Shown here piece by piece: positions 1-64,000 of a stretch of 64,000 nucleotides of DNA. The notes beneath the pieces were generated by a model, which had not been told where the DNA came from, made no database searches, and saw only the letters and a list, made by a program, of their open reading frames with translations. The position numbers were made by a program, and so were the translations under genes. Origin of the DNA: Candidatus Omnitrophota bacterium (GTDB taxonomy: Bacteria; Omnitrophota; Gorgyraeia; Duberdicusellales; 4484-171); the NCBI GenBank assembly GCA_016935525.1, contig JAFGQU010000004.1, positions 131,774 to 195,773 of the forward strand, written 5' to 3'. Positions within the stretch are counted from its first letter, which is position 1; each line of letters begins with the position of its first letter.

Positions 1-1154
1 GCGCCGTCCAGACGTACCCCTAATTCGGGATGATCACGCAGAAGGCTTTTTATCCGGTAGAGAGCGACCTTACCCGGATACCAGGGAGTATGCCAATAAG
101 TCCAGCCGTACGTATGAGGAAAATGGACCAAAACCGCATAGTACGCTTTAATCGCATGGCGGATCAATCCGCTGCGTTCGAGAATACTGGCAATATAAAA
201 TAATCTTACTCCCTCCGGTTCGGGAGCGATATTCCATTTATAAAAAGCCATACGCATATCCCGGCTATTAAGCACTTCCCAATGGTCCACTTTAAACAGC
301 TCTTTTTTAATCTTGGTGAATTCACTGTCAAATTTAAGTGAAGTAGAATTCGGATATATCCCTTCTCCCACCGCTTTACCTAAACCGATAGGGTCTTTCA
401 ATATATACTCGTATTCTTTGGTGCCTTTTCCGGTAAATTCGCCGTACTTCTTATAGTCAACCGGGAATTCGGCTCCTTCATCATACAGGGTGATAAATAC
501 GTCTTTCTGAAGAGGGTTTTCCTCTATCGGGCATCCGCCGCCTTCGACGATCTGCTGGATGACCTTTTGAGCCTTTTCTTTGACTGACCAGTACCATCCG
601 CGCGGATCAAACGCCTGAGCATAAGGATATTTTTCGACTACTTCTCTAAGTATCGAAACGGCCGCGTCGAATTTTTCCTGAACCGGCCCCTTTTCGGTCT
701 CATTTTTAAGGATCATCCCTTCGTTACGTAACGTTTCTCCTTTGATAAAATAACATACCGCGACATCATTCATCACTTTATACGTATCTTCTTCGCCTTT
801 AGGAGGTACTCCGGAAAGATTACCGGCAAGTTGATCGGCCTCCCCGGAAAACAAGGCGATACAGGCATCGGTCAATCCATACACTTTTTCCCACTGTCCC
901 TGGCCTTGAGCGGCCCAGGCTTTCCGCACATAATCGCTTGAATCCGGCATTTCTTTAGCTTCCGGTCCGGCCGTTCCTTCTTCCTGTACCACGCCGACAT
1001 CAGGGTTATCTTGAGCCCACCCCTGAGCACCAGTGCACCCGAGCATCAGCGCACCGATGATAAGTATTCCCCTCAATACGTGTAACGTGCTTGCCCCGTT
1101 GCGAAGCTCACGGGGTGACTTTGTGACTTTGTGACTTTGTGACTTGTTTCTCAT
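1..1154 (-). CDS. Lipoprotein of unknown function; its 3' end runs past the window edge. Last gene of the sugar ABC transporter operon
   Basis: Manual minus-strand translation from the ATG at 1154-1152 (ATGA overlap with the upstream permease stop) gives MRNKSQSHKVTKSPRELRNGASTLHVLRGILIIGALMLGC. That is a basic n-region, a hydrophobic core and an LGC lipobox. The frame stays open to position 1. Confidence 0.5.
   Translation of the reverse strand, partial: MRNKSQSHKVTKSPRELRNGASTLHVLRGILIIGALMLGCTGAQGWAQDNPDVGVVQEEGTAGPEAKEMPDSSDYVRKAWAAQGQGQWEKVYGLTDACIALFSGEADQLAGNLSGVPPKGEEDTYKVMNDVAVCYFIKGETLRNEGMILKNETEKGPVQEKFDAAVSILREVVEKYPYAQAFDPRGWYWSVKEKAQKVIQQIVEGGGCPIEENPLQKDVFITLYDEGAEFPVDYKKYGEFTGKGTKEYEYILKDPIGLGKAVGEGIYPNSTSLKFDSEFTKIKKELFKVDHWEVLNSRDMRMAFYKWNIAPEPEGVRLFYIASILERSGLIRHAIKAYYAVLVHFPHTYGWTYWHTPWYPGKVALYRIKSLLRDHPELGVRLDG
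1115..1146. repeat. Tandem 8-nt GTGACTTT array, a GTGAC-family repeat, inside the 5' end of the lipoprotein gene
   Basis: gtgactttgtgactttgtgactttgtgacttg. It encodes KSQSHKVTKS in the signal-peptide n-region. Confidence 0.8.
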
Positions 1155-1987
1155 CCTACGACTGCTCCGGCGGTAAGCCCTTTTACGAAATGTTTTTGCA
1201 TTTTTATATACAGCAGGATTATCGGCAAAGCGGCAACGGTCAATGCCGCCATAATGAGCGTGTGTTGAGTAACCATCTTATTGGCAAACTCCATCAACCC
1301 TACCTGAAGCGGCATAAAACTATAATCGGTAAACAGTAAAGACGCCAATACGAATTCATTCCATACGTTCAGGGCATTGAAAATAACGACCACCGCCAAT
1401 GCCGGAGCGACCAGGGGCAGCCCCACGTTCCACCAGATCTGAAGTTTATTGCAGCCATCGATACGGGCAGCATCTTCCAGGTCCCGGGGTAACTGGTCAA
1501 AAAACGTTTTTAAAAGATACATGCTCAACGACAGCCCCATATTACTCATCGCGAATACATATCCGGTACGGTTGACTAAATGGAATTTGTTAAGCAACAC
1601 ATATACCGGCACAAATCCGGCCGGAAGCGGGATCATCATCGCCGCCAGGAACATATAGAAAAGCACATTTTTGCCCCAGAAGTCCAGCCGGGAAAAGGCA
1701 TACGCTGAGAGTGACGATACAAACACGATAAGGATCACCGTGACAAACGTATAAAACACGCTGTTTAAAAAATAAAGCCAGAAGCCTTCCTCAAAAAATA
1801 CCACTTTATAATTATCTACATTAAACGCATGGGCCAGCCCCAAACCGTAATCGCTATCGAATTCGCTTTGCGTCTTGAACGATACGTTTACCATCCATAA
1901 AAAAGGCAATATACAGCTTAACGCGACACTCATCAAAAACGCATGCAGGATCACTAAAATGATTATCTTTTTAGCTCGGTAATACAC
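1151..1987 (-). CDS. Carbohydrate ABC transporter permease (MalG/UgpE-like)
   Basis: Multi-TM protein with an EAA-loop motif DAARIDGCNKLQIWWNVGLP. Confidence 0.85.
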   Translation of the reverse strand: MYYRAKKIIILVILHAFLMSVALSCILPFLWMVNVSFKTQSEFDSDYGLGLAHAFNVDNYKVVFFEEGFWLYFLNSVFYTFVTVILIVFVSSLSAYAFSRLDFWGKNVLFYMFLAAMMIPLPAGFVPVYVLLNKFHLVNRTGYVFAMSNMGLSLSMYLLKTFFDQLPRDLEDAARIDGCNKLQIWWNVGLPLVAPALAVVVIFNALNVWNEFVLASLLFTDYSFMPLQVGLMEFANKMVTQHTLIMAALTVAALPIILLYIKMQKHFVKGLTAGAVVG

Positions 1988-2870
1988 CGTATTTCTCCCT
2001 GATCTTTTTGGAAATAAAAAACATGGTAAACGACACCAAGATCAATACTATACCTAAGATGACCCCTTCGGCACAGGCAAGACCTACTAAAGAGAACCGC
2101 AAGTGATTATAAATACGCATCACCGGCACCTCAGTCAACCCGCCGGCTCCGCCGGTCAACGCCAAAATCATCGCAAACGCCTGCATCGTCCCCAGGATGG
2201 TCAACACGATCACCAGAGTGATCACCGGCATGACTAACGGAACGGTGATCTTAGTAAAACTATGCCAGGCGTTCGCTCCGTCGATACGGGCCGCTTCATA
2301 AAGCTGTTCGGGAATACTCTGAAGTCCCGCTAAAAGAATCACAAATGCCCAACCGAATCCTTTCCAGCAATGGACAAGCGCGGTGATCAATCGTACCCGG
2401 TCAGTCCCCAGCCAATCCTGAACGAGAAACCCCATTCCCAGACGGCCTAAGAACTGGTTGAACACATCCCGGCCGACCGGTTCGGAAATAAGCAGTTGTT
2501 TCATCAATAACCCGATGATGATCTCTGAAAGTACCGGCAGGATAAAAAAGACTACCCGATAAAATTTCTTCAAGCGCAGCACTTTATCTACCGCCAACGC
2601 CAACATAAAGGCAAAAATATTCTGAAAAGTAAGCGCCCAGAAAGTGATGAACGCGCCGTTATACATCGAAGGCCACCACTCTTTATCTCCGAACAATACT
2701 TCCCGGAAATTGGACAGCCCGACAAACTGCGGAGAAGAAATAAAATCATATTCCTGGAAACTTAAAATAAAGGTATAAAAGAAAGGGTAGATATAAAATA
2801 TCGAAAAGATAAGCAACGCCGGCCAGACAAAAGCGAAACTGGTCAGTTTATCGCGTAACTTTCCGTTCAT
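1971..2870 (-). CDS. Carbohydrate ABC transporter permease (MalF/UgpA-like)
   Basis: EAA motif EAARIDGANAWHSFTKITVP in a 6-TM protein. Its end overlaps the next permease. Confidence 0.85.
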   Translation of the reverse strand: MNGKLRDKLTSFAFVWPALLIFSIFYIYPFFYTFILSFQEYDFISSPQFVGLSNFREVLFGDKEWWPSMYNGAFITFWALTFQNIFAFMLALAVDKVLRLKKFYRVVFFILPVLSEIIIGLLMKQLLISEPVGRDVFNQFLGRLGMGFLVQDWLGTDRVRLITALVHCWKGFGWAFVILLAGLQSIPEQLYEAARIDGANAWHSFTKITVPLVMPVITLVIVLTILGTMQAFAMILALTGGAGGLTEVPVMRIYNHLRFSLVGLACAEGVILGIVLILVSFTMFFISKKIREKYGVLPS

Positions 2871-4204
2871 AATTGAGAAACTCTTTCTTTTACGGCTTGA
2901 ATCTCCTGAGCCACCCCCTGGGGAGTCTTAAGCCCCATGATGATCTGCTGCAGACCCCGGTTCATCACTTCAATGACCCGGGCATCTTCGTTTTTCGGCC
3001 ACACGTTGGGATGAGTCAATTTTTCCAGTTCGGGACGGGGGCTGCTACCGGGAAAATCTTCTACGCTCATCTTCAGATCGTTCCCTAACGTCTTCAGGAT
3101 CGAAGGGAACTTTTCCGGGTCCATTTTTACTGCCGGCAGATTGTTAGTCTTGAGGACCAGGAATTCCTGTTGAAGGTTTTGTGTGATCCATTCCAGGAAA
3201 CGCACTGCTTCTTCTTTCTGCGCTGACCGGGCATGGACCATAAATGAGGTGCCCGCGCCGCCCCATATCTTTTCGGGATATTTGTCCGAGACTTCCGGTA
3301 ACGAAAAAAACGCGTAATCCAACCGCGGATTCAACTGTCGATATACATTTACCGCCCAGCTCCCGTTAAAAGAAAAGACGGCTTTCCCTTTGGCGAACGC
3401 GTCTTCGGCTTCTTTATTCGTCATCTTTTCGATATTAGAAGCCAATACCCCTGATTCTTTCAATTTCATGAACAGGCTGAACACTTTTATCCATTGAGGG
3501 TCGGTATAGGAAACGGTCCCGGCGATAGTATTCAAAAATTTTTCTTCACCCATAAGGTTAATCGCCCATTCTGTCGCCAAAGCATTCAGCAACCACCCTT
3601 CGCCCCACCCGCAGACAAATCCGTCGATCCCCAGGTTTTCTTTCACCTGCTTAGCCACCGCAATGAACTCATCAAACGTCCGGGGGCCACGGTTAGGATC
3701 AAGTCCGACCTGTTGAAAAACAGACCGGTTATAGATGAACTGCATCACTGTAGTGTCGATAGGGACCGCATAGGTCCCGGGAGGCACTTTATAGAAATTA
3801 TCTTTTTTGAACTGGGTAACGGCTAACGTCTGAGGATAAAATGAATTTTGCCATTTGTGATTATCTTTCTCCATATAAGAGGTAAGATCGAGAATATGTC
3901 CGGCTTTTATGAACGAACCCAATATCTTTTTTTCACCGAGAATACCGAAGATATCGGGAAGATTGCCGGCACGGGCTGCGGCAATGACTTTTTGGGAATA
4001 GATATCGGCAGGGAAGAACAATTTGAATTCGACGGGGATACCGGTTTTTTCCTGGTATTGAACGGCCAGATCATTGAGAGCATCCTGACGATCGGTCAAC
4101 CAGTGCCAGACGACTAATCCCTGAGTGCGAGGGGCCTGGCTACACCCCCATAATAATAACGTACATAAAGAAAAAAGGAGAACCTTACTTTTCTGACTCA
4201 ACAC
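2867..4204 (-). CDS. Extracellular solute-binding lipoprotein of a sugar ABC transporter
   Basis: N-terminal signal with an LLLWGC lipobox. 445 aa, a size typical of family 1 SBPs. Co-operonic with two MalFG-type permeases. Confidence 0.8.
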   Translation of the reverse strand: MLSQKSKVLLFSLCTLLLWGCSQAPRTQGLVVWHWLTDRQDALNDLAVQYQEKTGIPVEFKLFFPADIYSQKVIAAARAGNLPDIFGILGEKKILGSFIKAGHILDLTSYMEKDNHKWQNSFYPQTLAVTQFKKDNFYKVPPGTYAVPIDTTVMQFIYNRSVFQQVGLDPNRGPRTFDEFIAVAKQVKENLGIDGFVCGWGEGWLLNALATEWAINLMGEEKFLNTIAGTVSYTDPQWIKVFSLFMKLKESGVLASNIEKMTNKEAEDAFAKGKAVFSFNGSWAVNVYRQLNPRLDYAFFSLPEVSDKYPEKIWGGAGTSFMVHARSAQKEEAVRFLEWITQNLQQEFLVLKTNNLPAVKMDPEKFPSILKTLGNDLKMSVEDFPGSSPRPELEKLTHPNVWPKNEDARVIEVMNRGLQQIIMGLKTPQGVAQEIQAVKERVSQL

Positions 4205-4495
4205 ACACCTCTCGTTTTTATTATAAATAAATCTAACTCAATAAAGGCCATTCCGTTAATGGACGCTCTATGTTACAAATCATTACGAGGGATACCGCTT
4301 TTAATAAAACGAAAAGTGGGTCAGATTCCCCTTGAGATATACAATTTATTATATGGAATTTCCTTTTTCTGTCAATTTCTCATTTTTAGCGAGCTTGCAC
4401 TCACCGATTACAGTGATAAAACAAATCATTTTGCTTCATTTACCAAAAACCCCTCATATTCTATTATTTCTATTCCTCTATTCAAATAAGAAGGG

Positions 4496-5698
4496 CTATT
4501 TTTTAAGAATAATACGCAGGAACCGGCGTTTGCCGATCTTTAACACTTTCCCTTCCGGAGGGATTGACAACGACTGCTCGGTGATCACCAGCGTACCGCT
4601 GGTAATACTCTTCTGTTCCAAGAGCCGCCGAGCTTCGCGTTTACTGGAGACTAAACCGCTCTGGGTAATGGCCTCTATGATATCGACGGGATCTGAATCG
4701 GCCCGGTATACCGGAATATCCTGAGGTAACTCTTTTTGAGAAAAGACTTTTTCAAAATTTTCCCGGGCTTTCCGAGCCGAAAGCGCTGAGTGATACGTCT
4801 CTACCAACGTAGATGCTAAAAAGAGTTTTGCCTCTTTAGGATGCATTTTTTTTACTTCATCAAGATCGATATCGGTAAGCAACCGGTAATAGTCATACAT
4901 AAGCTCATCGGAAATACTCATGACCTTGCCGAACATATCCTGAGGATGATCGGTAATTCCGATATAATTCCCCAGTGACTTGGACATTTTATTCTTCCCG
5001 TCAAGACCGACCAGTAACGGCATAGTGACCACGACCTGCGGCGGCAATCCGAATGATTCCTGAAGATGCCTTCCGACAATAAGATTGAATTTCTGGTCGG
5101 TTCCTCCAAATTCGATATCGGCGGCAAGTTTCACTGAATCGTATCCTTGGATCAACGGATACACAAGTTCCAAAAGCGAAAGCGGCTTGCCTTCTTTGAG
5201 CCTGAGGGAAAAATCATCGCGTTCGATCATCCGGGCTACGGTATACCGGCTTAACAGCGGAAAAAAATCATTCAAAGTGAATGCACGGTACCAGATACTA
5301 TTGAAGATCACTCTGGTCTTCTTTTTATCCAGGATCTTAAAGCACTGGGAAGTATAGGTCCTGGCGTGGGCGCGGATCTCGCGATCGCTCAGTGCCGGAC
5401 GCAATTCATTGCGGCCGGAAGGATCGCCGATACGGGCGGTGAAATCTCCGACGATGAAATATACGGTGTGGCCTAATTCCTGAAGTGCACGTAATTTACG
5501 TAATAGAACGGTATGGCCAAGATGGATATCTTTTGCGGTAGGGTCGAATCCGATCTTTATCTTAAGCCCCCCGCGAGTACGAGATACTTTTTGAAGCTTA
5601 TTGGTGAGTTCTTCCTGAGAAATACAGTCGATACTATTGGCTTTTATACATTCAAGAGTCTGTCTGATCTTGTTCATCGATTTTGGTAGAAAGACCAA
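4496..5698 (-). CDS. tyrS: Tyrosine--tRNA ligase
   Basis: HIGH motif (DIHLGHTV), KMSKS motif (KNKMSKSLGN) and a C-terminal S4-like domain. Confidence 0.85.
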   Translation of the reverse strand: MVFLPKSMNKIRQTLECIKANSIDCISQEELTNKLQKVSRTRGGLKIKIGFDPTAKDIHLGHTVLLRKLRALQELGHTVYFIVGDFTARIGDPSGRNELRPALSDREIRAHARTYTSQCFKILDKKKTRVIFNSIWYRAFTLNDFFPLLSRYTVARMIERDDFSLRLKEGKPLSLLELVYPLIQGYDSVKLAADIEFGGTDQKFNLIVGRHLQESFGLPPQVVVTMPLLVGLDGKNKMSKSLGNYIGITDHPQDMFGKVMSISDELMYDYYRLLTDIDLDEVKKMHPKEAKLFLASTLVETYHSALSARKARENFEKVFSQKELPQDIPVYRADSDPVDIIEAITQSGLVSSKREARRLLEQKSITSGTLVITEQSLSIPPEGKVLKIGKRRFLRIILKK

Positions 5699-7217
5699 TT
5701 TTTGCCGAGGCAGGATCGATTTTAATGATCTTGGCTTTGATCGTATCTCTCGGTTTTAAAGAATCCATCGTCGCCTTTTCCATTTCACCGGCAAATACCA
5801 ATCCTTCAAGCTCTTCTTCGATTTTCACGAACACCCCGAAATTGGTGACTTTCACCACTTCTCCGTCGATCACTGTCCCTAACGGATATTTTTCAAGAAT
5901 GTCGTTCCAGGGATCGGCAATAAGCTGTTTTATCCCGACGATCACCCGGCGATTGGTCCGGTCCAATCCCAACACTTTCACTTCATAGGTATGGGAACGT
6001 TTCAGCATCTCCTGAGCCCGCAGGACCCGTTTGGTCCAGGAAATATCTTCGTTATAGATGATCCCTTCCAACCCGTTATCCAGTTCGACATAGGCGCAGC
6101 CTTCGCCGAATCCTACGATCTTACCTTGGATCTGAGAATCAATAGTTACCATGCTTTCGATCTCATCCCACGGGTCTTTTTCTATCTGTTTTATACTCAA
6201 GGAGATCTTGCGGCTTTCCACATCGATACCGATTATTTTCGCCTCGATGATATCCCCGATAGCGAACAGCTCATTAAGATTAAGGAATTTCTTTGACCAG
6301 GAGATCTCACTGATATGGACTAACCCTTCGATCCCTTTTTCTAATTCCAGAAATACGCCGTAATTCTGGATATTTACCACTTTTCCTTTAATCACTGAAT
6401 TCAAGTTATATTTCTTGTCGATATCGAGCCAGGGATCGGGCATCATCTGTTTTAACCCCAGAGAGATCTTCCCTTTTTCCTGGTCGTAACTCAAAATCAT
6501 CACCTGGATCTCATCACCGACCGCGACTACTTCGGAGGGATGCGATACTTTTTTCCAGCTCATATCGGCGATATGCAACAGACCGTCTACTCCCCCTAAA
6601 TCGACAAACGCGCCGAAATTGGTGACACTTTTCACTTTGCCTTTGCGTACCTCACCGATCTTGAGGCTTTCCCAGAGCGTCTTACGCGCCATCTCTTTCT
6701 CCAGACGGATCGCATCTTTACGGGAAACGATAAAATTACTTTTCGTTTTGCTCAATTTAAGGATCTGAAAATAGAATTTTTCCCCTACTACGTTGAACTC
6801 GGACCCTTTAAACGTGGAAAGGCTCTGCGGCAGGAACCCTTCGACTCCAAACACATTTACCATGAACCCGCCTTTTACTTTACGGCTCACGACACCTTCG
6901 ACCAGGTCTCCTTCTTTGAATTCGTTTACGAGCTGGCTCCAGCCCTTTACTTCCTGAGCTTTACGGTAAGAAAGGATTACTTTCCCTTCTTCGTCTTCGA
7001 CATTTTCGACGAACACCTCGATCTTATCGAGTTTTTCCAGGTCTTTTACGCCGACGAACTCTTCACGGAAAATAATACCTTCCGATTTATAGCCGACATC
7101 GACAATGACCTCACGCGGGGTCACCGCGACGATCTGACCTTCGACGATCTCCCCTTCTTTCAATTCTCTGATCGAATCGAAATATGCGTTTTCTAATTCT
7201 GTAGAATTACCTGTCAC
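5652..7217 (-). CDS. rpsA: 30S ribosomal protein S1
   Basis: Repeated S1 domains (GEIVEGQIV..., GDLVEGVV..., VIKGKVVNI...). GTG start preceded by AAAGGAGG. Confidence 0.9.
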   Translation of the reverse strand: MTGNSTELENAYFDSIRELKEGEIVEGQIVAVTPREVIVDVGYKSEGIIFREEFVGVKDLEKLDKIEVFVENVEDEEGKVILSYRKAQEVKGWSQLVNEFKEGDLVEGVVSRKVKGGFMVNVFGVEGFLPQSLSTFKGSEFNVVGEKFYFQILKLSKTKSNFIVSRKDAIRLEKEMARKTLWESLKIGEVRKGKVKSVTNFGAFVDLGGVDGLLHIADMSWKKVSHPSEVVAVGDEIQVMILSYDQEKGKISLGLKQMMPDPWLDIDKKYNLNSVIKGKVVNIQNYGVFLELEKGIEGLVHISEISWSKKFLNLNELFAIGDIIEAKIIGIDVESRKISLSIKQIEKDPWDEIESMVTIDSQIQGKIVGFGEGCAYVELDNGLEGIIYNEDISWTKRVLRAQEMLKRSHTYEVKVLGLDRTNRRVIVGIKQLIADPWNDILEKYPLGTVIDGEVVKVTNFGVFVKIEEELEGLVFAGEMEKATMDSLKPRDTIKAKIIKIDPASAKIGLSTKIDEQDQTDS

Positions 7218-7395
7218 CTTTAATCTCCTCCTTTGTAATGAGCAGCCCTTTGATATCTTTGATATGAAAGGTCAGTCACCGAAGACTTTCTGCGGAGAGA
7301 GCCCTTTTTTCCCGTAAGGGAACAAAGCTCTATCCTCCCGATGATATCGAGATCATTTTAAATGTTTACAATTATCTCTTAATTCAATTTTTTTG

Positions 7396-7971
7396 TCAAT
7401 GATAAACTATTCTTTTTATATGTTCGAGGATCTGAGTTGAGATATCTTGAGGATTTTGAGTTTTATCGATAGATTCGGCCTTCTGGATAATCACCCGGAT
7501 CCGGCCAAAAGAGCACCATTTTTTACCCTTAGGCAGGACCTTATCGGTCCCTTCGACTTTCGCTAAGATCAAAGGAACTCCGGATTTCTTATAAAGAAAT
7601 CCTACCCCGGGCTTGGCTTTTTCTTTTCCGCGGCCACCCTGAGGGAAGATCACCAACGGCCGGCCGTTTTTAAGGCACATAACCGCTGTCTTCATCGCCC
7701 CTAAATCAGCCCGGCCTCTTTTTAAAGGGACCGCGCCGACAAACCGTAAACAGGCGCCCCAAGGCGCGGGAGAAAATAACTCTTCTTTGGCAAGAAAATA
7801 GATCTTACCCCGAGGCAGGATCCCCACTACCAGAGGGTCCAGATTGCTCACATGGTTAGAAGCGAGGATAAACGCCCCCTGGCGGGGAATGTTATGGATT
7901 CCCTGGATCTCAAGTCTAAAAAAGATCCGTAAAAAGCAGAACACACAAAAACGTATAAAATTATAAAGCAT
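7396..7971 (-). CDS. plsC: 1-acyl-sn-glycerol-3-phosphate acyltransferase
   Basis: HxxxxD motif (NHVSNLDP) and an FPQGGR block of the LPLAT family. Confidence 0.75.
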   Translation of the reverse strand: MLYNFIRFCVFCFLRIFFRLEIQGIHNIPRQGAFILASNHVSNLDPLVVGILPRGKIYFLAKEELFSPAPWGACLRFVGAVPLKRGRADLGAMKTAVMCLKNGRPLVIFPQGGRGKEKAKPGVGFLYKKSGVPLILAKVEGTDKVLPKGKKWCSFGRIRVIIQKAESIDKTQNPQDISTQILEHIKRIVYH

Positions 7972-9370
7972 TAATCAACTTCTTACCCAACGTAAGGAGA
8001 GTTTCCGTTTTCTTTGCGGATTGGGCTTCAGCATACACCCGCACGATCGGTTCGGTGCCGGAGGCCCGAAACATGAGCCAGCAGTCGGATGCGATCAATT
8101 TAATGCCATCAAGCCGATTGATCCTTGTAACCGGCTTGCCCAGAAGAGATGAGGGGGGTTTTAATTTATCGAGATTCACTTGAGAACTTCTCAAAGGAAT
8201 AGAAGTGCGTTGGTAGTACCAGCGGCCGTATTTTTTCTGGAGGTCGCGGCAAAGACGTTCAAACGAAACTCCCTCGCTGGCCATCATTTCCAATACCATA
8301 AGAAACGCGGCGGTCCCATCCCTCTCGGGGATATATCCGGCAAAGCCGATACCGCCGGCTTCTTCGCCGCCGATAGAAATAAGTTTTTCTCTGAATAAAT
8401 TCGTAATATATTTGAATCCCACCGGAGTCTCAAAACATTCGGCGCGAAGGCCTAAGGCGACGTTATCGATAAGATTACTGCCGACCACAGTTTTCCCGAT
8501 TCCGGCTTTGGCGCGCCGGTTCTTGATACAATGCACCGCCAGAAGCGGCAGGATGATCTGGGCCCCTATGTAATGACCTTGAGCATCAACCAGAGCAATA
8601 CGATCGGCATCCCCGTCCAGAGCAAATCCCAGATCATACTTCTCTTTTTTCACCCGGCTCATGAGCTCGGCAAGATTTTCCTCGATCGGTTCGGGATGCA
8701 TACCGCCAAAAGACGGATTGTATTCTTTACGAAGGTAATCGATCTTCATATTCTTAAGACCCACGATCTCTTCCACGAAGCTGCCACCGGCCCCGTGCAT
8801 AAGATCGATCAATACTTTCAGTTTGAGTTTACGGATCTTAGCGATATTCACAAACGATCTTAAAAATTTTTTGTATCCGGTGACAAGGTCACCATCAACA
8901 ATCAGTTTTTTCCGCCGGGCACCTCCGGGATCGATTGTGTGAGGAGGAGTCTTATACAACAGCCGTTCCACTTTATCGGTAAGTTGTTTATCGGCAGCTC
9001 CCCCTTCGGGAGTCTTGATCTTGATCCCGTTAAATTTACCGGGATTATGGGACGCGGTGATCATTATTCCCAGATCGTATTTCCCTTGGCGGGTATTAAA
9101 ACTTACCACGGGCGTAGGGACATGCCGGTCGGAAATAACCGTTTTGAGACCGGCAGCGGCGCCTACCATCGCAACTTCCTCGGCGAATTCCCGGGAAAGA
9201 AAACGGGTATCGTACCCGATAACTATCCTCTTTTGTTTTTTCCCTTTAAGATAATCCGCGACCGCTTGAGCGACGATCCTTACGTTTTCAAAGGTAAAAT
9301 CATCGCCGATAACCGCACGCCATCCGTCGGTGCCGAATGTAATCGCATTTTTTCTGGTTTTTGATTTCAT
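7961..9370 (-). CDS. Phosphoglucomutase/phosphomannomutase family protein
   Basis: Active-site TASHNPGKFNG loop and the GFALDGDADR metal-binding loop. Confidence 0.8.
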   Translation of the reverse strand: MKSKTRKNAITFGTDGWRAVIGDDFTFENVRIVAQAVADYLKGKKQKRIVIGYDTRFLSREFAEEVAMVGAAAGLKTVISDRHVPTPVVSFNTRQGKYDLGIMITASHNPGKFNGIKIKTPEGGAADKQLTDKVERLLYKTPPHTIDPGGARRKKLIVDGDLVTGYKKFLRSFVNIAKIRKLKLKVLIDLMHGAGGSFVEEIVGLKNMKIDYLRKEYNPSFGGMHPEPIEENLAELMSRVKKEKYDLGFALDGDADRIALVDAQGHYIGAQIILPLLAVHCIKNRRAKAGIGKTVVGSNLIDNVALGLRAECFETPVGFKYITNLFREKLISIGGEEAGGIGFAGYIPERDGTAAFLMVLEMMASEGVSFERLCRDLQKKYGRWYYQRTSIPLRSSQVNLDKLKPPSSLLGKPVTRINRLDGIKLIASDCWLMFRASGTEPIVRVYAEAQSAKKTETLLTLGKKLINAL

Positions 9371-9437
9371 ATCTTCTTTCTCTGGTTAAAACAAAATTTT
9401 ACCATTTAATCCGATATTCTCAAGGATTTTAATCGAT

Positions 9438-10004
9438 CTAAATAAGATATAATTTATGCGTATGGATATACTCACCGACACCGGGGGCGACCAGGTAACG
9501 TATCGAAAGGTTGTTTTTTCTCATCCGGCGGATGCATGAAGAAGATATGTCGATCTGGAGGATATCGACCGGTAAAAAAGAACTGTTACCGGGAGAGGGA
9601 AACTCCCGGCGCCGGGCAACGACTACCTGCGCTAATTCTTTTATCCGTTGAGGTTGGCGCCAATCTCCAAATTCACAAGCCAAGTCGGATCCGATAATCA
9701 AATAGAACCGATCAAGCGGGTACTGTTTTTTAAGATATTCCAGGGTCTCGACCGTATAGGACACTCCTTCGCGGGCGATCTCATAGTCGATGACCGAAAA
9801 CTGCGGATTATCTTTCACCATCAACTCGACCATCGCGTAACGATGATGAGACGGCACCATCTTTGCTCCTTTCTTGTGCGGAGAGATATTCGTAGGGATG
9901 AAAAAGATCTTGTCTAAACAAAGTGTATCTAACATCTCCTGGGCAAGGATACAATGACCGATATGCGGCGGATTAAATGTCCCTCCTAAAATTCCGATCT
10001 TCAT
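9438..10004 (-). CDS. nadD: Nicotinate-nucleotide adenylyltransferase
   Basis: N-terminus IGILGGTFNPPHIGH, the (H/T)xGH nucleotidyltransferase motif. Confidence 0.85.
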   Translation of the reverse strand: MKIGILGGTFNPPHIGHCILAQEMLDTLCLDKIFFIPTNISPHKKGAKMVPSHHRYAMVELMVKDNPQFSVIDYEIAREGVSYTVETLEYLKKQYPLDRFYLIIGSDLACEFGDWRQPQRIKELAQVVVARRREFPSPGNSSFLPVDILQIDISSSCIRRMRKNNLSIRYLVAPGVGEYIHTHKLYLI

Positions 10005-10146
10005 AAGTCTACGATTTATCCGACGGACGACCGCTCCTTCTCAGTCGCTCGGACGAAGGACGACTTTCTTTGCGTCTCTCGTCCGAATGAGTCCGGTGAT
10101 GCCGGACGAATGATCGTCCGAGCCCCGATGGAATCGGGGCGATCGT

Positions 10147-11448
10147 TTACTCCCGTATTTGTCCTTCGCCGTAGGCGATCCATTTATACGTGGTCAGTTC
10201 TTCCAGGCCCATCGGACCGCGGGCATGAAGCTTATCGGTAGAAATGCCGATTTCGGCGCCTAACCCGAACTCATATCCGTCGCTGAATCGCGTAGAAATA
10301 TTCACGAAACAACAGGCCGAGTCTACTTCCCGGATGAATTTCCGGGCATTCATATCGTTTCTGGTGAGGATACTATCGGTATGCCGCGAGCCGTAGGTAT
10401 TGATATGAAGAACCGCTTCATCGACATCTTTGACGATCTTGATCGCAACGATAAGATCCAGATATTCTTCACTCCAATCGGCCGCACCAGCTTTTTGCGC
10501 GCCGGGAAGGATACGGCATACCTGAGGATCTCCTTTGATAATCACTTTATATTTTTCTAATTCCTTGGCCAGACGCGGCAAAAAAGTAGAAGCGATATCC
10601 CGATGGACCAAAATAGTCTCGACTGCGTTACATACCGACGGCCGCTGGACTTTTGCGTTCACGCACACCTTTAATGCCATCCGTTGCAGGGCACTTTTAT
10701 CGACAAAAATATGACAGATTCCTTTATAGTGTTTGATCACCGGGATACGCGAGTGTTCAACGACCTTACGGATCAATGTTTCGCCGCCCCGGGGAATTAC
10801 CAAGTCAATATATTCTTCCTGTGCAAGCAATCTGTCTACTACATTGCGGTCCGGCCGGTCAACGATGAAAAACACCGGATACGTTATCTTGTTCGCCTCA
10901 AGCGCCTGTTGTAACACTTTCCCTATCGCCCGGTTCGAAGAGAGCGAAGCTCCTCCTCCCCGGAGGATCCCGATATTTGAAGTCTTAAATAATAATCCGA
11001 TACAATCGCTGGTCACATTCGGCCGGGCTTCATATACGATCAACACGACCCCGAGGGGAACTCTTCTTTTCTCCAAGATCATCCCGTTAGGACGCACATT
11101 TCTCCCGATCAACTGGTTTACCGGGTCGGGGAGCCTTGCGACTTCCCGCAAAGAATCACTCATCTGTGTTACCCGTTTGACATCGAGCGCTAACCGGTCA
11201 ATGAAACTCTGTTTCAATTTATTTTCCTGGGCCGCCGCCAGATCACGCTTATTTTCTTTGAGGATATACGCTTTATGCTCGATAAGCGTTTTAGCCATAG
11301 TCCTCAACACACGGTTCTTCTGGGCAGTCGAAAGACTCACCAGAAGGAAACTCGCCTTACGCGCTTTTTGTACCAACTGGGTCACATAGTCGTTCATGAT
11401 ATTTCCGTTGCGGGTTCCCGTAAAATCAATAGTAACAGATCCCTTCAA
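10147..11448 (-). CDS. proA: Gamma-glutamyl phosphate reductase
   Basis: ALDH-fold protein with the ProA signature VCNAVETILVH. Directly downstream of proB. Confidence 0.9.
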   Translation of the reverse strand: MKGSVTIDFTGTRNGNIMNDYVTQLVQKARKASFLLVSLSTAQKNRVLRTMAKTLIEHKAYILKENKRDLAAAQENKLKQSFIDRLALDVKRVTQMSDSLREVARLPDPVNQLIGRNVRPNGMILEKRRVPLGVVLIVYEARPNVTSDCIGLLFKTSNIGILRGGGASLSSNRAIGKVLQQALEANKITYPVFFIVDRPDRNVVDRLLAQEEYIDLVIPRGGETLIRKVVEHSRIPVIKHYKGICHIFVDKSALQRMALKVCVNAKVQRPSVCNAVETILVHRDIASTFLPRLAKELEKYKVIIKGDPQVCRILPGAQKAGAADWSEEYLDLIVAIKIVKDVDEAVLHINTYGSRHTDSILTRNDMNARKFIREVDSACCFVNISTRFSDGYEFGLGAEIGISTDKLHARGPMGLEELTTYKWIAYGEGQIRE

Positions 11449-12502
11449 AACTTTTCAAAAAATTATCGCGATGGATCACCTCGTGTTCGAATTTCCGCTC
11501 TCTTCGTTCCTGCAGATCCTGGGCCGCGTAATTGACCAAACCATGCCCCAGCAAGCACCCTTGGGTATCGACCACATGAACCGTATCCCCTTTCACGAAC
11601 GCCCCTTCAACTTTACAAATACCTACAACCAACAGACTCTTTCCTTTATTAAGCAGGGCGTCGGCCGCTCCTTCATCGATACATAGCTTCCCTTTTACTT
11701 TTTTATTATAGGCAAACCAGCGTTTCCGGGCTTTCGCTTTTTCCTGTGATAACGGTAAAAACACGGTACCGATTTCTTTGCCGGCAACGATCGCAGAAAG
11801 CACATTTTTCCTGCGGCCGCAGGCGATGACCGTCCTTACGCCTAACGATATGGCGATCCCGGCAGCTTTCAGTTTGGTCACCATCCCCCCTACGGTATGT
11901 ACTTTTTTATCCTGTTTGACCAACGTCTTTATTTTTTCGTCAAGCCGGGACACTTCTCTTACGACGACATCGCCGTCCATCAATCCCTCCACATCGGAAA
12001 GTATGATCAATTGTTCGGCTTCGACCAGATTAGCGACCAAGGCCGAGAGATGGTCGTTATCGCCGAACCGGATCTCTTTATAGGAGATCGCGTCATTCTC
12101 ATTGATCACCGGGATCACTTTCATCGCCAGCAGTGTATCGACGGTCTTCCCGATATTAATGAACCGTTCACGTTCATCGAAATCTTCCCAGGTGAGCAGG
12201 ATCTGGGCACAGGCCCGTTTATGTTTTTTACATTTTTCGTTAAATACATCCATAAGCAATATCTGCCCGATCGAGGAAAGGGCCATAAGCGAATGGGTAT
12301 CCGAGGGACGTTTCTTATATCCCATTTTATTCAGGCCGCAGGCGATCGCGCCGGAAGAGACCACGATCACTTGGTATCCTTTTTTTTCAACGTTGACGAT
12401 ATCTTTCACCAGTGACGCGACCAGCGCCGAATCGAGTCTGCCGGCGGGAGCGATGACGCTGCTGCCGATTTTTACCACGATCCGTTTAATTTTTGTCCTC
12501 AT
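11426..12502 (-). CDS. proB: Glutamate 5-kinase with a C-terminal PUA domain
   Basis: Amino-acid kinase N-terminus (IVVKIGSSVI), a PUA-like C-terminus and proB-proA gene order. Confidence 0.9.
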   Translation of the reverse strand: MRTKIKRIVVKIGSSVIAPAGRLDSALVASLVKDIVNVEKKGYQVIVVSSGAIACGLNKMGYKKRPSDTHSLMALSSIGQILLMDVFNEKCKKHKRACAQILLTWEDFDERERFINIGKTVDTLLAMKVIPVINENDAISYKEIRFGDNDHLSALVANLVEAEQLIILSDVEGLMDGDVVVREVSRLDEKIKTLVKQDKKVHTVGGMVTKLKAAGIAISLGVRTVIACGRRKNVLSAIVAGKEIGTVFLPLSQEKAKARKRWFAYNKKVKGKLCIDEGAADALLNKGKSLLVVGICKVEGAFVKGDTVHVVDTQGCLLGHGLVNYAAQDLQERRERKFEHEVIHRDNFLKSFEGICYY

Positions 12503-13400
12503 ACAATTCCTTTAAGATATGAGTAATAAAAGTATCAATGGTTTCCCGGTCGGTTACCGATACCGGTAGCCACTTTTTGACTCTAAAATCTCTCTTTATT
12601 GTATCAATTTTAGAGAACAAGTAAAAAAATTTTTTCTTGAGGTATTCCGGATCGAATCGGGCAAGTTTCTCTTCGATAATACGCCGCTGGGACTGCATAT
12701 CTTCTTTATTATCGCTTACCACAACAATTATCTTACTACGGGAGAGATGTTTTAAGAATACTTCTTCCCGCAGATCATCATGAGCGGTGACCGGCGGCGT
12801 ATCGAGCACGGTAAACCGTTTGAATTTATATTCGCATACCGCCCACCGGCAATGCGATGTAGTAAACGGGTATGCCGCGACTTTATAATTCTGCCCGCTG
12901 AGCGCGTTGACCAAGGAAGTCTTTCCGGTATTGGCAAATCCGACAAAAGCGACATCATTGGGAATACGATAATCCAGGATGACTTCCTTTTCCTCGCCAG
13001 GAGAACCGCATTGGGCCTGACCGTGCTGGCAACTACCTTCTCCGCCGGGGGCGCCGTGTAAGATGAAAAACCGTTCGTCTTCTTTTAAAAGGTCGGCAAG
13101 AAGATCTTCCTGATGATCCCGGATGATCGTCCCGCAGGGGACATGCAGTAACAGAGTCTCGCCGTCTCTTCCGTGTTTACGTTGAGGACCGCCATCGCCG
13201 CCGCCGGACGCTTTATATCTTTTACTTTTACGGAACTTACTTAAATCATACAGGTTACTGTCGACGACAAACACGACATCACCGCCACGGCCTCCGTCAC
13301 CGCCGTCCGGAGTGCGGGTATGCCCGTGACGAAAAAAAGAAGCCGCTCCGTCACCGCCTTTACCGGCTCGAACAAAAACAGAGACACGATCGATAATCAC
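12486..13400 (-). CDS. obg: Obg-family GTPase, divergent
   Basis: Gly-rich Obg fold N-domain (GGDGGRGGDVVF), G1 loop GFANTGKTS and a YPFTT switch. The G3 (DTPP) and G4 (SKID) motifs are atypical. Sits immediately downstream of rplU. Confidence 0.75.
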   Translation of the reverse strand: MIIDRVSVFVRAGKGGDGAASFFRHGHTRTPDGGDGGRGGDVVFVVDSNLYDLSKFRKSKRYKASGGGDGGPQRKHGRDGETLLLHVPCGTIIRDHQEDLLADLLKEDERFFILHGAPGGEGSCQHGQAQCGSPGEEKEVILDYRIPNDVAFVGFANTGKTSLVNALSGQNYKVAAYPFTTSHCRWAVCEYKFKRFTVLDTPPVTAHDDLREEVFLKHLSRSKIIVVVSDNKEDMQSQRRIIEEKLARFDPEYLKKKFFYLFSKIDTIKRDFRVKKWLPVSVTDRETIDTFITHILKELYEDKN

Positions 13401-13402
13401 CG

Positions 13403-13714
13403 TTATTTTTTTACAGTTATTTTAGAAATCTTGAGGTAAGTATGAATCTGACGATGGCCGCGAGTTTTACGGTACTTTTTTCTTCTTTTGAATTTATAGA
13501 CGACTACTTTTTTGGCTTTTTTCTCTTCGACGAGGTCGGCTTTGATCTTTACGTTCTTTAAATACGGCTTACCGATTTGGACTGTACCCTCGGCCCCACA
13601 CAAAAGTACATCCTCAAATACAAAAGGCCCTTCCCCCTTAAGCCTTTCTACGGCAATGGTTTCGCCTTCAGATACAATATACTGTTTTTTTGCTATCTCG
13701 ACTATTGCCCACAT
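13403..13714 (-). CDS. rplU: 50S ribosomal protein L21
   Basis: MWAIVEIAKKQY...VYKFKRRKKYRKTRGHRQ, a typical L21 sequence. Confidence 0.85.
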   Translation of the reverse strand: MWAIVEIAKKQYIVSEGETIAVERLKGEGPFVFEDVLLCGAEGTVQIGKPYLKNVKIKADLVEEKKAKKVVVYKFKRRKKYRKTRGHRQIHTYLKISKITVKK

Positions 13715-13785
13715 AATTAGACAATGGTAGCATAAATCGAAATTAAGTCAAGAAATTCCTTACATAGACCGGTTTCTTCGTTTTT

Positions 13786-14508
13786 TTACCTTAATTTCAG
13801 GAAAAAACTCTTTAAACCCTCGACTTCCCGGCGGGTAAGTTGAGTCCGGGAAAAAATACGCCGGAACGTATTGGTTAAAGATTTCGCCTGAGATTGTTTT
13901 ATCCTGCGGGTAAGAAGACTTTCTTCCATAAAAGCGAACAGCGCCTGACGGTCTTTATGGGACGCGATATCGAACTTACTTAGCGTGACCGTTTTTTCTA
14001 CATACTGGGAAATCGTATAACAGACAATCCCTACGCTTGAAGCAAGATTATAGGAAGGGAATCCGGGATTTGCCGGGATATAAAAAATATCGTCGCATTT
14101 TTCGATTTCTTCCTGCGATAACCCGAAATTCTCTTTACCGAACACTATATGAACTTTACGATGAGAGGCAAGATTTACTATGGTAGGTACCATATCCTGA
14201 AAATTATATACGGTACGATATTGACGCCTGCGGCGGGTAGTCCCATAGACAAAATGGGCCGATGAAAGCGCCTGGTCTAGGGTAGGATATACCGGAGAAT
14301 TTTCCAGTATATCTCTGGCCCGTTTTGCCGTCTCGAACGATTTGGGGGCAAGCATTCCTGTGACGATAGCTAACCGGGCACAATCGATATTTTTCAAGAC
14401 GCGCGCGACCAACCCGATATTCTCGGGGATCTGCGGCGAGGCCAGCACGACAGTAAGATTTTCTTTGATCTTCTCTTTAACGAGATTCGATTTTAACACC
14501 TTTATCAA
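13786..14508 (-). CDS. SpoU/TrmH-family RNA 2'-O-methyltransferase (TrmJ-like)
   Basis: ENIGLVARVLKN SpoU motif 1 region. About 240 aa, with a SPOUT-like C-terminus. Confidence 0.6.
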   Translation of the reverse strand: MIKVLKSNLVKEKIKENLTVVLASPQIPENIGLVARVLKNIDCARLAIVTGMLAPKSFETAKRARDILENSPVYPTLDQALSSAHFVYGTTRRRRQYRTVYNFQDMVPTIVNLASHRKVHIVFGKENFGLSQEEIEKCDDIFYIPANPGFPSYNLASSVGIVCYTISQYVEKTVTLSKFDIASHKDRQALFAFMEESLLTRRIKQSQAKSLTNTFRRIFSRTQLTRREVEGLKSFFLKLR

Positions 14509-14698
14509 TCAAAAAATCAAAAAGCCGGGTAAGCTCTTCCTCCGCGGCTTCGAACCGGACGATCGCCCATCCCATTTCCGTAGAGAACGAAGCTTCCAAA
14601 ATATTCGGGACTACATCAAAATGGGTACTGATGTAATGGAAAAACGGTTCGTCTTTAAACGCGATCGGAATGGTCAATTCTACCTCTTGCGATGCCAT
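14477..14698 (-). CDS. Small hypothetical protein, possibly NIL/ACT-like
   Basis: 73-aa ORF between the radical SAM gene and the methyltransferase. It overlaps the methylase start. Weak similarity to NIL-type domains (VVPNILEA). Confidence 0.3.
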   Translation of the reverse strand: MASQEVELTIPIAFKDEPFFHYISTHFDVVPNILEASFSTEMGWAIVRFEAAEEELTRLFDFLIDKGVKIESR

Positions 14699-14780
14699 AG
14701 TCTACCTCCTCAATGAGCACAGACGATCGTTGTTTTTTTATCTGGTGATCATCAGCCTCATTTCATTCTATCAAAACCTC

Positions 14781-16055
14781 TCAAAAAGTGCGAAATATTT
14801 CTTTGGGAAGGTTGAAATAACCGATCTTTAATGCCGGAAATTTCCGGCGGACCTGGGTGATGAGTTTTTTTATCCCCCGGTAATTTCGTAGCGGCCCACA
14901 GCATGTGAAATAGACCGCCGGGTCGATATTCAGGTTACGAAACTGGACCATATCGACAGCGGTAGCTTTAAGAAAAGAAAACAGACTTTTGGCCTCGTCA
15001 TCCTGGTCGGTAAAACCGGGAAAAGCCAGCAGGTTCACCGCGACAAATTTTCCGTATTTTTTGGCAATACGGATCGAACGGATCACATCGACGAAATCAT
15101 ATCCCCGCGGTCGGAAATAACGCCGGTAATAAAAGGGACGGGTACTGTTGAGGCTTACCCGGAATGAATCAACCCCTGCCCGACAAAGCGTTTCAATAGC
15201 GCCGGGAAGGCTGGCGTTAGTGTTCATATGGAGCGTGCCACGCGAGGTAACGTTGCGTATTTTACGGACGGCTTTTTCGATCACGGAGGCCTGCATCAAA
15301 GGTTCCCCTTCACATCCCTGGCCGAAACTGACCAGAGCTTCCCGGGCAATCTTAAGGTGAGGTACGGCGACCTGAACGATTTCATCCGGCGTGGGCGTAA
15401 ACCCGATACGGTCATGAGAAGAAACACATCCGTCTTTCTGATAAGAAAGGCAGCCTATGCACCGGGCATTACAGCCGGGGGATGTCGGTAACGGCGCTTC
15501 CCAACGTTCAAAAAACAGATTCTTTGCCGCCAGGCAATTATAGTTCAACGCGCAATGGGCAAGATGCTGGATGAGCCGGTTTGAGGGATATTTTTTTAAA
15601 AACCGGCGGACTTGTCTTTTGAGTAAGCGATTATCGTAAAACCGGGGGCTCTGCCGTACACGCCGGTCGACCCGTAGCGCGGTTACATAGGTACGACCTC
15701 CGTAAGATCCGCAGGCAGTATAGGCCCATAACGGCAGTTTTTCAAATCGAGCACGTGTGTCTAAAGAAAAAGCCGGATGATAAAGCCGTAAAAACGCCGG
15801 GATAAGAAAAGCCGAAACCGCATGGACCGGCCGGCCGGCATATTCGGTAAGCACTTCAACCTTTTTTGTACGGGGATCCATCCCGACCGGGAACCTCCGG
15901 GGAAGATAAAAAAGAGTACTGCCTTCGGGTAAGGTGACCAGTTCATCGGGCGCCGGCACGATATAGGTATCACTACACTGAGCCGTCATCCGTAAAAAAG
16001 GATGAGAATAAATCGTCCCCTGATCGTCGGCAAAAAGAAGAAACGGTACGCGCAT
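14781..16055 (-). CDS. Radical SAM protein with a roughly 180-aa N-terminal extension of unknown function
   Basis: CNARCIGC (CX3CX2C) followed by an FGQGCEGEPL glycine-rich SAM motif. Confidence 0.75.
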   Translation of the reverse strand: MRVPFLLFADDQGTIYSHPFLRMTAQCSDTYIVPAPDELVTLPEGSTLFYLPRRFPVGMDPRTKKVEVLTEYAGRPVHAVSAFLIPAFLRLYHPAFSLDTRARFEKLPLWAYTACGSYGGRTYVTALRVDRRVRQSPRFYDNRLLKRQVRRFLKKYPSNRLIQHLAHCALNYNCLAAKNLFFERWEAPLPTSPGCNARCIGCLSYQKDGCVSSHDRIGFTPTPDEIVQVAVPHLKIAREALVSFGQGCEGEPLMQASVIEKAVRKIRNVTSRGTLHMNTNASLPGAIETLCRAGVDSFRVSLNSTRPFYYRRYFRPRGYDFVDVIRSIRIAKKYGKFVAVNLLAFPGFTDQDDEAKSLFSFLKATAVDMVQFRNLNIDPAVYFTCCGPLRNYRGIKKLITQVRRKFPALKIGYFNLPKEIFRTF

Positions 16056-17188
16056 CAGTGTAAAGAGAGGATCGCCGTGCCTAAGGCGAAGAAAAGAAAT
16101 GCCATTAATAATTTGATTATACCAAGATTTTTTTTCAGAAATGAATTGAACCGTACCGAACTCACTCCCAGGAAAGAAAGGATAAAAATCACCGCCAGCG
16201 GCAGGATGAACATCACATTGTAGAAAATAAGATAAAAAAAGGCTCTTACCCTCAGATGAGGCAGTTTAAGGATAAAGAATATCGTCGGCACATACACCTG
16301 CCCGGTACATACCGCCTCCAGGAGAGAGACCATGACCCCGACACTGAAAGAAATAGCCGCAAGCCATAGCATTCCTCCCTGTTTATGACGCAACTTTTCT
16401 CCGATGACCACATTGATCTTTTTCTTGATGAACGACGGCAACTGCAATAGTTGAGTTCCGGCGCTGTTCTTTTTCCGGAAAACGGCATAATCGTATATCG
16501 CCAGGCTCCCCAGCACGAAACAGACGCCGGCGACCGTATAGTAAAATATCTTTACCAGGACATAAAACCCCTGTAATGCGTAAACAAATTTAAACAACCC
16601 TAACCCCATTGCGAAATAGGTAAGAAATACCGCAAGAATGTAAAAAACACTTATAGCGAAGACTTCACGGCGGTCATAGCCGTAGACCGAAAGAAAAGAA
16701 ATAAAAAATACGATCACGGCAAACGCGCACGGATTGATCCCGTCAAGTAATCCGGCACCGATAAGGGCCGCGACCGAAAGGGTTCCGAACACCTCCTCTA
16801 CCGAAATCTCGCTCCGATGAGCGAAGGTACTGCCGCCCTCAAGCAATCCGTTCACGATAGATCCCAGACGCGCTTTTATCTGCTCTTTACCGATAAGCAG
16901 ATTATCGGCAACGACGATCGCCGGAACCATCGGTTTTTTTTCACCCAGTGTCTCGGCAATCGAGAATAACCTTTCCAGATTCTCTTTTTGATAGATGCTT
17001 AATTCGGTGAATACGACATCATTCTTATATTTTTCCTTAAATTCCGGAAGGAATTCCTGTTTAAGCGAAAGGCACACGCCGCAGGTATCGGAATAAAAAT
17101 AAAGTATCTCTACTTTCTGGCCATAAGCCAGGCAGGAAAAAGCCGTAAGAAATAAAAAAATCGCAAAAATAATCCGGCGCATAGACAT
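16055..17188 (-). CDS. Thioredoxin-like domain fused to a CcdA/DsbD-type transmembrane thiol-disulfide transporter
   Basis: Signal peptide and a CGVC thioredoxin-fold motif at the N-terminus. Polytopic C-terminus carrying a GINPC motif typical of CcdA/DsbD. Confidence 0.7.
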   Translation of the reverse strand: MSMRRIIFAIFLFLTAFSCLAYGQKVEILYFYSDTCGVCLSLKQEFLPEFKEKYKNDVVFTELSIYQKENLERLFSIAETLGEKKPMVPAIVVADNLLIGKEQIKARLGSIVNGLLEGGSTFAHRSEISVEEVFGTLSVAALIGAGLLDGINPCAFAVIVFFISFLSVYGYDRREVFAISVFYILAVFLTYFAMGLGLFKFVYALQGFYVLVKIFYYTVAGVCFVLGSLAIYDYAVFRKKNSAGTQLLQLPSFIKKKINVVIGEKLRHKQGGMLWLAAISFSVGVMVSLLEAVCTGQVYVPTIFFILKLPHLRVRAFFYLIFYNVMFILPLAVIFILSFLGVSSVRFNSFLKKNLGIIKLLMAFLFFALGTAILSLH

Positions 17189-17191
17189 CGC

Positions 17192-17572
17192 TCAACGGGC
17201 AGGCGTGACCCCGTTCTGTTTCAAGACCTCAATAATATTTTCTTCCAATGTATCGTAAATCTCTTTTTTTCCCATAAGGAAATGCTCACTGATAAGGATC
17301 GCCGGGATATAGGAGTTTCCCCGGTCAAACCGTTCGGTAAGTCCGCGCAGCCTGGCTAGATTCTCAGCCTGGTCGCTGTCATATTCAGCCAGCACTATAT
17401 ACTCTTTATATTTTTCTAAGAGTGCCGGAAGGAAATCAGCCATCACCTCATGACAGGCATGACAGTGCGGCGAATAGAATAATGTCAATTCGATTGGCGC
17501 GGGCATCTCCTGCCGGCAGCCGGATAACACTACGCTCGCCAGTAAAATAATAAGGTAAAGTGTATATCTCAT
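17192..17572 (-). CDS. Thioredoxin-like lipoprotein
   Basis: Lipobox LSGC and a CHAC redox motif. Paralogous to the N-terminal domain of the next gene. Confidence 0.6.
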   Translation of the reverse strand: MRYTLYLIILLASVVLSGCRQEMPAPIELTLFYSPHCHACHEVMADFLPALLEKYKEYIVLAEYDSDQAENLARLRGLTERFDRGNSYIPAILISEHFLMGKKEIYDTLEENIIEVLKQNGVTPAR

Positions 17573-17638
17573 ATACTATCTTCTATTATAAGAAAAAACA
17601 GGTGAAAAATAAAGAATATGCTATAAAATAGTTCTAGT

Positions 17639-20317
17639 ATGCCGAACCGAAAAAAATCTCAATATTACCGGTTTATCGATTCCGCCGGCACGTTTCAGAT
17701 CGATAATCCCTACCAATACTCGTACTGTTATTTTCCGCTCACCAATCAATACGGCACTATGTTGAGCGCGATCAGCCCGTATCTTTCCGGCGACATAAAA
17801 CAGGATAACGACCATTTTCTCACGTTACCGACATCTATCGAAGATATCCCGCATAACCTGCTCTGCCGGCGGGATTTTTTCATCAAAATGGCCGATACAC
17901 ATAATGAAGTATACCGTCTCAGCGAACCGTTAAGCGATAAAGACTATCTGCAGGCCGGGCTGCTCTACCATACACTTGTCAAACAAAACCGGTCGCTTCG
18001 GGTCGAAATAGTAAATTTTGTACCGCATGAACTTAACGCCGAAGTCATGTCGATAAAAATAAAGAATATAAGTAAAAAGCCGGTGACGCTGGAATGTACT
18101 TCCTGTATCCCCCTCTACGGCCGGGGAGAAAAAAATGTACGGGACCACCGTCACGTATCCAGCTTATTGAACCGTATCGACCTGGCCGCGTACGGAATAA
18201 TCCTTACCCCGACGATGGTCTTTGACGAAGGAGGCCATCAAAAAAATGAGACCTGCTATTATGTGTACGGATTCGGGAACAACAGATCAAAGCCGCAAGG
18301 GTTCTTCCCGACACTTTCCGGTTTCTGCGGCGAAGGGAACTCGCTGATCAAGCCGGATGCGATATTCAAGAAGACCAAACCGTCATTAAAACCTGAGGAC
18401 CGGTTCAACGGAAAAGAAGCCTGCGCCGGCATCCGGTTTTCTCCGGTAACCCTTGCTCCCAAAAAAGAAGCCGAATTCGCCCTGGTGATGGGAATCGCGC
18501 CGGATCGGTACGATATCGCCAAGACCTGGCGGAAACTCGATTCTCCGCGGAAGATCTCCCGCGCGCTGGATGCGACGAAAAAATTCTGGCTTACTCAAGA
18601 TGATTCTCTCACTTTTGATTTCGGCGATCCCGTATATAATAACTGGCTACGCTGGATAAAATTACAGCCGACATTAAGGAAACTTTTCGGCTGTTCTTTC
18701 CTGCCTCATTTCGATTACGGAAAAGGCGGCCGGGGATTTCGTGACCTCTGGCAAGATATCTTAAGTCTTATTCTCAAAGACGAGAGCGGTATCGAAGGCC
18801 TTATTCTGGACAATTTTAAAAGCATACGTATCGACGGTTCCAACGCGACTATCATCACCCAAGACGGCCGGTTCCTTCCCGACCGCAACAAGATCTCCCG
18901 GGTATGGACCGACCACGGAATCTGGCCGATCCTTTCTACCTGTCTTTTCCTAAACCGTAGCGGGAAAATCGAACTTTTACTCAAAAAAACGTCTTATTTC
19001 CGCGACAGTCAGCTGAACCGGTCACGTCAGACCGACTGCGAGTTCGATCAAACAGAACCGGTTTTGATGACCACAGGGAACCGTGTGTATCAAGGGACGG
19101 TTATCGAACATCTGCTTATCGAAAACCTGACCCAATTTTTCAATGTCGGAGCTCATAACATCCTGCGTCTGGAAAACGGCGACTGGAACGACGGCCTGGA
19201 TATGGCGCCCGATAAAGGAGAATGTGTCCCGTTTTATTGTATGTATGCTCATAACTTGCTGTTATTATGCGGGTTCCTGGAGAAACTAAAAGTAAAAACC
19301 GAGAAGATCTCTTTACTCAAAGAGATCGCGCCGCTCTTAGACCGGACATTTCACGGTACACGCGTCGATTATAAAAATGCCGCGGCTAAAAAGAGAATAC
19401 TCGATGACTATATGGAAAAGACAAACCGTCGCGTCAGCGGGGAACAAATACATATTCCGATCGACCGGATATTGGAAGATCTGAACGCAAAAGCAGAGTG
19501 GATCATAAAATCGCTGAGAAAAAAAGAGTGGCTTAAAGACGGTTTTTTTAACGGATACTACGATAACAAAGGGGCCCGGGTCGAAGGTACCGCAAAAAAA
19601 CAGACCCGAATGCTTCTTCAATCGCAGGTATTCCCGATCATGGCCGGCGTGGCGACCGACATGCAGATCGCGACGCTCTGGGATTCGATCAACCGTCACC
19701 TTAAAGACAAAGAGTTCGGCGGATACAGATTGAACACCGATTTTCAGGATATCTATCCAGAGCTTGGCCGCGCCTTCGGATTCTCCTATGGCGATAAAGA
19801 GAACGGCGCATTTTTCAATCATATGGTGGTTTTGTTGAGTTACGCGTTTTATCGAAGGAACTTCATTACTGCCGCCGATAAAGTGTTCTCTTCGCTCTAT
19901 GAAATGGCGAGAAACCCACAGGCGGCTATGTATCCGCAGTTACCCGAATATTTTAACCGTCAGGGCCGCGGACTTTACTGGTATCTTACCGGTTCGGCCA
20001 GCTGGTATATCTACACGCTTTTTGAACAGATACTGGGAATCGGCTATCAGGAGGGGAACCTCGTTATCCGCCCGCAATTGACCGCTCACAACTTTTCTGA
20101 ACACAACGATACCATAAAAATCAAATTCCGGTTACACGGACGCACCATCCATATCGAATATAAAAAAAGCGGGCATCGCACTATTTACGCGTTAGGCCGT
20201 ATCGTATGCGCCGGGAAACCGGTAAAATTAAAAGCGGGGATGTATTCGATTAAAAAAGAGACGATCCTGGCGGTGCCACCCGGTAAAGGACTCGATATTA
20301 CCGTAGAGCTAAAATAA
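17639..20317 (+). CDS. Large (alpha/alpha)6-barrel glycoside hydrolase/phosphorylase, GH94-like
   Basis: 892 aa. Its LENGDWNDGLDMA motif resembles the catalytic GDWND region of GH94 phosphorylases. No signal peptide. Confidence 0.5.
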   Translation: MPNRKKSQYYRFIDSAGTFQIDNPYQYSYCYFPLTNQYGTMLSAISPYLSGDIKQDNDHFLTLPTSIEDIPHNLLCRRDFFIKMADTHNEVYRLSEPLSDKDYLQAGLLYHTLVKQNRSLRVEIVNFVPHELNAEVMSIKIKNISKKPVTLECTSCIPLYGRGEKNVRDHRHVSSLLNRIDLAAYGIILTPTMVFDEGGHQKNETCYYVYGFGNNRSKPQGFFPTLSGFCGEGNSLIKPDAIFKKTKPSLKPEDRFNGKEACAGIRFSPVTLAPKKEAEFALVMGIAPDRYDIAKTWRKLDSPRKISRALDATKKFWLTQDDSLTFDFGDPVYNNWLRWIKLQPTLRKLFGCSFLPHFDYGKGGRGFRDLWQDILSLILKDESGIEGLILDNFKSIRIDGSNATIITQDGRFLPDRNKISRVWTDHGIWPILSTCLFLNRSGKIELLLKKTSYFRDSQLNRSRQTDCEFDQTEPVLMTTGNRVYQGTVIEHLLIENLTQFFNVGAHNILRLENGDWNDGLDMAPDKGECVPFYCMYAHNLLLLCGFLEKLKVKTEKISLLKEIAPLLDRTFHGTRVDYKNAAAKKRILDDYMEKTNRRVSGEQIHIPIDRILEDLNAKAEWIIKSLRKKEWLKDGFFNGYYDNKGARVEGTAKKQTRMLLQSQVFPIMAGVATDMQIATLWDSINRHLKDKEFGGYRLNTDFQDIYPELGRAFGFSYGDKENGAFFNHMVVLLSYAFYRRNFITAADKVFSSLYEMARNPQAAMYPQLPEYFNRQGRGLYWYLTGSASWYIYTLFEQILGIGYQEGNLVIRPQLTAHNFSEHNDTIKIKFRLHGRTIHIEYKKSGHRTIYALGRIVCAGKPVKLKAGMYSIKKETILAVPPGKGLDITVELK

Positions 20318-20319
20318 TC

Positions 20320-20904
20320 TCATTCTTCCTGTCCTATCCTACGCCGGATATGTCTTACCATATACCTGCATTTACCGCTCACCGCATGTAATGCCGAACG
20401 AAAATACCTCTGGCTGAATTTTTCATCGCCGAGCTGTTCATAAGAATCGGCAAGACTGTACAAAGATTCCGGCCGGCCCGGCTCTAATTCCAGCGTTTTT
20501 TTAAAACAAAGTATTGCCGCACGATGCCGGCCCAAAAGGTTCAATAACCACCCTTTATTGTGGTATAACGTAGCGCAATCAGGGTCATGACGGATCCCTT
20601 CATCGAAATACTGTAACGCCCGACGGTACTCACCCTGTTCAGCCCAGCATAACGCTTTATCGTTATAACTACACCCGTCATGAGGATGTATCCGTAACGC
20701 TTTATCCAGAAAATATAACGCCGTCTGAAATTTTCCGGTAAGGATATATTTCTGCGATGTAAAGTATAAGATAAAAAACTTATCTTTCTTTTTCTGAGCG
20801 GTTTTGAGCGCGCGGGCCCTAATCATGTGGGCACGTTTGAAATGGAAAAAAGTTATCTCACGGTCAAGTCTTTTACGTTCGCTCTCTAAATCTATTTGCG
20901 GCAT
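20320..20904 (-). CDS. TPR repeat protein
   Basis: Several 34-aa TPR-like repeats (ALQYFDEGIRHDPDCATLYHNKGWLL...). Confidence 0.7.
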   Translation of the reverse strand: MPQIDLESERKRLDREITFFHFKRAHMIRARALKTAQKKKDKFFILYFTSQKYILTGKFQTALYFLDKALRIHPHDGCSYNDKALCWAEQGEYRRALQYFDEGIRHDPDCATLYHNKGWLLNLLGRHRAAILCFKKTLELEPGRPESLYSLADSYEQLGDEKFSQRYFRSALHAVSGKCRYMVRHIRRRIGQEE

Positions 20905-21707
20905 AAAAGATTGCCTTCCTGCGGTAAAAATCTTATTATTGTGAACCCAGTTTTTTTTAATCTGCCCTTTATTTTCGAAGGAAAATCATACCCCTGCCGG
21001 ATACGGTATAACGGTAAATAATGGTACAATTCACCTTTGGGTTTTAAGACCCGATAAAGTTCTTTATAAAACCTATCTCCGAACAATTCCGGAGCAATGG
21101 TAAATGTCGGTGGGTCATGGATAATACAGTCAAAATGGCCGTGAGGAAACCGGGAAATCTCCTGACTTATGTCTTTTTTCACTATTTTTATCTTCTTATC
21201 GGTAAAAAGCGCGTGCGAATGGGGGTTCCATTTCGCCAGGATTATCACATTAGGGTCTTTTTCAAACGTAATCACCTCAGCACTTGAGCGGGCTGCGCCG
21301 ATCGCCGTATAGCCCAGGCCCATACAGGTATCCAGCACCCTCCCTTGAGGTCTGATCAATGTAAGTTTCCGTTCGGTATCTTCGGCGGGAGAGACCCTGG
21401 TAATACTATGCATCGGAGTCGACCCGATCGCTATACTTGGTAAGTCTTTGGTGGGTATCAACTTATAAAACCGGCAGGTCTCTTCCGAATAAAACGCGCA
21501 AGGTACGAGATCCGTTTTTTCGATCAAATAGCAGAATTTGTCTTTTAATTTCAGCGTAATCGGTATACGGGCGCCAGAAGAAAACAATATTCTGTCTTTT
21601 TCTCTTTTTACCGTAACGGTTTTCATCCCGAAATCGACCGTGACCGGCCCGCTCTCACCGGGAGACCACCGGCAGGCCCGGTCATATTCAGATTTGGCAA
21701 TAATCAT
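20892..21707 (-). CDS. Class I SAM-dependent methyltransferase, probably an RNA methyltransferase
   Basis: Motif I VLDTCMGLGYTAIGAA and an IHDPP (DPPx-type) motif IV. The ORF track extends it to 21905, but the likely start is the MIIAKSEY Met. The longer form would cover the hupB promoter. Confidence 0.55.
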   Translation of the reverse strand: MIIAKSEYDRACRWSPGESGPVTVDFGMKTVTVKREKDRILFSSGARIPITLKLKDKFCYLIEKTDLVPCAFYSEETCRFYKLIPTKDLPSIAIGSTPMHSITRVSPAEDTERKLTLIRPQGRVLDTCMGLGYTAIGAARSSAEVITFEKDPNVIILAKWNPHSHALFTDKKIKIVKKDISQEISRFPHGHFDCIIHDPPTFTIAPELFGDRFYKELYRVLKPKGELYHYLPLYRIRQGYDFPSKIKGRLKKTGFTIIRFLPQEGNLLCRK

Positions 21708-21814
21708 AAAAAAACGTTGTAAAATAAAGAATTTTCTTGACAACTCATGAGCAAAACCTATACAATAGTCTAAAGTATACTTAACAACCTGTAAAGATAA
21801 AAGGAGGTGTGTGA

Positions 21815-22084
21815 ATGAACAAGGCTCAACTGGTAGAAATCGTAGCTCAGAAGACGAACACGAAGAAAGAAGCCGGAGAAACCGTAGAAATGATGCTGAA
21901 CGCAATCAAAAACTCTTTAAAGAAAAAAGAGCCGGTTGCTATTGCTGGATTCGGTACTTTTAAAGTAAAAGACAGAAAAGCCCGCCAGGGAAGAAACCCT
22001 AAAACCGGTGAGACAATCCAGATCCCGGCAAAAAAAAGCGTTGGGTTCAAACCTGCCAAAGAATTAAAAAGTCTCTGGGGTTAA
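21815..22084 (+). CDS. hup: DNA-binding protein HU
   Basis: MNKAQLVEIVA...IAGFGTFKVKDRKARQGRNPKTGE, a canonical HU sequence, with RBS AAAGGAGG. Confidence 0.9.
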   Translation: MNKAQLVEIVAQKTNTKKEAGETVEMMLNAIKNSLKKKEPVAIAGFGTFKVKDRKARQGRNPKTGETIQIPAKKSVGFKPAKELKSLWG

Positions 22085-22117
22085 TAAGAACAACCCCCTT
22101 AAGAAAGCTTAAAAAAT

Positions 22118-22148
22118 ACAGGAACGGTCCCGTTCCTGTATTTTTTTT
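22118..22148. terminator. Bidirectional rho-independent terminator
   Basis: acaggaacgg-tc-ccgttcctgt stem-loop followed by T8. A-run on the other side. Lies between convergent hup and the RNA m5C methylase gene. Confidence 0.7.
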
Positions 22149-22153
22149 GAAGA

Positions 22154-23101
22154 CTATCCGGTTTTTTTAAGTTGAACGATATAGAACGCTTCCATGAATT
22201 CGTGAGGAATGATCCGTACGCTGCCGGAAAGGCTGGCGGAAAATTTCTTGTCTTTCCAGCGGCATAGGCCGGGAATGGCATTGGTTAACGGTAGTGTAAG
22301 CGGGATGATCTCAAGTGTATCTTTAAACTTGTTAAGCACCCAATCGATCACCATTTCATTTTCTTCGGGAGAAAACGTACAGGTAGAATATATAAGCGTA
22401 CCTCCTTCTTTTAAGGCATACACTGCCGCCGCAATGAGTTTTTTCTGTTTATGGCTCATCTCTTTTACTTTTCTTAATTTCCAGTATTTAAAACTATGCG
22501 GATTATGGACGTAAAACAACCCTTCACACGAACAGGGCGCATCCAGCAGTATTTTATCGAAATATTCGGGAAACTTTTTTCTTACCCAAATCCCGTCTAA
22601 CAGGTAGGGTTCGATCCAGTCGATCCCCTGTGCTTTCAGGTTTGCCAACAACTTATAATACCGGGTACGGATCTTCTCAACGACTACAAGTTCTATCTCT
22701 CTATTGCCTAAAGAGACAAGCTGGGTAGTTTTAGCTCCGGGAGCCGCGCAAAGGTCCAGGATCTTTTCTTGAGGCTGAGGGTCCAGGATGACCGGTGGAA
22801 CCATGCTCGATACGTTTTGTACATAAATATATCCTTCTTTATACAGATAACTTTGTTGAAACGTCCTTAACTCCATAGTAAGCAAAAAACTCCCTTTCGG
22901 CCAGGGGAGTTCTTTATATTTAACCCGCTCCTGTTTAAGCATTTTGCGCAGGTTCATCAGATCGGTCTTAAGATAATTGATACGAAACGCCGGGATCTTA
23001 CGGTGAAGAAAGGTCTCGCATACCGCGGGGAACCGGTGCGGATAGATCTTTTTGAGCTTATGGATAAACTCCTGGGGTAATCTGTAGATCGTGTCTTTCA
23101 T
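22154..23101 (-). CDS. NOL1/NOP2/Sun-family RNA cytosine-C5 methyltransferase (RsmB/RsmF-like)
   Basis: LDLCAAPGAKTT motif and the DAPCSCEG catalytic Cys motif. Confidence 0.75.
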   Translation of the reverse strand: MKDTIYRLPQEFIHKLKKIYPHRFPAVCETFLHRKIPAFRINYLKTDLMNLRKMLKQERVKYKELPWPKGSFLLTMELRTFQQSYLYKEGYIYVQNVSSMVPPVILDPQPQEKILDLCAAPGAKTTQLVSLGNREIELVVVEKIRTRYYKLLANLKAQGIDWIEPYLLDGIWVRKKFPEYFDKILLDAPCSCEGLFYVHNPHSFKYWKLRKVKEMSHKQKKLIAAAVYALKEGGTLIYSTCTFSPEENEMVIDWVLNKFKDTLEIIPLTLPLTNAIPGLCRWKDKKFSASLSGSVRIIPHEFMEAFYIVQLKKTG

Positions 23102-23171
23102 ATAACCGATGGTTTTTTAAAGAGATACTGTTCTATTATACACACCGAAGGGGTTTCTCCTACTGGTTTAT

Positions 23172-24080
23172 TCAAACGTTAAATCCCCGATGTAACCCGA
23201 TCTTTTGGGCACGGATGATTACCCGGCGATATTCTTGGTGAGTAATCCGCCGGGATAACCGGGGATATTGCCCGGCGAGATAGCAGGGATAATATTGGTC
23301 CATGATATTGACATACGTATCTTGAGAGATCTCGTCCTTAATAAAATCAAGGATCTTATATGAATCTTCGACGTATCCCGGTAACACCAGATGCCGGATA
23401 AGGAGACCGCGGCGAGCCCGACCGTCTTCGATAACCAGATCCTCTACCTGAGCATACATCTCTTTTACTGCACAAGCCGCTTTTTCCCAATAATCCGAAA
23501 CTCCGGAATATTCAAACCCGGCCTGATCGTCAAAATATTTTATATCCGGCATATACAGATCAAACACGCCCGCGATCGTTTTTAACGTTGCGATACTCTC
23601 ATACCCGCCGCAATTATATACCAGCGGTATCCGTAATCCCGCCTCGATCGCCTGCGGTAACGCCTGGATGATCTGGGCGATCACATGGGTAGGGCTCACA
23701 AAATTAATGTTTTGAGCTCCCTGGTGCTGTAAATCGATCATCATCTGCGCCAGTCGTGAGGGCGATACCGCTTCGCCTTCGCCGGCATGAGACAAACGGT
23801 AGTTCTGACAATAGACACATCCTAGATTACAGTAAGAAAAAAACAGCGTACCGCTGCCACCGGCGGCGACTAATTCCGGCTCTTCGCCAAAATGAAGATA
23901 GGCACTGGATATCTTGGCATCGTGAGCAGTATGACAGAACCCGGTCTCCCCGGCAATACGGTCGATACGGCACTCCCGTGGACAAAGGATGCAGGACCTT
24001 AATATTTCGGTCAACTGCTCTTTGATCGCGTTCAGTTTACCGGTTTGATAAAGGTCTATGTAGGAAGGATACATAACCAA
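23172..24080 (-). CDS. Radical SAM enzyme, PFL-activating-enzyme-like (AmrS-type)
   Basis: N-terminal C-x2-C-x3-C-x11-C (CILCPRECRIDRIAGETGFC) and CNLGCVYC (CX3CX2C). Confidence 0.7.
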   Translation of the reverse strand: MVMYPSYIDLYQTGKLNAIKEQLTEILRSCILCPRECRIDRIAGETGFCHTAHDAKISSAYLHFGEEPELVAAGGSGTLFFSYCNLGCVYCQNYRLSHAGEGEAVSPSRLAQMMIDLQHQGAQNINFVSPTHVIAQIIQALPQAIEAGLRIPLVYNCGGYESIATLKTIAGVFDLYMPDIKYFDDQAGFEYSGVSDYWEKAACAVKEMYAQVEDLVIEDGRARRGLLIRHLVLPGYVEDSYKILDFIKDEISQDTYVNIMDQYYPCYLAGQYPRLSRRITHQEYRRVIIRAQKIGLHRGFNV

Positions 24081-24082
24081 AA

Positions 24083-24178
24083 GTCACAAGTCACATGGTC
24101 ACATAGTCACACGTCAAAAAACAATGAGATCATTTCTCCATCCCCTGCGTGTGTCGTGTATCATGTGACGTGTGACCT
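24083..24178. repeat. REP-like intergenic palindrome built from inverted GTCACAN/NTGTGAC heptamer arrays
   Basis: gtcacaagtcacatggtcacatagtcacacgtca ... AT-rich core ... gcgtgtgtcgtgtatcatgtgacgtgtgacc. Confidence 0.8.
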
Positions 24179-25200
24179 GTATTAAATTCCGCCTTCAATT
24201 GTCCGCAGGCGGCCTGGATATCCTGGCCGCGCGGAGTACGGAGCGTACAGACGATACCGTGATCTTTAAGAATACTCTGAAACTGCCGGATTTTGCCGGG
24301 ATCCGGAGGCCGGTAGGCAAAATAGGCTGATTGATTATAAGGGATAACGTTGATTTTACAGGATAGTTTTCTGGCTATAGCGACCAACTTGAAGGCGTCT
24401 TCTTTCTCACAATTGATCCCGTCGATTAAAATATATTCCAAGGTAACCGGCATATCTTTCTTCTGTGCAAATAATCTTAATTGCGGTAATAACTCCCCCA
24501 GCGGGTACTTCTTTGTTGCCGGCATAAGCCAATCCCGTTTTTTCTGATCGGCACAATGAAGGGAGACCGAAAGTCTAAACCGTATCGCCAGACGATTGAG
24601 TTCGGCAAGCCGGGAAGTGATCCCGATAGTCGATACGCATATCTTACGCGGTGTTAATCCTATCCCTTGAGTATCCTGTAGAATCGTAATTGTCTCAATC
24701 AGATTACCTAGGTTATCCAGAGGTTCCCCGATCCCCATACATACGACGTTATTTACTTTAGCCGGTACAAGCAAATCCGATACCGCAAGATATTGGTTGA
24801 CGATTTCACCCGGTAAGAGGTTCCGCTTCAATCCCAATGTACCGCTCACACAGAACCGACAACCGCGGCTACAACCTACCTGTGTAGAAACACAAAGAGT
24901 ATTCCGCTGTCCTTCGGGGATGAGTACGGTCTCGATCGTCGTATCCCGGGAAAGTTCAAACAGGAATTTCCGGGTACCGTCGCCGGACTGTTGTGAGGCG
25001 AGTAATACCGGATGAGAACAAAAAAAATCCTTTTTCAACCGCACTCTCATCGGTTGAGCGATATTGGTCATACGTTCGAAATCTTCACACCGGTTTTTAT
25101 ATACCCATTGAAAAACCTGCTGAGAGGTATAGGCTGGATACCCTCTTTCAAGCAATAACGCTTTTAATTTTTCCCGGGAAAGGTTTTTTATGTCGATCAT
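24130..25200 (-). CDS. rlmN: 23S rRNA/tRNA adenine-C2 methyltransferase RlmN
   Basis: CSRGCRFC radical SAM motif, the MGIGEPLDN RlmN/Cfr signature and C-terminal AACGQL. The last roughly 15 codons are read from the GTGAC repeat. Confidence 0.85.
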   Translation of the reverse strand: MIDIKNLSREKLKALLLERGYPAYTSQQVFQWVYKNRCEDFERMTNIAQPMRVRLKKDFFCSHPVLLASQQSGDGTRKFLFELSRDTTIETVLIPEGQRNTLCVSTQVGCSRGCRFCVSGTLGLKRNLLPGEIVNQYLAVSDLLVPAKVNNVVCMGIGEPLDNLGNLIETITILQDTQGIGLTPRKICVSTIGITSRLAELNRLAIRFRLSVSLHCADQKKRDWLMPATKKYPLGELLPQLRLFAQKKDMPVTLEYILIDGINCEKEDAFKLVAIARKLSCKINVIPYNQSAYFAYRPPDPGKIRQFQSILKDHGIVCTLRTPRGQDIQAACGQLKAEFNTGHTSHDTRHTQGMEK

Positions 25201-25256
25201 TTCTTTTTCATTGCTCTGGTCGGTACCGCGAGAAATCCCGACATACTTTTTCGGAA

Positions 25257-25628
25257 TCAGGATAAAAAGAATATACCCTCAGCACCGGCGACAAGATTAC
25301 CGTGTTCATCGTAAATCTCAACTGTCCCGTAGAATGACTTATCCCGTTTCCGGAGGATACGTGCCGATGCGAACAAAGACTCCGTACGGACCGGCCGCTT
25401 AAACTCTACCGTGAGCTTAAGCGTAGAAAATTTTCTTTGCGGGAAAACCACGGAAGCGCATACTGCCAGAGCGGTATCCGCCAACGAACAGATTACGCCT
25501 CCGTGCATAAAGCCTCGGGGATTAAGTAAATCCTCCCGGAAAGGAAGCTTCAGGAGTGTCTTTTCTTTTTCCCGGCAAACTACCTCAATTCCTACTATCC
25601 GTTCAAAATTCCCTTTTATCTCTTCCAT
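25257..25628 (-). CDS. PaaI-family hotdog-fold thioesterase
   Basis: HGGVICSLADTA motif of PaaI/4HBT-II thioesterases. 123 aa. Confidence 0.7.
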   Translation of the reverse strand: MEEIKGNFERIVGIEVVCREKEKTLLKLPFREDLLNPRGFMHGGVICSLADTALAVCASVVFPQRKFSTLKLTVEFKRPVRTESLFASARILRKRDKSFYGTVEIYDEHGNLVAGAEGIFFLS

Positions 25629-25631
25629 CTA

Positions 25632-27113
25632 CTAGTAGGTATACTTCGCTTCAAATACGATCTGGTCATTGTTACGGAATTGTCCGTTCGATCCCCATAC
25701 ACTGCCCCAGAAATGGTGGTATCCCAAAGTCAACCATAGGTTATCACGCAATTCGTATTTGGTCTTAAACGATATCCGCCCATCATTATCGTCACCGTAG
25801 ATGACCAGCACTTCCGGCTGAAGCCGTTCATGAAGGAAATCGGTCGCGATCTTCAACGTAAGAGTGTTCTCTATCTTCTCCATAGTACCGTACGTATACG
25901 CGTTCAATATCTGAAGATTCCCCGGCCGGTCGGCATCTTCATGGATAAACTGAGCGAACTGGACAGAGAACAGCCAGTTGGTAAAGAAATTCTTATCGAA
26001 TCCGAGCACATAGGCATATTTATCGCTGGGCTCGGTAGACTGGCGGCTTCCTTCCGTACCGTAATACGTCGGTTCATCTTTCAGGTAAGCGAATTCTCCG
26101 CGAATGGTCAGACCTTCCAGCGGTCCCCGTTCGACAAAACTACGATTGAACGAAAATCCCATCATCTGCATCAGTTTATGCCGGCGGGAGAACTGGTAAT
26201 CCCCGATGAACGGCGGATCAAAAGGGTTTGGCGTGGGGAAAAAAGAATCGGTGTAGGTATAGGCGTTGGTGGAATATCCATAAAGCCAGTTGAACGTATA
26301 TTCGAGGTTTCCGACCATAGACCTCCATCTTACGCCGACCCGGGAATTTTTAAACTGCTTGGCGGGTTGATATAACCGTAGATCGGTCGTCCCTCCGATG
26401 GCCGCATTAAAATTCCGGAACGAATCGAAATCATTAAACGATTTGAACGCAAAAGGAGCGTGCGGAGGAGCCGAACGCGACGCTTCGAAATCAGGAATCA
26501 CTAAGAGCTGTAGCGTCGAATCGACTTTCGGCGAATATTCCATCTTCATCATCCATAGCGGTATCCGGATATCGGCGAAATCGGGAAGCCAGTAGTAAGA
26601 AAGGTCAAAGGGCATAACCCGATCAAGTAAAGGTATCCCGTCGGCCATTCCCCACACCACCTGCTGTTTCCCCAGTCGGAGGTCCAGTTGCGGAGACGTA
26701 TAATCAAAATAACAGTCCCGCAACCATTCGGTACGTTGAGTATTTCCCATACTCTCTTGATTCTTATCATAGTAGGAATTGTAATCCGTACGGAGACTAT
26801 AGGCAGCGTCATAGAAGTACCGCGGATGGAAAAAGAAAGTCCATTTATCGGACATAGTATATTGGAGAGCGACATCGACGGTATTTTTCCATGATGAGAG
26901 AGAGAGATGCTCCTGGTCGTTATAGTTTTTTATCCAGGTTTCGGTTTTTACATACCCCGAATATTCGATTTTATCCGCACTATCCGCCGCATAAAGAGGC
27001 AACGGGATCAAGAGCACGTAGAACAACCACCTTTTCATATCATTCCCCCTTTTTCGAAAACTGAATTTCATATTACTCATTTTTATGAACAATGCCGGAT
27101 GAAGATCTACCAT
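25632..27113 (-). CDS. Outer-membrane beta-barrel protein (DUF1302-like)
   Basis: Signal peptide (LLIPLPLYAAD). Alternating amphipathic strands and an aromatic C-terminal residue (AKYTY). Adjacent to a LolA-like gene and the RND exporter. Confidence 0.5.
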   Translation of the reverse strand: MVDLHPALFIKMSNMKFSFRKRGNDMKRWLFYVLLIPLPLYAADSADKIEYSGYVKTETWIKNYNDQEHLSLSSWKNTVDVALQYTMSDKWTFFFHPRYFYDAAYSLRTDYNSYYDKNQESMGNTQRTEWLRDCYFDYTSPQLDLRLGKQQVVWGMADGIPLLDRVMPFDLSYYWLPDFADIRIPLWMMKMEYSPKVDSTLQLLVIPDFEASRSAPPHAPFAFKSFNDFDSFRNFNAAIGGTTDLRLYQPAKQFKNSRVGVRWRSMVGNLEYTFNWLYGYSTNAYTYTDSFFPTPNPFDPPFIGDYQFSRRHKLMQMMGFSFNRSFVERGPLEGLTIRGEFAYLKDEPTYYGTEGSRQSTEPSDKYAYVLGFDKNFFTNWLFSVQFAQFIHEDADRPGNLQILNAYTYGTMEKIENTLTLKIATDFLHERLQPEVLVIYGDDNDGRISFKTKYELRDNLWLTLGYHHFWGSVWGSNGQFRNNDQIVFEAKYTY

Positions 27114-28054
27114 CGCGAACGCATTAATGCTTTTACGGTAAAATTCTGTTCGTCTATACCTTGATCATACCGGGTATTACTCATAAGGATCGTCGTGCGA
27201 TGGTTCGTACGCAGGTCCTTGCATTCCAGGGAAATCTGGGTAGGATATCGCTGACCATTCACGTCAATCAAATCCCACTCCCGGGAAACCGTTTTAAACT
27301 TCCTTCCGGTTTTATCGTAATATTCCTCAAAAATGATTCCGCCGTGGCTCTTATCAACCCATACTACACGTTTGTCATAATACCAATGGCTTTTCTTAGG
27401 ACGGCATTCGATTATAAAACAGGGAGCTCCCTGAGCTTTCATCTCTCCGGTCTCCTCTAAAGTATACCCTTTGAACGCATCCTCTCCTTTCAATTCATAT
27501 GTTTCATCCTCGAACCGCCGGGTAGAGACTTCCTCTACCGTCAAATCCGACCCCATGAACGCGTCGTCATCTTCCGAAGCGGATATTTTACGGGCTTTTT
27601 TCAGAGAAGGGATCCATAACCATACTTCCTGGTCCTTCTGGTAATCTTTATAGGTCCAGGTCAATACCGCAAGACCCTTCACCTCGGTAGGATAGGTAAT
27701 CGCAATAAGGTCTTTATAAGAAATATCTCCTTTATCCCCTTCGACGATACGTAACCGTTCCCAGATACGTTTACGCGTGAAGCCCGAAGGATCGACGTAA
27801 AATACGTTCCCCTCCTGCTGGAAATCCTTCGCAAACAAAGAATATTTGTTATGATAAGCGATTTCCATAATTTCTCCAGCACTCATACCCGAGGCAGGAA
27901 CATAGAGACGATGATACTCCAATGGTAATGCCTCGACAGCAAAAATGCAGAGAATGAACACGACTATGAGCGTCCCCCACTTCATAGCGACCTCCTTTCT
28001 TGTTTTCTCTACCGGATCTGACTTACCCTTTTGAGACTTTTTTCCCTCTATCAC
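27107..28054 (-). CDS. Periplasmic LolA-like lipoprotein-carrier-fold protein (DUF1329-like)
   Basis: Signal peptide and the composition and size of outer-membrane lipoprotein-sorting-like proteins. Translationally coupled with the flanking genes. Confidence 0.5.
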   Translation of the reverse strand: MIEGKKSQKGKSDPVEKTRKEVAMKWGTLIVVFILCIFAVEALPLEYHRLYVPASGMSAGEIMEIAYHNKYSLFAKDFQQEGNVFYVDPSGFTRKRIWERLRIVEGDKGDISYKDLIAITYPTEVKGLAVLTWTYKDYQKDQEVWLWIPSLKKARKISASEDDDAFMGSDLTVEEVSTRRFEDETYELKGEDAFKGYTLEETGEMKAQGAPCFIIECRPKKSHWYYDKRVVWVDKSHGGIIFEEYYDKTGRKFKTVSREWDLIDVNGQRYPTQISLECKDLRTNHRTTILMSNTRYDQGIDEQNFTVKALMRSRW

Positions 28055-30428
28055 TATCCCGGTACTTCAAACGGCTGCGCACTTTTCCGAAAAGAAAATA
28101 AGGCTTGACCCACCATACCAATACCGGGATCATGACTAACGAGGTAACCATGTTAAGAATAAGCGCTACGCATAAATTTAATCCCAACCTCACCTGCAGG
28201 AGGATTGAAGAAAATACCCAGGCAAAAATACCCAGCGATACGATAAATCCGCTGAAGAACACCGCCTTTCCGGAAGTGATCAGAGTATGATAAAGAATAT
28301 TTTTATAAGTCCTCTTCTTTTCCCTCATCTCCTGATGGAACCGAGCCATCATATAGATCCCGTAGTTGATCCCTAATCCTTCACTTAAAGAAGCAAGCGG
28401 CAGGGTCTCGACGGTAATCGGCGTTCCCAGAAAACCATAGAGCGCAAAGACGATCAAATTGCTGAACGCCAGCGGTAATAGTAATAATCCCGCGGCCGTA
28501 AAAGAACGGTACATAAAACTTACGTATATAAAAATCAACACGGAGATAAAAAGAACATTGGGAACGATCGTACGTTTAATAATATCATTTACCGCATAGA
28601 GGATACCGATATCGCCCCCCCCGTAACGTATACGGACAGTGCCTTGCGGACGTCCGGACACATAGTTTCTGGTCGTTTTAATGATTTTAGCAACGGTACG
28701 CGACGTATGATTTTTGACGTTAAATTTGATATTCGCGGTTTTTTCATCGCGGCTGATAAGATGGTCGAAATCCGAGGGAAATCCGGAAAGAGTATAGAGG
28801 AACCAGTATTCGGCGATCGTCTTGTCGTTTTCAGGAATAGCAAAATATTCTCTTTTCCCCTCTTTCATGAACATATTAAGCCCTTTAATCGCGTTTGCAA
28901 TCGAAACGGCACTGCCTACTTCCGGGATATTATCGACAAGATAGGTCTGGAAATCGTCGATGGTGCTTAACACTTCACGAGAGAAAAGAGGACGGTCGGA
29001 TTCGACCAGCACATAATACGAATTCGTGCCGCCGAAATGGGTATTGATAAATTTTTCGGCCTGATTGTAGGGACTCTCCGGATAGAGGTAAGAAGAGCCC
29101 TGCGAATTATCGCCGATCACAATCCTGCTGATCCCCAATAACGCAACCAGTCCGCCCAGAATAAAGATCACGACGACGATAGTCCCGGCACGTTTACTCA
29201 GAGAAAATACGCTTAATCTCAAAAGCATCGCATCAACCCAGCGGTGTTCTTCTTCCTTTTCTATTTCCAGGATCTTCGGACGGTGCATAAAAGAAAGTAC
29301 CGCGGGAGTGAACATAAACGAAGTAAAAAAATTCGCCAGGATCCCCAGTCCGCTGGCAAACGCCATACTTTTAATCGTCGGCAACGGAACGAACATCAAA
29401 GAGAGAAACCCGAACCCATCGGTAAGCACACAGGCCAATCCGGGAATAAAAAGGTGAGCCATTGTACTGACAATAGCATGTTTACTTTTCATCCGCGGGT
29501 TGCGCATCTCTTCATAATAGCGTTTCAAAGTATGGACGGAATGGCTTATCCCTAACGACAACACGATAAAAGGGACAAGGATGGTCGAAGGGTCAAGACG
29601 TAATCCCATCAACTTCATCGTTCCCATCCCCCATAACGTAGCCATTGAAGAATCAAGTAAAGGGAGAATGATCCCGCGTTTAGAGCGAAACGTAAGATAG
29701 AGCACCGCGGAAATAATGAGAAAACTGATTATAAGGATCCGCAGCATCTTCGGCAGATAAGCATTAAGCCATCCTTCCAGTATCGGCCGGCCAGCAATAT
29801 AAAAATATGTATGCTCATCCTCATATTTGGTTTTCAATTCCTGAAGAGAACGGAAGATAGACGAAGTACGCACCTTTGAGGTAAAATCGACGTAAATGAG
29901 CGTACTGGTCATATCTTCAGAAACCATCCGGCGGTACACATTGGGGTCAGAAAGTACGTTTCTGCGGAATGCTTCCATCTCTTCCTGGTTCTCGGGAGGG
30001 TCCCGGAGCAATCGTTCCACGAAAAACCCTTCTTCATCGGCCCGGACATGCTTTACGTGCCGGCTGGCAATGGACTGCACACGGGAAATATTTACCCCTT
30101 CCAGAAGATATACATCTTCGGTAAGAGATATTACTTTTTCCAGAAAATCGTGGGTGAAAATATTTCCATCGGTCGACTTTAACGCAATTGATACCTGGTT
30201 TAACCCGCCAAACACGTCGGTAAGGATATTCTGAACCTGAATGAACGGGTGCTGTTGAGGAAGAAAATCTTCCAGGCGGGTCTCGATTTCAATATCTTTC
30301 AGTACACTGATAAAGAAAACCGAAATGATTATACAGGCAAGAATGATATAGATACGCAGATGGATGATTTGACGAGCTAAACGATAGCGAGAATCGAAAT
30401 GGAGCGAACTATCTTTGGTTTTTTTCAT
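28023..30428 (-). CDS. RND-superfamily exporter of the MMPL/HpnN type
   Basis: 801 aa. Two 6-TM bundles each preceded by a large periplasmic loop, as in MMPL/SSD transporters. Confidence 0.7.
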   Translation of the reverse strand: MKKTKDSSLHFDSRYRLARQIIHLRIYIILACIIISVFFISVLKDIEIETRLEDFLPQQHPFIQVQNILTDVFGGLNQVSIALKSTDGNIFTHDFLEKVISLTEDVYLLEGVNISRVQSIASRHVKHVRADEEGFFVERLLRDPPENQEEMEAFRRNVLSDPNVYRRMVSEDMTSTLIYVDFTSKVRTSSIFRSLQELKTKYEDEHTYFYIAGRPILEGWLNAYLPKMLRILIISFLIISAVLYLTFRSKRGIILPLLDSSMATLWGMGTMKLMGLRLDPSTILVPFIVLSLGISHSVHTLKRYYEEMRNPRMKSKHAIVSTMAHLFIPGLACVLTDGFGFLSLMFVPLPTIKSMAFASGLGILANFFTSFMFTPAVLSFMHRPKILEIEKEEEHRWVDAMLLRLSVFSLSKRAGTIVVVIFILGGLVALLGISRIVIGDNSQGSSYLYPESPYNQAEKFINTHFGGTNSYYVLVESDRPLFSREVLSTIDDFQTYLVDNIPEVGSAVSIANAIKGLNMFMKEGKREYFAIPENDKTIAEYWFLYTLSGFPSDFDHLISRDEKTANIKFNVKNHTSRTVAKIIKTTRNYVSGRPQGTVRIRYGGGDIGILYAVNDIIKRTIVPNVLFISVLIFIYVSFMYRSFTAAGLLLLPLAFSNLIVFALYGFLGTPITVETLPLASLSEGLGINYGIYMMARFHQEMREKKRTYKNILYHTLITSGKAVFFSGFIVSLGIFAWVFSSILLQVRLGLNLCVALILNMVTSLVMIPVLVWWVKPYFLFGKVRSRLKYRDSDRGKKVSKG

Positions 30429-30481
30429 GCCTCGGCGATAGACGGTACATCTTCATGAGGATACGTCATTTCCCCTTCCCC

Positions 30482-31921
30482 TCAGGGAATGCCGAACCAC
30501 CCCGATACCGGAGATTTGTCAAACCCGATCCCGAGATGCCGGCACTGGACATATTCGAAAAACCCGGATTTACCCAGATTCCTGCCCCATCCGCTCTGTT
30601 TCGTCCCGCCGAAAGGAGTGGCCGAGTTCATCCGGGCAAACGTATTGAGCCATATCGTACCGCAGGAAACAGTTTTAGCTATTTTCTCGAGGTTTACTAT
30701 ATCTTTTGACCATAGCTGTGCTACTAATCCGGTAGGATTGTTCCGGAGGATCTTTTTGATCTCCTCGTTATTTTTCACTTTTTTCACTAACAGTACCGGC
30801 GCGAAAAACTCTTCATAAAGGATCTCGTCTATTTCGATAATCGTCGGCGGATAAAAATATCCTTTTAAGGAAGGGATCTCCCCGCCGGTAAGCAAGCGGT
30901 TGCCTTTATTTACCAATTCCTGTACCCGGGCATGCACCTCGTCACGGTGCCCTTTTGTCGGTAACGCGCCCATTGTGCAGGTAGCGCTGAAAGGGTCGCC
31001 TAACGTTATGGTTTTTACCCCTTCAAGTAACCGGGCAACACACCGATCATACACTTTCTCTTCGATAAGTACGATACTCGTCCCGATACAGATCTGTCCC
31101 TGTTTCATAAACGCCGAACCAAGGACGTTCTGGACGGCTTCCTCACAATCGGCATCGTTATAGATAACGGTACAATTCGCTCCGCCCAGTTCACAGAGGA
31201 TTTTTTTAGGGTACACGCTTGATTCACTCACTATTTTTTTGAGCGTCCCCCGTGACCCGGTAAAAGAGATAAGGTCTACCGGACTCCGAGCAAGGTGCGC
31301 TCCGACCGTTACGCCGGGACCGGAGACGATATTGATCAACCCTTTGGGTATATCGAGCCGGTCGATCACTTTCGCCAATTCCAATAATGAAAGCGATCCG
31401 TATTCCGAAGGTTTTACGATCAGACTGTTACCGCCGGCAAGCGCCGCCGCACAACTAAACCCGAAGATCATCAGTGGTACGTTATAAGGCAGATAGACCC
31501 CGCAGGTCCCAAACGGCACATAGTCGATATAATCGGTCCCGTCGGATGTGTGATGCAGCTCTTCGGTGAACGTCTCCAGAAATGAAGCGTAATACCCAAA
31601 ACAATCCGCCGCCAAAGGTATATCCACAAACAGAGATTCTTTATGCGGTTTACCTATCTCTCTGGTCTCAAGTTCAGCCAGGATGCTGAGATGTTCCAAG
31701 ATCGCTCTTTGGATCTCCCGTAACGTGTTCGCCCGGTCAAGCTTAGAAATTTCCCGCCACAGCAACGAAGCTTCCCTCGCCGCGTCGACCGCGGACTTAA
31801 GATCTTCCGACGTAGTCTCGTATATCTGAGCGATAGGTTCAGCCGTTACCGGATTTTCTATCGCGATCACATTGTTACTCTTTTTAAACTCTCCGGCAAT
31901 GTAATAAGGATATTCCTTCAT
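30482..31921 (-). CDS. NAD(P)-dependent aldehyde dehydrogenase
   Basis: ELGGANC Glu motif, GQICIGTS catalytic Cys motif and a GSxxTG cofactor motif. The ORF-track extension to 31969 starts at GTG inside the repeat and is unlikely. The MKEYPYY start fits better. Confidence 0.8.
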   Translation of the reverse strand: MKEYPYYIAGEFKKSNNVIAIENPVTAEPIAQIYETTSEDLKSAVDAAREASLLWREISKLDRANTLREIQRAILEHLSILAELETREIGKPHKESLFVDIPLAADCFGYYASFLETFTEELHHTSDGTDYIDYVPFGTCGVYLPYNVPLMIFGFSCAAALAGGNSLIVKPSEYGSLSLLELAKVIDRLDIPKGLINIVSGPGVTVGAHLARSPVDLISFTGSRGTLKKIVSESSVYPKKILCELGGANCTVIYNDADCEEAVQNVLGSAFMKQGQICIGTSIVLIEEKVYDRCVARLLEGVKTITLGDPFSATCTMGALPTKGHRDEVHARVQELVNKGNRLLTGGEIPSLKGYFYPPTIIEIDEILYEEFFAPVLLVKKVKNNEEIKKILRNNPTGLVAQLWSKDIVNLEKIAKTVSCGTIWLNTFARMNSATPFGGTKQSGWGRNLGKSGFFEYVQCRHLGIGFDKSPVSGWFGIP

Positions 31922-31939
31922 AATTTTAGTTTTATAATG

Positions 31940-32022
31940 GTCACACGACACATAGTCACATAGACACACGTAAAAAAATATGGATCTTATACGTGTGACG
32001 TGTGACGTGTGACTTTGTGACC
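31940..32022. repeat. REP-like GTGAC-heptamer palindromic element
   Basis: ggtcacacgacacatagtcacatagacacacg - taaaaaaatatggatcttat - acgtgtgacgtgtgacgtgtgactttgtgacc. Lies between the aldolase stop and the ALDH start. Confidence 0.8.
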
Positions 32023-32023
32023 T

Positions 32024-33046
32024 TCATTCTACCGGCGCTTCTTCCCATAATTTGAAGGTGCGTACCATCACCGGGTACCACCGGCTCATCTTCGCAAAAT
32101 CACCTTTGGTCTTCACCTTCCCCTGAGTCGATGCGACAAAAGGATCGATCTCTTTATTGAACACTTTTTTAAGGACTTCCGGTTTACCGATGATCACAAA
32201 TTCCGCATCATCACAGTCGTCATCACGGACTATCCGGCCCTGTTCATAACAGAACCGCATGACTTCATCCGTATCCTGATTTTTTACCGCAAGCGTACAG
32301 GTCAATCCGTATTGTTTCCCTAAAGCTTGAGCTTGTTCGTCATTATTGACCAGTTCAGTAAGCCGCCCGCGGTGCGCCGCCGATAACATCTTATAGGTCT
32401 TCGACACACGCTGAGCATGTAATATCGGCTGTGTTTCCTGAACATGCAATCCGGCGGAAACCGCCTGGCTTTTAGTAATCAGATTTACTTTTGTCTGTTC
32501 TTCAATCAATTCCAAAAGGCTCACCGCTTCTTTGAATTCTTTCCCTATCGCCACGACCCCATGATACCGCAGTACCGTAATATTATTAGCCTCAAGCGCC
32601 GCCACGACCGGTTGTATATCGGTGACCGTAGGCGTATTCTGGGGTATGACCCGGACATTACCCAGATAGAATTTCGCTTCAAACGAAAATATATCCAGCG
32701 TATCGAAATAATGAAAAAACGCGGTCGTACACGGAGAATGGCTGTGGACTACGGTCTGGATATCGGGAAGCGACCGATACACCGCGAGGTGCAGATCTTT
32801 TTCACTGGACGGGGCCGATTCATTTCCCGCGATGAGATTGCCGTCGATATCGACACTCACGATATCGTCATAAGTCAAATGCCCCAAATAACAATCATGC
32901 CGGGTGATAAGGATGTGATTGGGGCCGATACGGCACGACAGGTTGCCGCTGCGGGCAGTGATCAACCCTTTTTGATAAAGGATATTCGCCCAATAAATGA
33001 TCTCTTTTTTTTCTCGTTCACACTTCACTGCCAGGCACCTCCTCAC
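32024..33046 (-). CDS. Class II aldolase/adducin-family protein fused to a C-terminal SCP2-like domain
   Basis: N-terminal half with GNLSCRIGPNHILIT...HSHSP, as in MtnB/FucA-type aldolases. C-terminus ...QGKVKTKGDFAKMSRW resembles the SCP2 sterol-carrier signature. Confidence 0.65.
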   Translation of the reverse strand: MRRCLAVKCEREKKEIIYWANILYQKGLITARSGNLSCRIGPNHILITRHDCYLGHLTYDDIVSVDIDGNLIAGNESAPSSEKDLHLAVYRSLPDIQTVVHSHSPCTTAFFHYFDTLDIFSFEAKFYLGNVRVIPQNTPTVTDIQPVVAALEANNITVLRYHGVVAIGKEFKEAVSLLELIEEQTKVNLITKSQAVSAGLHVQETQPILHAQRVSKTYKMLSAAHRGRLTELVNNDEQAQALGKQYGLTCTLAVKNQDTDEVMRFCYEQGRIVRDDDCDDAEFVIIGKPEVLKKVFNKEIDPFVASTQGKVKTKGDFAKMSRWYPVMVRTFKLWEEAPVE

Positions 33047-33500
33047 CGATTGTTTCGCGTTCAGAATGTATTATATACTTCTTTGACCGTTCATCTACAA
33101 CAAAATTATGTCCCGCCAGGGTCGAAGCATCCCGGTCAAAACCGGAAAGATCGTATTCCCCTTCAGCAAGGATACATACCGGCACCCGGTGGATTTCACT
33201 TAACAGCGCCGCGTATGAAGCCCCGGTCATCCCTTCCGGCCGCAAGGAACCTTTACGGCAGAAAAGAAACGTCTTTTTTATCTTTTTCGTATAGAAAAGA
33301 ATACCGATCATATTGTCGGTACAATATACCGCCGGGATGTAGTGTGAGGAAAGAAGCGGTAGATTATGGTGGATCCCGACACAATACGGCCGCTGTTCCG
33401 GGACGATCACCAGAGCGTCTTCATCCTTTAAGCAGGCAATATGTTCGTGTGAGATGATTCCCCATACCAACACCGCATTTTTAATCGTTTCAAGTTTCAT
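33018..33500 (-). CDS. Hypothetical protein
   Basis: 160-aa ORF in operon position, overlapping its neighbours. No recognised motif. Confidence 0.3.
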   Translation of the reverse strand: MKLETIKNAVLVWGIISHEHIACLKDEDALVIVPEQRPYCVGIHHNLPLLSSHYIPAVYCTDNMIGILFYTKKIKKTFLFCRKGSLRPEGMTGASYAALLSEIHRVPVCILAEGEYDLSGFDRDASTLAGHNFVVDERSKKYIIHSERETIGEEVPGSEV

Positions 33501-34402
33501 TGTTTCATCGGTAATTCTAAAGATTTTGTGATCAATCGGCCGGGCACCACATCAAATGCTGGATATACCGCGTCCTGGCCGTTACTCCACTTCTCAATAT
33601 AAGAAAACACCTCGCGCGGCGGCCGTTCTTCGATCTCGATACTGTTCACATCGATATCGCGGGGATATTGAGTAAGCGCGTAAAACGGGATATTGAAATG
33701 ACGGGCAAGGCACCCGAGGGCATACGTCCCGGTTTTATTGATAATATCTCCGGTCTTCGTCGCCCGGTCGGCACCGACCACGACACAATTCACTTTTTGT
33801 TTTTTCATAAGTAAAGCCGCCTGATTATCGCAGAGGAGATAACAAGACAGGTTGTTTTTCCGTAACTCCCAAAAGGTGATCCGGCTGCCCTGCAGGTAAG
33901 GCCGGGTTTCACATACGTAATAAGAAACGTGTTTACCCGAAGATTCCAATGCTTCAGCAAGATATAACAATTCTCCGTTGACGTTACATATCGTAAGGAT
34001 ATGCGCCTCTTGCGGCAGGAGTCCGGCAAGAGTAGTTGCCCTTAATTTACGGGCCCGGTCGAAATTCGTGATGAATCCGGAAACGATCTTATCCAGCGGC
34101 GCGCCGGATGCGCGGTAACGTTTTATTAATCCGTTTAAAAACAAAAAATCGAATGTAGGACGGGTCTTTTGGAATTTCCCGGCGATCTCATCGCTCGCAC
34201 ACGAATTTTCAAAAAGCACGCAACAATAGAAAAATAAAAGCACCTGGCCTAATGAACGGGTCTTCATCTGGCCTAACACACCCAAGGCGTCATCAAGAGT
34301 TTTTACCGTGATATACTCACACGTATAAGGGATCTTAGTCTCATCCAGGACTTGTATAGTATTTTCCGTTAAGCTGACCGGAAAAAGCAAAGGGCTATCC
34401 AT
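33497..34402 (-). CDS. eIF-2B-family sugar-phosphate isomerase (MtnA / ribose-1,5-bisphosphate isomerase-like)
   Basis: GADRATKTGDIINKTGTYALG and a C-terminal PAFDVVPGRLIT, characteristic of MtnA-type isomerases. Confidence 0.7.
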   Translation of the reverse strand: MDSPLLFPVSLTENTIQVLDETKIPYTCEYITVKTLDDALGVLGQMKTRSLGQVLLFFYCCVLFENSCASDEIAGKFQKTRPTFDFLFLNGLIKRYRASGAPLDKIVSGFITNFDRARKLRATTLAGLLPQEAHILTICNVNGELLYLAEALESSGKHVSYYVCETRPYLQGSRITFWELRKNNLSCYLLCDNQAALLMKKQKVNCVVVGADRATKTGDIINKTGTYALGCLARHFNIPFYALTQYPRDIDVNSIEIEERPPREVFSYIEKWSNGQDAVYPAFDVVPGRLITKSLELPMKQ

Positions 34403-35210
34403 ATATATTCTCCCTATAGTTCTTCAATATCTGCCGGGACAGTTCGCCCGGGCGCCCGGAAGATATGGGTCTTCCTTCCCACTCGACCAGCGGCATTACA
34501 TATAGTAACGAACTGGTCAAGAACGCTTCGTCACAGCGTGCGATATCATCCTGACCTATTTTTTTCTCTTTAACCGGCACCCCCAACGTCTTGATTATCG
34601 TACATATTTCTTGAGCGGTAATGCCGGTAAAGACACTTGCGTCTTCCCCGGGAATATATACCGTACCGTCTCTGATAAGAAACAGATTACTGCGCGCTCC
34701 TCCGACAATATCTCCCCGGACGCTGACGACCAACGCTTCGTCTTTTTTATGTTGCTGGGCATATAACCAGCTTAACCGGTTATATCCGTAACTTAACGAT
34801 TTTACTGCCCGTAACCCGCTGTGCTCATAACGGCGGTAAGGCGATATCACGGCTTTAAATCCCGTATCATACACTTCCGGAGGATAATAGCCGAAGGTAT
34901 CGGTATACATGATCACTCCGGTACTTTTACGTTTTTTATATACGGTAATCCGGATATAGGCATCTCCCCGAGCCAGACCGTTTTCATCCAGAAGGCGGGT
35001 TATTTCTTTTTCCCATTCAAGAACGACCGCATCCAAGCCCAGTACTCTGAGGGCTTCTTCCAATCTTGCCAGGTGCGATTTAAGATGCGGTATTTTTCCG
35101 TCCCAAGCCCGCATCGTCTCAAATGCGCCCCAACCGAAAAGATATCCCGGCTCAAGGATCTCGTTGATATCCTCTTTCTCGTAAAGCTGGTTATTCAAAA
35201 ATACTTTCAT
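34395..35210 (-). CDS. Class IV PLP aminotransferase-fold protein (BCAT or aminodeoxychorismate-lyase-like)
   Basis: EAFLTSS motif near the C-terminus and the overall class IV fold pattern. 271 aa, PabC-like in size. Confidence 0.65.
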   Translation of the reverse strand: MKVFLNNQLYEKEDINEILEPGYLFGWGAFETMRAWDGKIPHLKSHLARLEEALRVLGLDAVVLEWEKEITRLLDENGLARGDAYIRITVYKKRKSTGVIMYTDTFGYYPPEVYDTGFKAVISPYRRYEHSGLRAVKSLSYGYNRLSWLYAQQHKKDEALVVSVRGDIVGGARSNLFLIRDGTVYIPGEDASVFTGITAQEICTIIKTLGVPVKEKKIGQDDIARCDEAFLTSSLLYVMPLVEWEGRPISSGRPGELSRQILKNYRENIYG

Positions 35211-36115
35211 CGCGTATCAGAAGGAAACAGGGAAAGGAAATTCCTTCCGGTAATATCTCCCTTTACCTGAGGCCCTAATTCTTCAAGCATAGAAAGGTCC
35301 TTATCCAGATCGCCGCACACCGGATAATCTGAACCCCATAATATTTTATCGGCACCGAAAAGGTCGATAGCCATGAGGATGTTCGAAAAGGAATTCCCGG
35401 AAGTATCGACATAGACGTTACGTAATATCTGCGAAGGAAAGCTCCCTAGGTCTTTTACGATACCACGGCCGCGTAACATCGTATATATCCGGTCAAACCG
35501 GTCTTTTAAGAAAGGCACGACCCCCCCCAGACTTGAAAAGATGAATTTTGCCTCATATTTCTGTAACACCCCTTCGGTCATCAAGAGGCCCAAAAACATC
35601 GAACTGTCAAAGCTATATTCCAGAACCGGCATCAATAACGGGTCATTGACCCGGTCAAACCCGATAGGATTAATCGTCTGAGGATGCACGAAAATAGGAA
35701 GTCCTATGTCGGCAGCAGCGTGGAAAAGGAGTTCGAGTTCTTTCACCATAAACTTCCCCTGGTAACTCGAGGAAAGGTTAATTGCGCCAAACCCGCGTTC
35801 TTTTAACCGGCGGGCTTGTTCGGCGAGCGTCGAAGGATCGTCCACATTCACCAATCCGGTCCCGACAATACGCTGATTGCAAGAAACAATTTCTGAGACC
35901 GCATCGTTGTACAAGCGACAAAGGTAATCGTTATCTTTTATGTTCGCGGCGGCATCGGTGGAAGGATACACCAGTAACGCTTTTGCGATACGGTAACGTT
36001 CCAGAAAGGCGAAGAGCTTTTCTTTATCAGTCCACGCTCCTTTATAGAAAGAGGTATGGCGTGATAACTCTTCGGGAATGAAATGGATATGGGCATCACA
36101 CAACATAGGCATCAA
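35207..36115 (-). CDS. Amidohydrolase_2-family metal-dependent hydrolase/decarboxylase
   Basis: N-terminal CDAHIH metal-binding motif of TIM-barrel amidohydrolases. The ATG at 36112 is a better start than the TTG at 36115. Confidence 0.6.
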   Translation of the reverse strand: MMPMLCDAHIHFIPEELSRHTSFYKGAWTDKEKLFAFLERYRIAKALLVYPSTDAAANIKDNDYLCRLYNDAVSEIVSCNQRIVGTGLVNVDDPSTLAEQARRLKERGFGAINLSSSYQGKFMVKELELLFHAAADIGLPIFVHPQTINPIGFDRVNDPLLMPVLEYSFDSSMFLGLLMTEGVLQKYEAKFIFSSLGGVVPFLKDRFDRIYTMLRGRGIVKDLGSFPSQILRNVYVDTSGNSFSNILMAIDLFGADKILWGSDYPVCGDLDKDLSMLEELGPQVKGDITGRNFLSLFPSDTR

Positions 36116-36117
36116 TA

Positions 36118-36191
36118 GTCACACGACACACGTCACACGTCACACGTGAAACCGAATACGTGTGACTATGTGACCTTGTGACTTTGTGACC
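36118..36191. repeat. REP-like GTGAC-heptamer palindromic element
   Basis: gtcacacgacacacgtcacacgtcacacgtg-aaaccgaata-cgtgtgactatgtgaccttgtgactttgtgac. It fills the gap between the B12-rSAM stop and the amidohydrolase start. Confidence 0.8.
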
Positions 36192-36192
36192 C

Positions 36193-37653
36193 TTATATAT
36201 GTTTTTCTCCCTTCACCGCGCCTTCTTCCCATTGGGAGACCCCGCGCATCACGTCCTGAAAACACAGTTTGGCTAATTGATCGAACTGGCTGTACATGAT
36301 CCGTTGGACCCGTCCAGGTTTTGAGAAAAATTCGCGCATACACCATGCACCCAATCTTCCCAGATCTTCTATGGAAAGATGATCGGTCGGCATCACCGGG
36401 TGCAAAAAATCCCATTTAAGAAAATCGATCTTTTTCGGATCGATGATCCCTTTCGCCATCCCCCGTTTCCATATCGGTGAGTTCGGCGCCGGAGTCACAT
36501 ATCCGATCCATAAGATATCGGGATCGACTTCGTCGGTAAACTCAAACCGCTGTTTCACGATCGCTTCGGTATCATAATCAAACCCCATCATGATATCGGC
36601 GACTACCGCGACATTGTTCCGGCGTAATATCTCGATGGTCTTTCTGATCTGTTCGATGGTAATCCCTTTGGCGATCTTCTTAAGTTCTTCCGGTGTGGTC
36701 ACCTCTATTCCAAATACTCCGATAAACAGACCGGTCTCTTTCATCAGCGGCAGGATCTCTTCACAGTTTACCCAATCGATCGCCCGGCCTAAAGAGACCC
36801 ATTTGATCGGATTGCCTTTTTCTTTTTTCAGGTCACAGAACTTTTTAACTCTTTCGGGATTCACGTTAAAATTATCGTCCTGGATGACCACGACTTTCGT
36901 GCCGAACTTATGATGAAGTAATTCGAGTTCTTCGATCACCCGTTCGGGAGATTTTGCCCGCCACTTCAAAAAATCTTCCGGGTGCCGCGGATCATACTGG
37001 TCCCATTCGTAACAGAACGTACAGGCCGAAGGGCACCCGCGGGAGGTCACCATTTCCACAAACGGTTTCCAGTGAGTATGGCCCACATACTTATCCATCG
37101 GGAAAAGGTCGTACGCCGGGAGCGGAAGGCTGTCCAGGCATACATTAAGCGGCCGGTGAGGGCCCATGACCGGTTTACCGTCGACGCGGGAAGAGACCCC
37201 GGCAAGGTCTTTGACCGGTTTTTTCTCGTCGATCGTCGTGATCAGATCATGGAACGCTTCTTCTTCAGCCATCACCACATAATCGATCGCCGGGTTCTGT
37301 TCCAGAGTAAATATCGGCATAGAAGAATACCATAATCCTCCGACAATGATCTTGGTATCAGGCAATGCCTGTTTTATCCGGGAAGCCGCTTCATTGAAAT
37401 ACCAGAGGATCGCGAACCCTCCGTAAGAATGGAGCATATCACCCAGCATTACCACATCCGGATTTTTCTCTTTTACCATGTGGACCATCTGGTCCATAGG
37501 TATTTCCAGGACGCGGCAATCGAGCACTTCCAGATCGTCATACCCTTTTTCCCGGACATAGGCACCCCACTGAGCATACAGCTGGTTAGGCGCGCGATGG
37601 ATACCATGAGTCGCCCATGCTCCCAACTTCGGCATCACAAACAATATTTTCAT
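36193..37653 (-). CDS. B12-binding-domain radical SAM enzyme (class B)
   Basis: N-terminal Rossmann-like B12-binding region, then SRGCPSACTFC (CX3CX2C). 486 aa. Confidence 0.75.
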   Translation of the reverse strand: MKILFVMPKLGAWATHGIHRAPNQLYAQWGAYVREKGYDDLEVLDCRVLEIPMDQMVHMVKEKNPDVVMLGDMLHSYGGFAILWYFNEAASRIKQALPDTKIIVGGLWYSSMPIFTLEQNPAIDYVVMAEEEAFHDLITTIDEKKPVKDLAGVSSRVDGKPVMGPHRPLNVCLDSLPLPAYDLFPMDKYVGHTHWKPFVEMVTSRGCPSACTFCYEWDQYDPRHPEDFLKWRAKSPERVIEELELLHHKFGTKVVVIQDDNFNVNPERVKKFCDLKKEKGNPIKWVSLGRAIDWVNCEEILPLMKETGLFIGVFGIEVTTPEELKKIAKGITIEQIRKTIEILRRNNVAVVADIMMGFDYDTEAIVKQRFEFTDEVDPDILWIGYVTPAPNSPIWKRGMAKGIIDPKKIDFLKWDFLHPVMPTDHLSIEDLGRLGAWCMREFFSKPGRVQRIMYSQFDQLAKLCFQDVMRGVSQWEEGAVKGEKHI

Positions 37654-37676
37654 ATCTTTCTCCTTTCTTTTTATAA

Positions 37677-37764
37677 GTCACACATCACATTATATAGAGG
37701 CGGAACCACGCGGATATTTATCTTTCCCTTACGTGTGACCTTGTGACTATGTGACTTTGTGACC
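37677..37764. repeat. REP-like GTGAC-heptamer palindromic element
   Basis: gtcacacatcacat - AT-rich core with tataga - acgtgtgaccttgtgactatgtgactttgtgacc. Lies between the SDR stop and the B12-rSAM start. Confidence 0.75.
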
Positions 37765-37765
37765 T

Positions 37766-38539
37766 TCATTTATTTGGATGTTCCTGTGTAAACGGAATCA
37801 CCGGTTTGGTCCAGGGAGTCTGTTGATTGATTACGGCAAGTTCCAGAGGATTCACGTTTGCTTCCTGGGTAAGCGCGAACATGACCGTATCGGCAACCGA
37901 TTCCACCGAACACAATCTATCGTTATCTGACGTCACTTCATTGAGTTTTCCGGTAAGCGGGGTCTTGGTCACTCCCGGAAAGATGGAAGTCACCTTAATC
38001 CCGAAATCACGCATTTCCCAGAAAAGGCCTTTGGCAAACGCGCGTAACGCTACTTTCAGCGAGGTATATACAATGAAATTGCGCGGCGGCGGATCGACCA
38101 TCACCGAACCGCTGGTGATATTCACGATATGGCCGGATTCCTGTTCTTTCATCTGGTTGACTACCAGCCGGGAAAGCATCACGTAACTATAATAATTGGT
38201 ATACATCACTTTTTCAATATCCTCAATGGGTTGTTGCCAGAACGGATACTGACTGGAAACACCCGCACCATTGATCAATACGTCTATCTTTTTAAACCGA
38301 GTGAGCGCAGTCTCAACCAGATTTTCAAGATCCTCGCGCTTGGTCACATCGCAACGGACACAGATCACTTTGTCTTTATTGGGTAAAGAGGCTTTCAACT
38401 CATCCAATACTTCAATCCTGCGGGCGGCAAGGACTAACGTCGCGTTACTTCGGGCTAATTTCTCAACGATGGCCTTTCCGATCCCGCCGGATGCACCGGT
38501 CACAATACATACCTTATTTTCTAACTGCACATGGTTCAT
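37766..38539 (-). CDS. Short-chain dehydrogenase/reductase, candidate ketoreductase
   Basis: TGASGGIGKAI Rossmann motif. YxxxK region present. 257 aa. Confidence 0.8.
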   Translation of the reverse strand: MNHVQLENKVCIVTGASGGIGKAIVEKLARSNATLVLAARRIEVLDELKASLPNKDKVICVRCDVTKREDLENLVETALTRFKKIDVLINGAGVSSQYPFWQQPIEDIEKVMYTNYYSYVMLSRLVVNQMKEQESGHIVNITSGSVMVDPPPRNFIVYTSLKVALRAFAKGLFWEMRDFGIKVTSIFPGVTKTPLTGKLNEVTSDNDRLCSVESVADTVMFALTQEANVNPLELAVINQQTPWTKPVIPFTQEHPNK

Positions 38540-38565
38540 ATGTCTTCCTCCGATCTTTTCTGTCG

Positions 38566-39690
38566 TTACGAATGAGCCAAGGATTTAGGCAATAAAAATC
38601 CCATTACTAAAAGCGCTGCCCCGACAATAAGAAAATGGGTTTGAAACCCTAAGTGAGAGATAGAGATCCCTCCGGCGGCGGCACCGATCCCGCCGGCAAA
38701 AAAACGTAACGCGCTGTTAAGGCTTGAGGAATCTCTTAATATCTTATCGGGAAAATGGGTAAGATGCGATGATAACCCCACGTGCGTCAACGCCCAGCCG
38801 CCACCCCAAAAAAGCATTACCATAAAAAGCGCCGAATAGAGCCGCAAAAAGAACAGGATACCGCAAAAAAGAGCCATCACCATAAACCCTATCCGGGCAA
38901 GATGGATATTGCCGATACGGGCGGCAAGTATCCCGCCTAAGAATTCGGCGCCGGTCGCACTTACCGTAGATACAGTAAGGATAGAACTGATCAACACCTG
39001 GGTCAAACCGTACTGGATCTTGAAATACACGCCTAACCATTGCTGAACACTGTGATAAAAAAAACTGACCAGGATGATAACGATAAAAAAGTTAAGCGCC
39101 CCCCTATCGCGAAACGTATCTACATAACTGACTTTAAAACTCTCCCGGCGAAAATCGAATTCATCAAGGGCTATCGGTATAATCAAAAGCATCAGAAAAC
39201 TCATCCCGGCCGGAATAAGATAAAGCCCGCGCCACGGGATAAACCCGCTCAAGAATACGCTCACACAGGTCGACACATACGAAATCGCGAATAAAGTGCC
39301 GATATATTTGGATTTCTCGTTTTGGGGGACGCTTTTACCTATGGTAATCAGGATCAACGGCACAAAACTACAACCAAAACATCCCATAAGGAACCGGAAT
39401 ATATACGCCTGCGGCAAGGTGCTTGAGAAGGCAAATCCGAACGTGGAAAGGCTATATCCGGCCATGGTAAAAAGCAATATTTTTTTCACGGCCATGATCC
39501 GGGTAAGCGGAGACCAAAGGAGAGCGCACACGCCGTAAGGAAGCATATAAAGCCAGATAAGCCTTGCCGCCTGAACCGGAGGCACTGCGAAATAGAGAGC
39601 AAACTGGGGGACTAACGCCGCCATTGCCGCCACTCCGAAAGAAAGCGTAAAGAAACTGACACAGAAAAGCGAAAAACTATTTTTAGACAT
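38566..39690 (-). CDS. MFS transporter
   Basis: 12 predicted TM segments with MFS-like loop motifs. Confidence 0.75.
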   Translation of the reverse strand: MSKNSFSLFCVSFFTLSFGVAAMAALVPQFALYFAVPPVQAARLIWLYMLPYGVCALLWSPLTRIMAVKKILLFTMAGYSLSTFGFAFSSTLPQAYIFRFLMGCFGCSFVPLILITIGKSVPQNEKSKYIGTLFAISYVSTCVSVFLSGFIPWRGLYLIPAGMSFLMLLIIPIALDEFDFRRESFKVSYVDTFRDRGALNFFIVIILVSFFYHSVQQWLGVYFKIQYGLTQVLISSILTVSTVSATGAEFLGGILAARIGNIHLARIGFMVMALFCGILFFLRLYSALFMVMLFWGGGWALTHVGLSSHLTHFPDKILRDSSSLNSALRFFAGGIGAAAGGISISHLGFQTHFLIVGAALLVMGFLLPKSLAHS

Positions 39691-40120
39691 GCACTTCTTG
39701 TTCGATCAACTCTTTAAATCGTTTCAGATTTTCCTGAGAATGGTTGTTAATTATCTCTTCGACCTGCGCGTCGTTGAATTTCGCTTTTTTATCCATAGAA
39801 AAATCCTGGATCCATTTCATCTCGATCCCGCCGGAGGTTTCGCGGTAAAGCCAGATGATCTTCATATATTCGAAAGGGAACATCGGTTCAAGACGGCAGG
39901 CATAGGCATATTTATCTTCTTTACCCAACAGGCGATAAGAAATCCAGGAATTCCCGTTCTGATGCGTGAGCTGGAACGTGATCTTATTGCCTTCCTGACG
40001 GATCACTTCCGAGGCGGTATATTCGCTAAAAAACTCTTTCCAACGGGAGATGTCATTACTCATATCAAATACTTTTTCGTAAGGAGCGTTAATTACGATT
40101 GAATTTACGGTATGCGCCAT
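39683..40120 (-). CDS. SRPBCC (Bet v1/START-like) polyketide cyclase/aromatase-like protein
   Basis: 145 aa with an SRPBCC-like pattern (NAPYEKVFDMSNDISRWKEFF...). Start codon ATG at 40120. Confidence 0.5.
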   Translation of the reverse strand: MAHTVNSIVINAPYEKVFDMSNDISRWKEFFSEYTASEVIRQEGNKITFQLTHQNGNSWISYRLLGKEDKYAYACRLEPMFPFEYMKIIWLYRETSGGIEMKWIQDFSMDKKAKFNDAQVEEIINNHSQENLKRFKELIEQEVHV

Positions 40121-40137
40121 TTTTCCTCCTTCTTTTT

Positions 40138-40237
40138 CGTAACGCGTAACGCGGCACGCGACACGCGCATAAAGAAAAATATTAAAATCGATTTCCTCTC
40201 CCCAAGACGCGTTACGCAGGACGCATGACGCGTTACG
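40138..40237. repeat. Variant palindromic element built from ACGCGTTAC/GTAACGCG heptamers
   Basis: cgtaacgcgtaacgcggcacgcgacacgcgc - ataaagaaaaatattaaaatcgatttcc - gacgcgttacgcaggacgcatgacgcgttacg. Same architecture as the GTGAC family, with a different unit. Confidence 0.75.
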
Positions 40238-41039
40238 GGAGCATCGCGACCACTCTCGCCCAGGCCGCGCCGGTTTGCCGGATACGTACCGGCAGACAAC
40301 TGACGGTAAACCCGTGATCAGGCAATGCCCCTAAATTAGCCAGCCGTTCGATATGGATAAACTCCCGAGTGCGCCCGTAAAAATGAGCCGGCCATAAATA
40401 GCGGGCTTCTCTTTTTTCTAAAAAGTCTTTCATCATGTATTTATAAGGACGGTCTATCCCCATGGTATCCACACCGAATATTTTTATCTGGTGATCAAGG
40501 AGATAATCGATCGCCGAATTGTCCAGCCCCGGATAATCGGAAAAATAACGGGGAGTGCCGTATAACGTATCCGAACCGGTATAGATAAGTACGATATCCA
40601 ACGGTTTTAAAGTATACCCTATCTTTTCAAGCGCTCGCCGGATATCTTCGGCGCCGATCGTCTCAAAAGGCTGCTTATAACAAAGGTCGAGGCGTACTCC
40701 GTTCTGCACGCACCATTCTAAGGGTATTTCTTCGGCGGTTTTCGACGGACGGCCTTCGGATCGGCTTCCGTAATGGAACGAATAATCAAGATGAGTCCCT
40801 ACGTGCACCGGGGAATGGACTATTTCCAAAGAAAGAAACTCTTCGTCGGGAAGATCGTCTTTAGTGATCATCCGCCGGCCGAACAGATAGGCGAGCTTCC
40901 CCTTGAGGGTCCTGGACATCAATACTTTATTTAGTTTTTTTATACCGTCACGGTGAGAAATCCGTTCGATATCGACATCATGGACTTCAAAAGCTTTTTC
41001 ATCAATGGGAAGGCTCAGGTCTATTATTCTCATGGTCAC
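40233..41039 (-). CDS. Putative-cyclase-family protein (kynurenine formamidase fold)
   Basis: HSPVHVGTHLDYSFHY metal-binding motif of the cyclase family. The probable true start is the ATG at 41033. The 3' end overlaps the ACGCGTTAC repeat. Confidence 0.65.
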   Translation of the reverse strand: MTMRIIDLSLPIDEKAFEVHDVDIERISHRDGIKKLNKVLMSRTLKGKLAYLFGRRMITKDDLPDEEFLSLEIVHSPVHVGTHLDYSFHYGSRSEGRPSKTAEEIPLEWCVQNGVRLDLCYKQPFETIGAEDIRRALEKIGYTLKPLDIVLIYTGSDTLYGTPRYFSDYPGLDNSAIDYLLDHQIKIFGVDTMGIDRPYKYMMKDFLEKREARYLWPAHFYGRTREFIHIERLANLGALPDHGFTVSCLPVRIRQTGAAWARVVAMLP

Positions 41040-41070
41040 AAAGTCACATAGTCACACGTCACATGTGACG
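41034..41070. repeat. Short GTGAC-family palindromic element
   Basis: ggtcacaaagtcacatagtcacacgtcacatgtgacg. Lies between the ACP stop and the cyclase start. Confidence 0.75.
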
Positions 41071-41081
41071 ATTTTAAATAA

Positions 41082-41318
41082 TTACGACTGTTTTTTATTT
41101 TCAATAATCCCCACGATCTCCAGCGGAGTCGAGCTTTTTCCTATCTCGTCCGTTTCTATCTTTACCGCGAACTGTTTACCCAGCGCGACCGTCAATTCGA
41201 CCATTTCAGTTGAATCTACTCCGATAGAATCATAGAGCGTTTTATCTTCAATAAGTTCATCCTCACCCACATCCAATGTCTTGGCAATAGCCGAGATCAC
41301 TTCTTCTTTAAGTCCCAT
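41082..41318 (-). CDS. Acyl carrier protein
   Basis: IGVDSTEMVEL phosphopantetheine-attachment motif. Strong RBS AAAGGAGGG before the MGLKEE start. Confidence 0.75.
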   Translation of the reverse strand: MGLKEEVISAIAKTLDVGEDELIEDKTLYDSIGVDSTEMVELTVALGKQFAVKIETDEIGKSSTPLEIVGIIENKKQS

Positions 41319-41425
41319 GGTCCCTCCTTTTTGAAACACAGATAGTCACGGATTAAGATCCACAAGATGGTCACAGACGCAAAAATCTGCGATCATCAGT
41401 TCAAAATCAGCGATTATCTGCGCAA

Positions 41426-42661
41426 TCATGCCTTTTCAATAGCCAACACCACATTAATCCCGCCCCGGCCGCGCGCCAAAATAAGCGCTTTTTTTATTTT
41501 TCTCGACCGGGAAACGTTGGGAGTATAATCGAGATCACAGTAAGGGTCAGCCATCTCATAATTGATCGTAGGCAATATAGTCTCGTGCTCCATAGAAAGC
41601 AATGTCGAGATCAGATCAAGTGAAGTTTGAGCACCCAGGAGGTTTCCGTACATACTCTTGGGAGCGCTCAATGCGATACCACCGATCTTTTTACCGAACA
41701 CATTCTTTAGGGCCATTGTCTCATTACTGTCTCCGATTGTGGTCGCATCACCGTCGAGACAGATATAATCGATATCCTCCTTTTTCCATCCGGCATCATT
41801 GATACATTCTTCGATGGCATACTGGAAACTTTCCGGATCCAACCGGTACCGGGCATAATGGTACCCGTCACAACTTACTCCTATCCCGCGCAGGTATCCG
41901 TAGACCGGCGCGCTCCGATTACGGGCGTGGGCTTCTTTTTCGAACGTCACGATTCCGGCCCCTTCGCCCAACACAAACCCGTCACGGTTTAAATCATAGG
42001 GACGATACGCTTTTTGAGGATTAAGGTTATTTTTAGAAAGCTGACCGCAACTTGACGCCGAAAGGAGCGCATAAGGCGTAATCGGAGCTTCCATCCCGCC
42101 GGCAAGCACATAATCGTTTTTCCCCTCGGCGATCACTTTTGCTCCGTACCAAAGGGCAAGGGCCGATGAAGCTTTATCGGCGACGATGGTCTTACTATAC
42201 CCTTTAAACCCGTAATAAATAGTCACCTGCCCCTGAGGAGCCGCCGGAAACCAGGCACTGGCCATATAGGGCGAAATACCTTCACGGCCTTCCAAATACA
42301 TATCCCGCAGTTCAGTTTCGGCAAAAAGCCATCCTCCCAGAGCGTTTCCCATGAATACTCCGACTCTATTCTTATCCACCTGGGTATGATCTATCCGGGC
42401 ATCCTGTAACGCTTGTTCAGACGCTACCAGCGCCATATGAGAAAACACATCGATCTTTTTGATCAGCCGGCTCGATAAATGCGTGTAATAATCGAGTTCA
42501 TGTACCTGGCCGGCAATACGGGAAGGATAGAGTTTTGCGTCGAAGCGGGTGATCTCATCGACAAACGAACGGGCCTGTTTTAAATTCGCCCAAAACGTTT
42601 CTTTCTTCATCCCGCAGGGAGACACTACTCCTAATCCGGTAATAGCAACTGATTCTTTCAT
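41426..42661 (-). CDS. Ketosynthase-beta / chain-length-factor-like KS paralog, catalytically inactive
   Basis: Thiolase-fold KS in which the catalytic Cys position reads ADKASS (Lys). The two catalytic His positions read DGDATT and GNLLGAQ (Asp, Asn). Confidence 0.8.
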   Translation of the reverse strand: MKESVAITGLGVVSPCGMKKETFWANLKQARSFVDEITRFDAKLYPSRIAGQVHELDYYTHLSSRLIKKIDVFSHMALVASEQALQDARIDHTQVDKNRVGVFMGNALGGWLFAETELRDMYLEGREGISPYMASAWFPAAPQGQVTIYYGFKGYSKTIVADKASSALALWYGAKVIAEGKNDYVLAGGMEAPITPYALLSASSCGQLSKNNLNPQKAYRPYDLNRDGFVLGEGAGIVTFEKEAHARNRSAPVYGYLRGIGVSCDGYHYARYRLDPESFQYAIEECINDAGWKKEDIDYICLDGDATTIGDSNETMALKNVFGKKIGGIALSAPKSMYGNLLGAQTSLDLISTLLSMEHETILPTINYEMADPYCDLDYTPNVSRSRKIKKALILARGRGGINVVLAIEKA

Positions 42662-43932
42662 AAAGAAACTCCGTTTTCTTTGGTGTTAAAGCGTTTGAAA
42701 ATGATTGATGAGTGGATTCCTGAGAAACCACTACTTGTCTTTAAAATATAGTTCGGCATCAATTCCCGTTTGACATTGGGAATATAATCCAGGTCGCATT
42801 GCGGATCCGGTTCTTCCTGGTTGATCGTAGGAGGCAAATACCCGTTTTGAAAGATCATTCCGCACAGCACACTCTCCACCGCATTAGCCGCAGCTAAAGG
42901 ATGGCCGATCATCGATTTTATCGAACTGATCGGGACTTTATAGGCGTACTCTCCGAACACTCCTTTATACGCGTTGGTCTCAAACACATCGTTCTGGCGG
43001 GTTGAAGAACCGTGAGCGTTGATATAATCTATATCCTCGTTCTTTATTCCGGCATCGGCTATGGCTTCCCGGATACACCGTTCCATCGCTTCGCCGCTTT
43101 CGGGAAGATCAGTCATATGGTACGCATTACAGCTGGTACCGTATCCGACGACTTCTCCGTAAATAGGCACCCCTCTTTTTTTTGCGTGTTCTAACTCTTC
43201 TAAAATAAGGACGCCGGCGCCTTCGGAAATCACAAATCCGTTCCGTTTGTTATCAAACGGACGACTCGCTTTATGTGGTTCATCGTTATTTTTCGCAAGT
43301 ACGTTCACGACATCAAATGCTCCAAAAGTAATCGGGCAGACCGGGGCTTCACTTGCTCCGGCAATGACCAGGTCCTGCCGGCCGTCACGGATAAGTTCAT
43401 AGCTAAATCCTAACGAATCGGTCCCGGCGGTACATCCGGTAGAAACCGTACAATTGAACCCCTGAGTGCCGTACAGAGCGCTGATCTCACTGGAGGGGGT
43501 ATTGAACATCGCCGCATCGTAAAGATACGGCCTCCCTTTTCGGGGATCGATCGGATTTTTACCCCATCCGGTTACCCGTAAAAATTCTTCTTCCATAAAC
43601 CGGGTCCCACAGATGGCATTGGCAAGGATTACCCCGCATTTTTTCCGATCAAGTCCATTAAAATCTATTTTTCCGTCGGTCACCGCCTGGACCGCCGCAG
43701 CCAGGGCGAACTGGACGTACCTATCCATACGGAAATGGTCTTTAATCCCGAATTCTTCCGGATCAAAATCAAGATATTGCGAAGCGATCTTCGAGACAAA
43801 AAGACTTACGTCAAAATTTTCTACCAGTTCGACACAGGGTTTCCCGGAGATCAGATTATCGTAAAACGTATTTTTATCCGCACCGGCACCGCAGACAACG
43901 CCTAATCCCGTTATCACTACTCTTCTTTTCAT
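42658..43932 (-). CDS. Beta-ketoacyl synthase (KS-alpha)
   Basis: Catalytic Cys VSTGCTAGTDS, HGSST and GHPLAAA His motifs. Translationally coupled to the CLF gene. Confidence 0.85.
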   Translation of the reverse strand: MKRRVVITGLGVVCGAGADKNTFYDNLISGKPCVELVENFDVSLFVSKIASQYLDFDPEEFGIKDHFRMDRYVQFALAAAVQAVTDGKIDFNGLDRKKCGVILANAICGTRFMEEEFLRVTGWGKNPIDPRKGRPYLYDAAMFNTPSSEISALYGTQGFNCTVSTGCTAGTDSLGFSYELIRDGRQDLVIAGASEAPVCPITFGAFDVVNVLAKNNDEPHKASRPFDNKRNGFVISEGAGVLILEELEHAKKRGVPIYGEVVGYGTSCNAYHMTDLPESGEAMERCIREAIADAGIKNEDIDYINAHGSSTRQNDVFETNAYKGVFGEYAYKVPISSIKSMIGHPLAAANAVESVLCGMIFQNGYLPPTINQEEPDPQCDLDYIPNVKRELMPNYILKTSSGFSGIHSSIIFKRFNTKENGVSL

Positions 43933-44531
43933 TCTATTCTCCTTACCTTAAATTTCATATGCCCTCCGTCAGGACAGGCCGTACCGGTCTTACAGTGTTC
44001 GTTTTCTTCAAAAGTGAACTTCGCGCCGAAATTCAACGCAAACAGGACCGGAAACAGGACGCTGTAAGCCGCGCCACAAAACTCCGGAGGTGTTTTTAAC
44101 CCTTTTACCTGCCATTTGTCGCCCGGCTTGTAACCGAACGTACAATGTCCGCACGTCTCCTGCACCTCGATTTCCAGCTGTTTAGGATTGGGGCCTTTCG
44201 GTTTTTCAGCCCTGGGTTCGACAATTACATTACCGGCATCATCTAATATTTCGACTTTAAACGTAAGTTTGGCGTTATCGGGACAGGTCACATTGATCGA
44301 TCTGGTATTCTCCATGAACGGGAATTTCGCGCCGAAGGTAAGCGCGTAGAGACAGGGAAACGCCGATTGCGACAATCCCAGGCAGAAATCTTCGGGCGGA
44401 TGCGTAAAATCTTTCAAGATGAGCTCATCCCCTATCTTATAATTATGATAACAATACCCTCTTATCTCAAGAACAGTCAACTTCAGCTTGGGAAACGTTA
44501 CTTTTTGAGAGACTTCTTTTTTTTCATCCAT
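43929..44531 (-). CDS. Hypothetical protein made of two tandem roughly 95-aa Cys-rich domains
   Basis: Internal duplication. Both halves share C-x-H...K-x-GD...PE-x-FC...P-x-L-x-AL-x-FGAKF-x-F-x-EN...CPD...FKV. Confidence 0.5.
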   Translation of the reverse strand: MDEKKEVSQKVTFPKLKLTVLEIRGYCYHNYKIGDELILKDFTHPPEDFCLGLSQSAFPCLYALTFGAKFPFMENTRSINVTCPDNAKLTFKVEILDDAGNVIVEPRAEKPKGPNPKQLEIEVQETCGHCTFGYKPGDKWQVKGLKTPPEFCGAAYSVLFPVLFALNFGAKFTFEENEHCKTGTACPDGGHMKFKVRRIE

Positions 44532-45537
44532 ACGATTTCTCCTCTACCTTCGTCAATTCTTTCATGAATTCCTCAACAGATAAAAATGTATTTGTTTTTT
44601 CGACCCGGTGGACGAGTTCTACCATCTTTTTATTCAACGGCGCCTGGCTCATCGATTTTTCAGCCAAACCGACTATCTCTCCGTTAATATAATCTATTTC
44701 TGAAGGTTTTCCCCTCCGAATACTCTGTAATATAGATCCATAAAGCGGTTCTTCGCTTAAAGAAGCCATCACTTTCGAAAAAAGCACTGCCGCCTCTTTA
44801 GGAGGCATAGTGACTAACCCCTGGATACGTTCTTTAGGATATCCCGGAAGGCTGACCAGTTCGATGCCGGCATCTTCTATGACCGAATATGCCTCCCGGT
44901 TTACATAAATCGCGCATTCCGCAATTTCAAGATTACTGAACGCATCCTGCAGGGAAACTCCCAACACCGCCGGTATACAATTATTAAGGTTCACGAATAT
45001 TTTAAGATACTTCGCGCCCCGGATGTTTTTCTCATTCACCACGCGGGTAACCGGGCTAAGAATGCGTTCTATCTGGTCGAACTGCCAGCGGGGATTTTTA
45101 AAAAGGGACCCCACCACAAGGCTTCCTTCGAAATTGTGTACTACGCGGTCCGGCGGATAAAATGTCGCGCCGAACATCACGATCCCGGTGATGATCCGGG
45201 AAGCATGAGAATAATTCTCTACAATATAATCGGCGGCAATCCCGTTTTGAGTCGTGAGGATGAACGAATCTTTAAGATACGGCCCATTTTCTTTAAGAAC
45301 CGCCTCAAGATCGGCGATCTTGGTGGCAATTACCGCTACATCGACCGGCTCAGTCAACACGGTCTGCACATTGACTTTGACATTATGGGTCCCGCGTACG
45401 CCTTCGATCTTCAACCCTTCACGGGTCAACGGTTCTTTTTGATACTCCTTGACGATACCTATTACTTCACTGCGGCCGGAAAGATATCCTAAAAAAGCCC
45501 CGCCGATCGCTCCACATCCAAGTATCGCTACTCTCAT
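44524..45537 (-). CDS. 2-dehydropantoate 2-reductase-family (ApbA/PanE) oxidoreductase
   Basis: N-terminal MRVAILGCGAIGGAF Rossmann motif. KPR-like C-terminal domain. Confidence 0.7.
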   Translation of the reverse strand: MRVAILGCGAIGGAFLGYLSGRSEVIGIVKEYQKEPLTREGLKIEGVRGTHNVKVNVQTVLTEPVDVAVIATKIADLEAVLKENGPYLKDSFILTTQNGIAADYIVENYSHASRIITGIVMFGATFYPPDRVVHNFEGSLVVGSLFKNPRWQFDQIERILSPVTRVVNEKNIRGAKYLKIFVNLNNCIPAVLGVSLQDAFSNLEIAECAIYVNREAYSVIEDAGIELVSLPGYPKERIQGLVTMPPKEAAVLFSKVMASLSEEPLYGSILQSIRRGKPSEIDYINGEIVGLAEKSMSQAPLNKKMVELVHRVEKTNTFLSVEEFMKELTKVEEKSYG

Positions 45538-45986
45538 TGCCCCGCCTCACAATATTTTCTGAATGCCCCAAGCACTCGCTCAATATTCATACAATGCAGA
45601 CGTTTATATACCATGTTCCAAAGCATACGGGAACATCTCCCTTTCAATTCGCAACAAAAACGGTAGACGACTTCTATCTGGGCCCGGTCCTGGTGGACAA
45701 AAAATTCTTCATACCCGCCTTTAAACATCCCGTCAAGAAACGTACGGCGTAGATATTTTTTCTCTCGGTCGACGACTTCATTACGTTTATGCCATGCGGG
45801 CCCTAACGGGAACCGCGCCTTTTGCCAATACAGCGTGCCTTCTTTGATGTCACCGGAAAGGTTAATAAACCTCATCATCATTTTTTCAGGCCACCACTCT
45901 GACTGTGGACCCAGAAGCAATTCTTCAAAGACATCGATCCCGTTTCTTTGCAGTGAAAAAACGATATTTTGTTTAATCGTCTCCAT
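45534..45986 (-). CDS. Hypothetical protein
   Basis: 150-aa ORF, translationally coupled within the cluster. No confident motif. Confidence 0.35.
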   Translation of the reverse strand: METIKQNIVFSLQRNGIDVFEELLLGPQSEWWPEKMMMRFINLSGDIKEGTLYWQKARFPLGPAWHKRNEVVDREKKYLRRTFLDGMFKGGYEEFFVHQDRAQIEVVYRFCCELKGRCSRMLWNMVYKRLHCMNIERVLGAFRKYCEAGQ

Positions 45987-46245
45987 CTTCTATATATTGT
46001 TTGTAGGGAACCTCCAGCTGCTGAAACAGACGGCGCATCATGTCACGAAATGCCGGGGGCACCTCACAGAAAAAGGCTTTAATAAGATCTTCTTCCTCTA
46101 CGGTGCGGGAATCCCGCGCGCCGGCGATCGCTTCGGCAGATTCTTTCACCAGGTGTTCGGCGATCGAACGGTGAAATTGAGGAAGATTCCCGATCACTTT
46201 ATCAAAGATATCCTGGGCATTTTTAGCCCATGCAACTGATGCCAT
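45973..46245 (-). CDS. Hypothetical small protein
   Basis: 90-aa ORF in operon position. Confidence 0.3.
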   Translation of the reverse strand: MASVAWAKNAQDIFDKVIGNLPQFHRSIAEHLVKESAEAIAGARDSRTVEEEDLIKAFFCEVPPAFRDMMRRLFQQLEVPYKQYIEDGDD

Positions 46246-46246
46246 G

Positions 46247-46984
46247 TCATACTCCTTTCTCGATCAGACTGAACGCCCCGTTAATCATCTTCATCTCGGC
46301 TTCAAAATAACGATAATCGGTAAACCCCATCTGTCCGGTAATAAGGTTATCGGAAACCGCAAGGACCACCGCGACTTTCTTTTTATAGATATTCGCCAAG
46401 GTCACGAAAGGGCTGGTAACCATATCAACGGCGATAGCGCCTTTATCGATATAAGAATTTACTATATCTTTCGTTTCGCGAAATATCGCATCGGTTGTCC
46501 ATACCCCGCCGCGATGGGTACCGCTGATCTCCTTAAATGTATCGACCAACGACGAAGTCAACTGTCCATCTACCAGAGGCATATATTCATCGTCCACGTA
46601 ATACCGGGTAACCCCGTCACCCCTGATCACTTTATCGGCAACAATAAAATCACCGATCTCGATATCATCGCGCAGGGCTCCGCAGGAACCGATACGGATA
46701 AGCGTCTCTACTCCGGCGGCACAGACCAATTCGGTAATAAACGCCGAATCGGGAGCGTAAAACCCTCCGTTGCCGACGGTGACCCGTTTCCCTTTATACG
46801 TACCGGTCCAGAAAGTGTAGCCCAGAAAAGTAAAATTTTTTACGGGATCTTCAAGTTTATCGACACACATTTTAGCCCGTTGCGGTTGTCCGCTGATGAT
46901 CGCAGTGTGAGCAAAATCGCCGGGACGAAACTGCAAAGAGTCTAACAGGCCTTTCGGTTCCATATGGATCTCTCTGGTCATCAT
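46247..46984 (-). CDS. PNP/UDP-family nucleoside phosphorylase or nucleosidase
   Basis: PNP_UDP_1 fold pattern (GNGGFYAPDSAF, IRIGSCGAL, a VDMVTSP-like region). Confidence 0.7.
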   Translation of the reverse strand: MMTREIHMEPKGLLDSLQFRPGDFAHTAIISGQPQRAKMCVDKLEDPVKNFTFLGYTFWTGTYKGKRVTVGNGGFYAPDSAFITELVCAAGVETLIRIGSCGALRDDIEIGDFIVADKVIRGDGVTRYYVDDEYMPLVDGQLTSSLVDTFKEISGTHRGGVWTTDAIFRETKDIVNSYIDKGAIAVDMVTSPFVTLANIYKKKVAVVLAVSDNLITGQMGFTDYRYFEAEMKMINGAFSLIEKGV

Positions 46985-47002
46985 AATGATACTCCTTTAA
47001 TT

Positions 47003-47107
47003 AGTCACAAGGTCACATAGTCACAGGTCACACGCAATAGTTACTTTGAGGTATTTTCTTGACGTGTGTCGTGTGACGTGTGTCGTGTGACGTGTGTCGT
47101 GTGACGT
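47003..47107. repeat. REP-like GTGAC element with a 14-nt GTGTGACGTGTGTC x3 right arm
   Basis: tagtcacaaggtcacatagtcacaggtcacacgc - aatagttactttgaggtattttctt - gacgtgtgtcgtgtgacgtgtgtcgtgtgacgtgtgtcgtgtgacgttg. The right arm lies inside the ligase 3' coding end. Confidence 0.8.
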
Positions 47108-48603
47108 TGCAATGCTTGTTTATCGATCTTTCCCGTACGGTTTTTCGGTAACGACGCTACAAATTCAAAATGGTGAGGCACCTTAAAATGGGCAAGAAAT
47201 TTTCTCAAAAATTCGCGCAGGTCCTGAAGCGATAACTGCTCGTTTTCCTTAAGGACGATGAACGCTTTGGGGACTTCACCGCGTAACGCATCGGGCATAC
47301 CGATAACCGCGACTTCTTTTATTTTAGGATGCCGCTGGATCTTTTCTTCGACTTCAGCCGAAAAAACTATCTCGCCGGCCACTTTGATCATATCTTTCTT
47401 ACGTCCTACGATATAAAACAAGCCGTCTTTATCGCAATACGCGATATCTCCGGTCTTTAACCACCCGTCTTCGGTAAGTACTTCTTTGGTCAATTCCTCT
47501 TCCTGATAGTACCCACGCATCACTCCTTTACCTTTTACCCATAATTCTCCCTGTGCATTCACGGCACACCGGTTACCTTCGGCATCAACGATCTTTGCCT
47601 GTAAATAAGGCGAAAATCCGCCGATACTATGGATCTTATGTATATCGTTGGGAGAATAAGTGTTGGGTGCGGATGTCTCAGTCATCCCCCATCCGTTTAA
47701 AAGCGCGGATTCAGGGCACATTTTCTTGAATCGTTCAAGAAGTACCGGCGAAGAGGGAGCCCCGAATACCACGGCCCAACGCAACGAGGAAAGATCGAAC
47801 TTCTCCTGCCCTTTTAAAGAAAGGATAGCGACAAACATCGCCGGCACAATACAGAATATAGTCCCCCGGTAACGTTCAATAGTATGCAAGAATTCTAAAG
47901 GTTGAAATCTCTCCATCAATACCAGCGGTGAAGCAAAACAAAGCATGAGCAGGATATAATCTACACCGGCAATATGAGAGAACGGCACCCCGGCACAGAC
48001 AAAAATATCCTTATCGGTTATCTTAAGAAAATAATCCATGGTTTCCATGGGACTATCCAGATGAGCATAGTTAAGCATCACTCCTTTAGGATGGCCGGTA
48101 GAACCGGAAGTATAGAAAATAGCGGCAAGATGTCCGGGATCGATCGGGGAAGAAGGTTCCCGGGTATCTTTCTGTAACACTATCCGGTCCCAAGAAATCG
48201 CCTCAGCAGTCTCCTCTCCTAAGGTTATGATATGGCTTAATGTCGGACAGGCTTTTTTGATCTGATCGATATCGATCCCTTTTTTAGGCTGGAGGATCAG
48301 AGCCCGGGTGCGGCTATGGGTTACAAACTGAATGATCTCGTCCTGCGTCAACATGAAATCAAAAGGGATCACCGTCGCTCCCAGGCTGAATACACCGAGA
48401 AAACTCATCAGCGTTTCGGGGATATTCGGCAGGTAGAGAGCTATGTTATCATCCGGTGAGATACCGTGTTTGAGAAGATGATTCGCCAGGCCAAACGCGG
48501 TATCCCTGATCTGGGGAAACGTTATCTGCCGGTCTTTATACATGAGCATCGGCCTCGTTTGATAACGTTCACTTTGCTGAATAAGGAGTTTTTTTACATC
48601 CAT
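47041..48603 (-). CDS. AMP-dependent acyl-CoA/acyl-ACP ligase
   Basis: IFYTSGSTGHPKGVML AMP-binding motif and a C-terminal GKIDKQAL. The last roughly 20 codons (HVTRHTSHDTR...) are read from the repeat array. Confidence 0.8.
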   Translation of the reverse strand: MDVKKLLIQQSERYQTRPMLMYKDRQITFPQIRDTAFGLANHLLKHGISPDDNIALYLPNIPETLMSFLGVFSLGATVIPFDFMLTQDEIIQFVTHSRTRALILQPKKGIDIDQIKKACPTLSHIITLGEETAEAISWDRIVLQKDTREPSSPIDPGHLAAIFYTSGSTGHPKGVMLNYAHLDSPMETMDYFLKITDKDIFVCAGVPFSHIAGVDYILLMLCFASPLVLMERFQPLEFLHTIERYRGTIFCIVPAMFVAILSLKGQEKFDLSSLRWAVVFGAPSSPVLLERFKKMCPESALLNGWGMTETSAPNTYSPNDIHKIHSIGGFSPYLQAKIVDAEGNRCAVNAQGELWVKGKGVMRGYYQEEELTKEVLTEDGWLKTGDIAYCDKDGLFYIVGRKKDMIKVAGEIVFSAEVEEKIQRHPKIKEVAVIGMPDALRGEVPKAFIVLKENEQLSLQDLREFLRKFLAHFKVPHHFEFVASLPKNRTGKIDKQALQRHTTHVTRHTSHDTRQENTSK

Positions 48604-48625
48604 TTATTATTACCTAGCCTCATTA

Positions 48626-48655
48626 TAGTAAAATTTTATTAGTTAAATTTTACTA
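48626..48655. promoter_or_regulatory. AT-rich imperfect palindrome, a candidate PadR operator or promoter element for the cluster
   Basis: TAGTAAAATTTTA-ttag-TTAAATTTTACTA in the 96-nt gap between the padR stop and the first cluster gene. Confidence 0.35.
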
Positions 48656-48699
48656 TTCTCTTTTAAAAAGTCAACTTATAAATAAAAATTAATGTGTAT

Positions 48700-49242
48700 C
48701 TATGCTTTTTCCGGGGGGGGATCAAATTTTTGCTGCTTTACCGTATCAAACATCTCTTTAAGAAACGTCCTTTCGGTAGCCACTAAGCCTAAATGATGCC
48801 CAATAAGAAGCTGAATGTTCCGCGGTGAAGATTTTAATTCCTGCCGCTTGGTGAGAAGCCAATTTTCGGCTTCTCTTAAAAACCGCATCCGCAGCCGCAG
48901 AAGCGGGAGGACCTCCTCTTTATTGAGAAAAGAAAGAAAATAAAGCGGGATGTCTATTTCGATAAAAGGCCGCCGTTCAGAAAGTAGAGCTTCTTTTGCC
49001 AGACGGGAAAATTCTCTCTCACCGCGGGAAGTAATACAATAGGTATATTTACGCAGGCGGGCCTGCGGCACCTCTTTTCTTTCGACAAACCCTTCTTTTT
49101 CCATCTTCTGAAGCGGGTAATAGATCGACCTGGTCTCTAACTGAGAAAACAATCCCAACTCTTTGGTGATGAATTTTTTGATATCGTATCCGGTAGCGGG
49201 GTGTTTCTTCAAAATACCCAGAATAATAAATCGCTGTATCAT
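48700..49242 (-). CDS. PadR-family transcriptional regulator
   Basis: N-terminal winged-helix GILKKHPATGYDIKKFI...YYPLQKMEKEGFV. 180 aa. Confidence 0.8.
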   Translation of the reverse strand: MIQRFIILGILKKHPATGYDIKKFITKELGLFSQLETRSIYYPLQKMEKEGFVERKEVPQARLRKYTYCITSRGEREFSRLAKEALLSERRPFIEIDIPLYFLSFLNKEEVLPLLRLRMRFLREAENWLLTKRQELKSSPRNIQLLIGHHLGLVATERTFLKEMFDTVKQQKFDPPPEKA

Positions 49243-50189
49243 TCTTTAAACATTCCCAGACTTCTGAATTTTTGATAGCGGTTCGCGAGTAAAGAATCGA
49301 TATCGGTCTTTTTAAGTTCGGCAAGATGATGGATAAGCATATCTTTCAGGTTAAGCCCGGCCTGATGAGGGTCACGATGGGCGCCGCCTTCGGGTTCGGA
49401 AATGATCCCGTCAACTACCCCTAATTCGATAAGTTCGGGAGCGGTCAGTTTAAGAGTTTTGGCGGCATCGGGAGCGCGCCGGGAATCTTTCCAGAGGATC
49501 GCGGCACATCCTTCCGGAGATATTACCGAATAATAGGAATACTCCATAATAAATACTTTATCGCCGACCCCGATACCTAACGCTCCCCCGGAACCGCCTT
49601 CCCCGATCACTACCACTATAATCGGAGTACGTATCGTAAACATATCGCGGATGTTTTCGGCAATCGCTAAAGCCTGGCCCCGTTCCTCCGCCCCGATTCC
49701 CGGATAGGCACCCGGCGTATCCACCAAACAGACGATCGGTAAAGAAAACCTTTCGGCAAGACGCATCGCTCGCATTGCTTTACGGTATCCTTCAGGATGG
49801 GCGCAGCCAAAATTCCTTTCGATATTTTCTTTGGTATCTTTCCCTTTTTGATGCCCGATCAGGACGATCTTTTCCTGCTCGATCCGGGCAAGGCCGGTGA
49901 TCAAAGCTTTATCGTCTCCGAACAGCCGGTCGCCATGTAGCTGAATAAAATTATTCATCATCGAATTGACATAATCGAGCGTCGTAGGCCGCTGGGAATG
50001 GCGGGAAATCTGCACTTTCTGCCAGGGCGTCAGTTGAGAATATATCTCCCGTTTCAGACTTTTCAATTTCTCCTGGAGTTTCTCAAGCTCTGAGGAAAGA
50101 TTTACTTCTTTATCGCGTGAGAATTCATTCAATTCTCTGATTTTATTTTCTAATTCTTCAATAGGTTTTTCAAAATCCCAGTATTGCAT
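49239..50189 (-). CDS. accA: Acetyl-CoA carboxylase carboxyltransferase alpha subunit
   Basis: MQYWDFEKPIEELENKI...GAYPGIGAEERGQ, canonical AccA blocks. Confidence 0.9.
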   Translation of the reverse strand: MQYWDFEKPIEELENKIRELNEFSRDKEVNLSSELEKLQEKLKSLKREIYSQLTPWQKVQISRHSQRPTTLDYVNSMMNNFIQLHGDRLFGDDKALITGLARIEQEKIVLIGHQKGKDTKENIERNFGCAHPEGYRKAMRAMRLAERFSLPIVCLVDTPGAYPGIGAEERGQALAIAENIRDMFTIRTPIIVVVIGEGGSGGALGIGVGDKVFIMEYSYYSVISPEGCAAILWKDSRRAPDAAKTLKLTAPELIELGVVDGIISEPEGGAHRDPHQAGLNLKDMLIHHLAELKKTDIDSLLANRYQKFRSLGMFKE

Positions 50190-50265
50190 AGGCAGCGTTT
50201 AGCGGCTAGCGGACCCGCCTGCTCCCGAACTTACGCGAGGGCGGGCAGGTAAGCGGTTAGTAAGA

Positions 50266-51072
50266 TTATTCCACTATTACTACTTCGGTCCCTACCGGTA
50301 CAACGTCGTAAAGTTCTTCTACATCGTGGTTAAACATACGTACGCACCCTAACGTCACCTGTTCCCCTATTTTATCCGGCGCTTTAGTCCCATGAATACC
50401 ATACCCTTTCTCATCAAACCCCATCCAACGGGACCCTAGAATATTCTCCGGACTATCAGGGGGAATCACAGCCCCGGTACGAAACCAGGTAGGATTTTTC
50501 AGTTTATTGATAATCTTAAAAGTACCGACCGGGGTCGATCCATTCGTGCCGGTACTGATCGGATACGTCTTGAAGATCTCTCCGTTCCGTTTCAAGAAAA
50601 GCACGTTCTGGGATTTATCAACGGCGATAGAAAAAGGACAGGTATTGACTTTCAGTTTCTGTTGAGGCCGGATAATGTGTGAACTTAACGTGTTGGCTCG
50701 CTGGATCAGCGCGACGGTAGTGCCGTATTGTTTGGCTATCTTGATCAACATATCGTTAGGTTTTACCACGTACTCGGTGCTGCACTCATCCATCACCGGG
50801 GAAAATAATAATTTCATATTTGCCCCTTCAAGAAAACCACGGGCTTCCTCCATCACCTGCGGATCTTGAGTGCTTTCCAAGACTTGTTTATACGCATTCC
50901 GCGCATCCAGAAATTCTCCCTGCGCAAAAGACTGCGCACCCTTTTCCATCACTGATGAGATCTCTCCTTTAGGTATACTCTTCTTTGAACCCTGTTTATT
51001 GAGAATAAAGACCGAGCTTATCAAAAACATCACGCATATCGCTCCGATAATAAAAATGATTGGTTTACGCAC
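50266..51072 (-). CDS. L,D-transpeptidase with a LysM domain
   Basis: LysM (YVVKPNDMLIKIAKQYG) followed by a YkuD catalytic region (HGT...LGCVRM). Confidence 0.8.
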   Translation of the reverse strand: MRKPIIFIIGAICVMFLISSVFILNKQGSKKSIPKGEISSVMEKGAQSFAQGEFLDARNAYKQVLESTQDPQVMEEARGFLEGANMKLLFSPVMDECSTEYVVKPNDMLIKIAKQYGTTVALIQRANTLSSHIIRPQQKLKVNTCPFSIAVDKSQNVLFLKRNGEIFKTYPISTGTNGSTPVGTFKIINKLKNPTWFRTGAVIPPDSPENILGSRWMGFDEKGYGIHGTKAPDKIGEQVTLGCVRMFNHDVEELYDVVPVGTEVVIVE

Positions 51073-51111
51073 TTTGTGCCTCCTTTATTGACTCATTACC
51101 TTTATCGTTAT

Positions 51112-51567
51112 TTATAAATACGCGACAAATGCGACTAAAAACCCTATCGCTGCCCCGACCAGCACTTCTATAGGGCTGTGGCCGACAAGTTCTCTTAACT
51201 TGTCCTCACTCACTTTCTGCCCTCGATGGATATCATCCATCATCCGGTTCAGGATCTTCGCCTGGACTCCGATAGACCTGCGCCAGGTCTGGGCATCAAA
51301 CATGGTGATTAAAGCAAACATAACGGCCAGAGCAAACATCGGCGAAAAAAACCCCAGCTCTCTGCCGACAGAAAATGCGAGGGCGCTTACCGCGGCACTA
51401 TGAGCCGAAGGCATACCTCCGGTACGCAAAATCCATACAAAATTGAATTTTCGCTCTTTAATGAGCCCTCCACAGATCTTGATCCCTTGAGCAATCCCCC
51501 AGCTGAATATGGTCAGCCAGAGAGGCTTGTTATAGAACAACTCTTGAATCCAATTTTCCATACTCAT
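51112..51567 (-). CDS. Divergent PAP2 (DUF212) membrane protein
   Basis: GGMPSAHSA motif. Start chosen at the MSMENW Met. The longer ORF-track form would overlap the divergent promoter. Confidence 0.6.
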   Translation of the reverse strand: MSMENWIQELFYNKPLWLTIFSWGIAQGIKICGGLIKERKFNFVWILRTGGMPSAHSAAVSALAFSVGRELGFFSPMFALAVMFALITMFDAQTWRRSIGVQAKILNRMMDDIHRGQKVSEDKLRELVGHSPIEVLVGAAIGFLVAFVAYL

Positions 51568-51687
51568 TATTATAAGATGAAAAAATATCCTATCAAGCTT
51601 TAATTCGCATAACCTTAAGGTTATTTTCCCGCCGGATTCTCCGGGAAAATGATAAAAATATTGACAGAATAACGATTTAATGATAAT

Positions 51688-52098
51688 TTGCCCATGATGT
51701 CGCAGAGTTCTCCCAAAAAAATACTCGTGGTAGATGACGAAAAAGAGGTCGTAGAATACCTCTCTTCTATCCTCCAGAGGGCCAACTATGAAGTCATCTC
51801 TACTACCCAGGGAAAACAAGCGCTTGATCTGGCTTTTGAACATAAGCCTGATTTGATCATTCTTGACGTACTTATCCCCGATCTACGCGGAGAAGAGATC
51901 TACCGGCTGCTCTCAGAAAACGCCGAAACTGCCGATATTCCCATCATCTTCCTTACCGGGATCATTACCGAAGAGGACGAAAGTTTTATCCAGAATCTTA
52001 CCGGCAGGTCAAGGCTTCTGGCAAAACCCACGACTAAAGAGAAGATCCTCGATGCAATCCATAAAACCCTGGAAGATCACGACCTTTCGCTTTCGTAA
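51688..52098 (+). CDS. Stand-alone response regulator receiver protein
   Basis: KKILVVDDEKEV...DLIILDVLIPD..., CheY-like acid pocket and phospho-Asp. No output domain. Confidence 0.8.
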   Translation: MPMMSQSSPKKILVVDDEKEVVEYLSSILQRANYEVISTTQGKQALDLAFEHKPDLIILDVLIPDLRGEEIYRLLSENAETADIPIIFLTGIITEEDESFIQNLTGRSRLLAKPTTKEKILDAIHKTLEDHDLSLS

Positions 52099-52266
52099 TC
52101 CCGTATAAATAAATATCCGCAACCCCTTGATTTTGAATGAGAAATGTTATATATATGAGGTTGTTGCCACAAACAAAACTCGGCATACCCCCACCTGTAG
52201 GGGTTGCCATGACAAGATTCCTCAATATATCGATACTGAGGCAACGAGACAAAAAAGGAGGAGAAA

Positions 52267-52614
52267 ATGAAGACATCTTTAGTGAGGATTTTCCTGATTG
52301 CGATATTCCTGGTGAGCGGAATCGGGCTTTCTTTTGCTACCGTTGAGCAAGAACTTTCGGCAATGGAACGTTACGAATATACCTCACAGGAATTTCAGGA
52401 TGTCCTGAATATCATCCACTATTACCATCCCCAGTATTCCCGCGATAAGATCGGCCGGCTGATCGTCATGGCTTATTACGAACTTCAGGGACATTTTCGT
52501 GATGTATCGCTTTATGAAGTCGCCCTGGGAATTAAAAGCCACGCGCGCGACCGGCTGGGTATCGATCTTGAACATCATGTAGTGACCTATCTCAATGCCA
52601 AAATAAAGAAATAA
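52267..52614 (+). CDS. Small secreted hypothetical protein
   Basis: Signal peptide MKTSLVRIFLIAIFLVSG. RBS AAAGGAGGAG. Followed by a terminator. Confidence 0.45.
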   Translation: MKTSLVRIFLIAIFLVSGIGLSFATVEQELSAMERYEYTSQEFQDVLNIIHYYHPQYSRDKIGRLIVMAYYELQGHFRDVSLYEVALGIKSHARDRLGIDLEHHVVTYLNAKIKK

Positions 52615-52640
52615 CTTCTCCTTGCTTTCCGATGATTACA

Positions 52641-52676
52641 AGCCTTGTTGAACGCACGTTCAACAAGGCTTTTTAT
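52641..52676 (+). terminator. Rho-independent terminator
   Basis: agccttgttgaacg-cac-cgttcaacaaggct stem followed by TTTTT. Confidence 0.6.
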
Positions 52677-52693
52677 CTGCGATCATCCGCGTA

Positions 52694-54229
52694 TCATATC
52701 CACAAATTCTTATCCAGACTCCGGTACTGGACCGCTTCACAGATATGTTCGGTCTTGATGATCTCGCTCTCGCTCAGATCGGCGATAGTCCGGGCGATTT
52801 TCAGGATCTTATCATAGACCCGCACGCTGAACCGGAACTCGCGGACTGCCGCCTGGAAAAATTGTGTGGCATCAGGAGTGAGCAGACAATATTTTCGGAT
52901 AAGGCGGTGATTCATCTGGGCGTTAAAAAAAAGTTTATTATGTTTCAGGCGGTCCCGCTGGATATACATCGCGAGGTTTACCCGTTCTTTTATGGTCGCC
53001 GAACTCTCCGCGGCCATCGATTCGGCCATCAACATCTCGATTTTCACGTTCTGCAGTTCGATATGGATATCGATCCGGTCTAAGAGCGGGCCGGATATTT
53101 TACTGCGATACCGCTGGATCTGAAAACTCGAACAGTGACAGGGTTTATCCGGTGAGGTGAAATACCCGCAGGGACAGGGGTTCATCGCCGCAGCCAATAA
53201 GAACCGTGCCGGGAACCGGACATGGTCCGTTGCCCGGGCGATCTGGACGACTCCTTCTTCAAGCGGTTGGCGTAACGCTTCTAACGAATGGCGGGAAAAT
53301 TCCGGTAATTCGTCAAGGAAAAGCACACCATAATGGGCTAAACTGATCTCTCCCGGCCGGATATGGCTTCCGCCGCCGACCAGAGCGACATAGGAGGCGG
53401 TATGATGAGGGTTGCGAAACGGCCGGGTCTTGATCAACGGTTTTTTTTCATGAAGCAGTCCGGCGATACTATAGATCTTAGTCACCTCTAATATCTCTTC
53501 ATAGGACATATCCGGCAGAATAGTCGGGATCCGTTTAGCCAGCATGGTTTTTCCTACTCCCGGCGGTCCGATAAGAAGCATATTATGCATCCCGCTTACC
53601 CCGACTTCTAACGCTCGTTTGGCAAAAAGCTGGCCTTTCACATCGGCAAAATCGATATCGTGCTCCAACAGTGCACTATACGCATTGTGTTGTAAAGATT
53701 GAAGAGGCTTTTTTTCCACAAGCCCCGAAAGGAAACCTACCGCTTCGGTAAGATGGGAAACCGGATAAAGATGAACGTTATCGATAAGTCCGGCTTCGGG
53801 AATATTATCTTTAGGAATAATCAATTTTTTTTTAAATTCTTTCGCTTTGAGCACCATAGGGAATATTCCGCTCACTTTTCTTATGTTACCTTCTAAAGAA
53901 AGTTCCCCTAAGATAAGATATTCGGAAAGATCGGCATGCAACTGGCCGGTCGCCTGCAAAATCCCCAGCGCGATCGCAAGGTCAAAATGAGACCCTTCCT
54001 TTTTTATATTTGCCGGGGCAAGATTCACGGTGATCCGTTGCGGTATGAATTCATAACCGCTGTTTTTTATCCCGGAACGGACCCGGTCTTTACTTTCTTT
54101 AGCCGAACTATCAAGCAGTCCGACTAAGGAGACCGCCGGTAATCCCCGTTGTACGTCGACTTCTACATCGACCGGGTAAACTTCTAATCCCGAATACGCA
54201 AATGAAAATATCTTGGAAACCATGGCCAT
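52694..54229 (-). CDS. YifB/ComM-family Mg-chelatase-like AAA+ ATPase
   Basis: N-terminal Lon-like region (AYSGLEVYPVDVEV), Walker A GPPGVGKT and a C-terminal MgChl domain. Confidence 0.85.
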   Translation of the reverse strand: MAMVSKIFSFAYSGLEVYPVDVEVDVQRGLPAVSLVGLLDSSAKESKDRVRSGIKNSGYEFIPQRITVNLAPANIKKEGSHFDLAIALGILQATGQLHADLSEYLILGELSLEGNIRKVSGIFPMVLKAKEFKKKLIIPKDNIPEAGLIDNVHLYPVSHLTEAVGFLSGLVEKKPLQSLQHNAYSALLEHDIDFADVKGQLFAKRALEVGVSGMHNMLLIGPPGVGKTMLAKRIPTILPDMSYEEILEVTKIYSIAGLLHEKKPLIKTRPFRNPHHTASYVALVGGGSHIRPGEISLAHYGVLFLDELPEFSRHSLEALRQPLEEGVVQIARATDHVRFPARFLLAAAMNPCPCGYFTSPDKPCHCSSFQIQRYRSKISGPLLDRIDIHIELQNVKIEMLMAESMAAESSATIKERVNLAMYIQRDRLKHNKLFFNAQMNHRLIRKYCLLTPDATQFFQAAVREFRFSVRVYDKILKIARTIADLSESEIIKTEHICEAVQYRSLDKNLWI

Positions 54230-54525
54230 GTATTAGATAAAACGAGTGGGTACCTGTTATTATTTTACGTTACCCGGTACCGGGTGAGCAATATTAAACT
54301 ACTGTCCTGTTTCCACTTTATCCTGTCCTGTTTCCACCCGGGAATAGCCCGATTATGTGAGAAATACTTTAAAATATTGGACAATATGATAAAATACCCC
54401 ATTATTGATACCGTCGAGAATAAAGGTTCCCGCGTTTTCCCTATGCTCTGAGTTATCCCGTTCAGAAGAACGGGTAAACGGACAAACGGGCGAACGGGCT
54501 CACCTGACTATAACTGTCAAAAATT

Positions 54526-56490
54526 ATGAAAAAGTATCCGTTAGAAGGGTTTACCACACCCCATATTGTCACTTTTGAGAATAACTTAAACCCTCAACAG
54601 TTAAAAGTAGTCCTGGAAGGCGACGGGCCGGCGTTAGTCCTTGCCGGAGCAGGCAGCGGTAAGACCAGGGTACTCATCTACCGGTTAGCCTATCTTTTAG
54701 AAAAAGGGATCTCACCCCGTGAGATCCTTCTGGTCACCTTTACCAATAAAGCGGCAAGCGAAATGCTCCATCGTGCCGAAAGCCTGCTCAAACGTACCCT
54801 GGGCGACCTCTGGTCGGGAACATTCCATCATGTCGGAAATGTCATCTTACGTAAAGAAGCGAACGCGTTAGGATATTCGGCTAATTTCACGATCCTTGAC
54901 CGCGAAGACTCGCTTGATTTTTTTGATGACTGTATTGAAGAGCTCGGGTTTGACCGGAAAGAAAAATTGTTTCCTAAAAAAAATGTGATCAGTAATATCT
55001 GGACTCTTTCGGTAAACTCGCTTAAAGATATAGAAAAAGTGATCGGCGAATTTTATCCGCACCTGGAAGAATTCATCCCGCCGATAAAAAAGGTGATCCA
55101 CACCTACCGTAAGAAGAAAAAGGAAGCAAACGTCATGGATTTCTCGGACCTCCTCTACGGATGGCTTACCCTTATGCAGGAAGATACCCTGGCGAAAAAA
55201 TACAGCGGATTATTTCGTTATATCCTGGTCGACGAATATCAGGATACCAACCGCATCCAGTTCGAACTGCTCAAAAAAATATCTTCTTTCCACAAGAACA
55301 TCCTGGTAGTCGGCGATGACGCTCAATCGATCTATTCATTCCGGGCCGCCGACATCAACAATCTCCTGGAATTTCCCAAAACGTTCGCGAACGCGAACGT
55401 GTTTAAACTTGAGACCAATTACCGGTCTACTCCGCAGATCTTACAGCTTGCCAACCAGATCATCAAACAGAATATGAACCAATTTCCCAAGGAACTTAAA
55501 GCGGTAAAAAAAGACGGCGCCCTACCGGCAATCGTAAAGACTAAAGACGTCTATGCCCAGGCTCATTTTGTTGCCCAGCGCATCCTGGAACTCGCCCGAG
55601 AAGGGCTCATGTTAGAAAAGATCGCCGTTCTGTTTCGTTCCCGGTTTCAGGCACTGGAACTGGAAATGGAACTCCTTAAACGTAACATCCCTTATGTAGT
55701 ACGGGGCGGTATGCGGTTTTTTGAACAAGCCCATATCAAAGATGTCATTTCCTACCTCAAATATGAGATGAATCCCCGTGACGAACTCTCGTTTAAACGG
55801 GCAATATGCCTGCACCGGGCTATCGGCAGGGGCTACGCGTCAAAAATATATTACAAACACAGCCAGGAAAATAAAAATTTTGAGGTGATCTTGAACGAAT
55901 TACCGAAAAAACAGAAAGAGAGCATGAAAGAATTCACCGATATCCTGAAAGAGATCCGCAAAAGCTCTTCGGCCGAAGAAGCGATCCGGACAATCATTAA
56001 GTCTTACCACGACTATTGTTACCTTTCTTTCGACAACCCCGAAGACCGCATCCAGGATCTGGAAGAACTGGCTAAAATGGCCCACAGTTATTCTTCGATA
56101 AAAGATTTCCTTTTGGACCTCGGTTCTTATGAAGAATTCAAAGGCGAAACCGTACTAAACGCCCGGAACGATAACGGGTTACTTGTCCTCTCGACGATCC
56201 ATCAGGCAAAAGGGTTGGAATGGAACGTGGTATTTTTTATCGGGTTCTGCGATTACGAATTCCCTCACCCCAAATCCCTCGGCACCCCTCAAGCGTTAGA
56301 AGAAGAACGCCGTCTGTTTTACGTGACCGCGACCCGGGCAAAAGACGAGTTATATATCGTCTACCCGGAAACCAAATATACCTACCGTAACGGTTTAATC
56401 CTTACCCGGGCTTCCCAATTCTACTGGGAACTTCCGCCGGCTTGTTTTGAAGAATGGGAAACGACCGAAAATCCTCAGGATTTATTCTAA
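54526..56490 (+). CDS. UvrD/PcrA/Rep-family ATP-dependent DNA helicase
   Basis: LNPQQLKVV, GAGSGKT Walker A, DEYQDT (motif II) and VGDDAQSIYSFR. Confidence 0.85.
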   Translation: MKKYPLEGFTTPHIVTFENNLNPQQLKVVLEGDGPALVLAGAGSGKTRVLIYRLAYLLEKGISPREILLVTFTNKAASEMLHRAESLLKRTLGDLWSGTFHHVGNVILRKEANALGYSANFTILDREDSLDFFDDCIEELGFDRKEKLFPKKNVISNIWTLSVNSLKDIEKVIGEFYPHLEEFIPPIKKVIHTYRKKKKEANVMDFSDLLYGWLTLMQEDTLAKKYSGLFRYILVDEYQDTNRIQFELLKKISSFHKNILVVGDDAQSIYSFRAADINNLLEFPKTFANANVFKLETNYRSTPQILQLANQIIKQNMNQFPKELKAVKKDGALPAIVKTKDVYAQAHFVAQRILELAREGLMLEKIAVLFRSRFQALELEMELLKRNIPYVVRGGMRFFEQAHIKDVISYLKYEMNPRDELSFKRAICLHRAIGRGYASKIYYKHSQENKNFEVILNELPKKQKESMKEFTDILKEIRKSSSAEEAIRTIIKSYHDYCYLSFDNPEDRIQDLEELAKMAHSYSSIKDFLLDLGSYEEFKGETVLNARNDNGLLVLSTIHQAKGLEWNVVFFIGFCDYEFPHPKSLGTPQALEEERRLFYVTATRAKDELYIVYPETKYTYRNGLILTRASQFYWELPPACFEEWETTENPQDLF

Positions 56491-58043
56491 CGATCCTCTA
56501 TGTTTCCTGAAGTTATAAAAGGAGGGATATCTATATGGAAATATTCTCTTAAAATAGATTGAGCGACATTTGCCGCTAAGATATGATTGCCGGTGCCGGT
56601 GCAATGTCCAAAATCTCCGGCAAAAGTATCAGCAAATATGTAATAATACGGCATCTGGATTAAGGCTTCTTTAAATGTTTTTTCATTATCGACAAAAGTG
56701 ATTCCTGTGTGATCAATAAATATCCTTTTGAGCGGGCCGATATCGCGTAAAGGATATTGGACACAGACAAGATGAATCCCCCGCGATGCTACCATATCGT
56801 ATAGTGCAAGAAAGTTGGCCCGGGTATTCGCATTATAATATTTGTCTTCCCACTCCTTTACTTTACGATAATACTTTTCTGATTGAGCGGTATCTCCCAA
56901 TAGATACCATACATACCCCAATCCTCCCCAAATATTTTTATTCTCAACTCCGGATTCTACAGCGTGGCGATATACCGCAAGAGCCTGCTGATATTTATGT
57001 TGAAATATGTAGCAATTGGCTAATTCCTGATACACAATATGGGTATCGGGATAACGAGAAAGCAATTGTGTTAATATCGCCTCGGTTTTACTAAAAACCT
57101 GTTCGGCTTCATCTTTCAACCATTCGCTGTTTAATGTTTTCGCCCAATAAGCATACATATGGGCCGCCTTGACATACGTATCGGTATATTCACTGATATC
57201 AGGATCCCCTTTAAGCGCTTTATCAATCTCATCTACCGCAGTCATCCCGGAGCCCTGTATATGCAAAACCCAGGCTAACAATGTATGCGCGCGGATATGG
57301 CCAGGTTCATGTTTCAGGATAAGATTGAGCTGGTCCTCAGCCTTTTCATATTCCCCCTTTTCAACCAATAGTTCCGCCTCTTTTTCCCAATGACGCATTT
57401 GTTCGATATTGATGAAGGGCCCGGGAGGATCAGATTCGTTTATATTTTCAGCGGTCACCTGTGAGAAAAAATGTCCTCCGATCCTTTTGGCGATCTTAGA
57501 AGAAAAATCTAACAGCAACTCGGTTAATTTATATATACGTAAGGAACGGATAGCCCGTCCTGTTTTTTTTAGAAAACCAGTCGGGTATTTTCTCAGTTCT
57601 TCCCGATCATTCACTCCCATCATTGCCACCACAATATGGGGTTCATAACGATTTAACTGATCTTCTAATCTATCGATTACCTGTGTAGTAGTAATCCCCG
57701 GTATCCCTTTATTGATCACCGAAACCCGTTTAAACAGCACTCTATGTGTCCCGACGACCTTATACTCCCCCCCTTCCCGATAATCGTTAAGGATGGTTTC
57801 CAACTGCGCCGGATACGATTTCTCCTCTCCCAAAGCCGTCGTTGATTCTCCCACACAAAGGATACGCAGGTCCCCGCCTTGAGCGATGGACTTTCGATTT
57901 CTCATCTCCTGTATTGAGAGAAAAGTAAATCCGCCTATCCGCATCAGGCATTCGATAGAACACAAAATAAAAAAGAAAAGAAATATCCAAAAGAAAAATA
58001 TCTTATACCGAGAATAATTTTTTTGATGACATTTTCCCATCAT
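56487..58043 (-). CDS. Membrane-anchored SGNH/GDSL-like hydrolase with an inserted TPR region
   Basis: N-terminal TM segment, block I CVGESTT, block III MMGVND, TPR repeats, then block V DFGHCT. Confidence 0.55.
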   Translation of the reverse strand: MMGKCHQKNYSRYKIFFFWIFLFFFILCSIECLMRIGGFTFLSIQEMRNRKSIAQGGDLRILCVGESTTALGEEKSYPAQLETILNDYREGGEYKVVGTHRVLFKRVSVINKGIPGITTTQVIDRLEDQLNRYEPHIVVAMMGVNDREELRKYPTGFLKKTGRAIRSLRIYKLTELLLDFSSKIAKRIGGHFFSQVTAENINESDPPGPFINIEQMRHWEKEAELLVEKGEYEKAEDQLNLILKHEPGHIRAHTLLAWVLHIQGSGMTAVDEIDKALKGDPDISEYTDTYVKAAHMYAYWAKTLNSEWLKDEAEQVFSKTEAILTQLLSRYPDTHIVYQELANCYIFQHKYQQALAVYRHAVESGVENKNIWGGLGYVWYLLGDTAQSEKYYRKVKEWEDKYYNANTRANFLALYDMVASRGIHLVCVQYPLRDIGPLKRIFIDHTGITFVDNEKTFKEALIQMPYYYIFADTFAGDFGHCTGTGNHILAANVAQSILREYFHIDIPPFITSGNIEDR

Positions 58044-58160
58044 TCTCTATGTTCACTCAAACCCCACAGCACAATACGCCAGATCGTTCCCGGGAAAGAA
58101 GCCTTGCCCCTCTCGGGGAATATTCCCGATCGGATCCGATGAAGGATAAGAAACACCGGA

Positions 58161-59702
58161 TTATTCCTCAGGATTAAAAGCGCGGCCGAGATCAGCAGGT
58201 ACTTTTATATGTACATATTCTTCAAAAATAGCCCGGGCAACGTTACTGGCCAGCACATAATTGCCCTTTTTGGTACAATGGCCGAATCCCCCGGCAAACG
58301 CGTCACTAAACAGACTCGCATACCCCTGTTCTTTGATGGCATCGAGGAATATTTTTTCATTATCAACGAAAATGATTTCTGGTTTCCCCTGAAATATTCT
58401 TCTGATCACTTCGATACTACGGGTAGGATATTGGACACATACCAATTGTATATCTTTCGAACGGACGATATCGTATATCTTCAGAAAATTATCCCGGGTA
58501 ACCGGGTCATATCTCTGCCGGCTCCATCTTTGGGCTTTCCGGTAAAACTGCAAAGCTCCTTCGGTATCATGTAAGGACCGTTTCGCCATCGCCATGCCTC
58601 CCAGGATCCTTTCATTGATCGCCCCGTTATGTAACGCTTCGGCATACACCTGATGAGCCTTTCGGAACTGCTTTCGTCTCATGTAAAAATCGGCCATTTT
58701 CACATACCCCATGCTTTCGGTAGGATATTCAGCGATCGCTCTTTGGCAGACTTCTTCTACCTTTTTTAAAAGCATCGTGACGGTATCAAATTCACGAAAA
58801 TACCGGCGTTTAAGCGCCTGGAAATAATAAATATGCGACGCGTACAAATACGTGCGGATATCCGGGTCAAGACTCAGCGCTGTATCTATTACTTTTACCG
58901 CATCATCATAATTAAGCGCTAGGTGTAAAGCCCAGGCTAAAAATGTATACCCTTTTGCCTCCTGAGGATTGAGTTCGATCGCTTTTTGAAAAAATTCCTG
59001 AGCTTCTTTATAGTTCCGCTCCTCTAATAACTCTTCTCCTTTCCGGATATAGCGCTCGTATGTTCCCTCACCCTCTTCAAAAACCCTATCGATTTGTTTG
59101 GATATGGTCTCGTTTTCGACACCATTATGGTCAACTTCTGCTTTTTGAACATGTTCAAAACCAAGGTGTTCCCGTAAAAAATTCAGGAATAACCCGGCAA
59201 GCTTATATATCCTCAACGAAGTAACCATATGATTTTTCTTCTGAGAACCCGCCGGAGAATATCGCTGTAATGGATTATAATCATTGATCCCCATCATCAC
59301 CACTACGATATCAGGCCGGTATTGTCTGATATGGTTTTCTAACTGGTCTACTAAATACGTGGTCTTTACTCCGGGGACTCCTTTATTCATCACACTGAAC
59401 CGTATATCCCGGCTATAGGTGTTGAGTATTTCTTCCAACTGCCGGGGATAAGAATACTTCCCGCCTAAGGCGGTAGTCGACTCGCCGATACACAGGATAC
59501 GACAATCTCCCTGTTTCATCAGCGACCTTCGATTCTCTCTTTCCTGGACAGAAAGGAACACGACTCCGCCTAACCGCAGAAGACATTCAAGCGAAAGGAG
59601 AATAAGCAGAAAAAGGAGAAACCAAAAAAAGAGCGGTTTGCCTATAGCAAATACCTGTTTACTTCTTACTCTAGGGGTCATAGAACCATCATATTTGTTC
59701 AA
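58161..59702 (-). CDS. Membrane-anchored SGNH/GDSL-like hydrolase with an inserted TPR region (tandem paralog)
   Basis: Same architecture as the neighbouring gene (CIGESTT, MMGIND, GGFGHCT). Confidence 0.55.
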   Translation of the reverse strand: MNKYDGSMTPRVRSKQVFAIGKPLFFWFLLFLLILLSLECLLRLGGVVFLSVQERENRRSLMKQGDCRILCIGESTTALGGKYSYPRQLEEILNTYSRDIRFSVMNKGVPGVKTTYLVDQLENHIRQYRPDIVVVMMGINDYNPLQRYSPAGSQKKNHMVTSLRIYKLAGLFLNFLREHLGFEHVQKAEVDHNGVENETISKQIDRVFEEGEGTYERYIRKGEELLEERNYKEAQEFFQKAIELNPQEAKGYTFLAWALHLALNYDDAVKVIDTALSLDPDIRTYLYASHIYYFQALKRRYFREFDTVTMLLKKVEEVCQRAIAEYPTESMGYVKMADFYMRRKQFRKAHQVYAEALHNGAINERILGGMAMAKRSLHDTEGALQFYRKAQRWSRQRYDPVTRDNFLKIYDIVRSKDIQLVCVQYPTRSIEVIRRIFQGKPEIIFVDNEKIFLDAIKEQGYASLFSDAFAGGFGHCTKKGNYVLASNVARAIFEEYVHIKVPADLGRAFNPEE

Positions 59703-59717
59703 TCCTTCCGTACCGGT

Positions 59718-60275
59718 TTATCGGGACGATATAAGGCTTAACGTTTCTTCCCGCGTTTTCCGGTTTGAACGAAACACTCCCCGTACCACGCTGGTCACGG
59801 TGGTCGCGCCCGGTTTTTTCACTCCCCGCATGGTCATACAGAGATGTTCGGCTTCAATGACGACCATCACCCCTTTGGGTTTAAGCCTCTTCATGATCAC
59901 ATCGGCAATATCGGTAGTGAGCCTCTCCTGCACCTGCAGTCGCCGGGCTAACATATCGACTACCCGGGCGATTTTACTTAATCCGGTGATCTGTTTATCG
60001 GGAATATAAGCGACGTGAGCTCGGCCGACAAAGGGAAGCAGGTGATGTTCGCAAAGCGAATAAAGTGGGATATCTTTGATTAAAATGATCTCATCGTGTT
60101 TCTGTTCTAAAAAGATATCCAATTCTTTCGAAGGATCCCGATGTTCTCCAGCCAGGATCTCTTCATACATATCGGCGACCCGCTGGGGAGTATTTACCAT
60201 ATCTTTACGTTTCACATCGGTCCCGATGCCTTCCAGGATGAGTTTTGCCCCTTTGGCTATTTTTTCTTTATCCAT
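59718..60275 (-). CDS. folE: GTP cyclohydrolase I
   Basis: [19 protein letters not shown] zinc-site motif. RBS AAAGGAG. Confidence 0.9.
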
Positions 60276-60426
60276 CGATTAACTCCTTTCAATGAGCGCG
60301 CTTTTGACATCTATGATGCCAAAAGTCTGCGCGAATTGACCCTTGACAATTTTGTGCATAATTGTCAAGGGTAGAATTCGACTACGGATTTTTATTCGCT
60401 TGCGCTATAAAAATCCAAGTCTCATC

Positions 60427-61875
60427 CTACTTTCCAATACAAAATTGAGTAAACAATTTATTCATTACCTCGTCGTTCAACGATTGTCCGGTACACACCC
60501 CGATTTTCCTAAAAACTTCCTGTAAAGAGAAATGGATATGATCCAAAGGATACCCGTTACGATGAAACTCAAGCGCTTTTGCGATTTCTTCTTCTATCTG
60601 GGTAAGCAGAGTTCTTTGCCATTGGGCAAGGAATAAAAGGTCTTCATCTTTGGTCAAGCCTTTTCTTTTCACCCAACCGGCGATCGTATCTTCTAATGTA
60701 GACAAGCCCTGGTCTTTCAATGCGCTCATCTTTACCATCGATATGTGTAACTTTTTCAATATGTTCATATCGATCTTCTGCGGTAAATCGGCTTTATTCA
60801 GCACTACGATCGCGTTTTTCCCTTTCATCATATCCAAAAGAAACCGGTCATCTTTCCCTATTTTTTGCGATTGGTCGATGACGAGCAGGATAAGATCGGC
60901 ATCTTTGATCTTATCTTTGGATTTCTCAATAGCTTTTTTATCGATCAGATCTTTCGGTTCTAAAATACCCGCGGTATCGTACATCTTAAGCGCTACCCCC
61001 CGGATATAAATATCTTCCTGGATCACGTCACGGGTAGTACCGGGGATACGGGTCACGATAACCCGTTCCTGGCGTAACAGGCGGTTAAACAGCGTAGATT
61101 TTCCGACATTAGCCCGGCCGCAGATCACGCAATGGATATCCCCGCGTACGCGTTCGGCCCGTTCAGCATCCTTACGTAATCCGGTGACGGTCTCTTTTAT
61201 CATGTTCAAATCACGGGTTATCTGTGAGGAGTCGACCGGAATATGTTCTTCGGGAAACTCAAGGATTGCTTCGACTTTCACGAGAAAATCCTCTATATGA
61301 GTTTTAAGTTTCTCTATCTTCCGGGAATTTGCCCCTTTCAACTGAGCGACGGCCGCCGCCAGGCCGAAATCGGTTTTTGCTTCAACGATATCGACGATAC
61401 TCTGGGCCTGTAATAGATCTATTCTTCCGTGTATAAACGCCCGATAGGTAAATTCTCCGGGTAAGGCGGCCCGGCCGCCGGATGAGACCAGAAGGTCAAG
61501 GATCTTATTCAACACCAGCCCCCCCCCGTGCGATGATATCTCTACCACATCTTCCCGGGTATAACTGAACGGTTTCCTCATCACGCTTACCAATACCTCA
61601 TCCACCACTCTTGTTTCTTGTCCTTTTATTTTTAATTTTTTATTTTTAATTTTTGATTTTTCAACGATCCATCCGTAATGAAGCGAAAAATTCCGGGCAC
61701 GGCGGATATTTTTTTTTACTTTAGGCCGGAAGATCTTGGCGACGATACCGAGGGCGTTCTTACCCGAAACTTTTATCACTCCTAAGGCGGCTTTCGCGGG
61801 AAACGTCGCTATCGCGCAGATCGTATCGTGACGGTTATATTCTTGGACAAGCAAGTTCGGCTCGTTCATCGGCAC
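60427..61875 (-). CDS. mnmE: tRNA modification GTPase MnmE
   Basis: G1 GRANVGKST, G3 DTAG, G4 NKAD and the C-terminal CIGK motif. Lys-rich insertion in the N-domain. Confidence 0.85.
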   Translation of the reverse strand: MPMNEPNLLVQEYNRHDTICAIATFPAKAALGVIKVSGKNALGIVAKIFRPKVKKNIRRARNFSLHYGWIVEKSKIKNKKLKIKGQETRVVDEVLVSVMRKPFSYTREDVVEISSHGGGLVLNKILDLLVSSGGRAALPGEFTYRAFIHGRIDLLQAQSIVDIVEAKTDFGLAAAVAQLKGANSRKIEKLKTHIEDFLVKVEAILEFPEEHIPVDSSQITRDLNMIKETVTGLRKDAERAERVRGDIHCVICGRANVGKSTLFNRLLRQERVIVTRIPGTTRDVIQEDIYIRGVALKMYDTAGILEPKDLIDKKAIEKSKDKIKDADLILLVIDQSQKIGKDDRFLLDMMKGKNAIVVLNKADLPQKIDMNILKKLHISMVKMSALKDQGLSTLEDTIAGWVKRKGLTKDEDLLFLAQWQRTLLTQIEEEIAKALEFHRNGYPLDHIHFSLQEVFRKIGVCTGQSLNDEVMNKLFTQFCIGK

Positions 61876-63238
61876 ATGCCTCTTTTAATACTTTTTTGAC
61901 ATCGGCAACTAAAAACAATGATCCGGAAACCACAATGACCGTATTCTTATCGGATTCGGCAAAAGAGAGCGCAGTGTTAAGGGCTTCCCGCGGATTTTCC
62001 GCATGCCAGGCGTCGTGTAATCCCACTTTTTTTGCGATCTCCGAAGAGCTGATACTGCGCGGATTACTGAAAGGAGTAAGCACGACCCGCCAGTAAGGGA
62101 TGTGGCAAACCATATTTTTTATATCCTTATCCCTGGCCGCGCCGAACACAAAGATGATCTTCTTTTGAGGATAATACTCCGCAAGGCTCTTTCCTAATAC
62201 TTTAAACGCCGCGGGATTATGGGCGACATCGACAATGACCGGCGGGTCACCCCGGAGGGTTTCAAATCGTCCTTCAATAAAACTGTTCTTTAAACCTTCT
62301 TTAAAATTAAGCACCGCATCGATCAAGCCCTGTTTTTTTAAGATCGTCAATGCCGCTAACGCCAGGGCGGCATTGGGTATCTGATACGCCCCTCTCATAG
62401 ATACCTTTAATCCTTTCCATTCTTCTTCCCCTATAAAAAAATCAAATTGGGAAAAATCATCCCTTAATTTCACGTTCTTAAACCCGAAATCTTTATCCTG
62501 AAGAAACACCCTCGAGCGGTGAATCTTTGCAGTCTTACGGATCTCAGCAAGCGCGCGTTTTCTCTGTACGACACTCACCACGCTCACCCCGTCTTTGATG
62601 ATACCGGCTTTCTCCCGGGCAATAGCAGAAATACTCCTGCCCAACACGTGAGTATGATCGTAATCTATAGTATTCAAAACCGAGACGAGCGGCATCACCA
62701 CATTAGTCGCATCAAGCCGTCCGCCCAACCCGGTCTCAAGAACCGCAAAATCGACTTTCTTTTCGGAAAAATAGCGCAGAGCCATTGCCGTATATATTTC
62801 GAAAAAAGTAGGAATATCCCGCGGATCCTTTCGTCTTAATGCTTCCAGGTACGGACGGAACTCAGAGATAATCCTTATCACATCCGGTTTGGCGATAAGC
62901 GATTCCCGTATCACCGAACCATTTTTTTCATAAGGGTCCTTTTTCCTTACCGGACGGAATATCTTGATACGTTCTCTTAGATCAAAAAAATGCGGAGAAG
63001 TGTATAATCCTACGGTATATCCCGAATGAGCGAGGATCGTCGCGCAAAACGTCGCGGTAGACCCTTTCCCTTTGGTCCCGGCGACATGGATCGCTTTCAA
63101 GCCGTCACACTCTATCGCAAGCCCCTGAAGCAACCGGCGCATCCGGTCTAGTTTAAGGGTACGGTCATAGACGAAATCGGTCTTTTTCTCGTAATTAATG
63201 AACGAATCCAGATATGCGACTGTTTCTCTATACATCAT
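61835..63238 (-). CDS. folC: Folylpolyglutamate synthase / dihydrofolate synthase
   Basis: Mur-ligase P-loop HVAGTKGKGST and a FolC-like C-terminal domain. Confidence 0.85.
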   Translation of the reverse strand: MMYRETVAYLDSFINYEKKTDFVYDRTLKLDRMRRLLQGLAIECDGLKAIHVAGTKGKGSTATFCATILAHSGYTVGLYTSPHFFDLRERIKIFRPVRKKDPYEKNGSVIRESLIAKPDVIRIISEFRPYLEALRRKDPRDIPTFFEIYTAMALRYFSEKKVDFAVLETGLGGRLDATNVVMPLVSVLNTIDYDHTHVLGRSISAIAREKAGIIKDGVSVVSVVQRKRALAEIRKTAKIHRSRVFLQDKDFGFKNVKLRDDFSQFDFFIGEEEWKGLKVSMRGAYQIPNAALALAALTILKKQGLIDAVLNFKEGLKNSFIEGRFETLRGDPPVIVDVAHNPAAFKVLGKSLAEYYPQKKIIFVFGAARDKDIKNMVCHIPYWRVVLTPFSNPRSISSSEIAKKVGLHDAWHAENPREALNTALSFAESDKNTVIVVSGSLFLVADVKKVLKEACADERAELACPRI

Positions 63239-63327
63239 ATGTTCCTTTTATGGCGGACATCAGACGCAGCAGATGTCGCCGCCTGCGATCATCTGCGGAT
63301 TTCAGTCTGCGATCATCTGTGTATGGA

Positions 63328-64000
63328 TCAGTGGCGGAAGTGGCGTAATCCCGTGAACACCATTGCCAGATTAGATTTATTGCATAATTCGATAATATCC
63401 GGGTCTTTTATCGATCCTCCTGGTTGAATAATCGCTTTGATCCCGTATTTTTTCATCAATTTGATCGAATCCGGTTTTGGGAAAAATCCGTCGGAAGCCA
63501 ACACCCCGCCGTGCACTGATCTGGCGGCATTACCGATAGCGATCTTCACCGAACCGACACGGGAAGGCTGGCCGGCACCGATCCCCAGCGTGGTCCCGTT
63601 TTTGGCGACCACGATCGCGTTGGATTTTACAAATTTCACCACTCGCCAGGCAAACAATAGATCCGCTATCTCTCTTTGGGTAGGTTTGCGTTTACTTACG
63701 ACTTTCATCTGATGTTTTTCCAGGATCGCGTTATTATTATCCTGGATAAGGTAACCGAACACCGTTCGTTTAATATCTTTATTATTTATCGTTTTCGATA
63801 AATTGATCTCCAGCACCCTTATATTCTTTTTTGCCGAGAAAAGTTTAAGCGCTTCTTTTGAATAAGACGGAGCGATAATACATTCCTTGAAATCGGTTTT
63901 AAGGATCTTCTGAGCGGTTTTACCGTCGACTTTCCGGTTAAACCCGACTACCCCGCCGAAACTCGAAACCGGATCGCATTTATACGCATCTTCATATGCG
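63328..64000 (-). CDS. purH: Bifunctional AICAR transformylase/IMP cyclohydrolase PurH; C-terminal part only, the 5' end lies outside the window
   Basis: C-terminus ...AIIQPGGSIKDPDIIELCNKSNLAMVFTGLRHFRH, the PurH terminal signature. The frame stays open beyond 64000. Confidence 0.8.
   Translation of the reverse strand, partial: AYEDAYKCDPVSSFGGVVGFNRKVDGKTAQKILKTDFKECIIAPSYSKEALKLFSAKKNIRVLEINLSKTINNKDIKRTVFGYLIQDNNNAILEKHQMKVVSKRKPTQREIADLLFAWRVVKFVKSNAIVVAKNGTTLGIGAGQPSRVGSVKIAIGNAARSVHGGVLASDGFFPKPDSIKLMKKYGIKAIIQPGGSIKDPDIIELCNKSNLAMVFTGLRHFRH

Follow-up and report, generated by a model that had tools for sequence, protein, structure and literature searches.

The tandem GTGAC arrays at seven loci in a 64-kb stretch of a Candidatus Omnitrophota MAG (hereafter the window, the whole stretch of DNA analysed) are probably gene-less, MITE-like derivatives of a dispersed, fast-turnover family of cassettes that sits at gene junctions and resembles the intervening sequences (IVS) of 23S rRNA. 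We read them as copies of a selfish cassette that lack its gene, and not as regulator sites, because the same arms bracket a TIGR02436/PF05635 four-helix-bundle (4HB) gene in relatives. The link of such arms to 4HB gene cassettes is a new finding, and one that had not been drawn before for the comparable repeats of Xanthomonas.

Architecture of the arrays

The pattern GTGACNNNGTGAC occurs 16 times in the 64-kb window against 0.03 expected from shuffles, its matches grouped in seven clusters, and GTGACNNGTGAC occurs 7 times against 0.02 expected. Clusters of at least three GTGAC or GTCAC motifs comprise the seven loci listed here, two loose, non-tandem groups (13296-13354 and 37932-37993) and nothing else in the window. 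The coordinates of a first-pass annotation were accurate, and all genes flanking the arrays lie on the minus strand:

1115-1146, one-armed array: four GTGACTTT units on the + strand, equivalent to four GTCACAAA on the coding minus strand (TRF: period 8, 3.9 copies, 100% matches); 5 nt past the stop (1151) of an ABC-permease gene, with an unrelated GC hairpin (1093-1114) next on the coding strand.
24083-24177, paired element: arm 24083-24116 (GTCACAA GTCACATG GTCACATA GTCACACGTCA), core 24117-24147, arm 24148-24177 (CGTGTGTC GTGTATC ATGTGAC GTGTGACC); flanked by an RlmN-like radical SAM gene and a second radical SAM gene, with the stop of the upstream ORF (24130) inside the element.
31940-32022, paired element: arm 31940-31971, core 31972-31990, arm 31991-32022 (ACGTGTGAC GTGTGAC GTGTGAC TTTGTGACC); between an aldolase-SCP2 stop (32024) and an aldehyde dehydrogenase start (about 31930).
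36118-36191, paired element: 7-mer arm 36118-36148 (GTCACAC GACACAC GTCACAC GTCACAC GTG), core 36149-36157, 8-mer arm 36158-36191 (ACGTGTGAC TATGTGAC CTTGTGAC TTTGTGACC); between a B12-radical SAM stop (36193) and an amidohydrolase start (about 36103).
37677-37764, paired element with one arm decayed: arm 37677-37691 reduced to 2 units (GTCACAC ATCACATT), 39-nt core, intact 8-mer arm 37731-37764; between an SDR stop (37766) and a B12-radical SAM start (37653).
41035-41070, asymmetric element: on the + strand GTCACAAA GTCACATA GTCACAC GTCACAT GTGACG, that is, 4 units and 1 inverted unit without a core; fills the ACP-cyclase gap and adjoins the cyclase start codon, without a Shine-Dalgarno sequence.
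47004-47107, paired element: 8-mer arm 47004-47035, core 47036-47059, 7-mer arm 47060-47107 (TGACGTGTGTCGTG x3.4, GTCACAC and GACACAC alternating); between an AMP-ligase and a PNP/MTA-phosphorylase-like gene, with the AMP-ligase ORF stop at 47041.

Other unit families also occur in the window:

40138-40236, same architecture and class with different heptamers, absent from the earlier list: coding-strand arms CGCGTCA TGCGTCC TGCGTAA CGCGTCT, core, CGCGTGT CGCGTGC CGCGTTA CGCGTTA; in the cyclase-SRPBCC gap.
54457-54499, 1 unit and 4 inverted units, like 41035: CCCGTTC agaa GAACGGGT AAACGGAC AAACGGGC GAACGGGC; upstream of a + strand UvrD-type helicase gene (54526).

A single architecture had been proposed for all seven GTGAC loci. 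The full form, (GTCACAnn)x3-6, core, (nnTGTGAC)x3-4, is seen in the five two-armed clusters, but 1115-1146 is a single direct array and 41035-41070 a coreless 4+1 arrangement. Unit lengths are mixed, with 7-mers (GTCACAC and GACACAC) alongside 8-mers (GTCACAAA and its forms in -AAG and -ATA), and cores measure about 9-39 nt rather than the 4-35 nt claimed. The arrays do lie at gene junctions, but not always exactly in the gaps: the AMP-ligase and RlmN-like ORFs read through into the 5' arms, gaining tails that end in RHTTHVTRHTSHDTRQENTSK and GHTSHDTRHTQGMEK, respectively, before the stop. The GTCAC motifs described as scattered at 41340-41380 amount to two isolated GTCAC, with no array.

The expectation that the arrays would form long imperfect hairpins if transcribed was borne out in RNA folding of the paired loci, at 24083-24177 (-41.7 kcal/mol, z -5.0), 31940-32022 (-37.5, z -5.4), 36118-36191 (-38.5, z -6.6), 47004-47107 (-32.7, z -3.3) and 37677-37764 (-28.1, z -3.2). 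The one-armed loci gave no significant fold (1115-1146, z -1.3; 41035-41070, weak at z -1.9), and that of 40138-40236 was weakly significant (z -1.8). Arms that are single or non-complementary, as at 1115-1146 and at 4683-4766 of the related contig L002, cannot form a stem, and translation of the 5' arm at two loci would disturb folding.

Turnover among relatives

Short-read contigs of this organism break inside arrays (L001), as might be expected if collapsed or chimeric reads had created the arrays during assembly. We reject such an artefact, the chance of which is negligible, since the 37677-37764 locus recurs unchanged in the independent Logan contig L001, a different assembly/MAG, L002, has an orthologous array, and analogous loci number hundreds in unrelated assemblies.

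Comparison of orthologous gaps across relatives revealed differences in presence, units and cores; the arrays are fast-evolving and, as suggested earlier, evidently recombinogenic. L002, at 94% protein identity, shares one array with the window, its core unalignable. Positions 3111-3205 of L002, orthologous to 37677-37764, retain the 8-mer arm but differ in the core and have a second arm that is more complete, and CGTCGTG/CGCAATA arrays occupy a gap where the window has GTCACA arrays. L122, at 84% identity, has the same architecture in its SDR-rSAM gap, with an AT-rich loop between four units and four inverted ones, all drawn from GAGCACCA/TGGTGCTC. The gap orthologous to 40138-40236 contains CGTATTG/CACGACG arrays in L002 and GAGCACCA arrays in L122. 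Gene order is the same in L003 and L004 (82-83% identity in the B12-radical SAM protein), where the gaps in this gene cluster are 0-35 nt long and free of GTGAC arrays; L004 does have a single octamer array, one-armed and unrelated. Gaps shared with close relatives are filled, in the same architecture, by unrelated unit sequences (GAGCACCA, CGTCGTG, CGCAATA, CGCGTTA), and in more distant relatives the gene cluster is conserved and the arrays are absent. On these sequence comparisons, the GTGAC arrays are insertions and not conserved sites.

The first-pass annotation had offered them as possible operators for one regulator, with a CRP/FNR-like site, and TGTGA/TCACA does resemble CRP half-sites. 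A cluster-wide transcription factor could be CRP/FNR-like or the PadR encoded at 48700-49242, just upstream of the biosynthetic cluster, within which six of the seven loci fall; this concentration, which the annotation had also asserted, is present and weak (6/26 against 1/31 junctions, Fisher p = 0.03). Yet a period of 7-8 nt places successive units on different helix faces, the dyad is TCACA-first with a spacing that varies from 0 to about 40 nt, and promoter-like sites are not in excess in the array cores; upstream of the cluster lies a separate region, promoter-like and with a dyad, that lacks GTGAC units. Close relatives have unrelated units in the same gaps, even though they retain the cluster, its PadR context and the gene order, and arrays adjoin unrelated genes in many genomes and phyla. 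The operator reading is already largely refuted, and we consider it very improbable.

Association with four-helix-bundle genes

Loci fetched by the TGTGAC array pattern alone include 4HB genes bracketed by arrays in L007, L031, L076 and the Bacteroidota contig L085. L031 has an intact cassette and a decayed copy that repeats arm, leader and gene start, and in L122 a 4HB cassette lies between the two KAS genes of the orthologous cluster. We also drew on 80 metagenome loci chosen by their 4HB protein, being those most similar to an Omnitrophota query. A strong period-7/8 tandem signal was present in 100 of 153 4HB flanks of these metagenome loci; the same signal appeared in 2 of 113 segments taken 500 nt away and in 4 of 153 flanks after shuffling. 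TRF found arrays in 131 of 158 flanks, with units of 7 or 8 nt and a modal copy number of 4 (range 3-6); in 53 of 78 loci the gene has arrays at both ends, and in 38 loci, against 5, the unit on its downstream side reverse-complements the one upstream. Gene and arms are inherited together, 4HB protein identity being correlated with arm similarity (Mantel r = 0.49, a value reached by 0 of 500 permutations). The association of arms with 4HB genes is strong but not exclusive, because 11 of 28 other intergenic gaps in 4HB contigs also carry arrays. Gene-less hairpins of the cassette's own unit family occupy other gaps of these contigs, and L125 1026-1070 looks like a cassette leader fused to a stop codon and 3' arm.

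The window arms are 90-100% identical to cassette arms over 16-48 nt, the similarity reaching into the leader. The arm at 1115-1146 is 94-96% identical to arms of the 4HB cassettes L144 and L153; 31940-32022 matches the 5' arm and leader of cassette L134 at 90% over 41 nt; and cassette L173 matches both the 36118-36191 arm (97% over 29 nt) and 47004-47107 (48 nt, 92%). Since the 64-kb window contains no 4HB gene, and likewise no transposase or RAYT, the link between window and cassettes rests on arm similarity and on the relatives. No convincing target-site duplication was found at element boundaries, at several of which a suggestive ATGA recurs.

It is also conceivable that nothing moves, and that the arrays grow in place by replication slippage and hairpin-templated copying, 4HB genes then lodging in the AT-rich hairpin gaps. 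Heptamers would be the favoured slippage unit. Heptamer-class repeats are the most abundant long simple sequence repeats (SSRs) in many bacteria (Mrazek 2007, as summarised in PMC4679880). The loci differ in how many units they have and how these are spaced, and they mix 7- with 8-mers; in-situ turnover would also give the different unit families seen in the same gaps of close relatives. However, unit family, spacer vocabulary, the modal four units and the outer and inner boundaries recur across one genome and different phyla; the decayed L031 copy and the co-variation of gene and arms also count against growth in place, and inverted partners 10-400 nt apart call for more than slippage. We therefore regard this explanation as unlikely.

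Comparison with known systems

Long heptameric SSRs were reportedly recognised as a class by Mrazek in 2007. By analogy, the closest precedent for the window arrays lies in that class, namely the inverted GGGAATC repeats of Xanthomonas campestris and X. axonopodis (Rehm et al. 2015, PMC4692102). These too comprise tandem units of about 7 nt, mostly four per array; about three quarters form convergent inverted pairs and about 90% are intergenic, in most cases with flanking ORFs that run in the same direction and with the array near the 3' end of the upstream ORF, and they are dispersed through the genome without being kept at the same genes in related species. In the published repeat table a four-unit array overlaps the start of XCC0516 (PMC4692102), which is a 4HB protein (PDB 2GSC). 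The unit here differs, being GTCACAnn in a mixture of 7- and 8-mers and in an Omnitrophota host, and because it is not G-rich, no G-quadruplex is possible.

The 23S rRNA IVS with an S23p (PF05635) ORF, as in Coxiella burnetii and Leptospira, is about 430 nt long, with terminal inverted repeats that pair into a ~28-bp stem enclosing a ~120-aa 4HB ORF; it is regarded as selfish, its distribution is sporadic and its stem is cut by RNase III (PMC4990558). Its anatomy is matched by the full-length cassettes in L122, L031, L007 and the metagenome loci. In contrast to the IVS, which occupies rRNA helices, the present elements lie between protein-coding genes and have arms composed of tandem 7-8-nt units; the ORF is missing from the window copies, whether by loss or from the outset, and RNase III cleavage would apply to the present elements by analogy.

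The REP/BIME label used previously fits loosely, in that REP and REPIN sequences (PMC3116915, PMC2817692, PMC3733652) are also dispersed intergenic palindromes with transcript hairpins, inverted doublets and a genome-specific family sequence, and the window arrays are dispersed hairpins at co-directional junctions. REPIN-RAYT systems likewise combine a protein-coding gene, bordered by repeats of its own, with many gene-less copies. Strict membership fails: there is no GTAG/CGTC head, no RAYT was seen in the window, the arms are tandem arrays and not a single 20-40-nt palindrome, and the flanked gene encodes a 4HB protein instead of a Y1 (RAYT) transposase. Cyanobacterial STRR and the TAACTGA repeats of Beggiatoaceae and Bacteroidetes also consist of tandem heptamers in intergenic DNA, frequently a short distance before start codons. 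They are strain-specific, with 7-nt-step indels, missing from the same gaps in close relatives and prone to assembly breaks; however, nearly all of them are direct (BOGUAY has 169 direct sets and a single inverted one), a translational regulator has been proposed for them and no associated gene is known (PMC4679880). In the (ATCTTTC)n 5'-UTR of Haemophilus influenzae hmw, a heptamer array forms one arm of a long, RNase III-processed RNA hairpin, and changes in repeat number are driven by transcription and folding (PMC12721329); this is a single phase-variable locus whose other arm is a G-rich non-repeat, and not a dispersed family.

Proposed model and implications

In the model that we favour, each arm is built from roughly four tandem units, 7 or 8 nt long, and the two inverted arms make the element a long imperfect palindrome. 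Full-length members carry one small TIGR02436/PF05635 gene between their arms, in a 420-480-nt cassette with the anatomy of the rRNA IVS, and the encoded protein is Avd-like ('S23p') and belongs to the family whose genes occur within 23S rRNA intervening sequences. Gene-less copies may descend from cassettes that lost the gene, or cassettes may stem from hairpin loops, already present, that genes entered.

REP hairpins of E. coli stabilise upstream mRNA. The arrays could similarly be a host-selected device for post-transcriptional control or mRNA stabilisation, their tandem units bound by a multimeric RNA- or ssDNA-binding protein for which the pentameric 4HB protein, S1, Csp and CsrA-type proteins are candidates. 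The positions of the arrays, right after stop codons and right before Shine-Dalgarno sequences or start codons, are in keeping with this; the modal four units (range 3-6) come near the five chains of both solved 4HB entries, and similar proposals have been made for TAACTGA repeats (PMC4679880). Against it, orthologous junctions conserve neither the presence of an array nor its unit sequence or core, even in a relative with 94% protein identity, relatives manage without arrays, arms are at times single, chimeric or translated, and no 4HB gene is known in this 64-kb genome segment, so that we think a host-selected device improbable.

If the arrays are instead gene-less cassettes, they would be transcribed as part of the operon and form stems about 25-35 bp long with bulges at regular intervals; by analogy with the 23S IVS and the Haemophilus hmw hairpin, these stems would plausibly be cut by RNase III or protect 3' ends. 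For the host, such elements would be mostly tolerated junk that could nevertheless uncouple cistrons, extend ORFs and supply new start contexts.

Tandem arrays at gene junctions

Seven GTGAC-array loci had been claimed for the window by the first-pass annotation, and all seven are present at the positions given for them. Tandem GTGAC/GTCAC arrays are confined to them in a scan of the window (46% G+C), which gave 16 matches to GTGACNNNGTGAC (0.03 expected) and seven to GTGACNNGTGAC (0.02 expected); elsewhere, three or more GTGAC/GTCAC motifs cluster at just two places, 13296-13354 and 37932-37993, and there the grouping is loose. The proteins of the window are those of a Candidatus Omnitrophota MAG, and its B12-radical SAM protein shares 100% identity with an NCBI Omnitrophica entry. 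Nearly all window genes, including every gene adjoining an array, are encoded on the minus strand. Two further loci repeat the architecture with different units.

Array loci of the window, all seven GTGAC loci lying at junctions of minus-strand genes
1115-1146: single array, GTCACAAA x4
24083-24177: two inverted arms; RlmN-like radical SAM ORF extended through one of them (24130-24177)
31940-32022: two inverted arms
36118-36191: two inverted arms
37677-37764: two inverted arms
41035-41070: four units and one inverted unit
47004-47107: two inverted arms; AMP-ligase ORF extended through the 7-mer arm (47041-47107)
40138-40236: same architecture, CGCGTnn heptamers
54457-54499: same architecture, GAACGGGn octamers

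Read along the coding strand, a full locus runs from the upstream stop codon through three to six GTCACAnn units, a core of about 9-39 nt and three to four nnTGTGAC units to a Shine-Dalgarno sequence or the next start codon. The elements measure 36-105 nt and are made of tandem units, with arms that begin (A/G)GTCAC; the units are either 7-mers (GTCACAC, GACACAC) or 8-mers (GTCACAAA and its -AAG and -ATA forms). These periods of 7 and 8 are accompanied by a preferred copy number, four units being found in 31 of the 48 arms in the window, the related contig L002 and the Omnitrophota loci, while all 12 strictly paired arms of the Omnitrophota sample are GTCAC-first. The two-armed design had been attributed to every locus and holds for five of the seven, the exceptions being the single array at 1115-1146 and the lopsided locus at 41035-41070.

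The arrays had likewise been described as exactly intergenic. All seven do sit at gene junctions, and in the Omnitrophota sample an ORF mask covers 35% of array bases against 91% of all bases, but two arms overlap the 3' ends of ORFs. Both the AMP-ligase ORF and the RlmN-like ORF continue through 7-mer arms and terminate in repeat-encoded tails (RHTTHVTRHTSHDTRQENTSK and GHTSHDTRHTQGMEK respectively, each followed by the stop codon), by which they exceed their orthologues in length by about 13-20 residues. On the plus strand at 1025-1056 there is also an octamer-like array (GAGCACCA GTGCACCC GAGCATCA GCGCACCG) that nearly equals the GAGCACCT GTGCACCT... arm of the related contig L122; on the minus strand it falls within the start of a lipoprotein gene and encodes the signal peptide ...IIGALMLGCTGAQ. 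This array and the GTCACAAA x4 array at 1115-1146 may be the two parts of one chimeric element, the 3' arm of which has become coding sequence.

Long imperfect hairpins, as had been proposed, are predicted for the paired loci, four of which fold at -32.7 to -41.7 kcal/mol and the fifth, 37677-37764, at -28.1 kcal/mol (z from -3.2 to -6.6); the minimum free energy structures are long bulged stems. The one-armed loci give no significant RNA fold, and no Rfam family matches anywhere in the window at gathering thresholds.

The surrounding gene cluster

Most of the arrays fall within a gene cluster at 23-49 kb (23172-48603) that is conserved across Omnitrophota and whose B12-radical SAM protein (rSAM) is matched at 76-100% identity by more than 120 protein clusters; the window outside it contains housekeeping genes.

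Genes of the cluster
AMP-ligase; MTA-phosphorylase-like (PNP_UDP); two KAS; ACP; two cyclase/SRPBCC
MFS transporter; SDR; B12-radical SAM enzyme; amidohydrolase; aminotransferase (IV)
IF-2B/MtnA-like; class II aldolase/MtnB-like; aldehyde dehydrogenase
MMPL; LolA-like; DUF1302

The cluster thus pairs a KAS/ACP/cyclase/SDR set with methylthioadenosine-salvage-like enzymes and an MMPL/LolA-like/DUF1302 export set. Its IF-2B/MtnA-like function is split over two ORFs of 301 and 160 aa (33018-34402), as it also is in the related contigs L002, L121 and L122, while in L003 and L004 one gene (314-318 aa) encodes it. The proposed concentration of arrays in the cluster is weak: GTGAC arrays occupy six of 26 junctions inside it and one of 31 outside (p = 0.03).

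That the arrays might be operators for one regulator had been raised, and a likeness to CRP/FNR half-sites had been noted; a PadR operator was considered as well. A CRP/FNR-type operator is a TGTGA-N6-TCACA dyad with fixed spacing, situated near a promoter. In the arrays the dyad order is TCACA...TGTGA, the spacing varies between 0 and about 40 nt, and units of 7-8 nt follow one another in tandem. A scan of 30-48 kb for sigma-70 promoters and intrinsic terminators gave no enrichment at the arrays; a single weak promoter-like match touches one of them, and no T runs follow them. Both operator readings were rejected on the geometry of the arrays and on the replacement of the units in relatives, described below. 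The gap between the PadR and AMP-ligase genes (48604-48699), which is without GTGAC units, contains a TTGACT hexamer, a TATAAT-like box and a dyad, AGTAAAAT-N12-ATTTTACT, and is a more plausible promoter/operator of the cluster than are the arrays. A CRISPR-like array was also rejected, the units being just 7-8 nt long and without spacers.

Turnover at orthologous loci

Comparison of the orthologous gaps in five related contigs, as the first-pass annotation had advised, shows that the arrays are not conserved at orthologous loci.

Gaps of relatives, with identity of the rSAM protein to that of the window
L002, 94%: SDR-rSAM gap keeps a four-unit 8-mer arm; core and second arm differ
L121, 88%: compared gaps without tandem arrays; an ordinary terminator-like hairpin in the rSAM-amidohydrolase gap
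L122, 84%: SDR-rSAM gap and cyclase-SRPBCC gap with the same design of four units, loop and four units, made of GAGCACCA/TGGTGCTC
L003 and L004, 82-83%: gaps compact, with zero GTGAC arrays
L004, 11465-11499: one-armed GTAAATGA x4.4 at the rSAM-amidohydrolase junction, overlapping the start of the next gene

In L002, CGTCGTG...CGCAATA arrays stand in place of the GTCACA arrays of the window, and the same A...B element recurs in reversed orientation in the cyclase-SRPBCC gap. Long-range pairing between the L002 arrays at 599-734 and 4683-4766 was considered and discarded, since a single A...B element present twice, once in each orientation, is a simpler description. L004 belongs to a low-GC, Susulua-like relative within Omnitrophota (32% G+C). 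This replacement or absence of arrays among relatives excludes conserved operators, and the turnover fits selfish or neutral insertions.

Arrays are found within coding sequence in two of these relatives, in frame in the Aldolase_II-SCP2 linker of a fused protein. In L002 (8399-8426) the array is GTCGCAAG GTCACAC GTCGCAG GTCACAG, translated as ...SQGHTSQVTG..., and in L122 (15109-15141) it is GAGCACCA x4, translated as ...STRAPEHQSTS...; the linker is free of arrays in L003, L004 and the window (orthologous site at about 32492). A further related contig, L123, has a nucleotidyltransferase/HEPN pair and a peptidase C11 gene (6586-9927) inserted between its SDR and radical SAM genes, at the junction where the window, L002 and L122 have arrays.

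Association with a four-helix-bundle gene

Between its two KAS genes L122 carries a 419-nt insertion consisting of a GAGCACCA x4 arm, an ORF and an inverted arm. The ORF encodes a 118-aa protein of the small four-helix-bundle family TIGR02436/PF05635 (E = 1e-34), also called 'S23p' or Avd-like and hereafter 4HB. This cassette (4459-4900) lies exactly at the KAS-KAS junction with ATGA at either boundary, and its right end provides a new Shine-Dalgarno sequence and start codon for the downstream KAS gene. ATGA also occurs 0-2 nt before several window and L002 elements, which is suggestive of a target preference or, possibly, a target-site duplication.

The association recurs elsewhere. Among loci fetched solely by their TGTGAC pattern, tblastn finds a 4HB gene within GTCACA/TGTGAC arrays in four (L007, L031, L076 and L085); L031 has both an intact cassette and a decayed copy with arm and leader in common, and L085 belongs to Bacteroidota. 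A metagenome scan by 4HB protein alignment then supplied 80 loci, those most similar to the Omnitrophota query. Their 4HB flanks show a strong tandem signal in 100 of 153 cases (period 7 in 32, period 8 in 66), compared with two of 113 segments located 500 nt away and four of 153 shuffled flanks, and by TRF 131 of 158 flanks contain arrays, most often of four copies. Arrays are present on both sides of the gene at 53 of 78 loci, with the downstream unit being the reverse complement of the upstream unit at 38 loci against five. Genes and arms are co-inherited, in that arm similarity correlates with 4HB protein identity (r = 0.49, reached by none of 500 permutations). Among the unit families that flank the gene are GAGCACCA, GTCACAAG, GTCACCAC, GAGCACAA, GACACAAG, GGAAGCTn and CGCAATA, as well as the alternating GTCACAC/GACACAC seen in the window at 47060-47107.

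No 4HB gene is detected by tblastn in the whole window. The window arms are 90-100% identical to cassette arms over 16-48 nt, and one such match extends into the leader and outer boundary of the cassette. Gene-less hairpins of the same unit family occupy other gaps of 4HB-bearing contigs, and one of these resembles a cassette leader fused to the stop codon and 3' arm.

A viral origin was rejected on finding just four related 4HB loci among 2.9 million viral contigs, two of them with flanking arrays. In the IMG/VR loci L204 and L205 (about 1001-1342) a 4HB homologue lies without arrays between flanks that look like continuous coding DNA. XCC0516 of Xanthomonas (PDB 2GSC) is a four-helix-bundle protein that matches our 4HB profile (E = 5e-27), and a published table places a four-unit array over its start (PMC4692102). 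The 4HB gene adjoins arrays in Omnitrophota, in one or more Bacteroidota MAGs, in some viral contigs and in Xanthomonas (XCC0516). In every case except XCC0516 the arrays are on both sides, and further gene junctions are occupied by hairpins of that unit family without the gene. Our literature search returned no description linking the PF05635/TIGR02436 family with tandem-repeat arms.

The arrays themselves are also widespread. At least 116 loci with three TGTGAC units emerged from a scan that covered one genome for each species, and about a quarter of those listed are from Omnitrophota or from PVC MAGs mislabelled as Planctomycetes. Among the matches listed, the GTCAC-first design recurs in Alistipes, Verrucomicrobia and Acidobacteria, an Anaerolineales locus is its GTGAC-first mirror image, and density reaches five or six arrays per 8 kb in some genomes. 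A 1.6-kb Logan contig ends within arrays.

Comparison with known repeat systems

REP sequences are headed by a conserved GTAG or CGTC tetranucleotide within a palindrome of 20-40 nt (PMC3733652). The initial comparison of the arrays with REP elements was right in spirit, but strict membership was rejected: the arms have no GTAG/CGTC head, and no transposase domain, RAYT or other Y1 transposase is seen among the 57 window ORFs, although a single-copy RAYT may lie elsewhere in the genome. In REPIN-RAYT systems the repeats flank a RAYT, whereas the repeat-flanked gene in relatives of the window encodes the 4HB protein. MITEs have terminal inverted repeats, a target-site duplication and a parent element that encodes a transposase. 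In the elements studied here inverted arms are present, ATGA at several left and right boundaries is suggestive, and the gene-bearing relatives encode no recognised transposase.

There is a closer resemblance to the GGGAATC heptamer arrays of Xanthomonas (LSSR), of which genomes contain about 185, mostly of four units. About three quarters of these are paired in convergent, inverted orientation, about 90% lie in intergenic DNA with co-directional genes on either side, and the arrays are unconserved between species (PMC4692102). The window elements similarly comprise head-to-tail units of 7-8 nt with a mode of about four, form convergent inverted arrays close together at five of seven loci, and lie between co-directional ORFs, near the end of the upstream one, without conservation at orthologous loci. 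They differ from the Xanthomonas/Nostoc subfamily in that GTCACAnn/nnTGTGAC units are without G runs, and hence do not have the pattern expected of G-quadruplexes. Direct heptamer arrays, TAACTGA and cyanobacterial STRRs among them, are also related to this phenomenon (PMC4679880). At the hmw locus of Haemophilus, one arm of a hairpin processed by RNase III is made of a heptamer array (PMC12721329).

A second resemblance is to the intervening sequences (IVS) of 23S rRNA. That of Coxiella is a selfish element of 428 nt, in which a 28-bp terminal stem cut by RNase III encloses an S23p ORF (PMC4990558). As in an IVS, where the stem is about 25-30 bp, the terminal inverted repeats of our elements are predicted to give long bulged stems, and the related cassettes (L122, L031, L007, L076 and L124-L203) hold an ORF in the loop as S23p-bearing IVSs do. 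Unlike the latter, the window loci have cores of about 9-39 nt without a PF05635/TIGR02436 ORF, and they reside between protein-coding genes rather than in a 23S rRNA helix.

Origin and significance of the elements

The most likely reading of the window loci is that they belong, as gene-less members, to a family of IVS-like cassettes with arms of tandem 7-8-nt units. The gene-less copies would have been derived by loss of the ORF, rather than by genes entering existing hairpins. They would be transcribed within the operon, where the stem may be cleaved or, alternatively, may protect the transcript.

Both solved structures of the 4HB family contain five chains, and this, combined with the modal four units of the arms, suggests the hypothesis that the 4HB protein binds its own repeats. 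Extending this to its limit, array-flanked 4HB genes might form an unrecognised, phylum-spanning selfish class, in which the pentamer binds the units of its own arm, one per subunit, as RNA or single-stranded DNA and so promotes copying or retention; we regard this as an improbable proposal. Both the cassette and its gene-less derivatives would then be copied or retained by a logic parallel to that of RAYT and REPIN.

As summarised in PMC4679880, heptamer-class tandem repeats have been recognised since 2007 as the most frequent class of long simple repeat in many bacteria. The elements of the window belong to this known yet unexplained class of repeat, and the association with the 4HB gene is the most interesting result of the analysis. 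To our knowledge, neither the origin nor the function of the heptamer repeats and the Xanthomonas inverted pairs has ever been established. The 'S23p' proteins of rRNA IVSs are very common and their role is equally unexplained. The analysis joins these two observations, and protein-repeat binding, cleavage of the stem by RNase III and presence/absence polymorphism of whole elements are all testable now. At a practical level, the elements break short-read assemblies, lengthen ORFs by repeat-encoded tails and, within biosynthetic clusters, can pass for regulatory sites. If the selfish-class proposal were true, a single mechanism would lie behind 23S IVSs, orphan 'S23p' proteins and the excess, noted long ago, of heptamer-class repeats in bacterial intergenic DNA, covering Xanthomonas, cyanobacteria, Bacteroidota and Omnitrophota.

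Follow-up and report, generated by a model that had tools for sequence, protein, structure and literature searches.

A run of 25 co-directional, tightly packed genes on the minus strand of a Candidatus Omnitrophota genome (25257-49242 of the window, the 64,000-nucleotide stretch analysed) is probably a single conserved operon whose product is an aromatic polyketide, in which an ancestral-type polyketide synthase (PKS) would be joined by anaerobic tailoring enzymes, a nucleoside branch and envelope export. This explanation draws on homology and synteny throughout. On our best reading the product would be a polyphenol, tailored anaerobically and then sent to the cell envelope, with the nucleoside branch serving either to supply acid building blocks or to recycle radical-SAM by-products.

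Extent and conservation of the operon

The operon runs from the PadR start (49242) to the 4HBT stop (25257), with every ORF on the minus strand. By their coordinates, 12 of the 24 gene junctions overlap, two are spaced by at most 3 bp and the widest spacing is 112 bp, bearing out the one-strand cluster of coupled or overlapping genes that a sequence-only reading had proposed. Packing and colinearity far exceed chance. The order from AMP-ligase to ALDH is colinear across 45 species-level Omnitrophota genomes, and the operon is a real single unit of 24 kb. The full set (PNP, IF-2B, small IF-2B, aldolase-SCP2, B12-rSAM, PanE-TIGR04076, MMPL-LolA) recurs in a Deltaproteobacteria MAG, in a different gene order and with two AFOR (aldehyde:ferredoxin oxidoreductase) genes in place of ALDH, which is absent from the 21 kb examined there. 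The neighbourhood is conserved as one unit rather than as separate ones, its modules reshuffled between loci yet linked.

Pfam confirms all the families named in the sequence-only reading (PadR, AMP-binding, two KS, PP-binding, PF04199 cyclase, SRPBCC, MFS, SDR, B12-rSAM, Amidohydro_2, Aminotran_4, ApbA/PanE, Aldolase_II with SCP2, Aldedh, MMPL, LolA_like/DUF1329, DUF1302 and 4HBT), although that inventory had omitted three genes, the PNP_UDP_1 phosphorylase (46247-46984) and two IF-2B/MtnA-like proteins (33497-34402 and 33018-33500). From the upstream end, the genes are:

48700..49242, minus, PadR-family regulator (PF03551, E 4e-12)
47041..48603, minus, AMP-dependent acyl ligase, FadD-like (PF00501 4.9e-81, PF13193)
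46247..46984, minus, DeoD-type (hexameric) nucleoside phosphorylase (PF01048 5.6e-35)
45973..46245, minus, 90-aa helical protein (weak, below-cutoff DUF2621 match, no other family)
45534..45986, minus, 150-aa protein, no family assigned (present in 9 loci)
44524..45537, minus, PanE/ApbA-family NAD(P)H oxidoreductase (PF02558, PF08546)
43929..44531, minus, tandem TIGR04076 domains, Cys/His-rich
42658..43932, minus, KS-alpha, active ketosynthase (PF00109/PF02801)
41426..42661, minus, KS-beta or chain-length factor (CLF), non-condensing partner by residue losses and CLF clade
41082..41339, minus, dedicated acyl carrier protein (PF00550 2.5e-8)
40233..41039, minus, PF04199 'putative cyclase' (1e-27), metal motif HVGTHLDYSFH
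39683..40120, minus, mono-domain aromatase/cyclase (ARO/CYC), TcmN/WhiE/ZhuI type (PF10604/PF03364)
38566..39690, minus, MFS transporter (PF07690 4.8e-27)
37766..38539, minus, SDR, ketoreductase-like (PF00106 9e-49, KR domain 2.6e-13)
36193..37653, minus, class B (cobalamin-binding) radical SAM enzyme (PF02310, PF04055)
35207..36115, minus, Amidohydrolase_2 enzyme (PF04909 7e-19)
34395..35210, minus, class IV (fold type IV) aminotransferase or lyase, accessory (PF01063 7e-45)
33497..34402, minus, MtnA-like sugar-1-phosphate aldose-ketose isomerase (PF01008 8e-38)
33018..33500, minus, small IF-2B-like protein, half domain (PF01008 1.9e-5)
32024..33046, minus, class II (metal-dependent) aldolase fused to an SCP2 lipid-binding domain (PF00596 1.6e-36, PF02036 1e-7)
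30482..31969, minus, NAD(P)+ aldehyde dehydrogenase (PF00171 1e-121)
28023..30428, minus, MMPL/HAE3-type RND transporter (PF03176 5.6e-34, sterol-sensing domain)
27107..28054, minus, LolA-like/DUF1329 periplasmic lipid carrier (PF17131 4e-41, PF07044)
25632..27113, minus, DUF1302 outer-membrane protein (PF06980 1e-23)
25257..25628, minus, PaaI/4HBT hotdog thioesterase, accessory (PF03061 2.5e-14)

Directly upstream lies accA (49239-50189), its stop overlapped by the PadR start by 4 bp, and the accA-PadR-ligase order is preserved in L002 and L043 (related loci carry the prefix L). A promoter-like site just downstream of PadR (48674-48647) scores no higher than chance. At the opposite end, the 4HBT thioesterase (TIGR00369, 3.6e-15) has no homologue in related loci and is followed by RlmN (24130-25200); of all the loci compared this window alone carries it, a point against our explanation.

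The PKS core and its tailoring enzymes

KS-alpha retains Cys167, His272, His307 and Lys339 in 45-46 orthologues, has AntD as its best PDB match (6smo_B, 365 bits) and groups with AntD, the C. beijerinckii KS and the Deltaproteobacteria KS in one clade (bootstrap 100). In the CLF Lys replaces the active-site Cys (among 120 orthologues, Lys in 79 and Arg in 41), and in 119 of the 120 Asp takes the place of the second His. These losses predict a catalytically dead second KS rather than an active one; the first His, however, is kept in 112 of 120, so that the sequence-only reading was right about the Cys and one His but not about the loss of both. The CLF shares its clade with those of Clostridium, Ktedonobacter and Archangium (bootstrap 100). 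In a small NJ tree, built without actinobacterial references, AntD and the subunits from these three genera fall within the KS and CLF clades, each of which separates from FabF with bootstrap 100, in agreement with the earlier type II PKS-like assignment. By its residues and phylogeny the core is predicted to be a genuine type II aromatic PKS, not housekeeping FAS.

That the two KS are instead a FabF paralogue pair for housekeeping fatty-acid synthesis, among unrelated neighbours, is scarcely credible. KS-alpha does exceed the NCBI FabF subfamily cutoff (PRK07314, 424.6 against 387), FabF proteins are the best PDB matches of the CLF and accA is adjacent, but the catalytic Cys and one His are missing from the second KS across the 120 orthologues, both proteins fall outside FabF in the tree, and the pair is always found beside polyketide cyclases and an ACP that is divergent, and in no case beside fabD, fabG, fabH or fabZ. 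We rejected the FabF pair on these three grounds.

The ACP carries its Ser within GVDSTE. With KS-alpha and the inactive K/R-type CLF it would assemble malonyl units into a poly-beta-keto chain. The cluster encodes no PPTase, malonyl-CoA:ACP transacylase or KSIII, which counts against our explanation; malonyl transferase and PPTase would therefore both come from elsewhere. The aromatase/cyclase, searched as a profile of 14 orthologues, matches TcmN (2rez, 3e-34) and two PDB entries named 'Polyketide cyclase', 3tvr (2e-30) and 3tl1 (1e-30), which we take to be WhiE and ZhuI. The PF04199 protein, 44-45% identical to its counterparts in the PKS loci from C. beijerinckii and Deltaproteobacteria, is proposed to be a later-ring cyclase, and together the two would convert the chain to a polyphenol. 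A divergent SRPBCC-like second cyclase is possibly provided by the 150-aa protein, which has no Pfam or NCBIfam match, aligns to the ARO/CYC profile with an hhalign probability of 18% and finds a single, weak match in a PDB profile search (SRPBCC protein TTHA0849, E 0.23).

In the tree KS and CLF join AntD and the C. beijerinckii/C. puniceum PKS, probably the clostrubin locus, and the C. beijerinckii locus shares KS, CLF, TIGR04076, PF04199, SRPBCC and Amidohydro_2 with the operon. Among known clusters, those nearest to the operon are the 'ancestral' type II PKSs of anaerobe type, such as clostrubin/dendrubin (PMC7693217), and not the aryl-polyene (APE)/xanthomonadin clusters to which the operon had been likened.

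A reduced or polyene lipid is distinctly improbable, whether an aryl-polyene/xanthomonadin/flexirubin-like pigment or a ladderane-like lipid (a label by antiSMASH rules); on that reading the AMP-ligase would load an aryl or acyl starter, and export would be by MMPL/LolA. APE and flexirubin clusters contain KS/CLF, ACP, an adenylating enzyme, a thioesterase, an MMPL protein and a LolA-like carrier, all in common with the operon. BGCs labelled 'ladderane' by antiSMASH are reported from Omnitrophota MAGs (PMC9902471), and the radical-SAM enzyme weakly matches ladderane-associated TIGR04072 (2e-19). That match, however, reaches 69.5 bits against a cutoff of 360, a FabZ/FabA-type dehydratase and an enoyl reductase are absent among the operon's Pfam matches, the SRPBCC protein is a TcmN-type aromatase/cyclase, KS and CLF group with aromatic PKS subunits, and the 60 PDB matches listed for KS-alpha include no aryl-polyene ketosynthase, although structures of such enzymes exist. 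The polyene option of the sequence-only reading is accordingly disfavoured.

Returning to the aromatic polyketide, the predicted tailoring would be oxygen-independent. In 9 loci PanE (TIGR00745, 141.5 bits, cutoff 141.35) forms an in-frame fusion with the TIGR04076 pair. The latter, earlier described correctly as duplicated and Cys-rich, can now be assigned a family, and TIGR04076 proteins are conserved partners of anaerobe-type type II PKSs. This pair and the SDR (56-80% identical in related loci) would carry out the reductions. The radical-SAM enzyme matches BchE (3e-52), HpnJ (5.5e-39) and TIGR04072, all far below cutoffs; its orthologues are 75-83% identical, and a second type (47-52%) occurs in L053, L060, L066 and L068. 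The 90-aa protein, conserved in 42 loci, is encoded directly downstream of the radical-SAM gene in L060 and fused in frame to the C-terminus of a 575-aa B12-rSAM in L066; it is probably an accessory of this enzyme, and the two may perform C-methylation or another radical step. The Amidohydrolase_2 gene invariably follows the radical-SAM gene, and its product (best PDB matches ACMSD, LigW and PtmU3; homologue in the C. beijerinckii locus, 29% identity) is proposed to be a non-oxidative decarboxylase of an aryl acid. The class IV aminotransferase, with IlvE-, Dat- and PabC-like matches all below cutoffs, is missing from about a quarter of loci and would act additionally in some lineages.

A nucleoside-cleaving branch

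The most unusual part of the operon is the phosphorylase-isomerase-aldolase-ALDH branch, which the sequence-only reading did not recognise. The phosphorylase matches DeoD (1e-31) and HpnG (1e-10) below cutoffs and, in the PDB, PNP 1xe3 and S. solfataricus MTAP 1jds best; it is 61-84% identical in 45 loci, adjoins the AMP-ligase in about 40 and adjoins IF-2B in L053-type loci and L068. The isomerase matches MtnA models (1e-46 to 1e-48, below cutoff), and its Cys (TICN) and Asp (GADR), presumably the MtnA catalytic residues, align with T. maritima MtnA 1t9k. Its probable partner, the small IF-2B protein, occurs in L068 and in 14 loci whose form of the branch has the higher identity, 13 of these copies being full-length. 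The aldolase retains Glu, His-x-His and His motifs, which we take to be a metal site as in FucA. Its AF2 model (pLDDT 91.5) has two domains, the N-terminal one fitting a B. thuringiensis aldolase (6btd/6btg, TM 0.82-0.84) that is titled a deoxyribose-phosphate aldolase dispatching a radical-SAM product and is presumably DrdA, a 5-deoxyribulose-1-P aldolase. The SCP2 fusion is present in nearly every locus with a complete aldolase gene, L068 included, while in L004, L038 and L054 the aldolase part alone was matched. ALDH resembles betaine-, aminobutyr- and phenylacetaldehyde dehydrogenases, and the ligase matches long-chain-fatty-acid-CoA ligase (PRK06187, 1e-122, below cutoff). In L053, L055 and L058 the run ligase-rSAM-PNP-IF2B-IF2B160-aldolase-ALDH is contiguous, as it is in L050 from rSAM onward.

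Together, these homologies indicate a DHAP-shunt-like branch, for which the published DHAP shunt (PMC10986504) is a precedent and which would convert a 5'-substituted adenosine to DHAP and an aldehyde. The substrate may be 5'-deoxyadenosine (or MTA) released as a by-product of radical-SAM enzymes, or else a hydrophobic intermediate that has been adenosylated; the adenosylating radical SAM enzymes MqnE and HpnH are not known to be of the cobalamin-binding class B, which counts against our explanation. The phosphorylase would remove the base, the isomerase and its small partner would convert the sugar-1-phosphate, the aldolase would cleave it, and ALDH (AFOR in the Deltaproteobacteria version) would oxidise the aldehyde to an acid. 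The AMP-ligase is proposed to activate this acid and load it as a CoA or ACP thioester, most likely as PKS starter or extender.

Export and unity of the operon

The MMPL protein (TIGR00921 HAE3, 4e-60) is 63-72% identical in L047-L065, the LolA-like protein has an N-terminal hydrophobic signal or anchor and DUF1302 a signal-peptide-like N-terminus. DUF1302 follows the LolA-like gene in 14 of 18 LolA-centred loci, as well as in L065; the remaining LolA-centred loci end before it or, as L068, lack it. The earlier claim of outer-membrane export holds for linkage, the three genes accompanying the cluster in three different arrangements and two phyla, but in L042 and L066 the module is not adjacent. 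The MFS gene lies downstream of ARO/CYC in nearly all loci, L001 and L068 among them. We infer export of the product to the outer membrane: after release by the thioesterase (alpha/beta-hydrolases in other lineages), MFS and MMPL/LolA-like/DUF1302 would carry it into the envelope. Against this stand Pseudomonas DUF1302/DUF1329/RND genes, whose phenotypes on fatty-ester growth led to a proposal of uptake or hydrolysis (bioRxiv 10.1101/2020.07.04.188060).

It is possible, though rather unlikely, that the operon is a mosaic in which an aromatic type II PKS, a DHAP shunt with a housekeeping role and a transporter of hydrophobic compounds in general travel side by side as three independent functions with no common intermediate. 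The shunt would then turn radical-SAM 5'-deoxyadenosine/MTA into DHAP and acetaldehyde, and thence acetate and acetyl-CoA. The phosphorylase/MtnA-like/class II aldolase trio has its precedent in the published DHAP shunt (PMC10986504), the window alone holds at least four radical-SAM genes, and the trio could be a general 5'-deoxyadenosine/MTA salvage parked beside one of them. In CP070807 the PKS core lies 0.68 Mb from the rSAM-shunt-MMPL part, and a DeoC aldolase and Zn-ADH adjoin ALDH, which suggests acetaldehyde-type chemistry, fits small aldehydes and counts against our explanation, as does the non-adjacent MMPL module of L042 and L066. Independent functions are, however, harder to reconcile with the same combination in a second phylum, differently ordered and with a non-orthologous aldehyde oxidoreductase, or with a PNP that about 40 genomes carry within the PKS half, its partners lying 10 kb downstream in the same operon. 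The lipid-binding SCP2 fusion accompanies the aldolase wherever the gene is whole (in three loci the match covers the aldolase part only), and a C2-aldehyde shunt needs none; the ligase is FadD-like, not acetyl-CoA synthetase-like, and in L060 the MMPL module sits between ACP and cyclase.

The single-pathway operon we favour would thus unite an ancient-type aromatic PKS with a sugar-phosphate branch that cleaves nucleosides and with a lipid transporter of the outer membrane, a combination retained by many tiny uncultured Omnitrophota bacteria and one other phylum.

Layout and gene content of the operon

The cluster, in the genome of a Candidatus Omnitrophota bacterium, comprises 25 open reading frames on the minus strand, running from position 49242 to 25257 of the window, with 12 of the 24 gene junctions overlapping, two more having gaps of 3 bp or less and a maximum gap of 112 bp. 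Gene families were assigned with Pfam and NCBIfam, and all functions discussed here are assigned from homology and synteny. Every family named in the sequence-only reading of this stretch was recovered, although its inventory had left out the nucleoside phosphorylase and two IF-2B genes and was wrong in one detail of the CLF (KS-beta, the partner of KS-alpha).

Genes of the cluster in order (families by Pfam/NCBIfam, genes 4 and 5 apart)
Gene 1, minus: PadR
Gene 2, minus: FadD-like AMP-ligase
Gene 3, minus: DeoD-type nucleoside phosphorylase (PNP_UDP_1)
Gene 4, 45973-46245, minus: helical protein, 90 aa
Gene 5, minus: protein of no assigned family, 150 aa
Gene 6, minus: PanE/ApbA reductase
Gene 7, minus: tandem TIGR04076 protein
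Gene 8, minus: KS-alpha
Gene 9, minus: KS-beta/CLF
Gene 10, minus: ACP
Gene 11, minus: PF04199 cyclase
Gene 12, minus: SRPBCC protein, 145 aa
Gene 13, minus: MFS transporter
Gene 14, minus: SDR
Gene 15, minus: cobalamin-binding radical-SAM enzyme (class B)
Gene 16, minus: Amidohydrolase_2
Gene 17, minus: class IV aminotransferase
Gene 18, minus: MtnA-like IF-2B isomerase
Gene 19, minus: IF-2B fragment-like protein, 160 aa
Gene 20, minus: class II aldolase-SCP2 fusion
Gene 21, minus: ALDH
Gene 22, minus: MMPL/HAE3 transporter
Gene 23, minus: LolA-like/DUF1329 protein
Gene 24, minus: DUF1302 protein
Gene 25, minus: 4HBT thioesterase

Housekeeping genes flank the cluster on both sides: accA, an L,D-transpeptidase gene and a PAP2-like gene upstream, and RlmN, a further radical-SAM (rSAM) gene, an RsmB/F methyltransferase gene and a TPR protein gene downstream. 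Counting RlmN, three rSAM genes lie just downstream on the minus strand, at 14781-16055 (424 aa), 23172-24080 (302 aa) and 24130-25200 (RlmN), and RlmN is a conserved downstream neighbour also in three related loci (L042, L053 and L054). Elsewhere in the window, two adjacent minus-strand paralogues (56487-58043 and 58161-59702) have a GDSL-lipase-like N-domain followed by TPR repeats, and a GH94-like gene (cellobiose/chitobiose phosphorylase family, 892 aa; 17639-20317, plus strand) is the only large gene on the plus strand in a stretch otherwise coded on the minus strand. An Rfam scan of the window returned no riboswitch or other RNA match. Promoter-like sites occur in the window at or below shuffled expectation, with a single plausible site between the PadR and ligase genes; terminator-like counts exceed shuffled expectation, none being seen within intergenic gaps.

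Candidatus Omnitrophica is listed among 14 phyla with KS-CLF pairs in a CLF catalogue, with no further analysis (PMC10132072), and antiSMASH 'ladderane' clusters have been recorded in Omnitrophota MAGs (PMC9902471). We found no description in the literature of the operon, its partners or its product. The cluster joins a type II PKS of the ancestral type to a set of accessory genes without precedent.

The polyketide synthase core and its closest relatives

The Cys-His-His triad of the window's KS-alpha (C167, H272 and H307) is conserved, along with K339, in 45-46 orthologues. In the CLF the active-site Cys is replaced in all 120 of 120 orthologues (Lys in 79, Arg in 41) and the second His is Asp in 119 of the 120, while the first His is retained in 112; an earlier description of this protein as lacking Cys and both His was thus right about the Cys and the second His and wrong about the first. 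Arg at the Cys position is also found in CLFs of Clostridium, Ktedonobacter and Archangium, and actinobacterial CLFs have Gln there. The ACP is discrete (PF00550, 2.5e-8), with its attachment Ser within GVDSTE.

In a neighbour-joining tree of 26 sequences and 409 columns (300 bootstraps), built without actinobacterial references, KS-alpha forms a clade with AntD and the KS proteins of C. beijerinckii and Deltaproteobacteria (bootstrap 100), the CLF clade unites all CLF-like proteins, including those of Clostridium, Ktedonobacter and Archangium (bootstrap 100), and both stand apart from FabF of Bacillus, Paenibacillus, Brocadiaceae, Verrucomicrobiota and Eremiobacterota. Among solved structures, KS-alpha matches AntD best (365 bits). 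A housekeeping FabF pair is rejected on the active-site census of 120 CLFs together with the tree, and the type II PKS-like core originally proposed holds, the CLF lacking the Cys and the pair lying outside FabF.

As a profile against the PDB, the 145-aa SRPBCC protein matches the TcmN aromatase/cyclase (2rez, E 3e-34), as well as 3tvr (2e-30) and 3tl1 (1e-30), which we take to be WhiE and ZhuI, respectively (both PDB titles read 'Polyketide cyclase'). Beside the minimal PKS lies a PF04199 cyclase (E 1e-27) that shares 44% identity with its PF04199 counterpart in the C. beijerinckii PKS locus; OxyN is presumably a PF04199 member, which would make this gene OxyN-type. The cluster has one clear TcmN-type cyclase, and the 150-aa ORF is a possible second one (hhalign probability 18%; SRPBCC match in the PDB profile search at E 0.23).

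No dehydratase (FabZ/FabA-like) match was found among the 25 genes, whose sole hotdog protein is the non-conserved 4HBT thioesterase, and the cluster contains no enoyl reductase; a polyene or saturated product is unlikely because both enzymes are absent. Against TIGR04072, the model for the ladderane-type lipid enzyme, the rSAM enzyme scores 69.5 bits (cutoff 360), with the BchE and HpnJ models higher. A polyene or ladderane lipid is rejected on the lack of dehydratases, the TcmN match and this score, and the first two of these also speak against the polyene or aryl-polyene alternative raised in the sequence-only reading. These features predict that the enzyme is a genuine type II aromatic PKS, of the 'ancestral' kind known from anaerobes.

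The nearest clostridial counterpart is the PKS locus of C. beijerinckii and C. puniceum (L067, from C. beijerinckii JABTAE010000001.1), which is probably the clostrubin locus because these species are the two clostrubin producers. Its KS-alpha is 44% and its CLF ~39-40% identical to those of the window, its CLF has Arg at the Cys position, and it has in common with the window the PF04199 and 145-aa SRPBCC cyclases (44% each), the Amidohydrolase_2 (29%) and TIGR04076-like small proteins. DUF169 and alpha/beta-hydrolase genes are shared between the clostridial locus and some Omnitrophota loci, whereas the former differs from the window in having PPTases, KSIII, CMD, DUF362 and an ABC exporter and in lacking the B12-rSAM, PanE, PNP (the DeoD-type phosphorylase), IF-2B, aldolase-SCP2, ALDH and AMP-ligase genes and the MMPL/LolA/DUF1302 module. 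Along with the clostridial locus, the dendrubin (den) PKS of Dendrosporobacter represents the 'ancestral' type II PKSs of non-actinomycete anaerobes. DUF169 comes after DUF1302 in two related loci (L060:11884-12696 and L065:19713-20447) and lies at L067:14870-15586 in C. beijerinckii; the window has no such gene. One sub-clade of Omnitrophota has genes for esterase-like alpha/beta-hydrolases (L003:7847-8899 and 8935-9978; L007:8945-9976; L004:11122-12237) inserted between KS and CLF or directly after CLF, and these may be release or chain-trimming enzymes in place of the window's 4HBT.

The Photorhabdus ant cluster contains KS, CLF, ACP, an AMP-ligase (AntG), KR, cyclase and aromatase, and AntD falls in the same KS clade as the window's KS-alpha. 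It has no radical-SAM, nucleoside-cleaving or MMPL genes, while by Pfam the window cluster has no AntB-type or other ACPS/PPTase, no AntI-type lyase and no alpha/beta-hydrolase among its genes, esterase-like genes being found only in some relatives of the window locus. The aromatase is mono-domain in the window, compared with the tridomain AntH (PMC6638757).

Among the accessory genes, PanE and the tandem TIGR04076 protein are tied by gene fusion, forming a single in-frame ORF of 536-557 aa in nine Omnitrophota genomes.

PanE-TIGR04076 fusion ORFs
L003: 4904-6511
L004: 7032-8669
L006: 3940-5547
L007: 5974-7614
L009: 6854-8524
L037, L038, L039 and L044: one each

Two TIGR04076-like ORFs are also present in the clostridial PKS locus (L067:11260-11787 and L067:15656-15946), one directly after the CLF, which suggests that the family recurs as a partner of type II PKSs of the anaerobe type. 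The B12-rSAM of L066:5178-6905 (CP070797) is 575 aa long, its C-terminal ~85 residues being homologous to the window's 90-aa ORF (45973-46245), and in L060 the gene for the 90-aa protein comes after the rSAM; L066, L053, L060 and L068 (the Deltaproteobacteria locus described below) have a second rSAM type, 47-52% identical to the window's. The Amidohydrolase_2 resembles ACMSD, LigW and resorcylate-type decarboxylases, which would fit a role in decarboxylating an o-hydroxy aryl acid. No discussion of TIGR04076, PanE-like reductases or class B radical-SAM enzymes as recurrent PKS partners was found in the literature searched. The cluster and its surroundings contain no prenyltransferase gene; UbiA-type prenyltransferases have been reported in some Omnitrophota (PMC10066038), and that the cluster supplies them with quinone head groups is speculation.

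Conservation, rearrangement and the predicted export module

Scanning a single genome for each GTDB species gave 45 loci, nearly all with an Omnitrophota label, in which gene order was compared by tblastn of all window proteins; a second scan was centred on the LolA-like gene and complete genomes were also checked. The order from AMP-ligase to ALDH is kept as in the window across the 45 loci, with KS and CLF 68-90% and the rSAM 75-83% identical to the window's, bearing out the initial view of the cluster as one conserved unit.

Three sub-modules are rearranged between genomes yet still linked. M1 holds ligase, PNP, PanE, TIGR04076, KS, CLF, ACP, cyclases, MFS and SDR; M2 holds rSAM, Amidohydrolase_2, (aminotransferase), IF-2B, (small IF-2B), aldolase-SCP2 and ALDH; and M3 holds MMPL, LolA-like and DUF1302. 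The order in L053, L055 and L058 is ligase-rSAM-PNP-IF2B-IF2B160-aldolase-ALDH-MMPL-LolA, with DUF1302 next wherever the locus extends that far, and L050 follows it from rSAM onward, its ligase being off the contig. M3 sits between ACP and cyclase in L060, M1 (L001) is separated from M2+M3 (L065) in CP070807, and L066 (CP070797) and L042 stop at ALDH, with M3 not alongside. No homologue of 4HBT was found in any other locus examined.

Contigs labelled as a Methanosarcinales archaeon (L026, JAIWAR010000044.1) and, in several cases, as 'uncultured Planctomycetia' (e.g. L002, L013) carry the same operon, with CLFs 75-90% identical to the window's, and these labels probably reflect faulty binning or labelling and not the real host. 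Single-genome insertions inside the operon (L050:5351-6076, L030:15693-16553 and L023:12700-13461) carry an IS200-like transposase (between aldolase and ALDH), a HipA-like toxin kinase (between SDR and rSAM) and a NucS-like nuclease.

A HMMER search with the CLF over 1.84 billion cluster representatives showed an isolated family, the next representative being 56% identical and belonging to 'Deltaproteobacteria bacterium' MAGs. The 21 kb covered of the corresponding locus (L068) reads MMPL, LolA/DUF1329, B12-rSAM, AFOR (aldehyde:ferredoxin oxidoreductase), PanE, TIGR04076 pair, KS, CLF, ACP, PF04199 cyclase, SRPBCC, MFS, AFOR, Amidohydrolase_2, flavin amine-oxidase-like protein, PNP, IF-2B, small IF-2B and aldolase-SCP2. 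The association of the PKS with the nucleoside-cleaving branch, the B12-rSAM and MMPL/LolA is therefore conserved across phyla. L068 has tungsten-type AFORs in place of ALDH, and this exchange for an unrelated aldehyde oxidoreductase argues that the aldehyde-to-acid step is part of the pathway.

As for export, both the LolA-like protein and the DUF1302 protein begin with a signal-like sequence, and the transporter is of the HAE3/MMPL class. M3 is joined to the cluster in both phyla, in three different layouts, which supports a shared hydrophobic cargo. The outer-membrane export module had from the outset been counted as part of the cluster, and this linkage agrees, although in some genomes, L042 and L066 among them, the module is not adjacent. 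The same three families are encoded together in Pseudomonas (DUF1302/DUF1329/RND, the last HAE3), where the genes show co-fitness and affect growth on fatty esters, and where export of a cell-wall component or action on fatty esters has been proposed (bioRxiv 10.1101/2020.07.04.188060). Compared with these envelope systems, no BNR-repeat partner was seen here and the module is tied to a biosynthetic operon.

The proposed nucleoside-cleaving branch and the possible role of the product

The DHAP shunt for 5'-deoxyadenosine/MTA, which uses a nucleosidase-kinase pair or a phosphorylase, an MtnA isomerase and an Ald2/DrdA aldolase, converts a nucleoside via the sugar-1-phosphate and ketose-1-phosphate to DHAP and an aldehyde, which undergoes further processing (PMC10986504). 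The window encodes members of these three enzyme families, predicted to act in that sequence, but differs in its SCP2-fused aldolase and extra half-size IF-2B protein, the latter present in the branch form closest to the window's, and in the position of the genes within a PKS operon with ALDH or AFOR and a FadD-like ligase. NCBIfam scores of the branch genes are all under equivalog cutoffs. The phosphorylase is DeoD-like (1e-31) and also resembles the Sulfolobus hexameric MTA phosphorylase (SsMTAP, 1jds), under all equivalog cutoffs. The isomerase (158.8 against an MtnA cutoff of 279) aligns with T. maritima MtnA through TICN and GADR, whose Cys and Asp we take to be the catalytic residues of MtnA, and the aldolase retains a Glu and three His, presumably the class II metal site. 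As modelled, the aldolase N-domain superposes best on FucA proteins and B. thuringiensis DrdA (5-deoxyribulose-1-phosphate aldolase). The whole protein is a 340-aa fusion with an SCP2 lipid-binding domain, which is spanned by the tblastn match in all but three of the Omnitrophota loci with the aldolase gene and is present in the L068 copy; we know of no SCP2-fused aldolase among characterised DHAP shunts.

Hopanoid side-chain synthesis uses HpnH for adenosylation, the phosphorylase HpnG, the B12-rSAM HpnJ and the RND exporter HpnN, and the futalosine pathway uses MqnE and MqnB. These systems combine a radical-SAM enzyme with a PNP-family enzyme whose substrate is lipid- or aryl-linked adenosine, and with an RND/MMPL exporter for lipids. 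The likeness to the window is in this logic only: the ribose in the window scheme would be cut by isomerase and aldolase, not kept or cyclised, and the window ORFs examined include no squalene-hopene cyclase and no HpnH or MqnE-type enzyme. A hopanoid-type system is rejected, all Hpn models being far under their family cutoffs (HpnG 1e-10, 41 bits vs 187; HpnJ 5.5e-39, 134 vs 578; HpnN 1.9e-19, 69 vs 752).

ALDHs of this class as a rule oxidise aldehydes essentially irreversibly, and from this, together with the ALDH and AFOR versions of the locus, we infer that the branch runs from nucleoside to aldehyde to acid. One use of such a direction would be salvage, the branch recycling 5'-deoxyadenosine or MTA from the radical-SAM enzyme; the DeoC and ADH genes beside ALDH in CP070807 speak for this role, which we nevertheless consider somewhat unlikely. 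There, L065:12836-14712 holds a DeoC-family aldolase and a zinc alcohol dehydrogenase between ALDH and the MMPL gene, which hints at small-aldehyde chemistry. Linkage across phyla, the fusion to SCP2 and the FadD-like character of the ligase point instead to a biosynthetic role, in which the ligase would activate the acid, perhaps derived from an adenosylated hydrophobic intermediate, for use by the PKS; we put the chances of this at about even. EncN is a ligase that loads an ACP. AntG has been proposed to load its ACP and is required for efficient production (PMC6638757). That the branch serves neither biosynthesis nor salvage but something else is unlikely.

The biosynthetic role can be extended to a specific proposal, tentative and on balance unlikely in its entirety, that the adenosyl group of SAM is the carbon donor for a starter or side chain and that the product is a conserved physiological envelope polyphenol or quinone, not an antibiotic. 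The radical-SAM enzyme would attach a 5'-deoxyadenosyl group to a hydrophobic polyketide-derived intermediate, and the phosphorylase, MtnA-like isomerase pair and SCP2-tethered aldolase would trim the ribose to DHAP, leaving a two-carbon aldehyde arm that ALDH or AFOR would oxidise and the ligase re-activate for the PKS. The resulting envelope polyphenol or quinone could be, for example, an antioxidant or electron carrier in Omnitrophota and some Deltaproteobacteria. Such a route would be akin in logic to futalosine and adenosylhopane chemistry and, if true, a previously undescribed way to make a polyketide starter or side chain.

With this operon the lineage of 'ancestral' type II PKSs of the anaerobe type, to which dendrubin and probably clostrubin belong, extends to two further phyla, with polyketide synthesis coupled to a DHAP-shunt-like branch with a lipid-binding aldolase. 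The gene set is compact and could lend itself to heterologous expression, which has been done for antDEF of the ant system in E. coli (PMC6638757). If the coupling of the branch is biosynthetic it would represent new chemistry, and if it is salvage, a clear example of a pathway with recycling of its by-product built in. Omnitrophota are uncultured and ultra-small, with genomes of 0.86-3.2 Mb (PMC10066038), and the retention of a 24-kb operon by many of these small-genome bacteria, with core enzymes 70-90% identical, suggests a physiological role rather than an optional antibiotic. An antioxidant-type role in oxygen survival has been proposed for clostrubin (PMC5321127), and we would speculate that the Omnitrophota product may be an envelope antioxidant or a redox-active polyphenol or quinone.

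What the first reader, a model, noticed from the sequence alone, without database searches (positions are those of the whole stretch)
25632..30428. RND/MMPL exporter plus LolA-like periplasmic protein plus beta-barrel triad, positioned to export the cluster product to the outer membrane
The three genes overlap each other (28023-28054 and 27107-27113). They follow the biosynthetic genes and precede a PaaI thioesterase. MMPL/HpnN-type transporters paired with LolA-like carriers move lipids to the outer membrane. Examples are hopanoids and the aryl-polyene ApeM/ApeL pair. A DUF1302/DUF1329-like pair next to a COG1033 exporter is a recurrent arrangement that remains poorly characterised.
Basis: partly seen in the sequence, partly recalled or inferred. 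Interest (0 to 1): 0.5.

Follow-up and report, generated by a model that had tools for sequence, protein, structure and literature searches.

The report
Three-part envelope lipid transporter operon
Three adjacent genes of an uncultured Omnitrophota bacterium encode an inner-membrane pump, a periplasmic lipid-carrier protein and an outer-membrane barrel that almost always occur together and probably move a greasy molecule across the cell envelope; this kind of system is already known but poorly understood, and its cargo and direction here are unproven.

Summary

Across 80 related loci the order MMPL, LolA-like, DUF1302 is nearly invariant. In two gammaproteobacteria the pump and carrier are fused into one protein. 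The triad is a three-component variant of the AmeABCD / "DUF1302-DUF1329-RND" systems and lacks their BNR protein.

Its conserved neighbours are a FadD-like acyl-CoA ligase and a B12-radical-SAM / nucleoside phosphorylase / MtnA-like / aldolase-SCP2 / ALDH set. The KS/CLF/ACP polyketide-like block is not a conserved neighbour: that block occurs without an adjacent triad in two complete genomes, and the triad occurs without it in most loci.

"Exports the cluster product to the outer membrane" is therefore plausible but only partly supported. Uptake of hydrophobic substrates is a serious rival. Verdict: a real, moderately interesting new variant of a known kind.

The parts
28023..30428 (-). Inner-membrane RND pump of the MMPL / HAE3-like type (801 aa). 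It has 12 predicted TM segments and two large periplasmic loops.
   Evidence: Pfam MMPL 118 bits, plus Sterol-sensing and Patched SSD. The best NCBIfam match is HAE3 TIGR00921 at 203.6 bits, below its 351.9 cutoff. Hydropathy: TM1 at 26-44, a loop, TM2-6 at 221-381, TM7 at 415-433, a loop, TM8-12 at 621-781. The ATG at 30428 agrees with homologue starts. Buried ionisable residues covary: H296/D337 and E683/N688.
27107..27985 (-). Periplasmic LolA-like lipid-carrier protein (292 aa, Sec-type signal peptide, no lipobox). The longest ORF extends to 28054 but is not used.
   Evidence: PF17131 141 bits. GGAGG precedes the ATG at 27985. Homologues are about 292 aa. 0 of 50 homologues have a lipobox. 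AF2 pLDDT 88.1. Foldseek hits: LolA3-PG 9tp6 TM 0.89-0.91, 4z48 0.84, 3bk5 0.85.
25632..27038 (-). Outer-membrane beta-barrel of the short DUF1302 subfamily (468 aa, signal peptide, C-terminal aromatic residue). The longest ORF extends to 27113 but is not used.
47041..48603 (-). FadD-like long-chain acyl-CoA ligase, the most persistent neighbour of the triad.
   Evidence: AMP-binding 272.9 bits. NF004837 long-chain-fatty-acid--CoA ligase 410 bits, cutoff 476. It lies directly upstream of MMPL in most Omnitrophota loci.
48700..49242 (-). PadR-family regulator at the head of the gene run.
   Evidence: PF03551 4e-12. PadR lies upstream of AMP-ligase or MMPL in L012, L021, L038, L046, L055, L061 and L086.
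46247..46984 (-). DeoD-like nucleoside phosphorylase (PNP_UDP_1), part of the conserved linked module.
   Evidence: PF01048 5.6e-35. NCBIfam DeoD-type 110 bits, HpnG 41 bits. Co-located with the triad across phyla.
36193..37653 (-). B12-binding radical SAM enzyme, part of the conserved linked module.
   Evidence: Radical_SAM and B12-binding. Best NCBIfam matches are BchE 178 bits and HpnJ 134 bits, both below cutoff. Conserved next to the triad.
33018..34402 (-). Two IF-2B/MtnA-like genes (33497-34402 and 33018-33500), part of the conserved linked module.
   Evidence: PF01008 8e-38 and 1.9e-5. MtnA models score 159-163 bits, below cutoff. Conserved as a pair in 21-23 loci.
32024..33046 (-). 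Class II aldolase fused to an SCP2-like lipid-binding domain, part of the conserved linked module.
   Evidence: Aldolase_II 1.6e-36 and SCP2 1e-7. The C-terminal extension is kept in 24 of 29 orthologues across phyla. PF02036 is precomputed on many homologues.
30482..31969 (-). Aldehyde dehydrogenase immediately upstream of the pump.
   Evidence: Aldedh 1.1e-121. Conserved next to the triad in 28 loci.
25257..25628 (-). Hotdog (4HBT) thioesterase immediately downstream. It is not a conserved partner.
   Evidence: 4HBT 2.5e-14. The PaaI equivalog score is below cutoff. Found only in the 83%-identical relative L004.
41082..43932 (-). KS / CLF-like KS / ACP block, a lineage-specific insertion in the same gene run. 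It is separable from the triad.
   Evidence: KS1 keeps Cys/His/His and KS2 lacks all three. ACP PP-binding 34.5 bits. The block occurs without an adjacent triad in L084 and L085, and the triad occurs without the block in L086 and most other loci.

Best explanation
The three genes encode a self-contained, envelope-spanning transport module for a very hydrophobic, acyl- or lipid-like molecule.

Shown:
- An RND/MMPL pump with 12 TM segments and covarying buried ionisable residues.
- A Sec-exported LolA-fold protein with the architecture of solved LolA3/DUF1329-type lipid-cavity proteins.
- An 18-strand-class outer-membrane barrel.
- All three are inherited as a unit in fixed order across several phyla. 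The pump and carrier are fused in some gammaproteobacteria.

[quoted passage not shown] It hands the cargo to the LolA-like carrier, which shields it across the periplasm and docks on the DUF1302 barrel. The barrel inserts it into, or passes it through, the outer membrane.

Inferred cargo: an acyl lipid that is activated by the co-transcribed FadD-like ligase and modified by the B12-radical-SAM enzyme. In this lineage it may be further elaborated by the nested KS/CLF/ACP block. The logic is the same as ApeH...ApeL/M/N or mycobacterial FadD-Pks-MmpL. A PadR-type repressor probably controls the operon.
For: - Family and fold assignments.
- Signal peptides, absence of a lipobox and a C-terminal aromatic residue.
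- Synteny: LolA-like lies next to DUF1302 in 67 of 71 loci and MMPL in 60 of 62. The order is the same except in the Binatus-type loci L077/L078 (LolA-like first) and the interleaved L057-L060. This spans Omnitrophota, Thermodesulfobacteriota-labelled MAGs, Nitrospinota, Calditrichia, Moduliflexus/Vecturithrix, Binatus, Maricurvus and Halioglobus.
- Rosetta-stone fusion: MMPL, an extra TM13 and the LolA-like domain form one ORF of 1072-1074 aa, followed at once by the barrel. This matches the published TOL_3187/TOL_3188 (PMC6304351).
- Covarying relocation of membrane carboxylates argues for an active ion-coupled pump: H296/D337 versus D/Y296 with T/S337, and E683/N688 versus I683/D688.
- Linked lipid-type enzymes: the acyl-CoA-ligase-like gene or the rSAM/PNP/IF-2B/aldolase set occurs in 39 of 40 loci with at least 33% barrel identity. 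In L057-L060 this set sits between the pump gene and the carrier and barrel genes.
- The aldolase carries a conserved SCP2-like lipid-binding domain.
- Precedents for export by an RND pump with a LolA-like carrier: the APE cluster (PMC8253772), and HpnN with periplasmic shuttles (PMC12324291).
- An AlphaFold-Multimer DUF1302-DUF1329 complex with ipTM 0.84 was reported by others (PMC13499233).
Against: - No experiment exists on any member of this three-component subfamily.
- Direction is not determinable from sequence.
- Phenotypes of related four-component systems come from catabolic contexts: monoterpenes, Tween 20 and butyl stearate, phenanthrene, C28 alkane and benzene (PMC6394551; 10.1101/2020.07.04.188060; 10.1101/072470; PMC6304351; PMC13101534). 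These fit uptake or tolerance at least as well as export of an endogenous lipid.
- ALDH and a CoA ligase are catabolic-type enzymes.
- Distant members of the triad are stand-alone operons with TetR or MarR regulators and no linked enzymes.
- The KS/CLF/ACP block has its own MFS transporter and occurs without an adjacent triad.
- The PNP/IF-2B/aldolase/ALDH set may simply be 5'-deoxyadenosine salvage for the radical SAM enzyme. In that case it says nothing about the cargo.
- The pump scores below the curated HAE3 cutoff.
Confidence: 0.45

Rival explanations
1. Uptake route. The barrel admits an exogenous fatty acid, lipid or hydrocarbon. The LolA-like protein carries it across the periplasm. 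The SSD-containing pump delivers it into the inner membrane, as NPC2 hands sterol to NPC1. The FadD-like ligase then traps it as an acyl-CoA (vectorial acylation), and ALDH handles aldehyde intermediates. This would suit host-dependent, small-genome Omnitrophota.
For: - The FadD-like ligase is the most persistent neighbour: it is present in 17 of 20 mid-distance Omnitrophota loci and usually lies directly upstream of MMPL.
- Ligand-responsive PadR, TetR and MarR regulators flank the triad.
- TOL_3187 rises 42-fold and TOL_3188 is seen only on n-C28 (PMC6304351).
- ameB and ameABCD mutants grow poorly on monoterpene hydrocarbons as sole carbon source (PMC6394551).
- P. putida DUF1302, DUF1329, BNR and RND mutants are defective on Tween 20 and butyl stearate (10.1101/2020.07.04.188060).
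- The pump shows similarity to the sterol-sensing domains of NPC1L1 and Patched.
Against: - Every characterised bacterial RND transporter works outward. No bacterial RND importer is known (established knowledge).
- Nile Red data for AmeABCD point to efflux (PMC6394551).
- In the window the triad sits inside a biosynthetic-type gene run with KS/CLF/ACP.
Confidence: 0.27
2. Tolerance or efflux pump. A PadR-controlled system expels toxic hydrophobic compounds from the envelope to the outside through the barrel. This is the published reading of AmeABCD. The neighbouring enzymes would be unrelated.
For: - The AmeABCD deletion lowers monoterpene tolerance and raises Nile Red accumulation (PMC6394551).
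- PadR, TetR and MarR regulators are typical of efflux operons.
- Distant triads are stand-alone operons.
Against: - The near-obligatory linkage to the acyl-CoA-ligase and rSAM module in 39 of 40 loci, and the interleaving in L057-L060, would be unexplained.
- There is no MFP or TolC-type duct.
- A lipid-chaperone step is unusual for xenobiotic efflux.
Confidence: 0.13
3. Housekeeping outer-membrane biogenesis. The 'outer membrane lipoprotein-sorting protein' (its database name) would be the cell's LolA for lipoproteins, or the triad would export a general cell-wall or outer-membrane component.
For: - NCBI names the protein an outer membrane lipoprotein-sorting protein.
- It has the LolA superfamily fold.
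- Price et al. proposed export of a cell-wall component on the basis of pleiotropic cofitness (10.1101/072470).
- The triad is widespread in Omnitrophota.
Against: - The structural match to true LolA is weak (TM about 0.5). The match to LolA3/DUF1329-type proteins is 0.84-0.91.
- LolA3-PG does not pair with LolB and lacks the LolA Arg and LolB Leu signatures (PMC13103446).
- lolA3 deletion gives no lipoprotein-related phenotype in F. johnsoniae (PMC11885536).
- The partner here is an RND pump, not LolCDE.
- A local repressor and apparent absence next to the same block in two complete genomes argue against an essential housekeeping role.
Confidence: 0.05
4. The DUF1302 and DUF1329-like proteins are esterases acting on fatty esters (the hypothesis of Thompson et al. 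2020).
For: Fitness defects of P. putida PP_0765 and PP_0766 mutants on butyl stearate and Tween 20 (10.1101/2020.07.04.188060).
Against: The models are a membrane beta-barrel and a LolA-fold half-barrel, not hydrolase folds. No hydrolase family was hit.
Confidence: 0.02

Closest known systems
AmeABCD of Castellaniella defragrans and the cofit DUF1302/DUF1329/BNR(COG4447)/RND(COG1033) clusters of Shewanella, Pseudomonas and Kangiella
   Same: An HAE3-like RND pump, a LolA-superfamily periplasmic protein and a DUF1302 outer-membrane barrel are encoded together. They are linked to handling of hydrophobic compounds, and the mechanism is unresolved (PMC6394551; 10.1101/072470; 10.1101/2020.07.04.188060).
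   Different: This system has three components, not four. No BNR/Ycf48-like protein is present in the window or in the annotated relatives. The carrier is a 292-aa PF17131 protein rather than a 450-aa DUF1329. The barrel is 468 aa rather than about 600. Gene order is pump, carrier, barrel rather than barrel, carrier, BNR, pump. The setting is an uncultured PVC-group phylum, with a different set of linked enzymes.
Thalassolituus oleivorans TOL_3187 (MMPL fused to a LolA-like domain) and TOL_3188 (predicted porin)
   Same: The pump, carrier and barrel have the same order. Equivalent fused genes were found here in Maricurvus and Halioglobus as distant homologues of all three window proteins.
   Different: There the pump and carrier are one polypeptide with an extra TM13, whereas here they are separate genes and the carrier has a cleavable-type signal peptide. 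The gammaproteobacterial pumps keep the canonical TM4 and TM10 Asp residues. Their induction by n-C28 (PMC6304351) has no counterpart that can be tested here.
Aryl-polyene cluster transport genes ApeL (LolA-like), ApeM (RND) and ApeN (LolB-like), with ApeH (acyl-ACP synthetase) and ApeK (thioesterase)
   Same: An RND pump and a LolA-like carrier are embedded in a type-II-PKS/FAS-like cluster with an AMP-ligase, KS pairs, ACP, KR and a hotdog thioesterase. They are proposed to place a lipid in the outer membrane (PMC8253772).
   Different: The outer-membrane partner here is an 18-strand-class DUF1302 barrel, not a DUF3261 LolB-like lipoprotein. No ApeG, ApeD or ApeJ equivalents were seen. Homology to ApeL and ApeM was not tested, because no sequences were available. 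The PKS-like block here is separable from the triad.
HpnN hopanoid transporter (HAE3) with candidate shuttles HpnM, HpnS and HpnT
   Same: An HAE3-type RND pump moves a membrane lipid toward the outer membrane, with a proposed periplasmic shuttle and an outer-membrane acceptor (PMC12324291).
   Different: TIGR03480 scores 69 bits against a cutoff of 752. No shc or hpn genes were found among the window ORFs scanned. The HpnN shuttles are MlaC-, MlaA- or lipocalin-like, not LolA-like.
LolA3 of Porphyromonas gingivalis (PDB 9tp6) and the DUF1329/PF17131 structural-genomics proteins 4z48 and 3bk5
   Same: These are the closest solved folds to the carrier (TM 0.84-0.91, 22-26% identity). They are periplasmic proteins with an SPI signal and a 13-strand sheet with a hydrophobic groove. 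Their function is unknown and they do not partner LolB (PMC13103446).
   Different: The genomic partners of LolA3 are not described in the papers read. Here the carrier is locked to a pump and a barrel.
Mycobacterial FadD-Pks-MmpL lipid export loci, and eukaryotic NPC2-NPC1
   Same: The analogy is in working logic only. One case is an adenylating enzyme, a synthase and an MMPL pump encoded together. The other is a soluble lipid carrier handing cargo to an SSD-containing RND protein.
   Different: Sequence similarity is only distant (MmpL3 2.6e-6, NPC1L1 5e-5). The envelope architecture differs. NPC1 works in the inward direction.

Membership tests
RND superfamily, MMPL (PF03176) | Pfam MMPL match above the gathering score | tested here: met
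   118 bits against a cutoff of 20.5, with two stretches covering both halves.
RND superfamily, MMPL (PF03176) | 12 TM segments with large periplasmic loops between TM1-2 and TM7-8 | tested here: met
   The hydropathy profile gives TM1 at 26-44, a loop to about 220, TM2-6 at 221-381, TM7 at 415-433, a loop to about 620, and TM8-12 at 621-781. This is a simple Kyte-Doolittle scan, not a dedicated predictor.
RND superfamily, MMPL (PF03176) | Membrane-embedded ionisable residues in TM4 and TM10 (proton relay) | tested here: inconclusive
   The canonical TM4 Asp is His296, with Asp337 in TM5, in 54 of 60 sequences. TM10 Asp is Asn688, with Glu683 one turn away. Both pairs covary with the canonical state. 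This is compatible with a relocated relay but is not proof.
HAE3 family (TC 2.A.6.7; TIGR00921) | Score at or above the curated NCBIfam cutoff | tested here: not met
   It is the best-scoring family, but 203.6 bits is below the cutoff of 351.9. HAE3-like is a resemblance, not a demonstrated membership.
HpnN hopanoid transporter (TIGR03480) | Equivalog score and hopanoid (shc/hpn) gene context | tested here: not met
   69.2 bits against a cutoff of 751.85. No squalene-hopene cyclase or hpn genes were found among the window ORFs scanned.
LolA_like / TP_0789-like (PF17131) | Pfam match above the gathering score over the whole model | tested here: met
   141 bits against a cutoff of 30, covering model positions 4-184 of 184.
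LolA_like / TP_0789-like (PF17131) | LolA-superfamily open beta-barrel fold with an N-terminal signal peptide | tested here: met
   AF2 pLDDT 88.1. TM 0.89-0.91 to 9tp6 and 0.84-0.85 to 4z48 and 3bk5. SPI-type signal, with a lipobox in 0 of 50 homologues.
True LolA (lipoprotein carrier of the Lol pathway) | Close fold and sequence match to LolA, and partnership with LolCDE and LolB | tested here: not met
   TM is only 0.48-0.57 to LolA structures. The adjacent inner-membrane partner is an RND pump, not LolCDE. The nearest solved relative, LolA3, does not bind LolB (PMC13103446).
DUF1329 (PF07044) | Full-length match to the about 370-position model | tested here: inconclusive
   44 bits exceeds the cutoff of 23.1, but the best matched stretch covers only model positions 124-209 of 368. 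The protein is 292 aa, against about 450 aa for AmeB (PMC6394551).
DUF1302 (PF06980) | Pfam match above the gathering score | tested here: met
   84.5 bits against a cutoff of 23.2, covering model positions 82-540 of 541.
DUF1302 (PF06980) | Outer-membrane beta-barrel with a signal peptide and a C-terminal aromatic residue | tested here: met
AmeABCD-type four-component HAE3 system | Presence of a COG4447 BNR/Ycf48-like periplasmic protein in the cassette | tested here: not met
   No such domain was found among the window ORFs scanned with Pfam. None was found in the Pfam-annotated relatives L001, L003 and L086. No conserved fourth ORF family lies within or next to the triad in 80 loci.
AmeABCD-type four-component HAE3 system | Gene order DUF1302, DUF1329, BNR, RND | tested here: not met
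   The order here is RND, LolA-like, DUF1302 in nearly all loci.
Aryl-polyene ApeL/ApeM/ApeN transport set | Homology to ApeL and ApeM, and a DUF3261 LolB-like lipoprotein partner | not tested
   No Ape sequences were available in the tools. No DUF3261 hit was found among the window ORFs scanned. The resemblance is in gene content only (PMC8253772).
PaaI thioesterase (TIGR02286), for the downstream 123-aa gene | Equivalog score | tested here: not met
   41.9 bits against a cutoff of 118.9. The generic hotdog thioesterase model TIGR00369 is passed, at 56.1 against 36.6.

The most novel reading that the evidence does not exclude
The triad, the FadD-like ligase and the B12-radical-SAM / nucleoside-phosphorylase / MtnA-like pair / aldolase-SCP2 / ALDH set form one pathway, not a transporter sitting beside a by-product salvage route. 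In this reading, a hydrophobic substrate is carried across the envelope by the triad. It is joined to a 5'-deoxyadenosyl unit by the radical SAM enzyme (HpnH-like logic). Adenine is removed by the phosphorylase (HpnG-like). The lipid-ribose-1-phosphate is isomerised. It is then cleaved by the lipid-binding aldolase to DHAP and a two-carbon-extended aldehyde. That aldehyde is oxidised by ALDH and activated by the ligase. The result would be an unrecognised anaerobic route for functionalising or building lipids in Omnitrophota and Desulfobacterota-like bacteria.
Probability: 0.07. Interest if true: 0.85.

Novelty: new variant of a known kind. Interest (0 to 1): 0.4.

Why it matters
How hydrophobic molecules cross the periplasm and the outer membrane is still an open question outside the Lpt, Lol and Mla systems. 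DUF1302/DUF1329/RND clusters are widespread and give strong fitness phenotypes, yet they have no mechanism and no solved barrel structure.

This locus defines a minimal three-gene version: pump, LolA-like carrier and barrel. It is conserved in order across several phyla. A natural pump-carrier fusion supports direct co-operation of those two parts. That gives a simpler target for reconstitution and for AlphaFold-Multimer or cryo-EM work than the four-component systems. It also points to cultivable hosts (Maricurvus, Thalassolituus) where direction could be tested.

For Omnitrophota, a phylum with no isolates, it marks a candidate envelope-lipid route. That route is tied to an unusual radical-SAM and deoxyribose-phosphate gene set whose role is unknown.

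Tried and rejected
- A sequence search of the barrel against the PDB found nothing meaningful (best E 0.096, Fc receptors). Only fold comparison worked.
- The promoter and terminator scan of 23-33 kb was not above shuffled expectation, and no candidate lay at the triad's gene boundaries. No operon boundaries are claimed from it.
- Rfam at gathering thresholds and the tRNA scan found nothing in the window.
- Literature searches for TP0789 and for Omnitrophota lipid or outer-membrane biology gave nothing usable.
- The LolA papers do not describe the neighbours of lolA3.
- I considered that the KS genes were housekeeping FabF. This was rejected because KS2 lacks Cys/His/His and an ACP, a cyclase and an SRPBCC protein follow.
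- I considered that the triad belongs to the PKS-like block. This was weakened by L084, L085 and L086.
- I could not run a multimer prediction or obtain model coordinates to count strands or inspect the carrier cavity.
- A planned bulk Pfam scan of 209 flanking ORFs was abandoned because the output was too long to pass on. Absence of a fourth conserved component therefore rests on the clustering.
- Taxon labels of several TPA MAG records are unreliable. For example, 'Planctomycetia' is given for sequences 83% identical to this Omnitrophota window. Phylum statements for groups labelled Clostridia or Thermodesulfobacteriota are tentative.

Full report
**What is at the coordinates.** The region 25632-30428 holds three co-directional minus-strand ORFs of 801, 315 and 493 codons.
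- The 801-aa protein matches MMPL PF03176 (5.6e-34), with sterol-sensing, Patched and SecDF similarity.
- The 315-codon ORF matches LolA_like PF17131 (4.3e-41, full model) and gives a partial DUF1329 hit.
- The 493-codon ORF matches DUF1302 PF06980 (1.1e-23).
- The 123-aa gene that follows is a hotdog 4HBT thioesterase. It passes the generic TIGR00369 model but not the PaaI equivalog.

Upstream, on the same strand, the gene run reads: PadR, a long-chain acyl-CoA-ligase-like enzyme, a DeoD-like nucleoside phosphorylase, an unknown 150-aa protein, an ApbA-like reductase, a TIGR04076 protein, KS, CLF-like KS, ACP, a PF04199 cyclase, an SRPBCC polyketide cyclase, an MFS transporter, an SDR, a B12-binding radical SAM enzyme, an amidohydrolase_2, a class IV aminotransferase, two IF-2B/MtnA-like proteins, a class II aldolase fused to SCP2, and an aldehyde dehydrogenase.

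The window comes from a Candidatus Omnitrophota MAG. The carrier and the aldolase are 100% identical to NCBI proteins from a 216,718-bp Omnitrophica contig. All close homologues are Omnitrophota.

**Gene starts and the claimed overlaps.** The overlaps depend on longest-ORF starts.
- Homologues of the carrier are about 292 aa and begin at the Met of MKWGTL. That ATG (27985) is preceded by GGAGG at a 6-nt spacing.
- Homologues of the barrel begin at MKRWLF. That ATG (27038) is preceded by AAGGGGG.
- The genes are therefore separated by 37 nt and 68 nt. They are close enough for one transcript, but they do not overlap.
- The pump start at 30428 agrees with its homologues.

- With 50-54-sequence alignments, AlphaFold2 gave mean pLDDT 88.1 (carrier) and 87.8 (barrel).
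- The carrier superposes on LolA3 of P. gingivalis (9tp6, TM 0.89-0.91) and on the DUF1329/PF17131 structural-genomics proteins 4z48 and 3bk5 (TM 0.84-0.85). It matches true LolA and LolB much less well, at TM of about 0.5.
- It has a Sec-type signal peptide, and none of 50 homologues has a lipobox.
- This agrees with an independent report that DUF1302 is an 18-stranded AlgE/Occ-like barrel with no solved structure (PMC13499233).
- Its C-terminal residue is Phe or Tyr in 54 of 54 sequences.
- The pump has the RND topology of 12 TM segments and two large loops.
- Its nearest curated family is HAE3, though below the cutoff. It is far from HpnN and from drug and metal RNDs.

**The triad is a unit.** A genome-collection scan with the barrel alignment returned 80 loci. 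I mapped all window proteins onto them.
- The carrier gene lies next to the barrel gene in 67 of 71 loci with enough flank.
- The pump gene is present in 60 of 62.
- The order is pump, carrier, barrel on one strand. The exceptions are the Binatus-type loci L077 and L078, where the carrier gene comes first, and the interleaved loci L057-L060.
- This holds from 83% down to 24% barrel identity. The MAGs or genomes are labelled Omnitrophota, Thermodesulfobacteriota/'delta proteobacterium', Nitrospinota, Calditrichia, Moduliflexus/Vecturithrix, Binatus, Maricurvus and Halioglobus. Some TPA taxon labels are clearly unreliable.
- Two of the four 'missing' carriers are not missing. In Maricurvus nonylphenolicus and Halioglobus a single ORF of 1072-1074 aa carries the pump, a thirteenth hydrophobic segment and the LolA-like domain. 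The barrel gene follows directly.
- This is the arrangement published for T. oleivorans. [quoted passage not shown] TOL_3188 is a predicted porin seen only on n-C28 (PMC6304351).
- The fusion is strong evidence that pump and carrier work together. The extra TM places the carrier domain in the periplasm.
- A profile search of 1.84 billion cluster representatives found 292 barrel relatives at E<=1e-30 and 4063 at E<=1e-3. The subfamily is moderately widespread.

**Is the pump likely to be active?** Alignment to MmpL3, Patched and HpnN shows that the canonical TM4 Asp is His296 and the TM10 Asp is Asn688 in the window protein. Across 60 orthologues these changes covary with nearby carboxylates.
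- His296 occurs with Asp337 in TM5 in 54 sequences. Asp or Tyr at 296 occurs with Thr or Ser at 337 in 6.
- Of 26 sequences with Asn688, 20 have Glu683. None of the 34 with Asp688 has Glu683.

A buried ionisable pair is thus preserved by relocation. This is what one expects of an ion-coupled transporter, although it is not proof.

**What travels with the triad.**
- In 39 of 40 loci with at least 9 kb of upstream sequence and at least 33% barrel identity, the flanks hold the FadD-like ligase, the phosphorylase/IF-2B/aldolase set, or both. The ligase usually lies directly upstream of the pump gene. The phosphorylase/IF-2B/aldolase set usually comes with the B12-radical-SAM enzyme and ALDH.
- In four Thermodesulfobacteriota-labelled loci the set is interleaved: pump, PNP, IF-2B, rSAM, IF-2B, aldolase, ALDH, carrier, barrel.
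- In the most distant loci (below 33% identity) the triad stands alone with a TetR or MarR gene. Only 1 of 7 has an AMP-ligase.
- PadR recurs upstream in at least seven loci.
- KS genes lie within 10 kb in only 1 of 47 loci.

Three further look-ups sharpen this.
- Two complete Omnitrophota genomes carry the entire window block in the same order: KS, CLF, ACP, cyclase, SRPBCC, MFS, SDR, rSAM, amidohydrolase, aminotransferase, IF-2B, IF-2B, aldolase, ALDH. After it they continue to RlmN or other genes, with no triad.
- A third genome has the window's upstream order (DUF212, YkuD, AccA, PadR, ligase, PNP) running straight into IF-2B, rSAM, IF-2B, aldolase, pump, carrier, barrel. It has no PKS-like block.

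The window is therefore a composite. The PKS-like block, which has its own MFS transporter, and the triad are separable accessories around a shared core of radical SAM, IF-2B and aldolase genes. The thioesterase is present only in the 83%-identical relative.

**How it most likely works.**
- Shown: the three folds, their predicted compartments, their inheritance as a unit, and the fusion.
- Inferred: the pump extracts a hydrophobic cargo from the inner membrane, the carrier shields it across the periplasm, and the barrel receives it. An AlphaFold-Multimer DUF1302-DUF1329 complex with ipTM 0.84 has been reported by others (PMC13499233).
- For cargo and direction I favour export of an endogenous acyl lipid, at modest confidence. 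Every characterised bacterial RND works outward. Pairs of an RND pump and a LolA-like carrier in the aryl-polyene and flexirubin clusters are proposed to place pigments in the outer membrane (PMC8253772; PMC11885536). Adjacency of an adenylating enzyme and an MMPL pump is the mycobacterial pattern for lipid export (established knowledge).
- The main rival is uptake. Related systems are induced by, or needed for growth on, monoterpenes, fatty esters, phenanthrene, C28 alkane and benzene (PMC6394551; 10.1101/2020.07.04.188060; 10.1101/072470; PMC6304351; PMC13101534). The persistent partners, a CoA ligase and ALDH, are catabolic in type. The regulators are ligand-responsive repressors. SSD-containing RND relatives such as NPC1, working with NPC2, operate inward.
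- Efflux or tolerance is the published reading of AmeABCD, but it leaves the enzyme linkage unexplained.
- A housekeeping LolA role is unlikely. The fold is of the LolA3/DUF1329 type, LolA3 does not bind LolB (PMC13103446), and the partner is an RND pump.
- The esterase idea is contradicted by the folds.

**The linked enzyme set.** The phosphorylase, MtnA-like isomerase and class II aldolase resemble the DHAP shunt that salvages 5'-deoxyadenosine and MTA, the by-products of radical SAM chemistry (established knowledge). The conservative reading is a dedicated clean-up route for the adjacent B12-radical-SAM enzyme. Three things are not explained by that reading.
- The aldolase has a conserved C-terminal SCP2-like lipid-binding domain, kept in 24 of 29 orthologues.
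- There is a second, truncated IF-2B paralogue.
- The set is physically interleaved with the transporter genes in another phylum.

A speculative alternative follows HpnH/HpnG logic: an adenosylated lipid whose ribose is dismantled to DHAP plus a two-carbon-extended aldehyde, then oxidised to the acid and activated as the CoA ester. It would give every conserved gene a role. There is no direct evidence for it, and I rate it at about 7%.

**Comparison with what is known, and novelty.** The kind is known: an HAE3-like RND pump with a LolA-superfamily protein and a DUF1302 barrel. It has been described genetically for AmeABCD and by cofitness in several Proteobacteria. This locus fails two defining features of that four-component cassette, since it has no BNR/Ycf48-like protein and a different gene order. 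It uses a short PF17131 carrier and a short barrel. It is best filed as a three-component variant. The only published example I found is the fused, uncharacterised TOL_3187/TOL_3188 pair. It is not HpnN, not a true Lol system and not a drug or metal RND. Membership in the ApeL/M/N set could not be tested. I score interest at 0.4. This is a real, conserved and mechanistically open envelope transporter in an uncultured phylum with an intriguing enzyme linkage, but it is not a new kind of system, and its cargo and direction remain inferences.

Noticed in passing
window 41082-43932 (-), with 37766-41039: A minimal type-II-PKS-like set in an Omnitrophota genome. KS (42658-43932) has an intact Cys/His/His triad. 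The translationally coupled CLF-like KS (41426-42661) lacks all three catalytic residues. An unlisted 85-aa ACP lies at 41082-41339. These are followed by a PF04199 cyclase, an SRPBCC polyketide cyclase, an MFS transporter and an SDR. The same block is conserved in order in two complete Omnitrophota genomes (L084, L085). The product is unknown.
   Followed up: partly
window 32024-33046 (-); orthologues in L022, L030, L041, L051, L058, L063: The class II aldolase carries a C-terminal SCP2-like lipid-binding domain. This extension (about 330 aa in total) is kept in 24 of 29 orthologues across phyla. That is unusual for FucA-, MtnB- or Ald2-type enzymes, which are about 200 aa.
   Followed up: partly
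window 33018-34402 (-), 46247-46984 (-), 30482-31969 (-), 36193-37653 (-): A DHAP-shunt-like set travels with a B12-binding radical SAM enzyme. It comprises a DeoD-like phosphorylase, an MtnA-like IF-2B protein, a second truncated 160-aa IF-2B paralogue, an aldolase and ALDH. The set occurs both with and without the transporter triad. In L057-L060 it is inserted between the pump gene and the carrier and barrel genes.
   Followed up: partly
window 28023-30428 (-), residues 296, 337, 683, 688: The pump's canonical TM4 and TM10 aspartates are replaced (His296, Asn688). They covary with carboxylates at new positions (Asp337 in TM5, Glu683 in TM10) across 60 orthologues. This suggests a relocated proton relay in this clade.
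   Followed up: yes
L074 6474-9698 and L080 5159-8377: In Maricurvus nonylphenolicus and a Halioglobus MAG the pump and the LolA-like domain are one protein of 1072-1074 aa, joined through an extra 13th TM segment. The barrel gene starts at the fused gene's stop codon.
   Followed up: yes
window 27107-28054 (-): The public annotation of this very protein (P0121, 253 aa) starts at a later Met than the 292-aa form supported by homologues and the GGAGG site. The deposited gene model appears N-terminally truncated and would lack the signal peptide.
   Followed up: partly
window 43929-44531 (-) and 45534-45986 (-): A 200-aa protein has two TIGR04076-family repeats (2.9e-28). A 150-aa protein has no family match. 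Both sit between the phosphorylase and the KS genes, and their function is unknown.
   Followed up: no
window 56487-59702 (-): Two tandem paralogues of about 515 aa combine an N-terminal GDSL/SGNH lipase-like domain with TPR repeats. A smaller GDSL-type lipoprotein (cluster c11) recurs downstream of the triad in 13 related loci.
   Followed up: no
window 20320-25200 (-): An RlmN-like radical SAM gene, a second radical SAM gene, an RsmB/F methyltransferase, a SAM methyltransferase and a TPR gene lie downstream of the triad. The same order recurs in several Omnitrophota relatives (L001, L005, L006, L014). This is probably phylum-level synteny rather than functional linkage.
   Followed up: partly
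L055, L061, L046 (upstream of PadR-MMPL): In MAGs labelled Clostridia the triad is preceded by a protein of about 1685 aa (cluster c43) and followed by two or three tandem AMP-ligase genes. The taxon label is doubtful for an outer-membrane system.
   Followed up: no
window 17639-20317 (+): The only large plus-strand gene near the cluster is a GH94-family (cellobiose/chitobiose-phosphorylase-like) protein of 892 aa. A homologue sits at a similar distance in L001.
   Followed up: no
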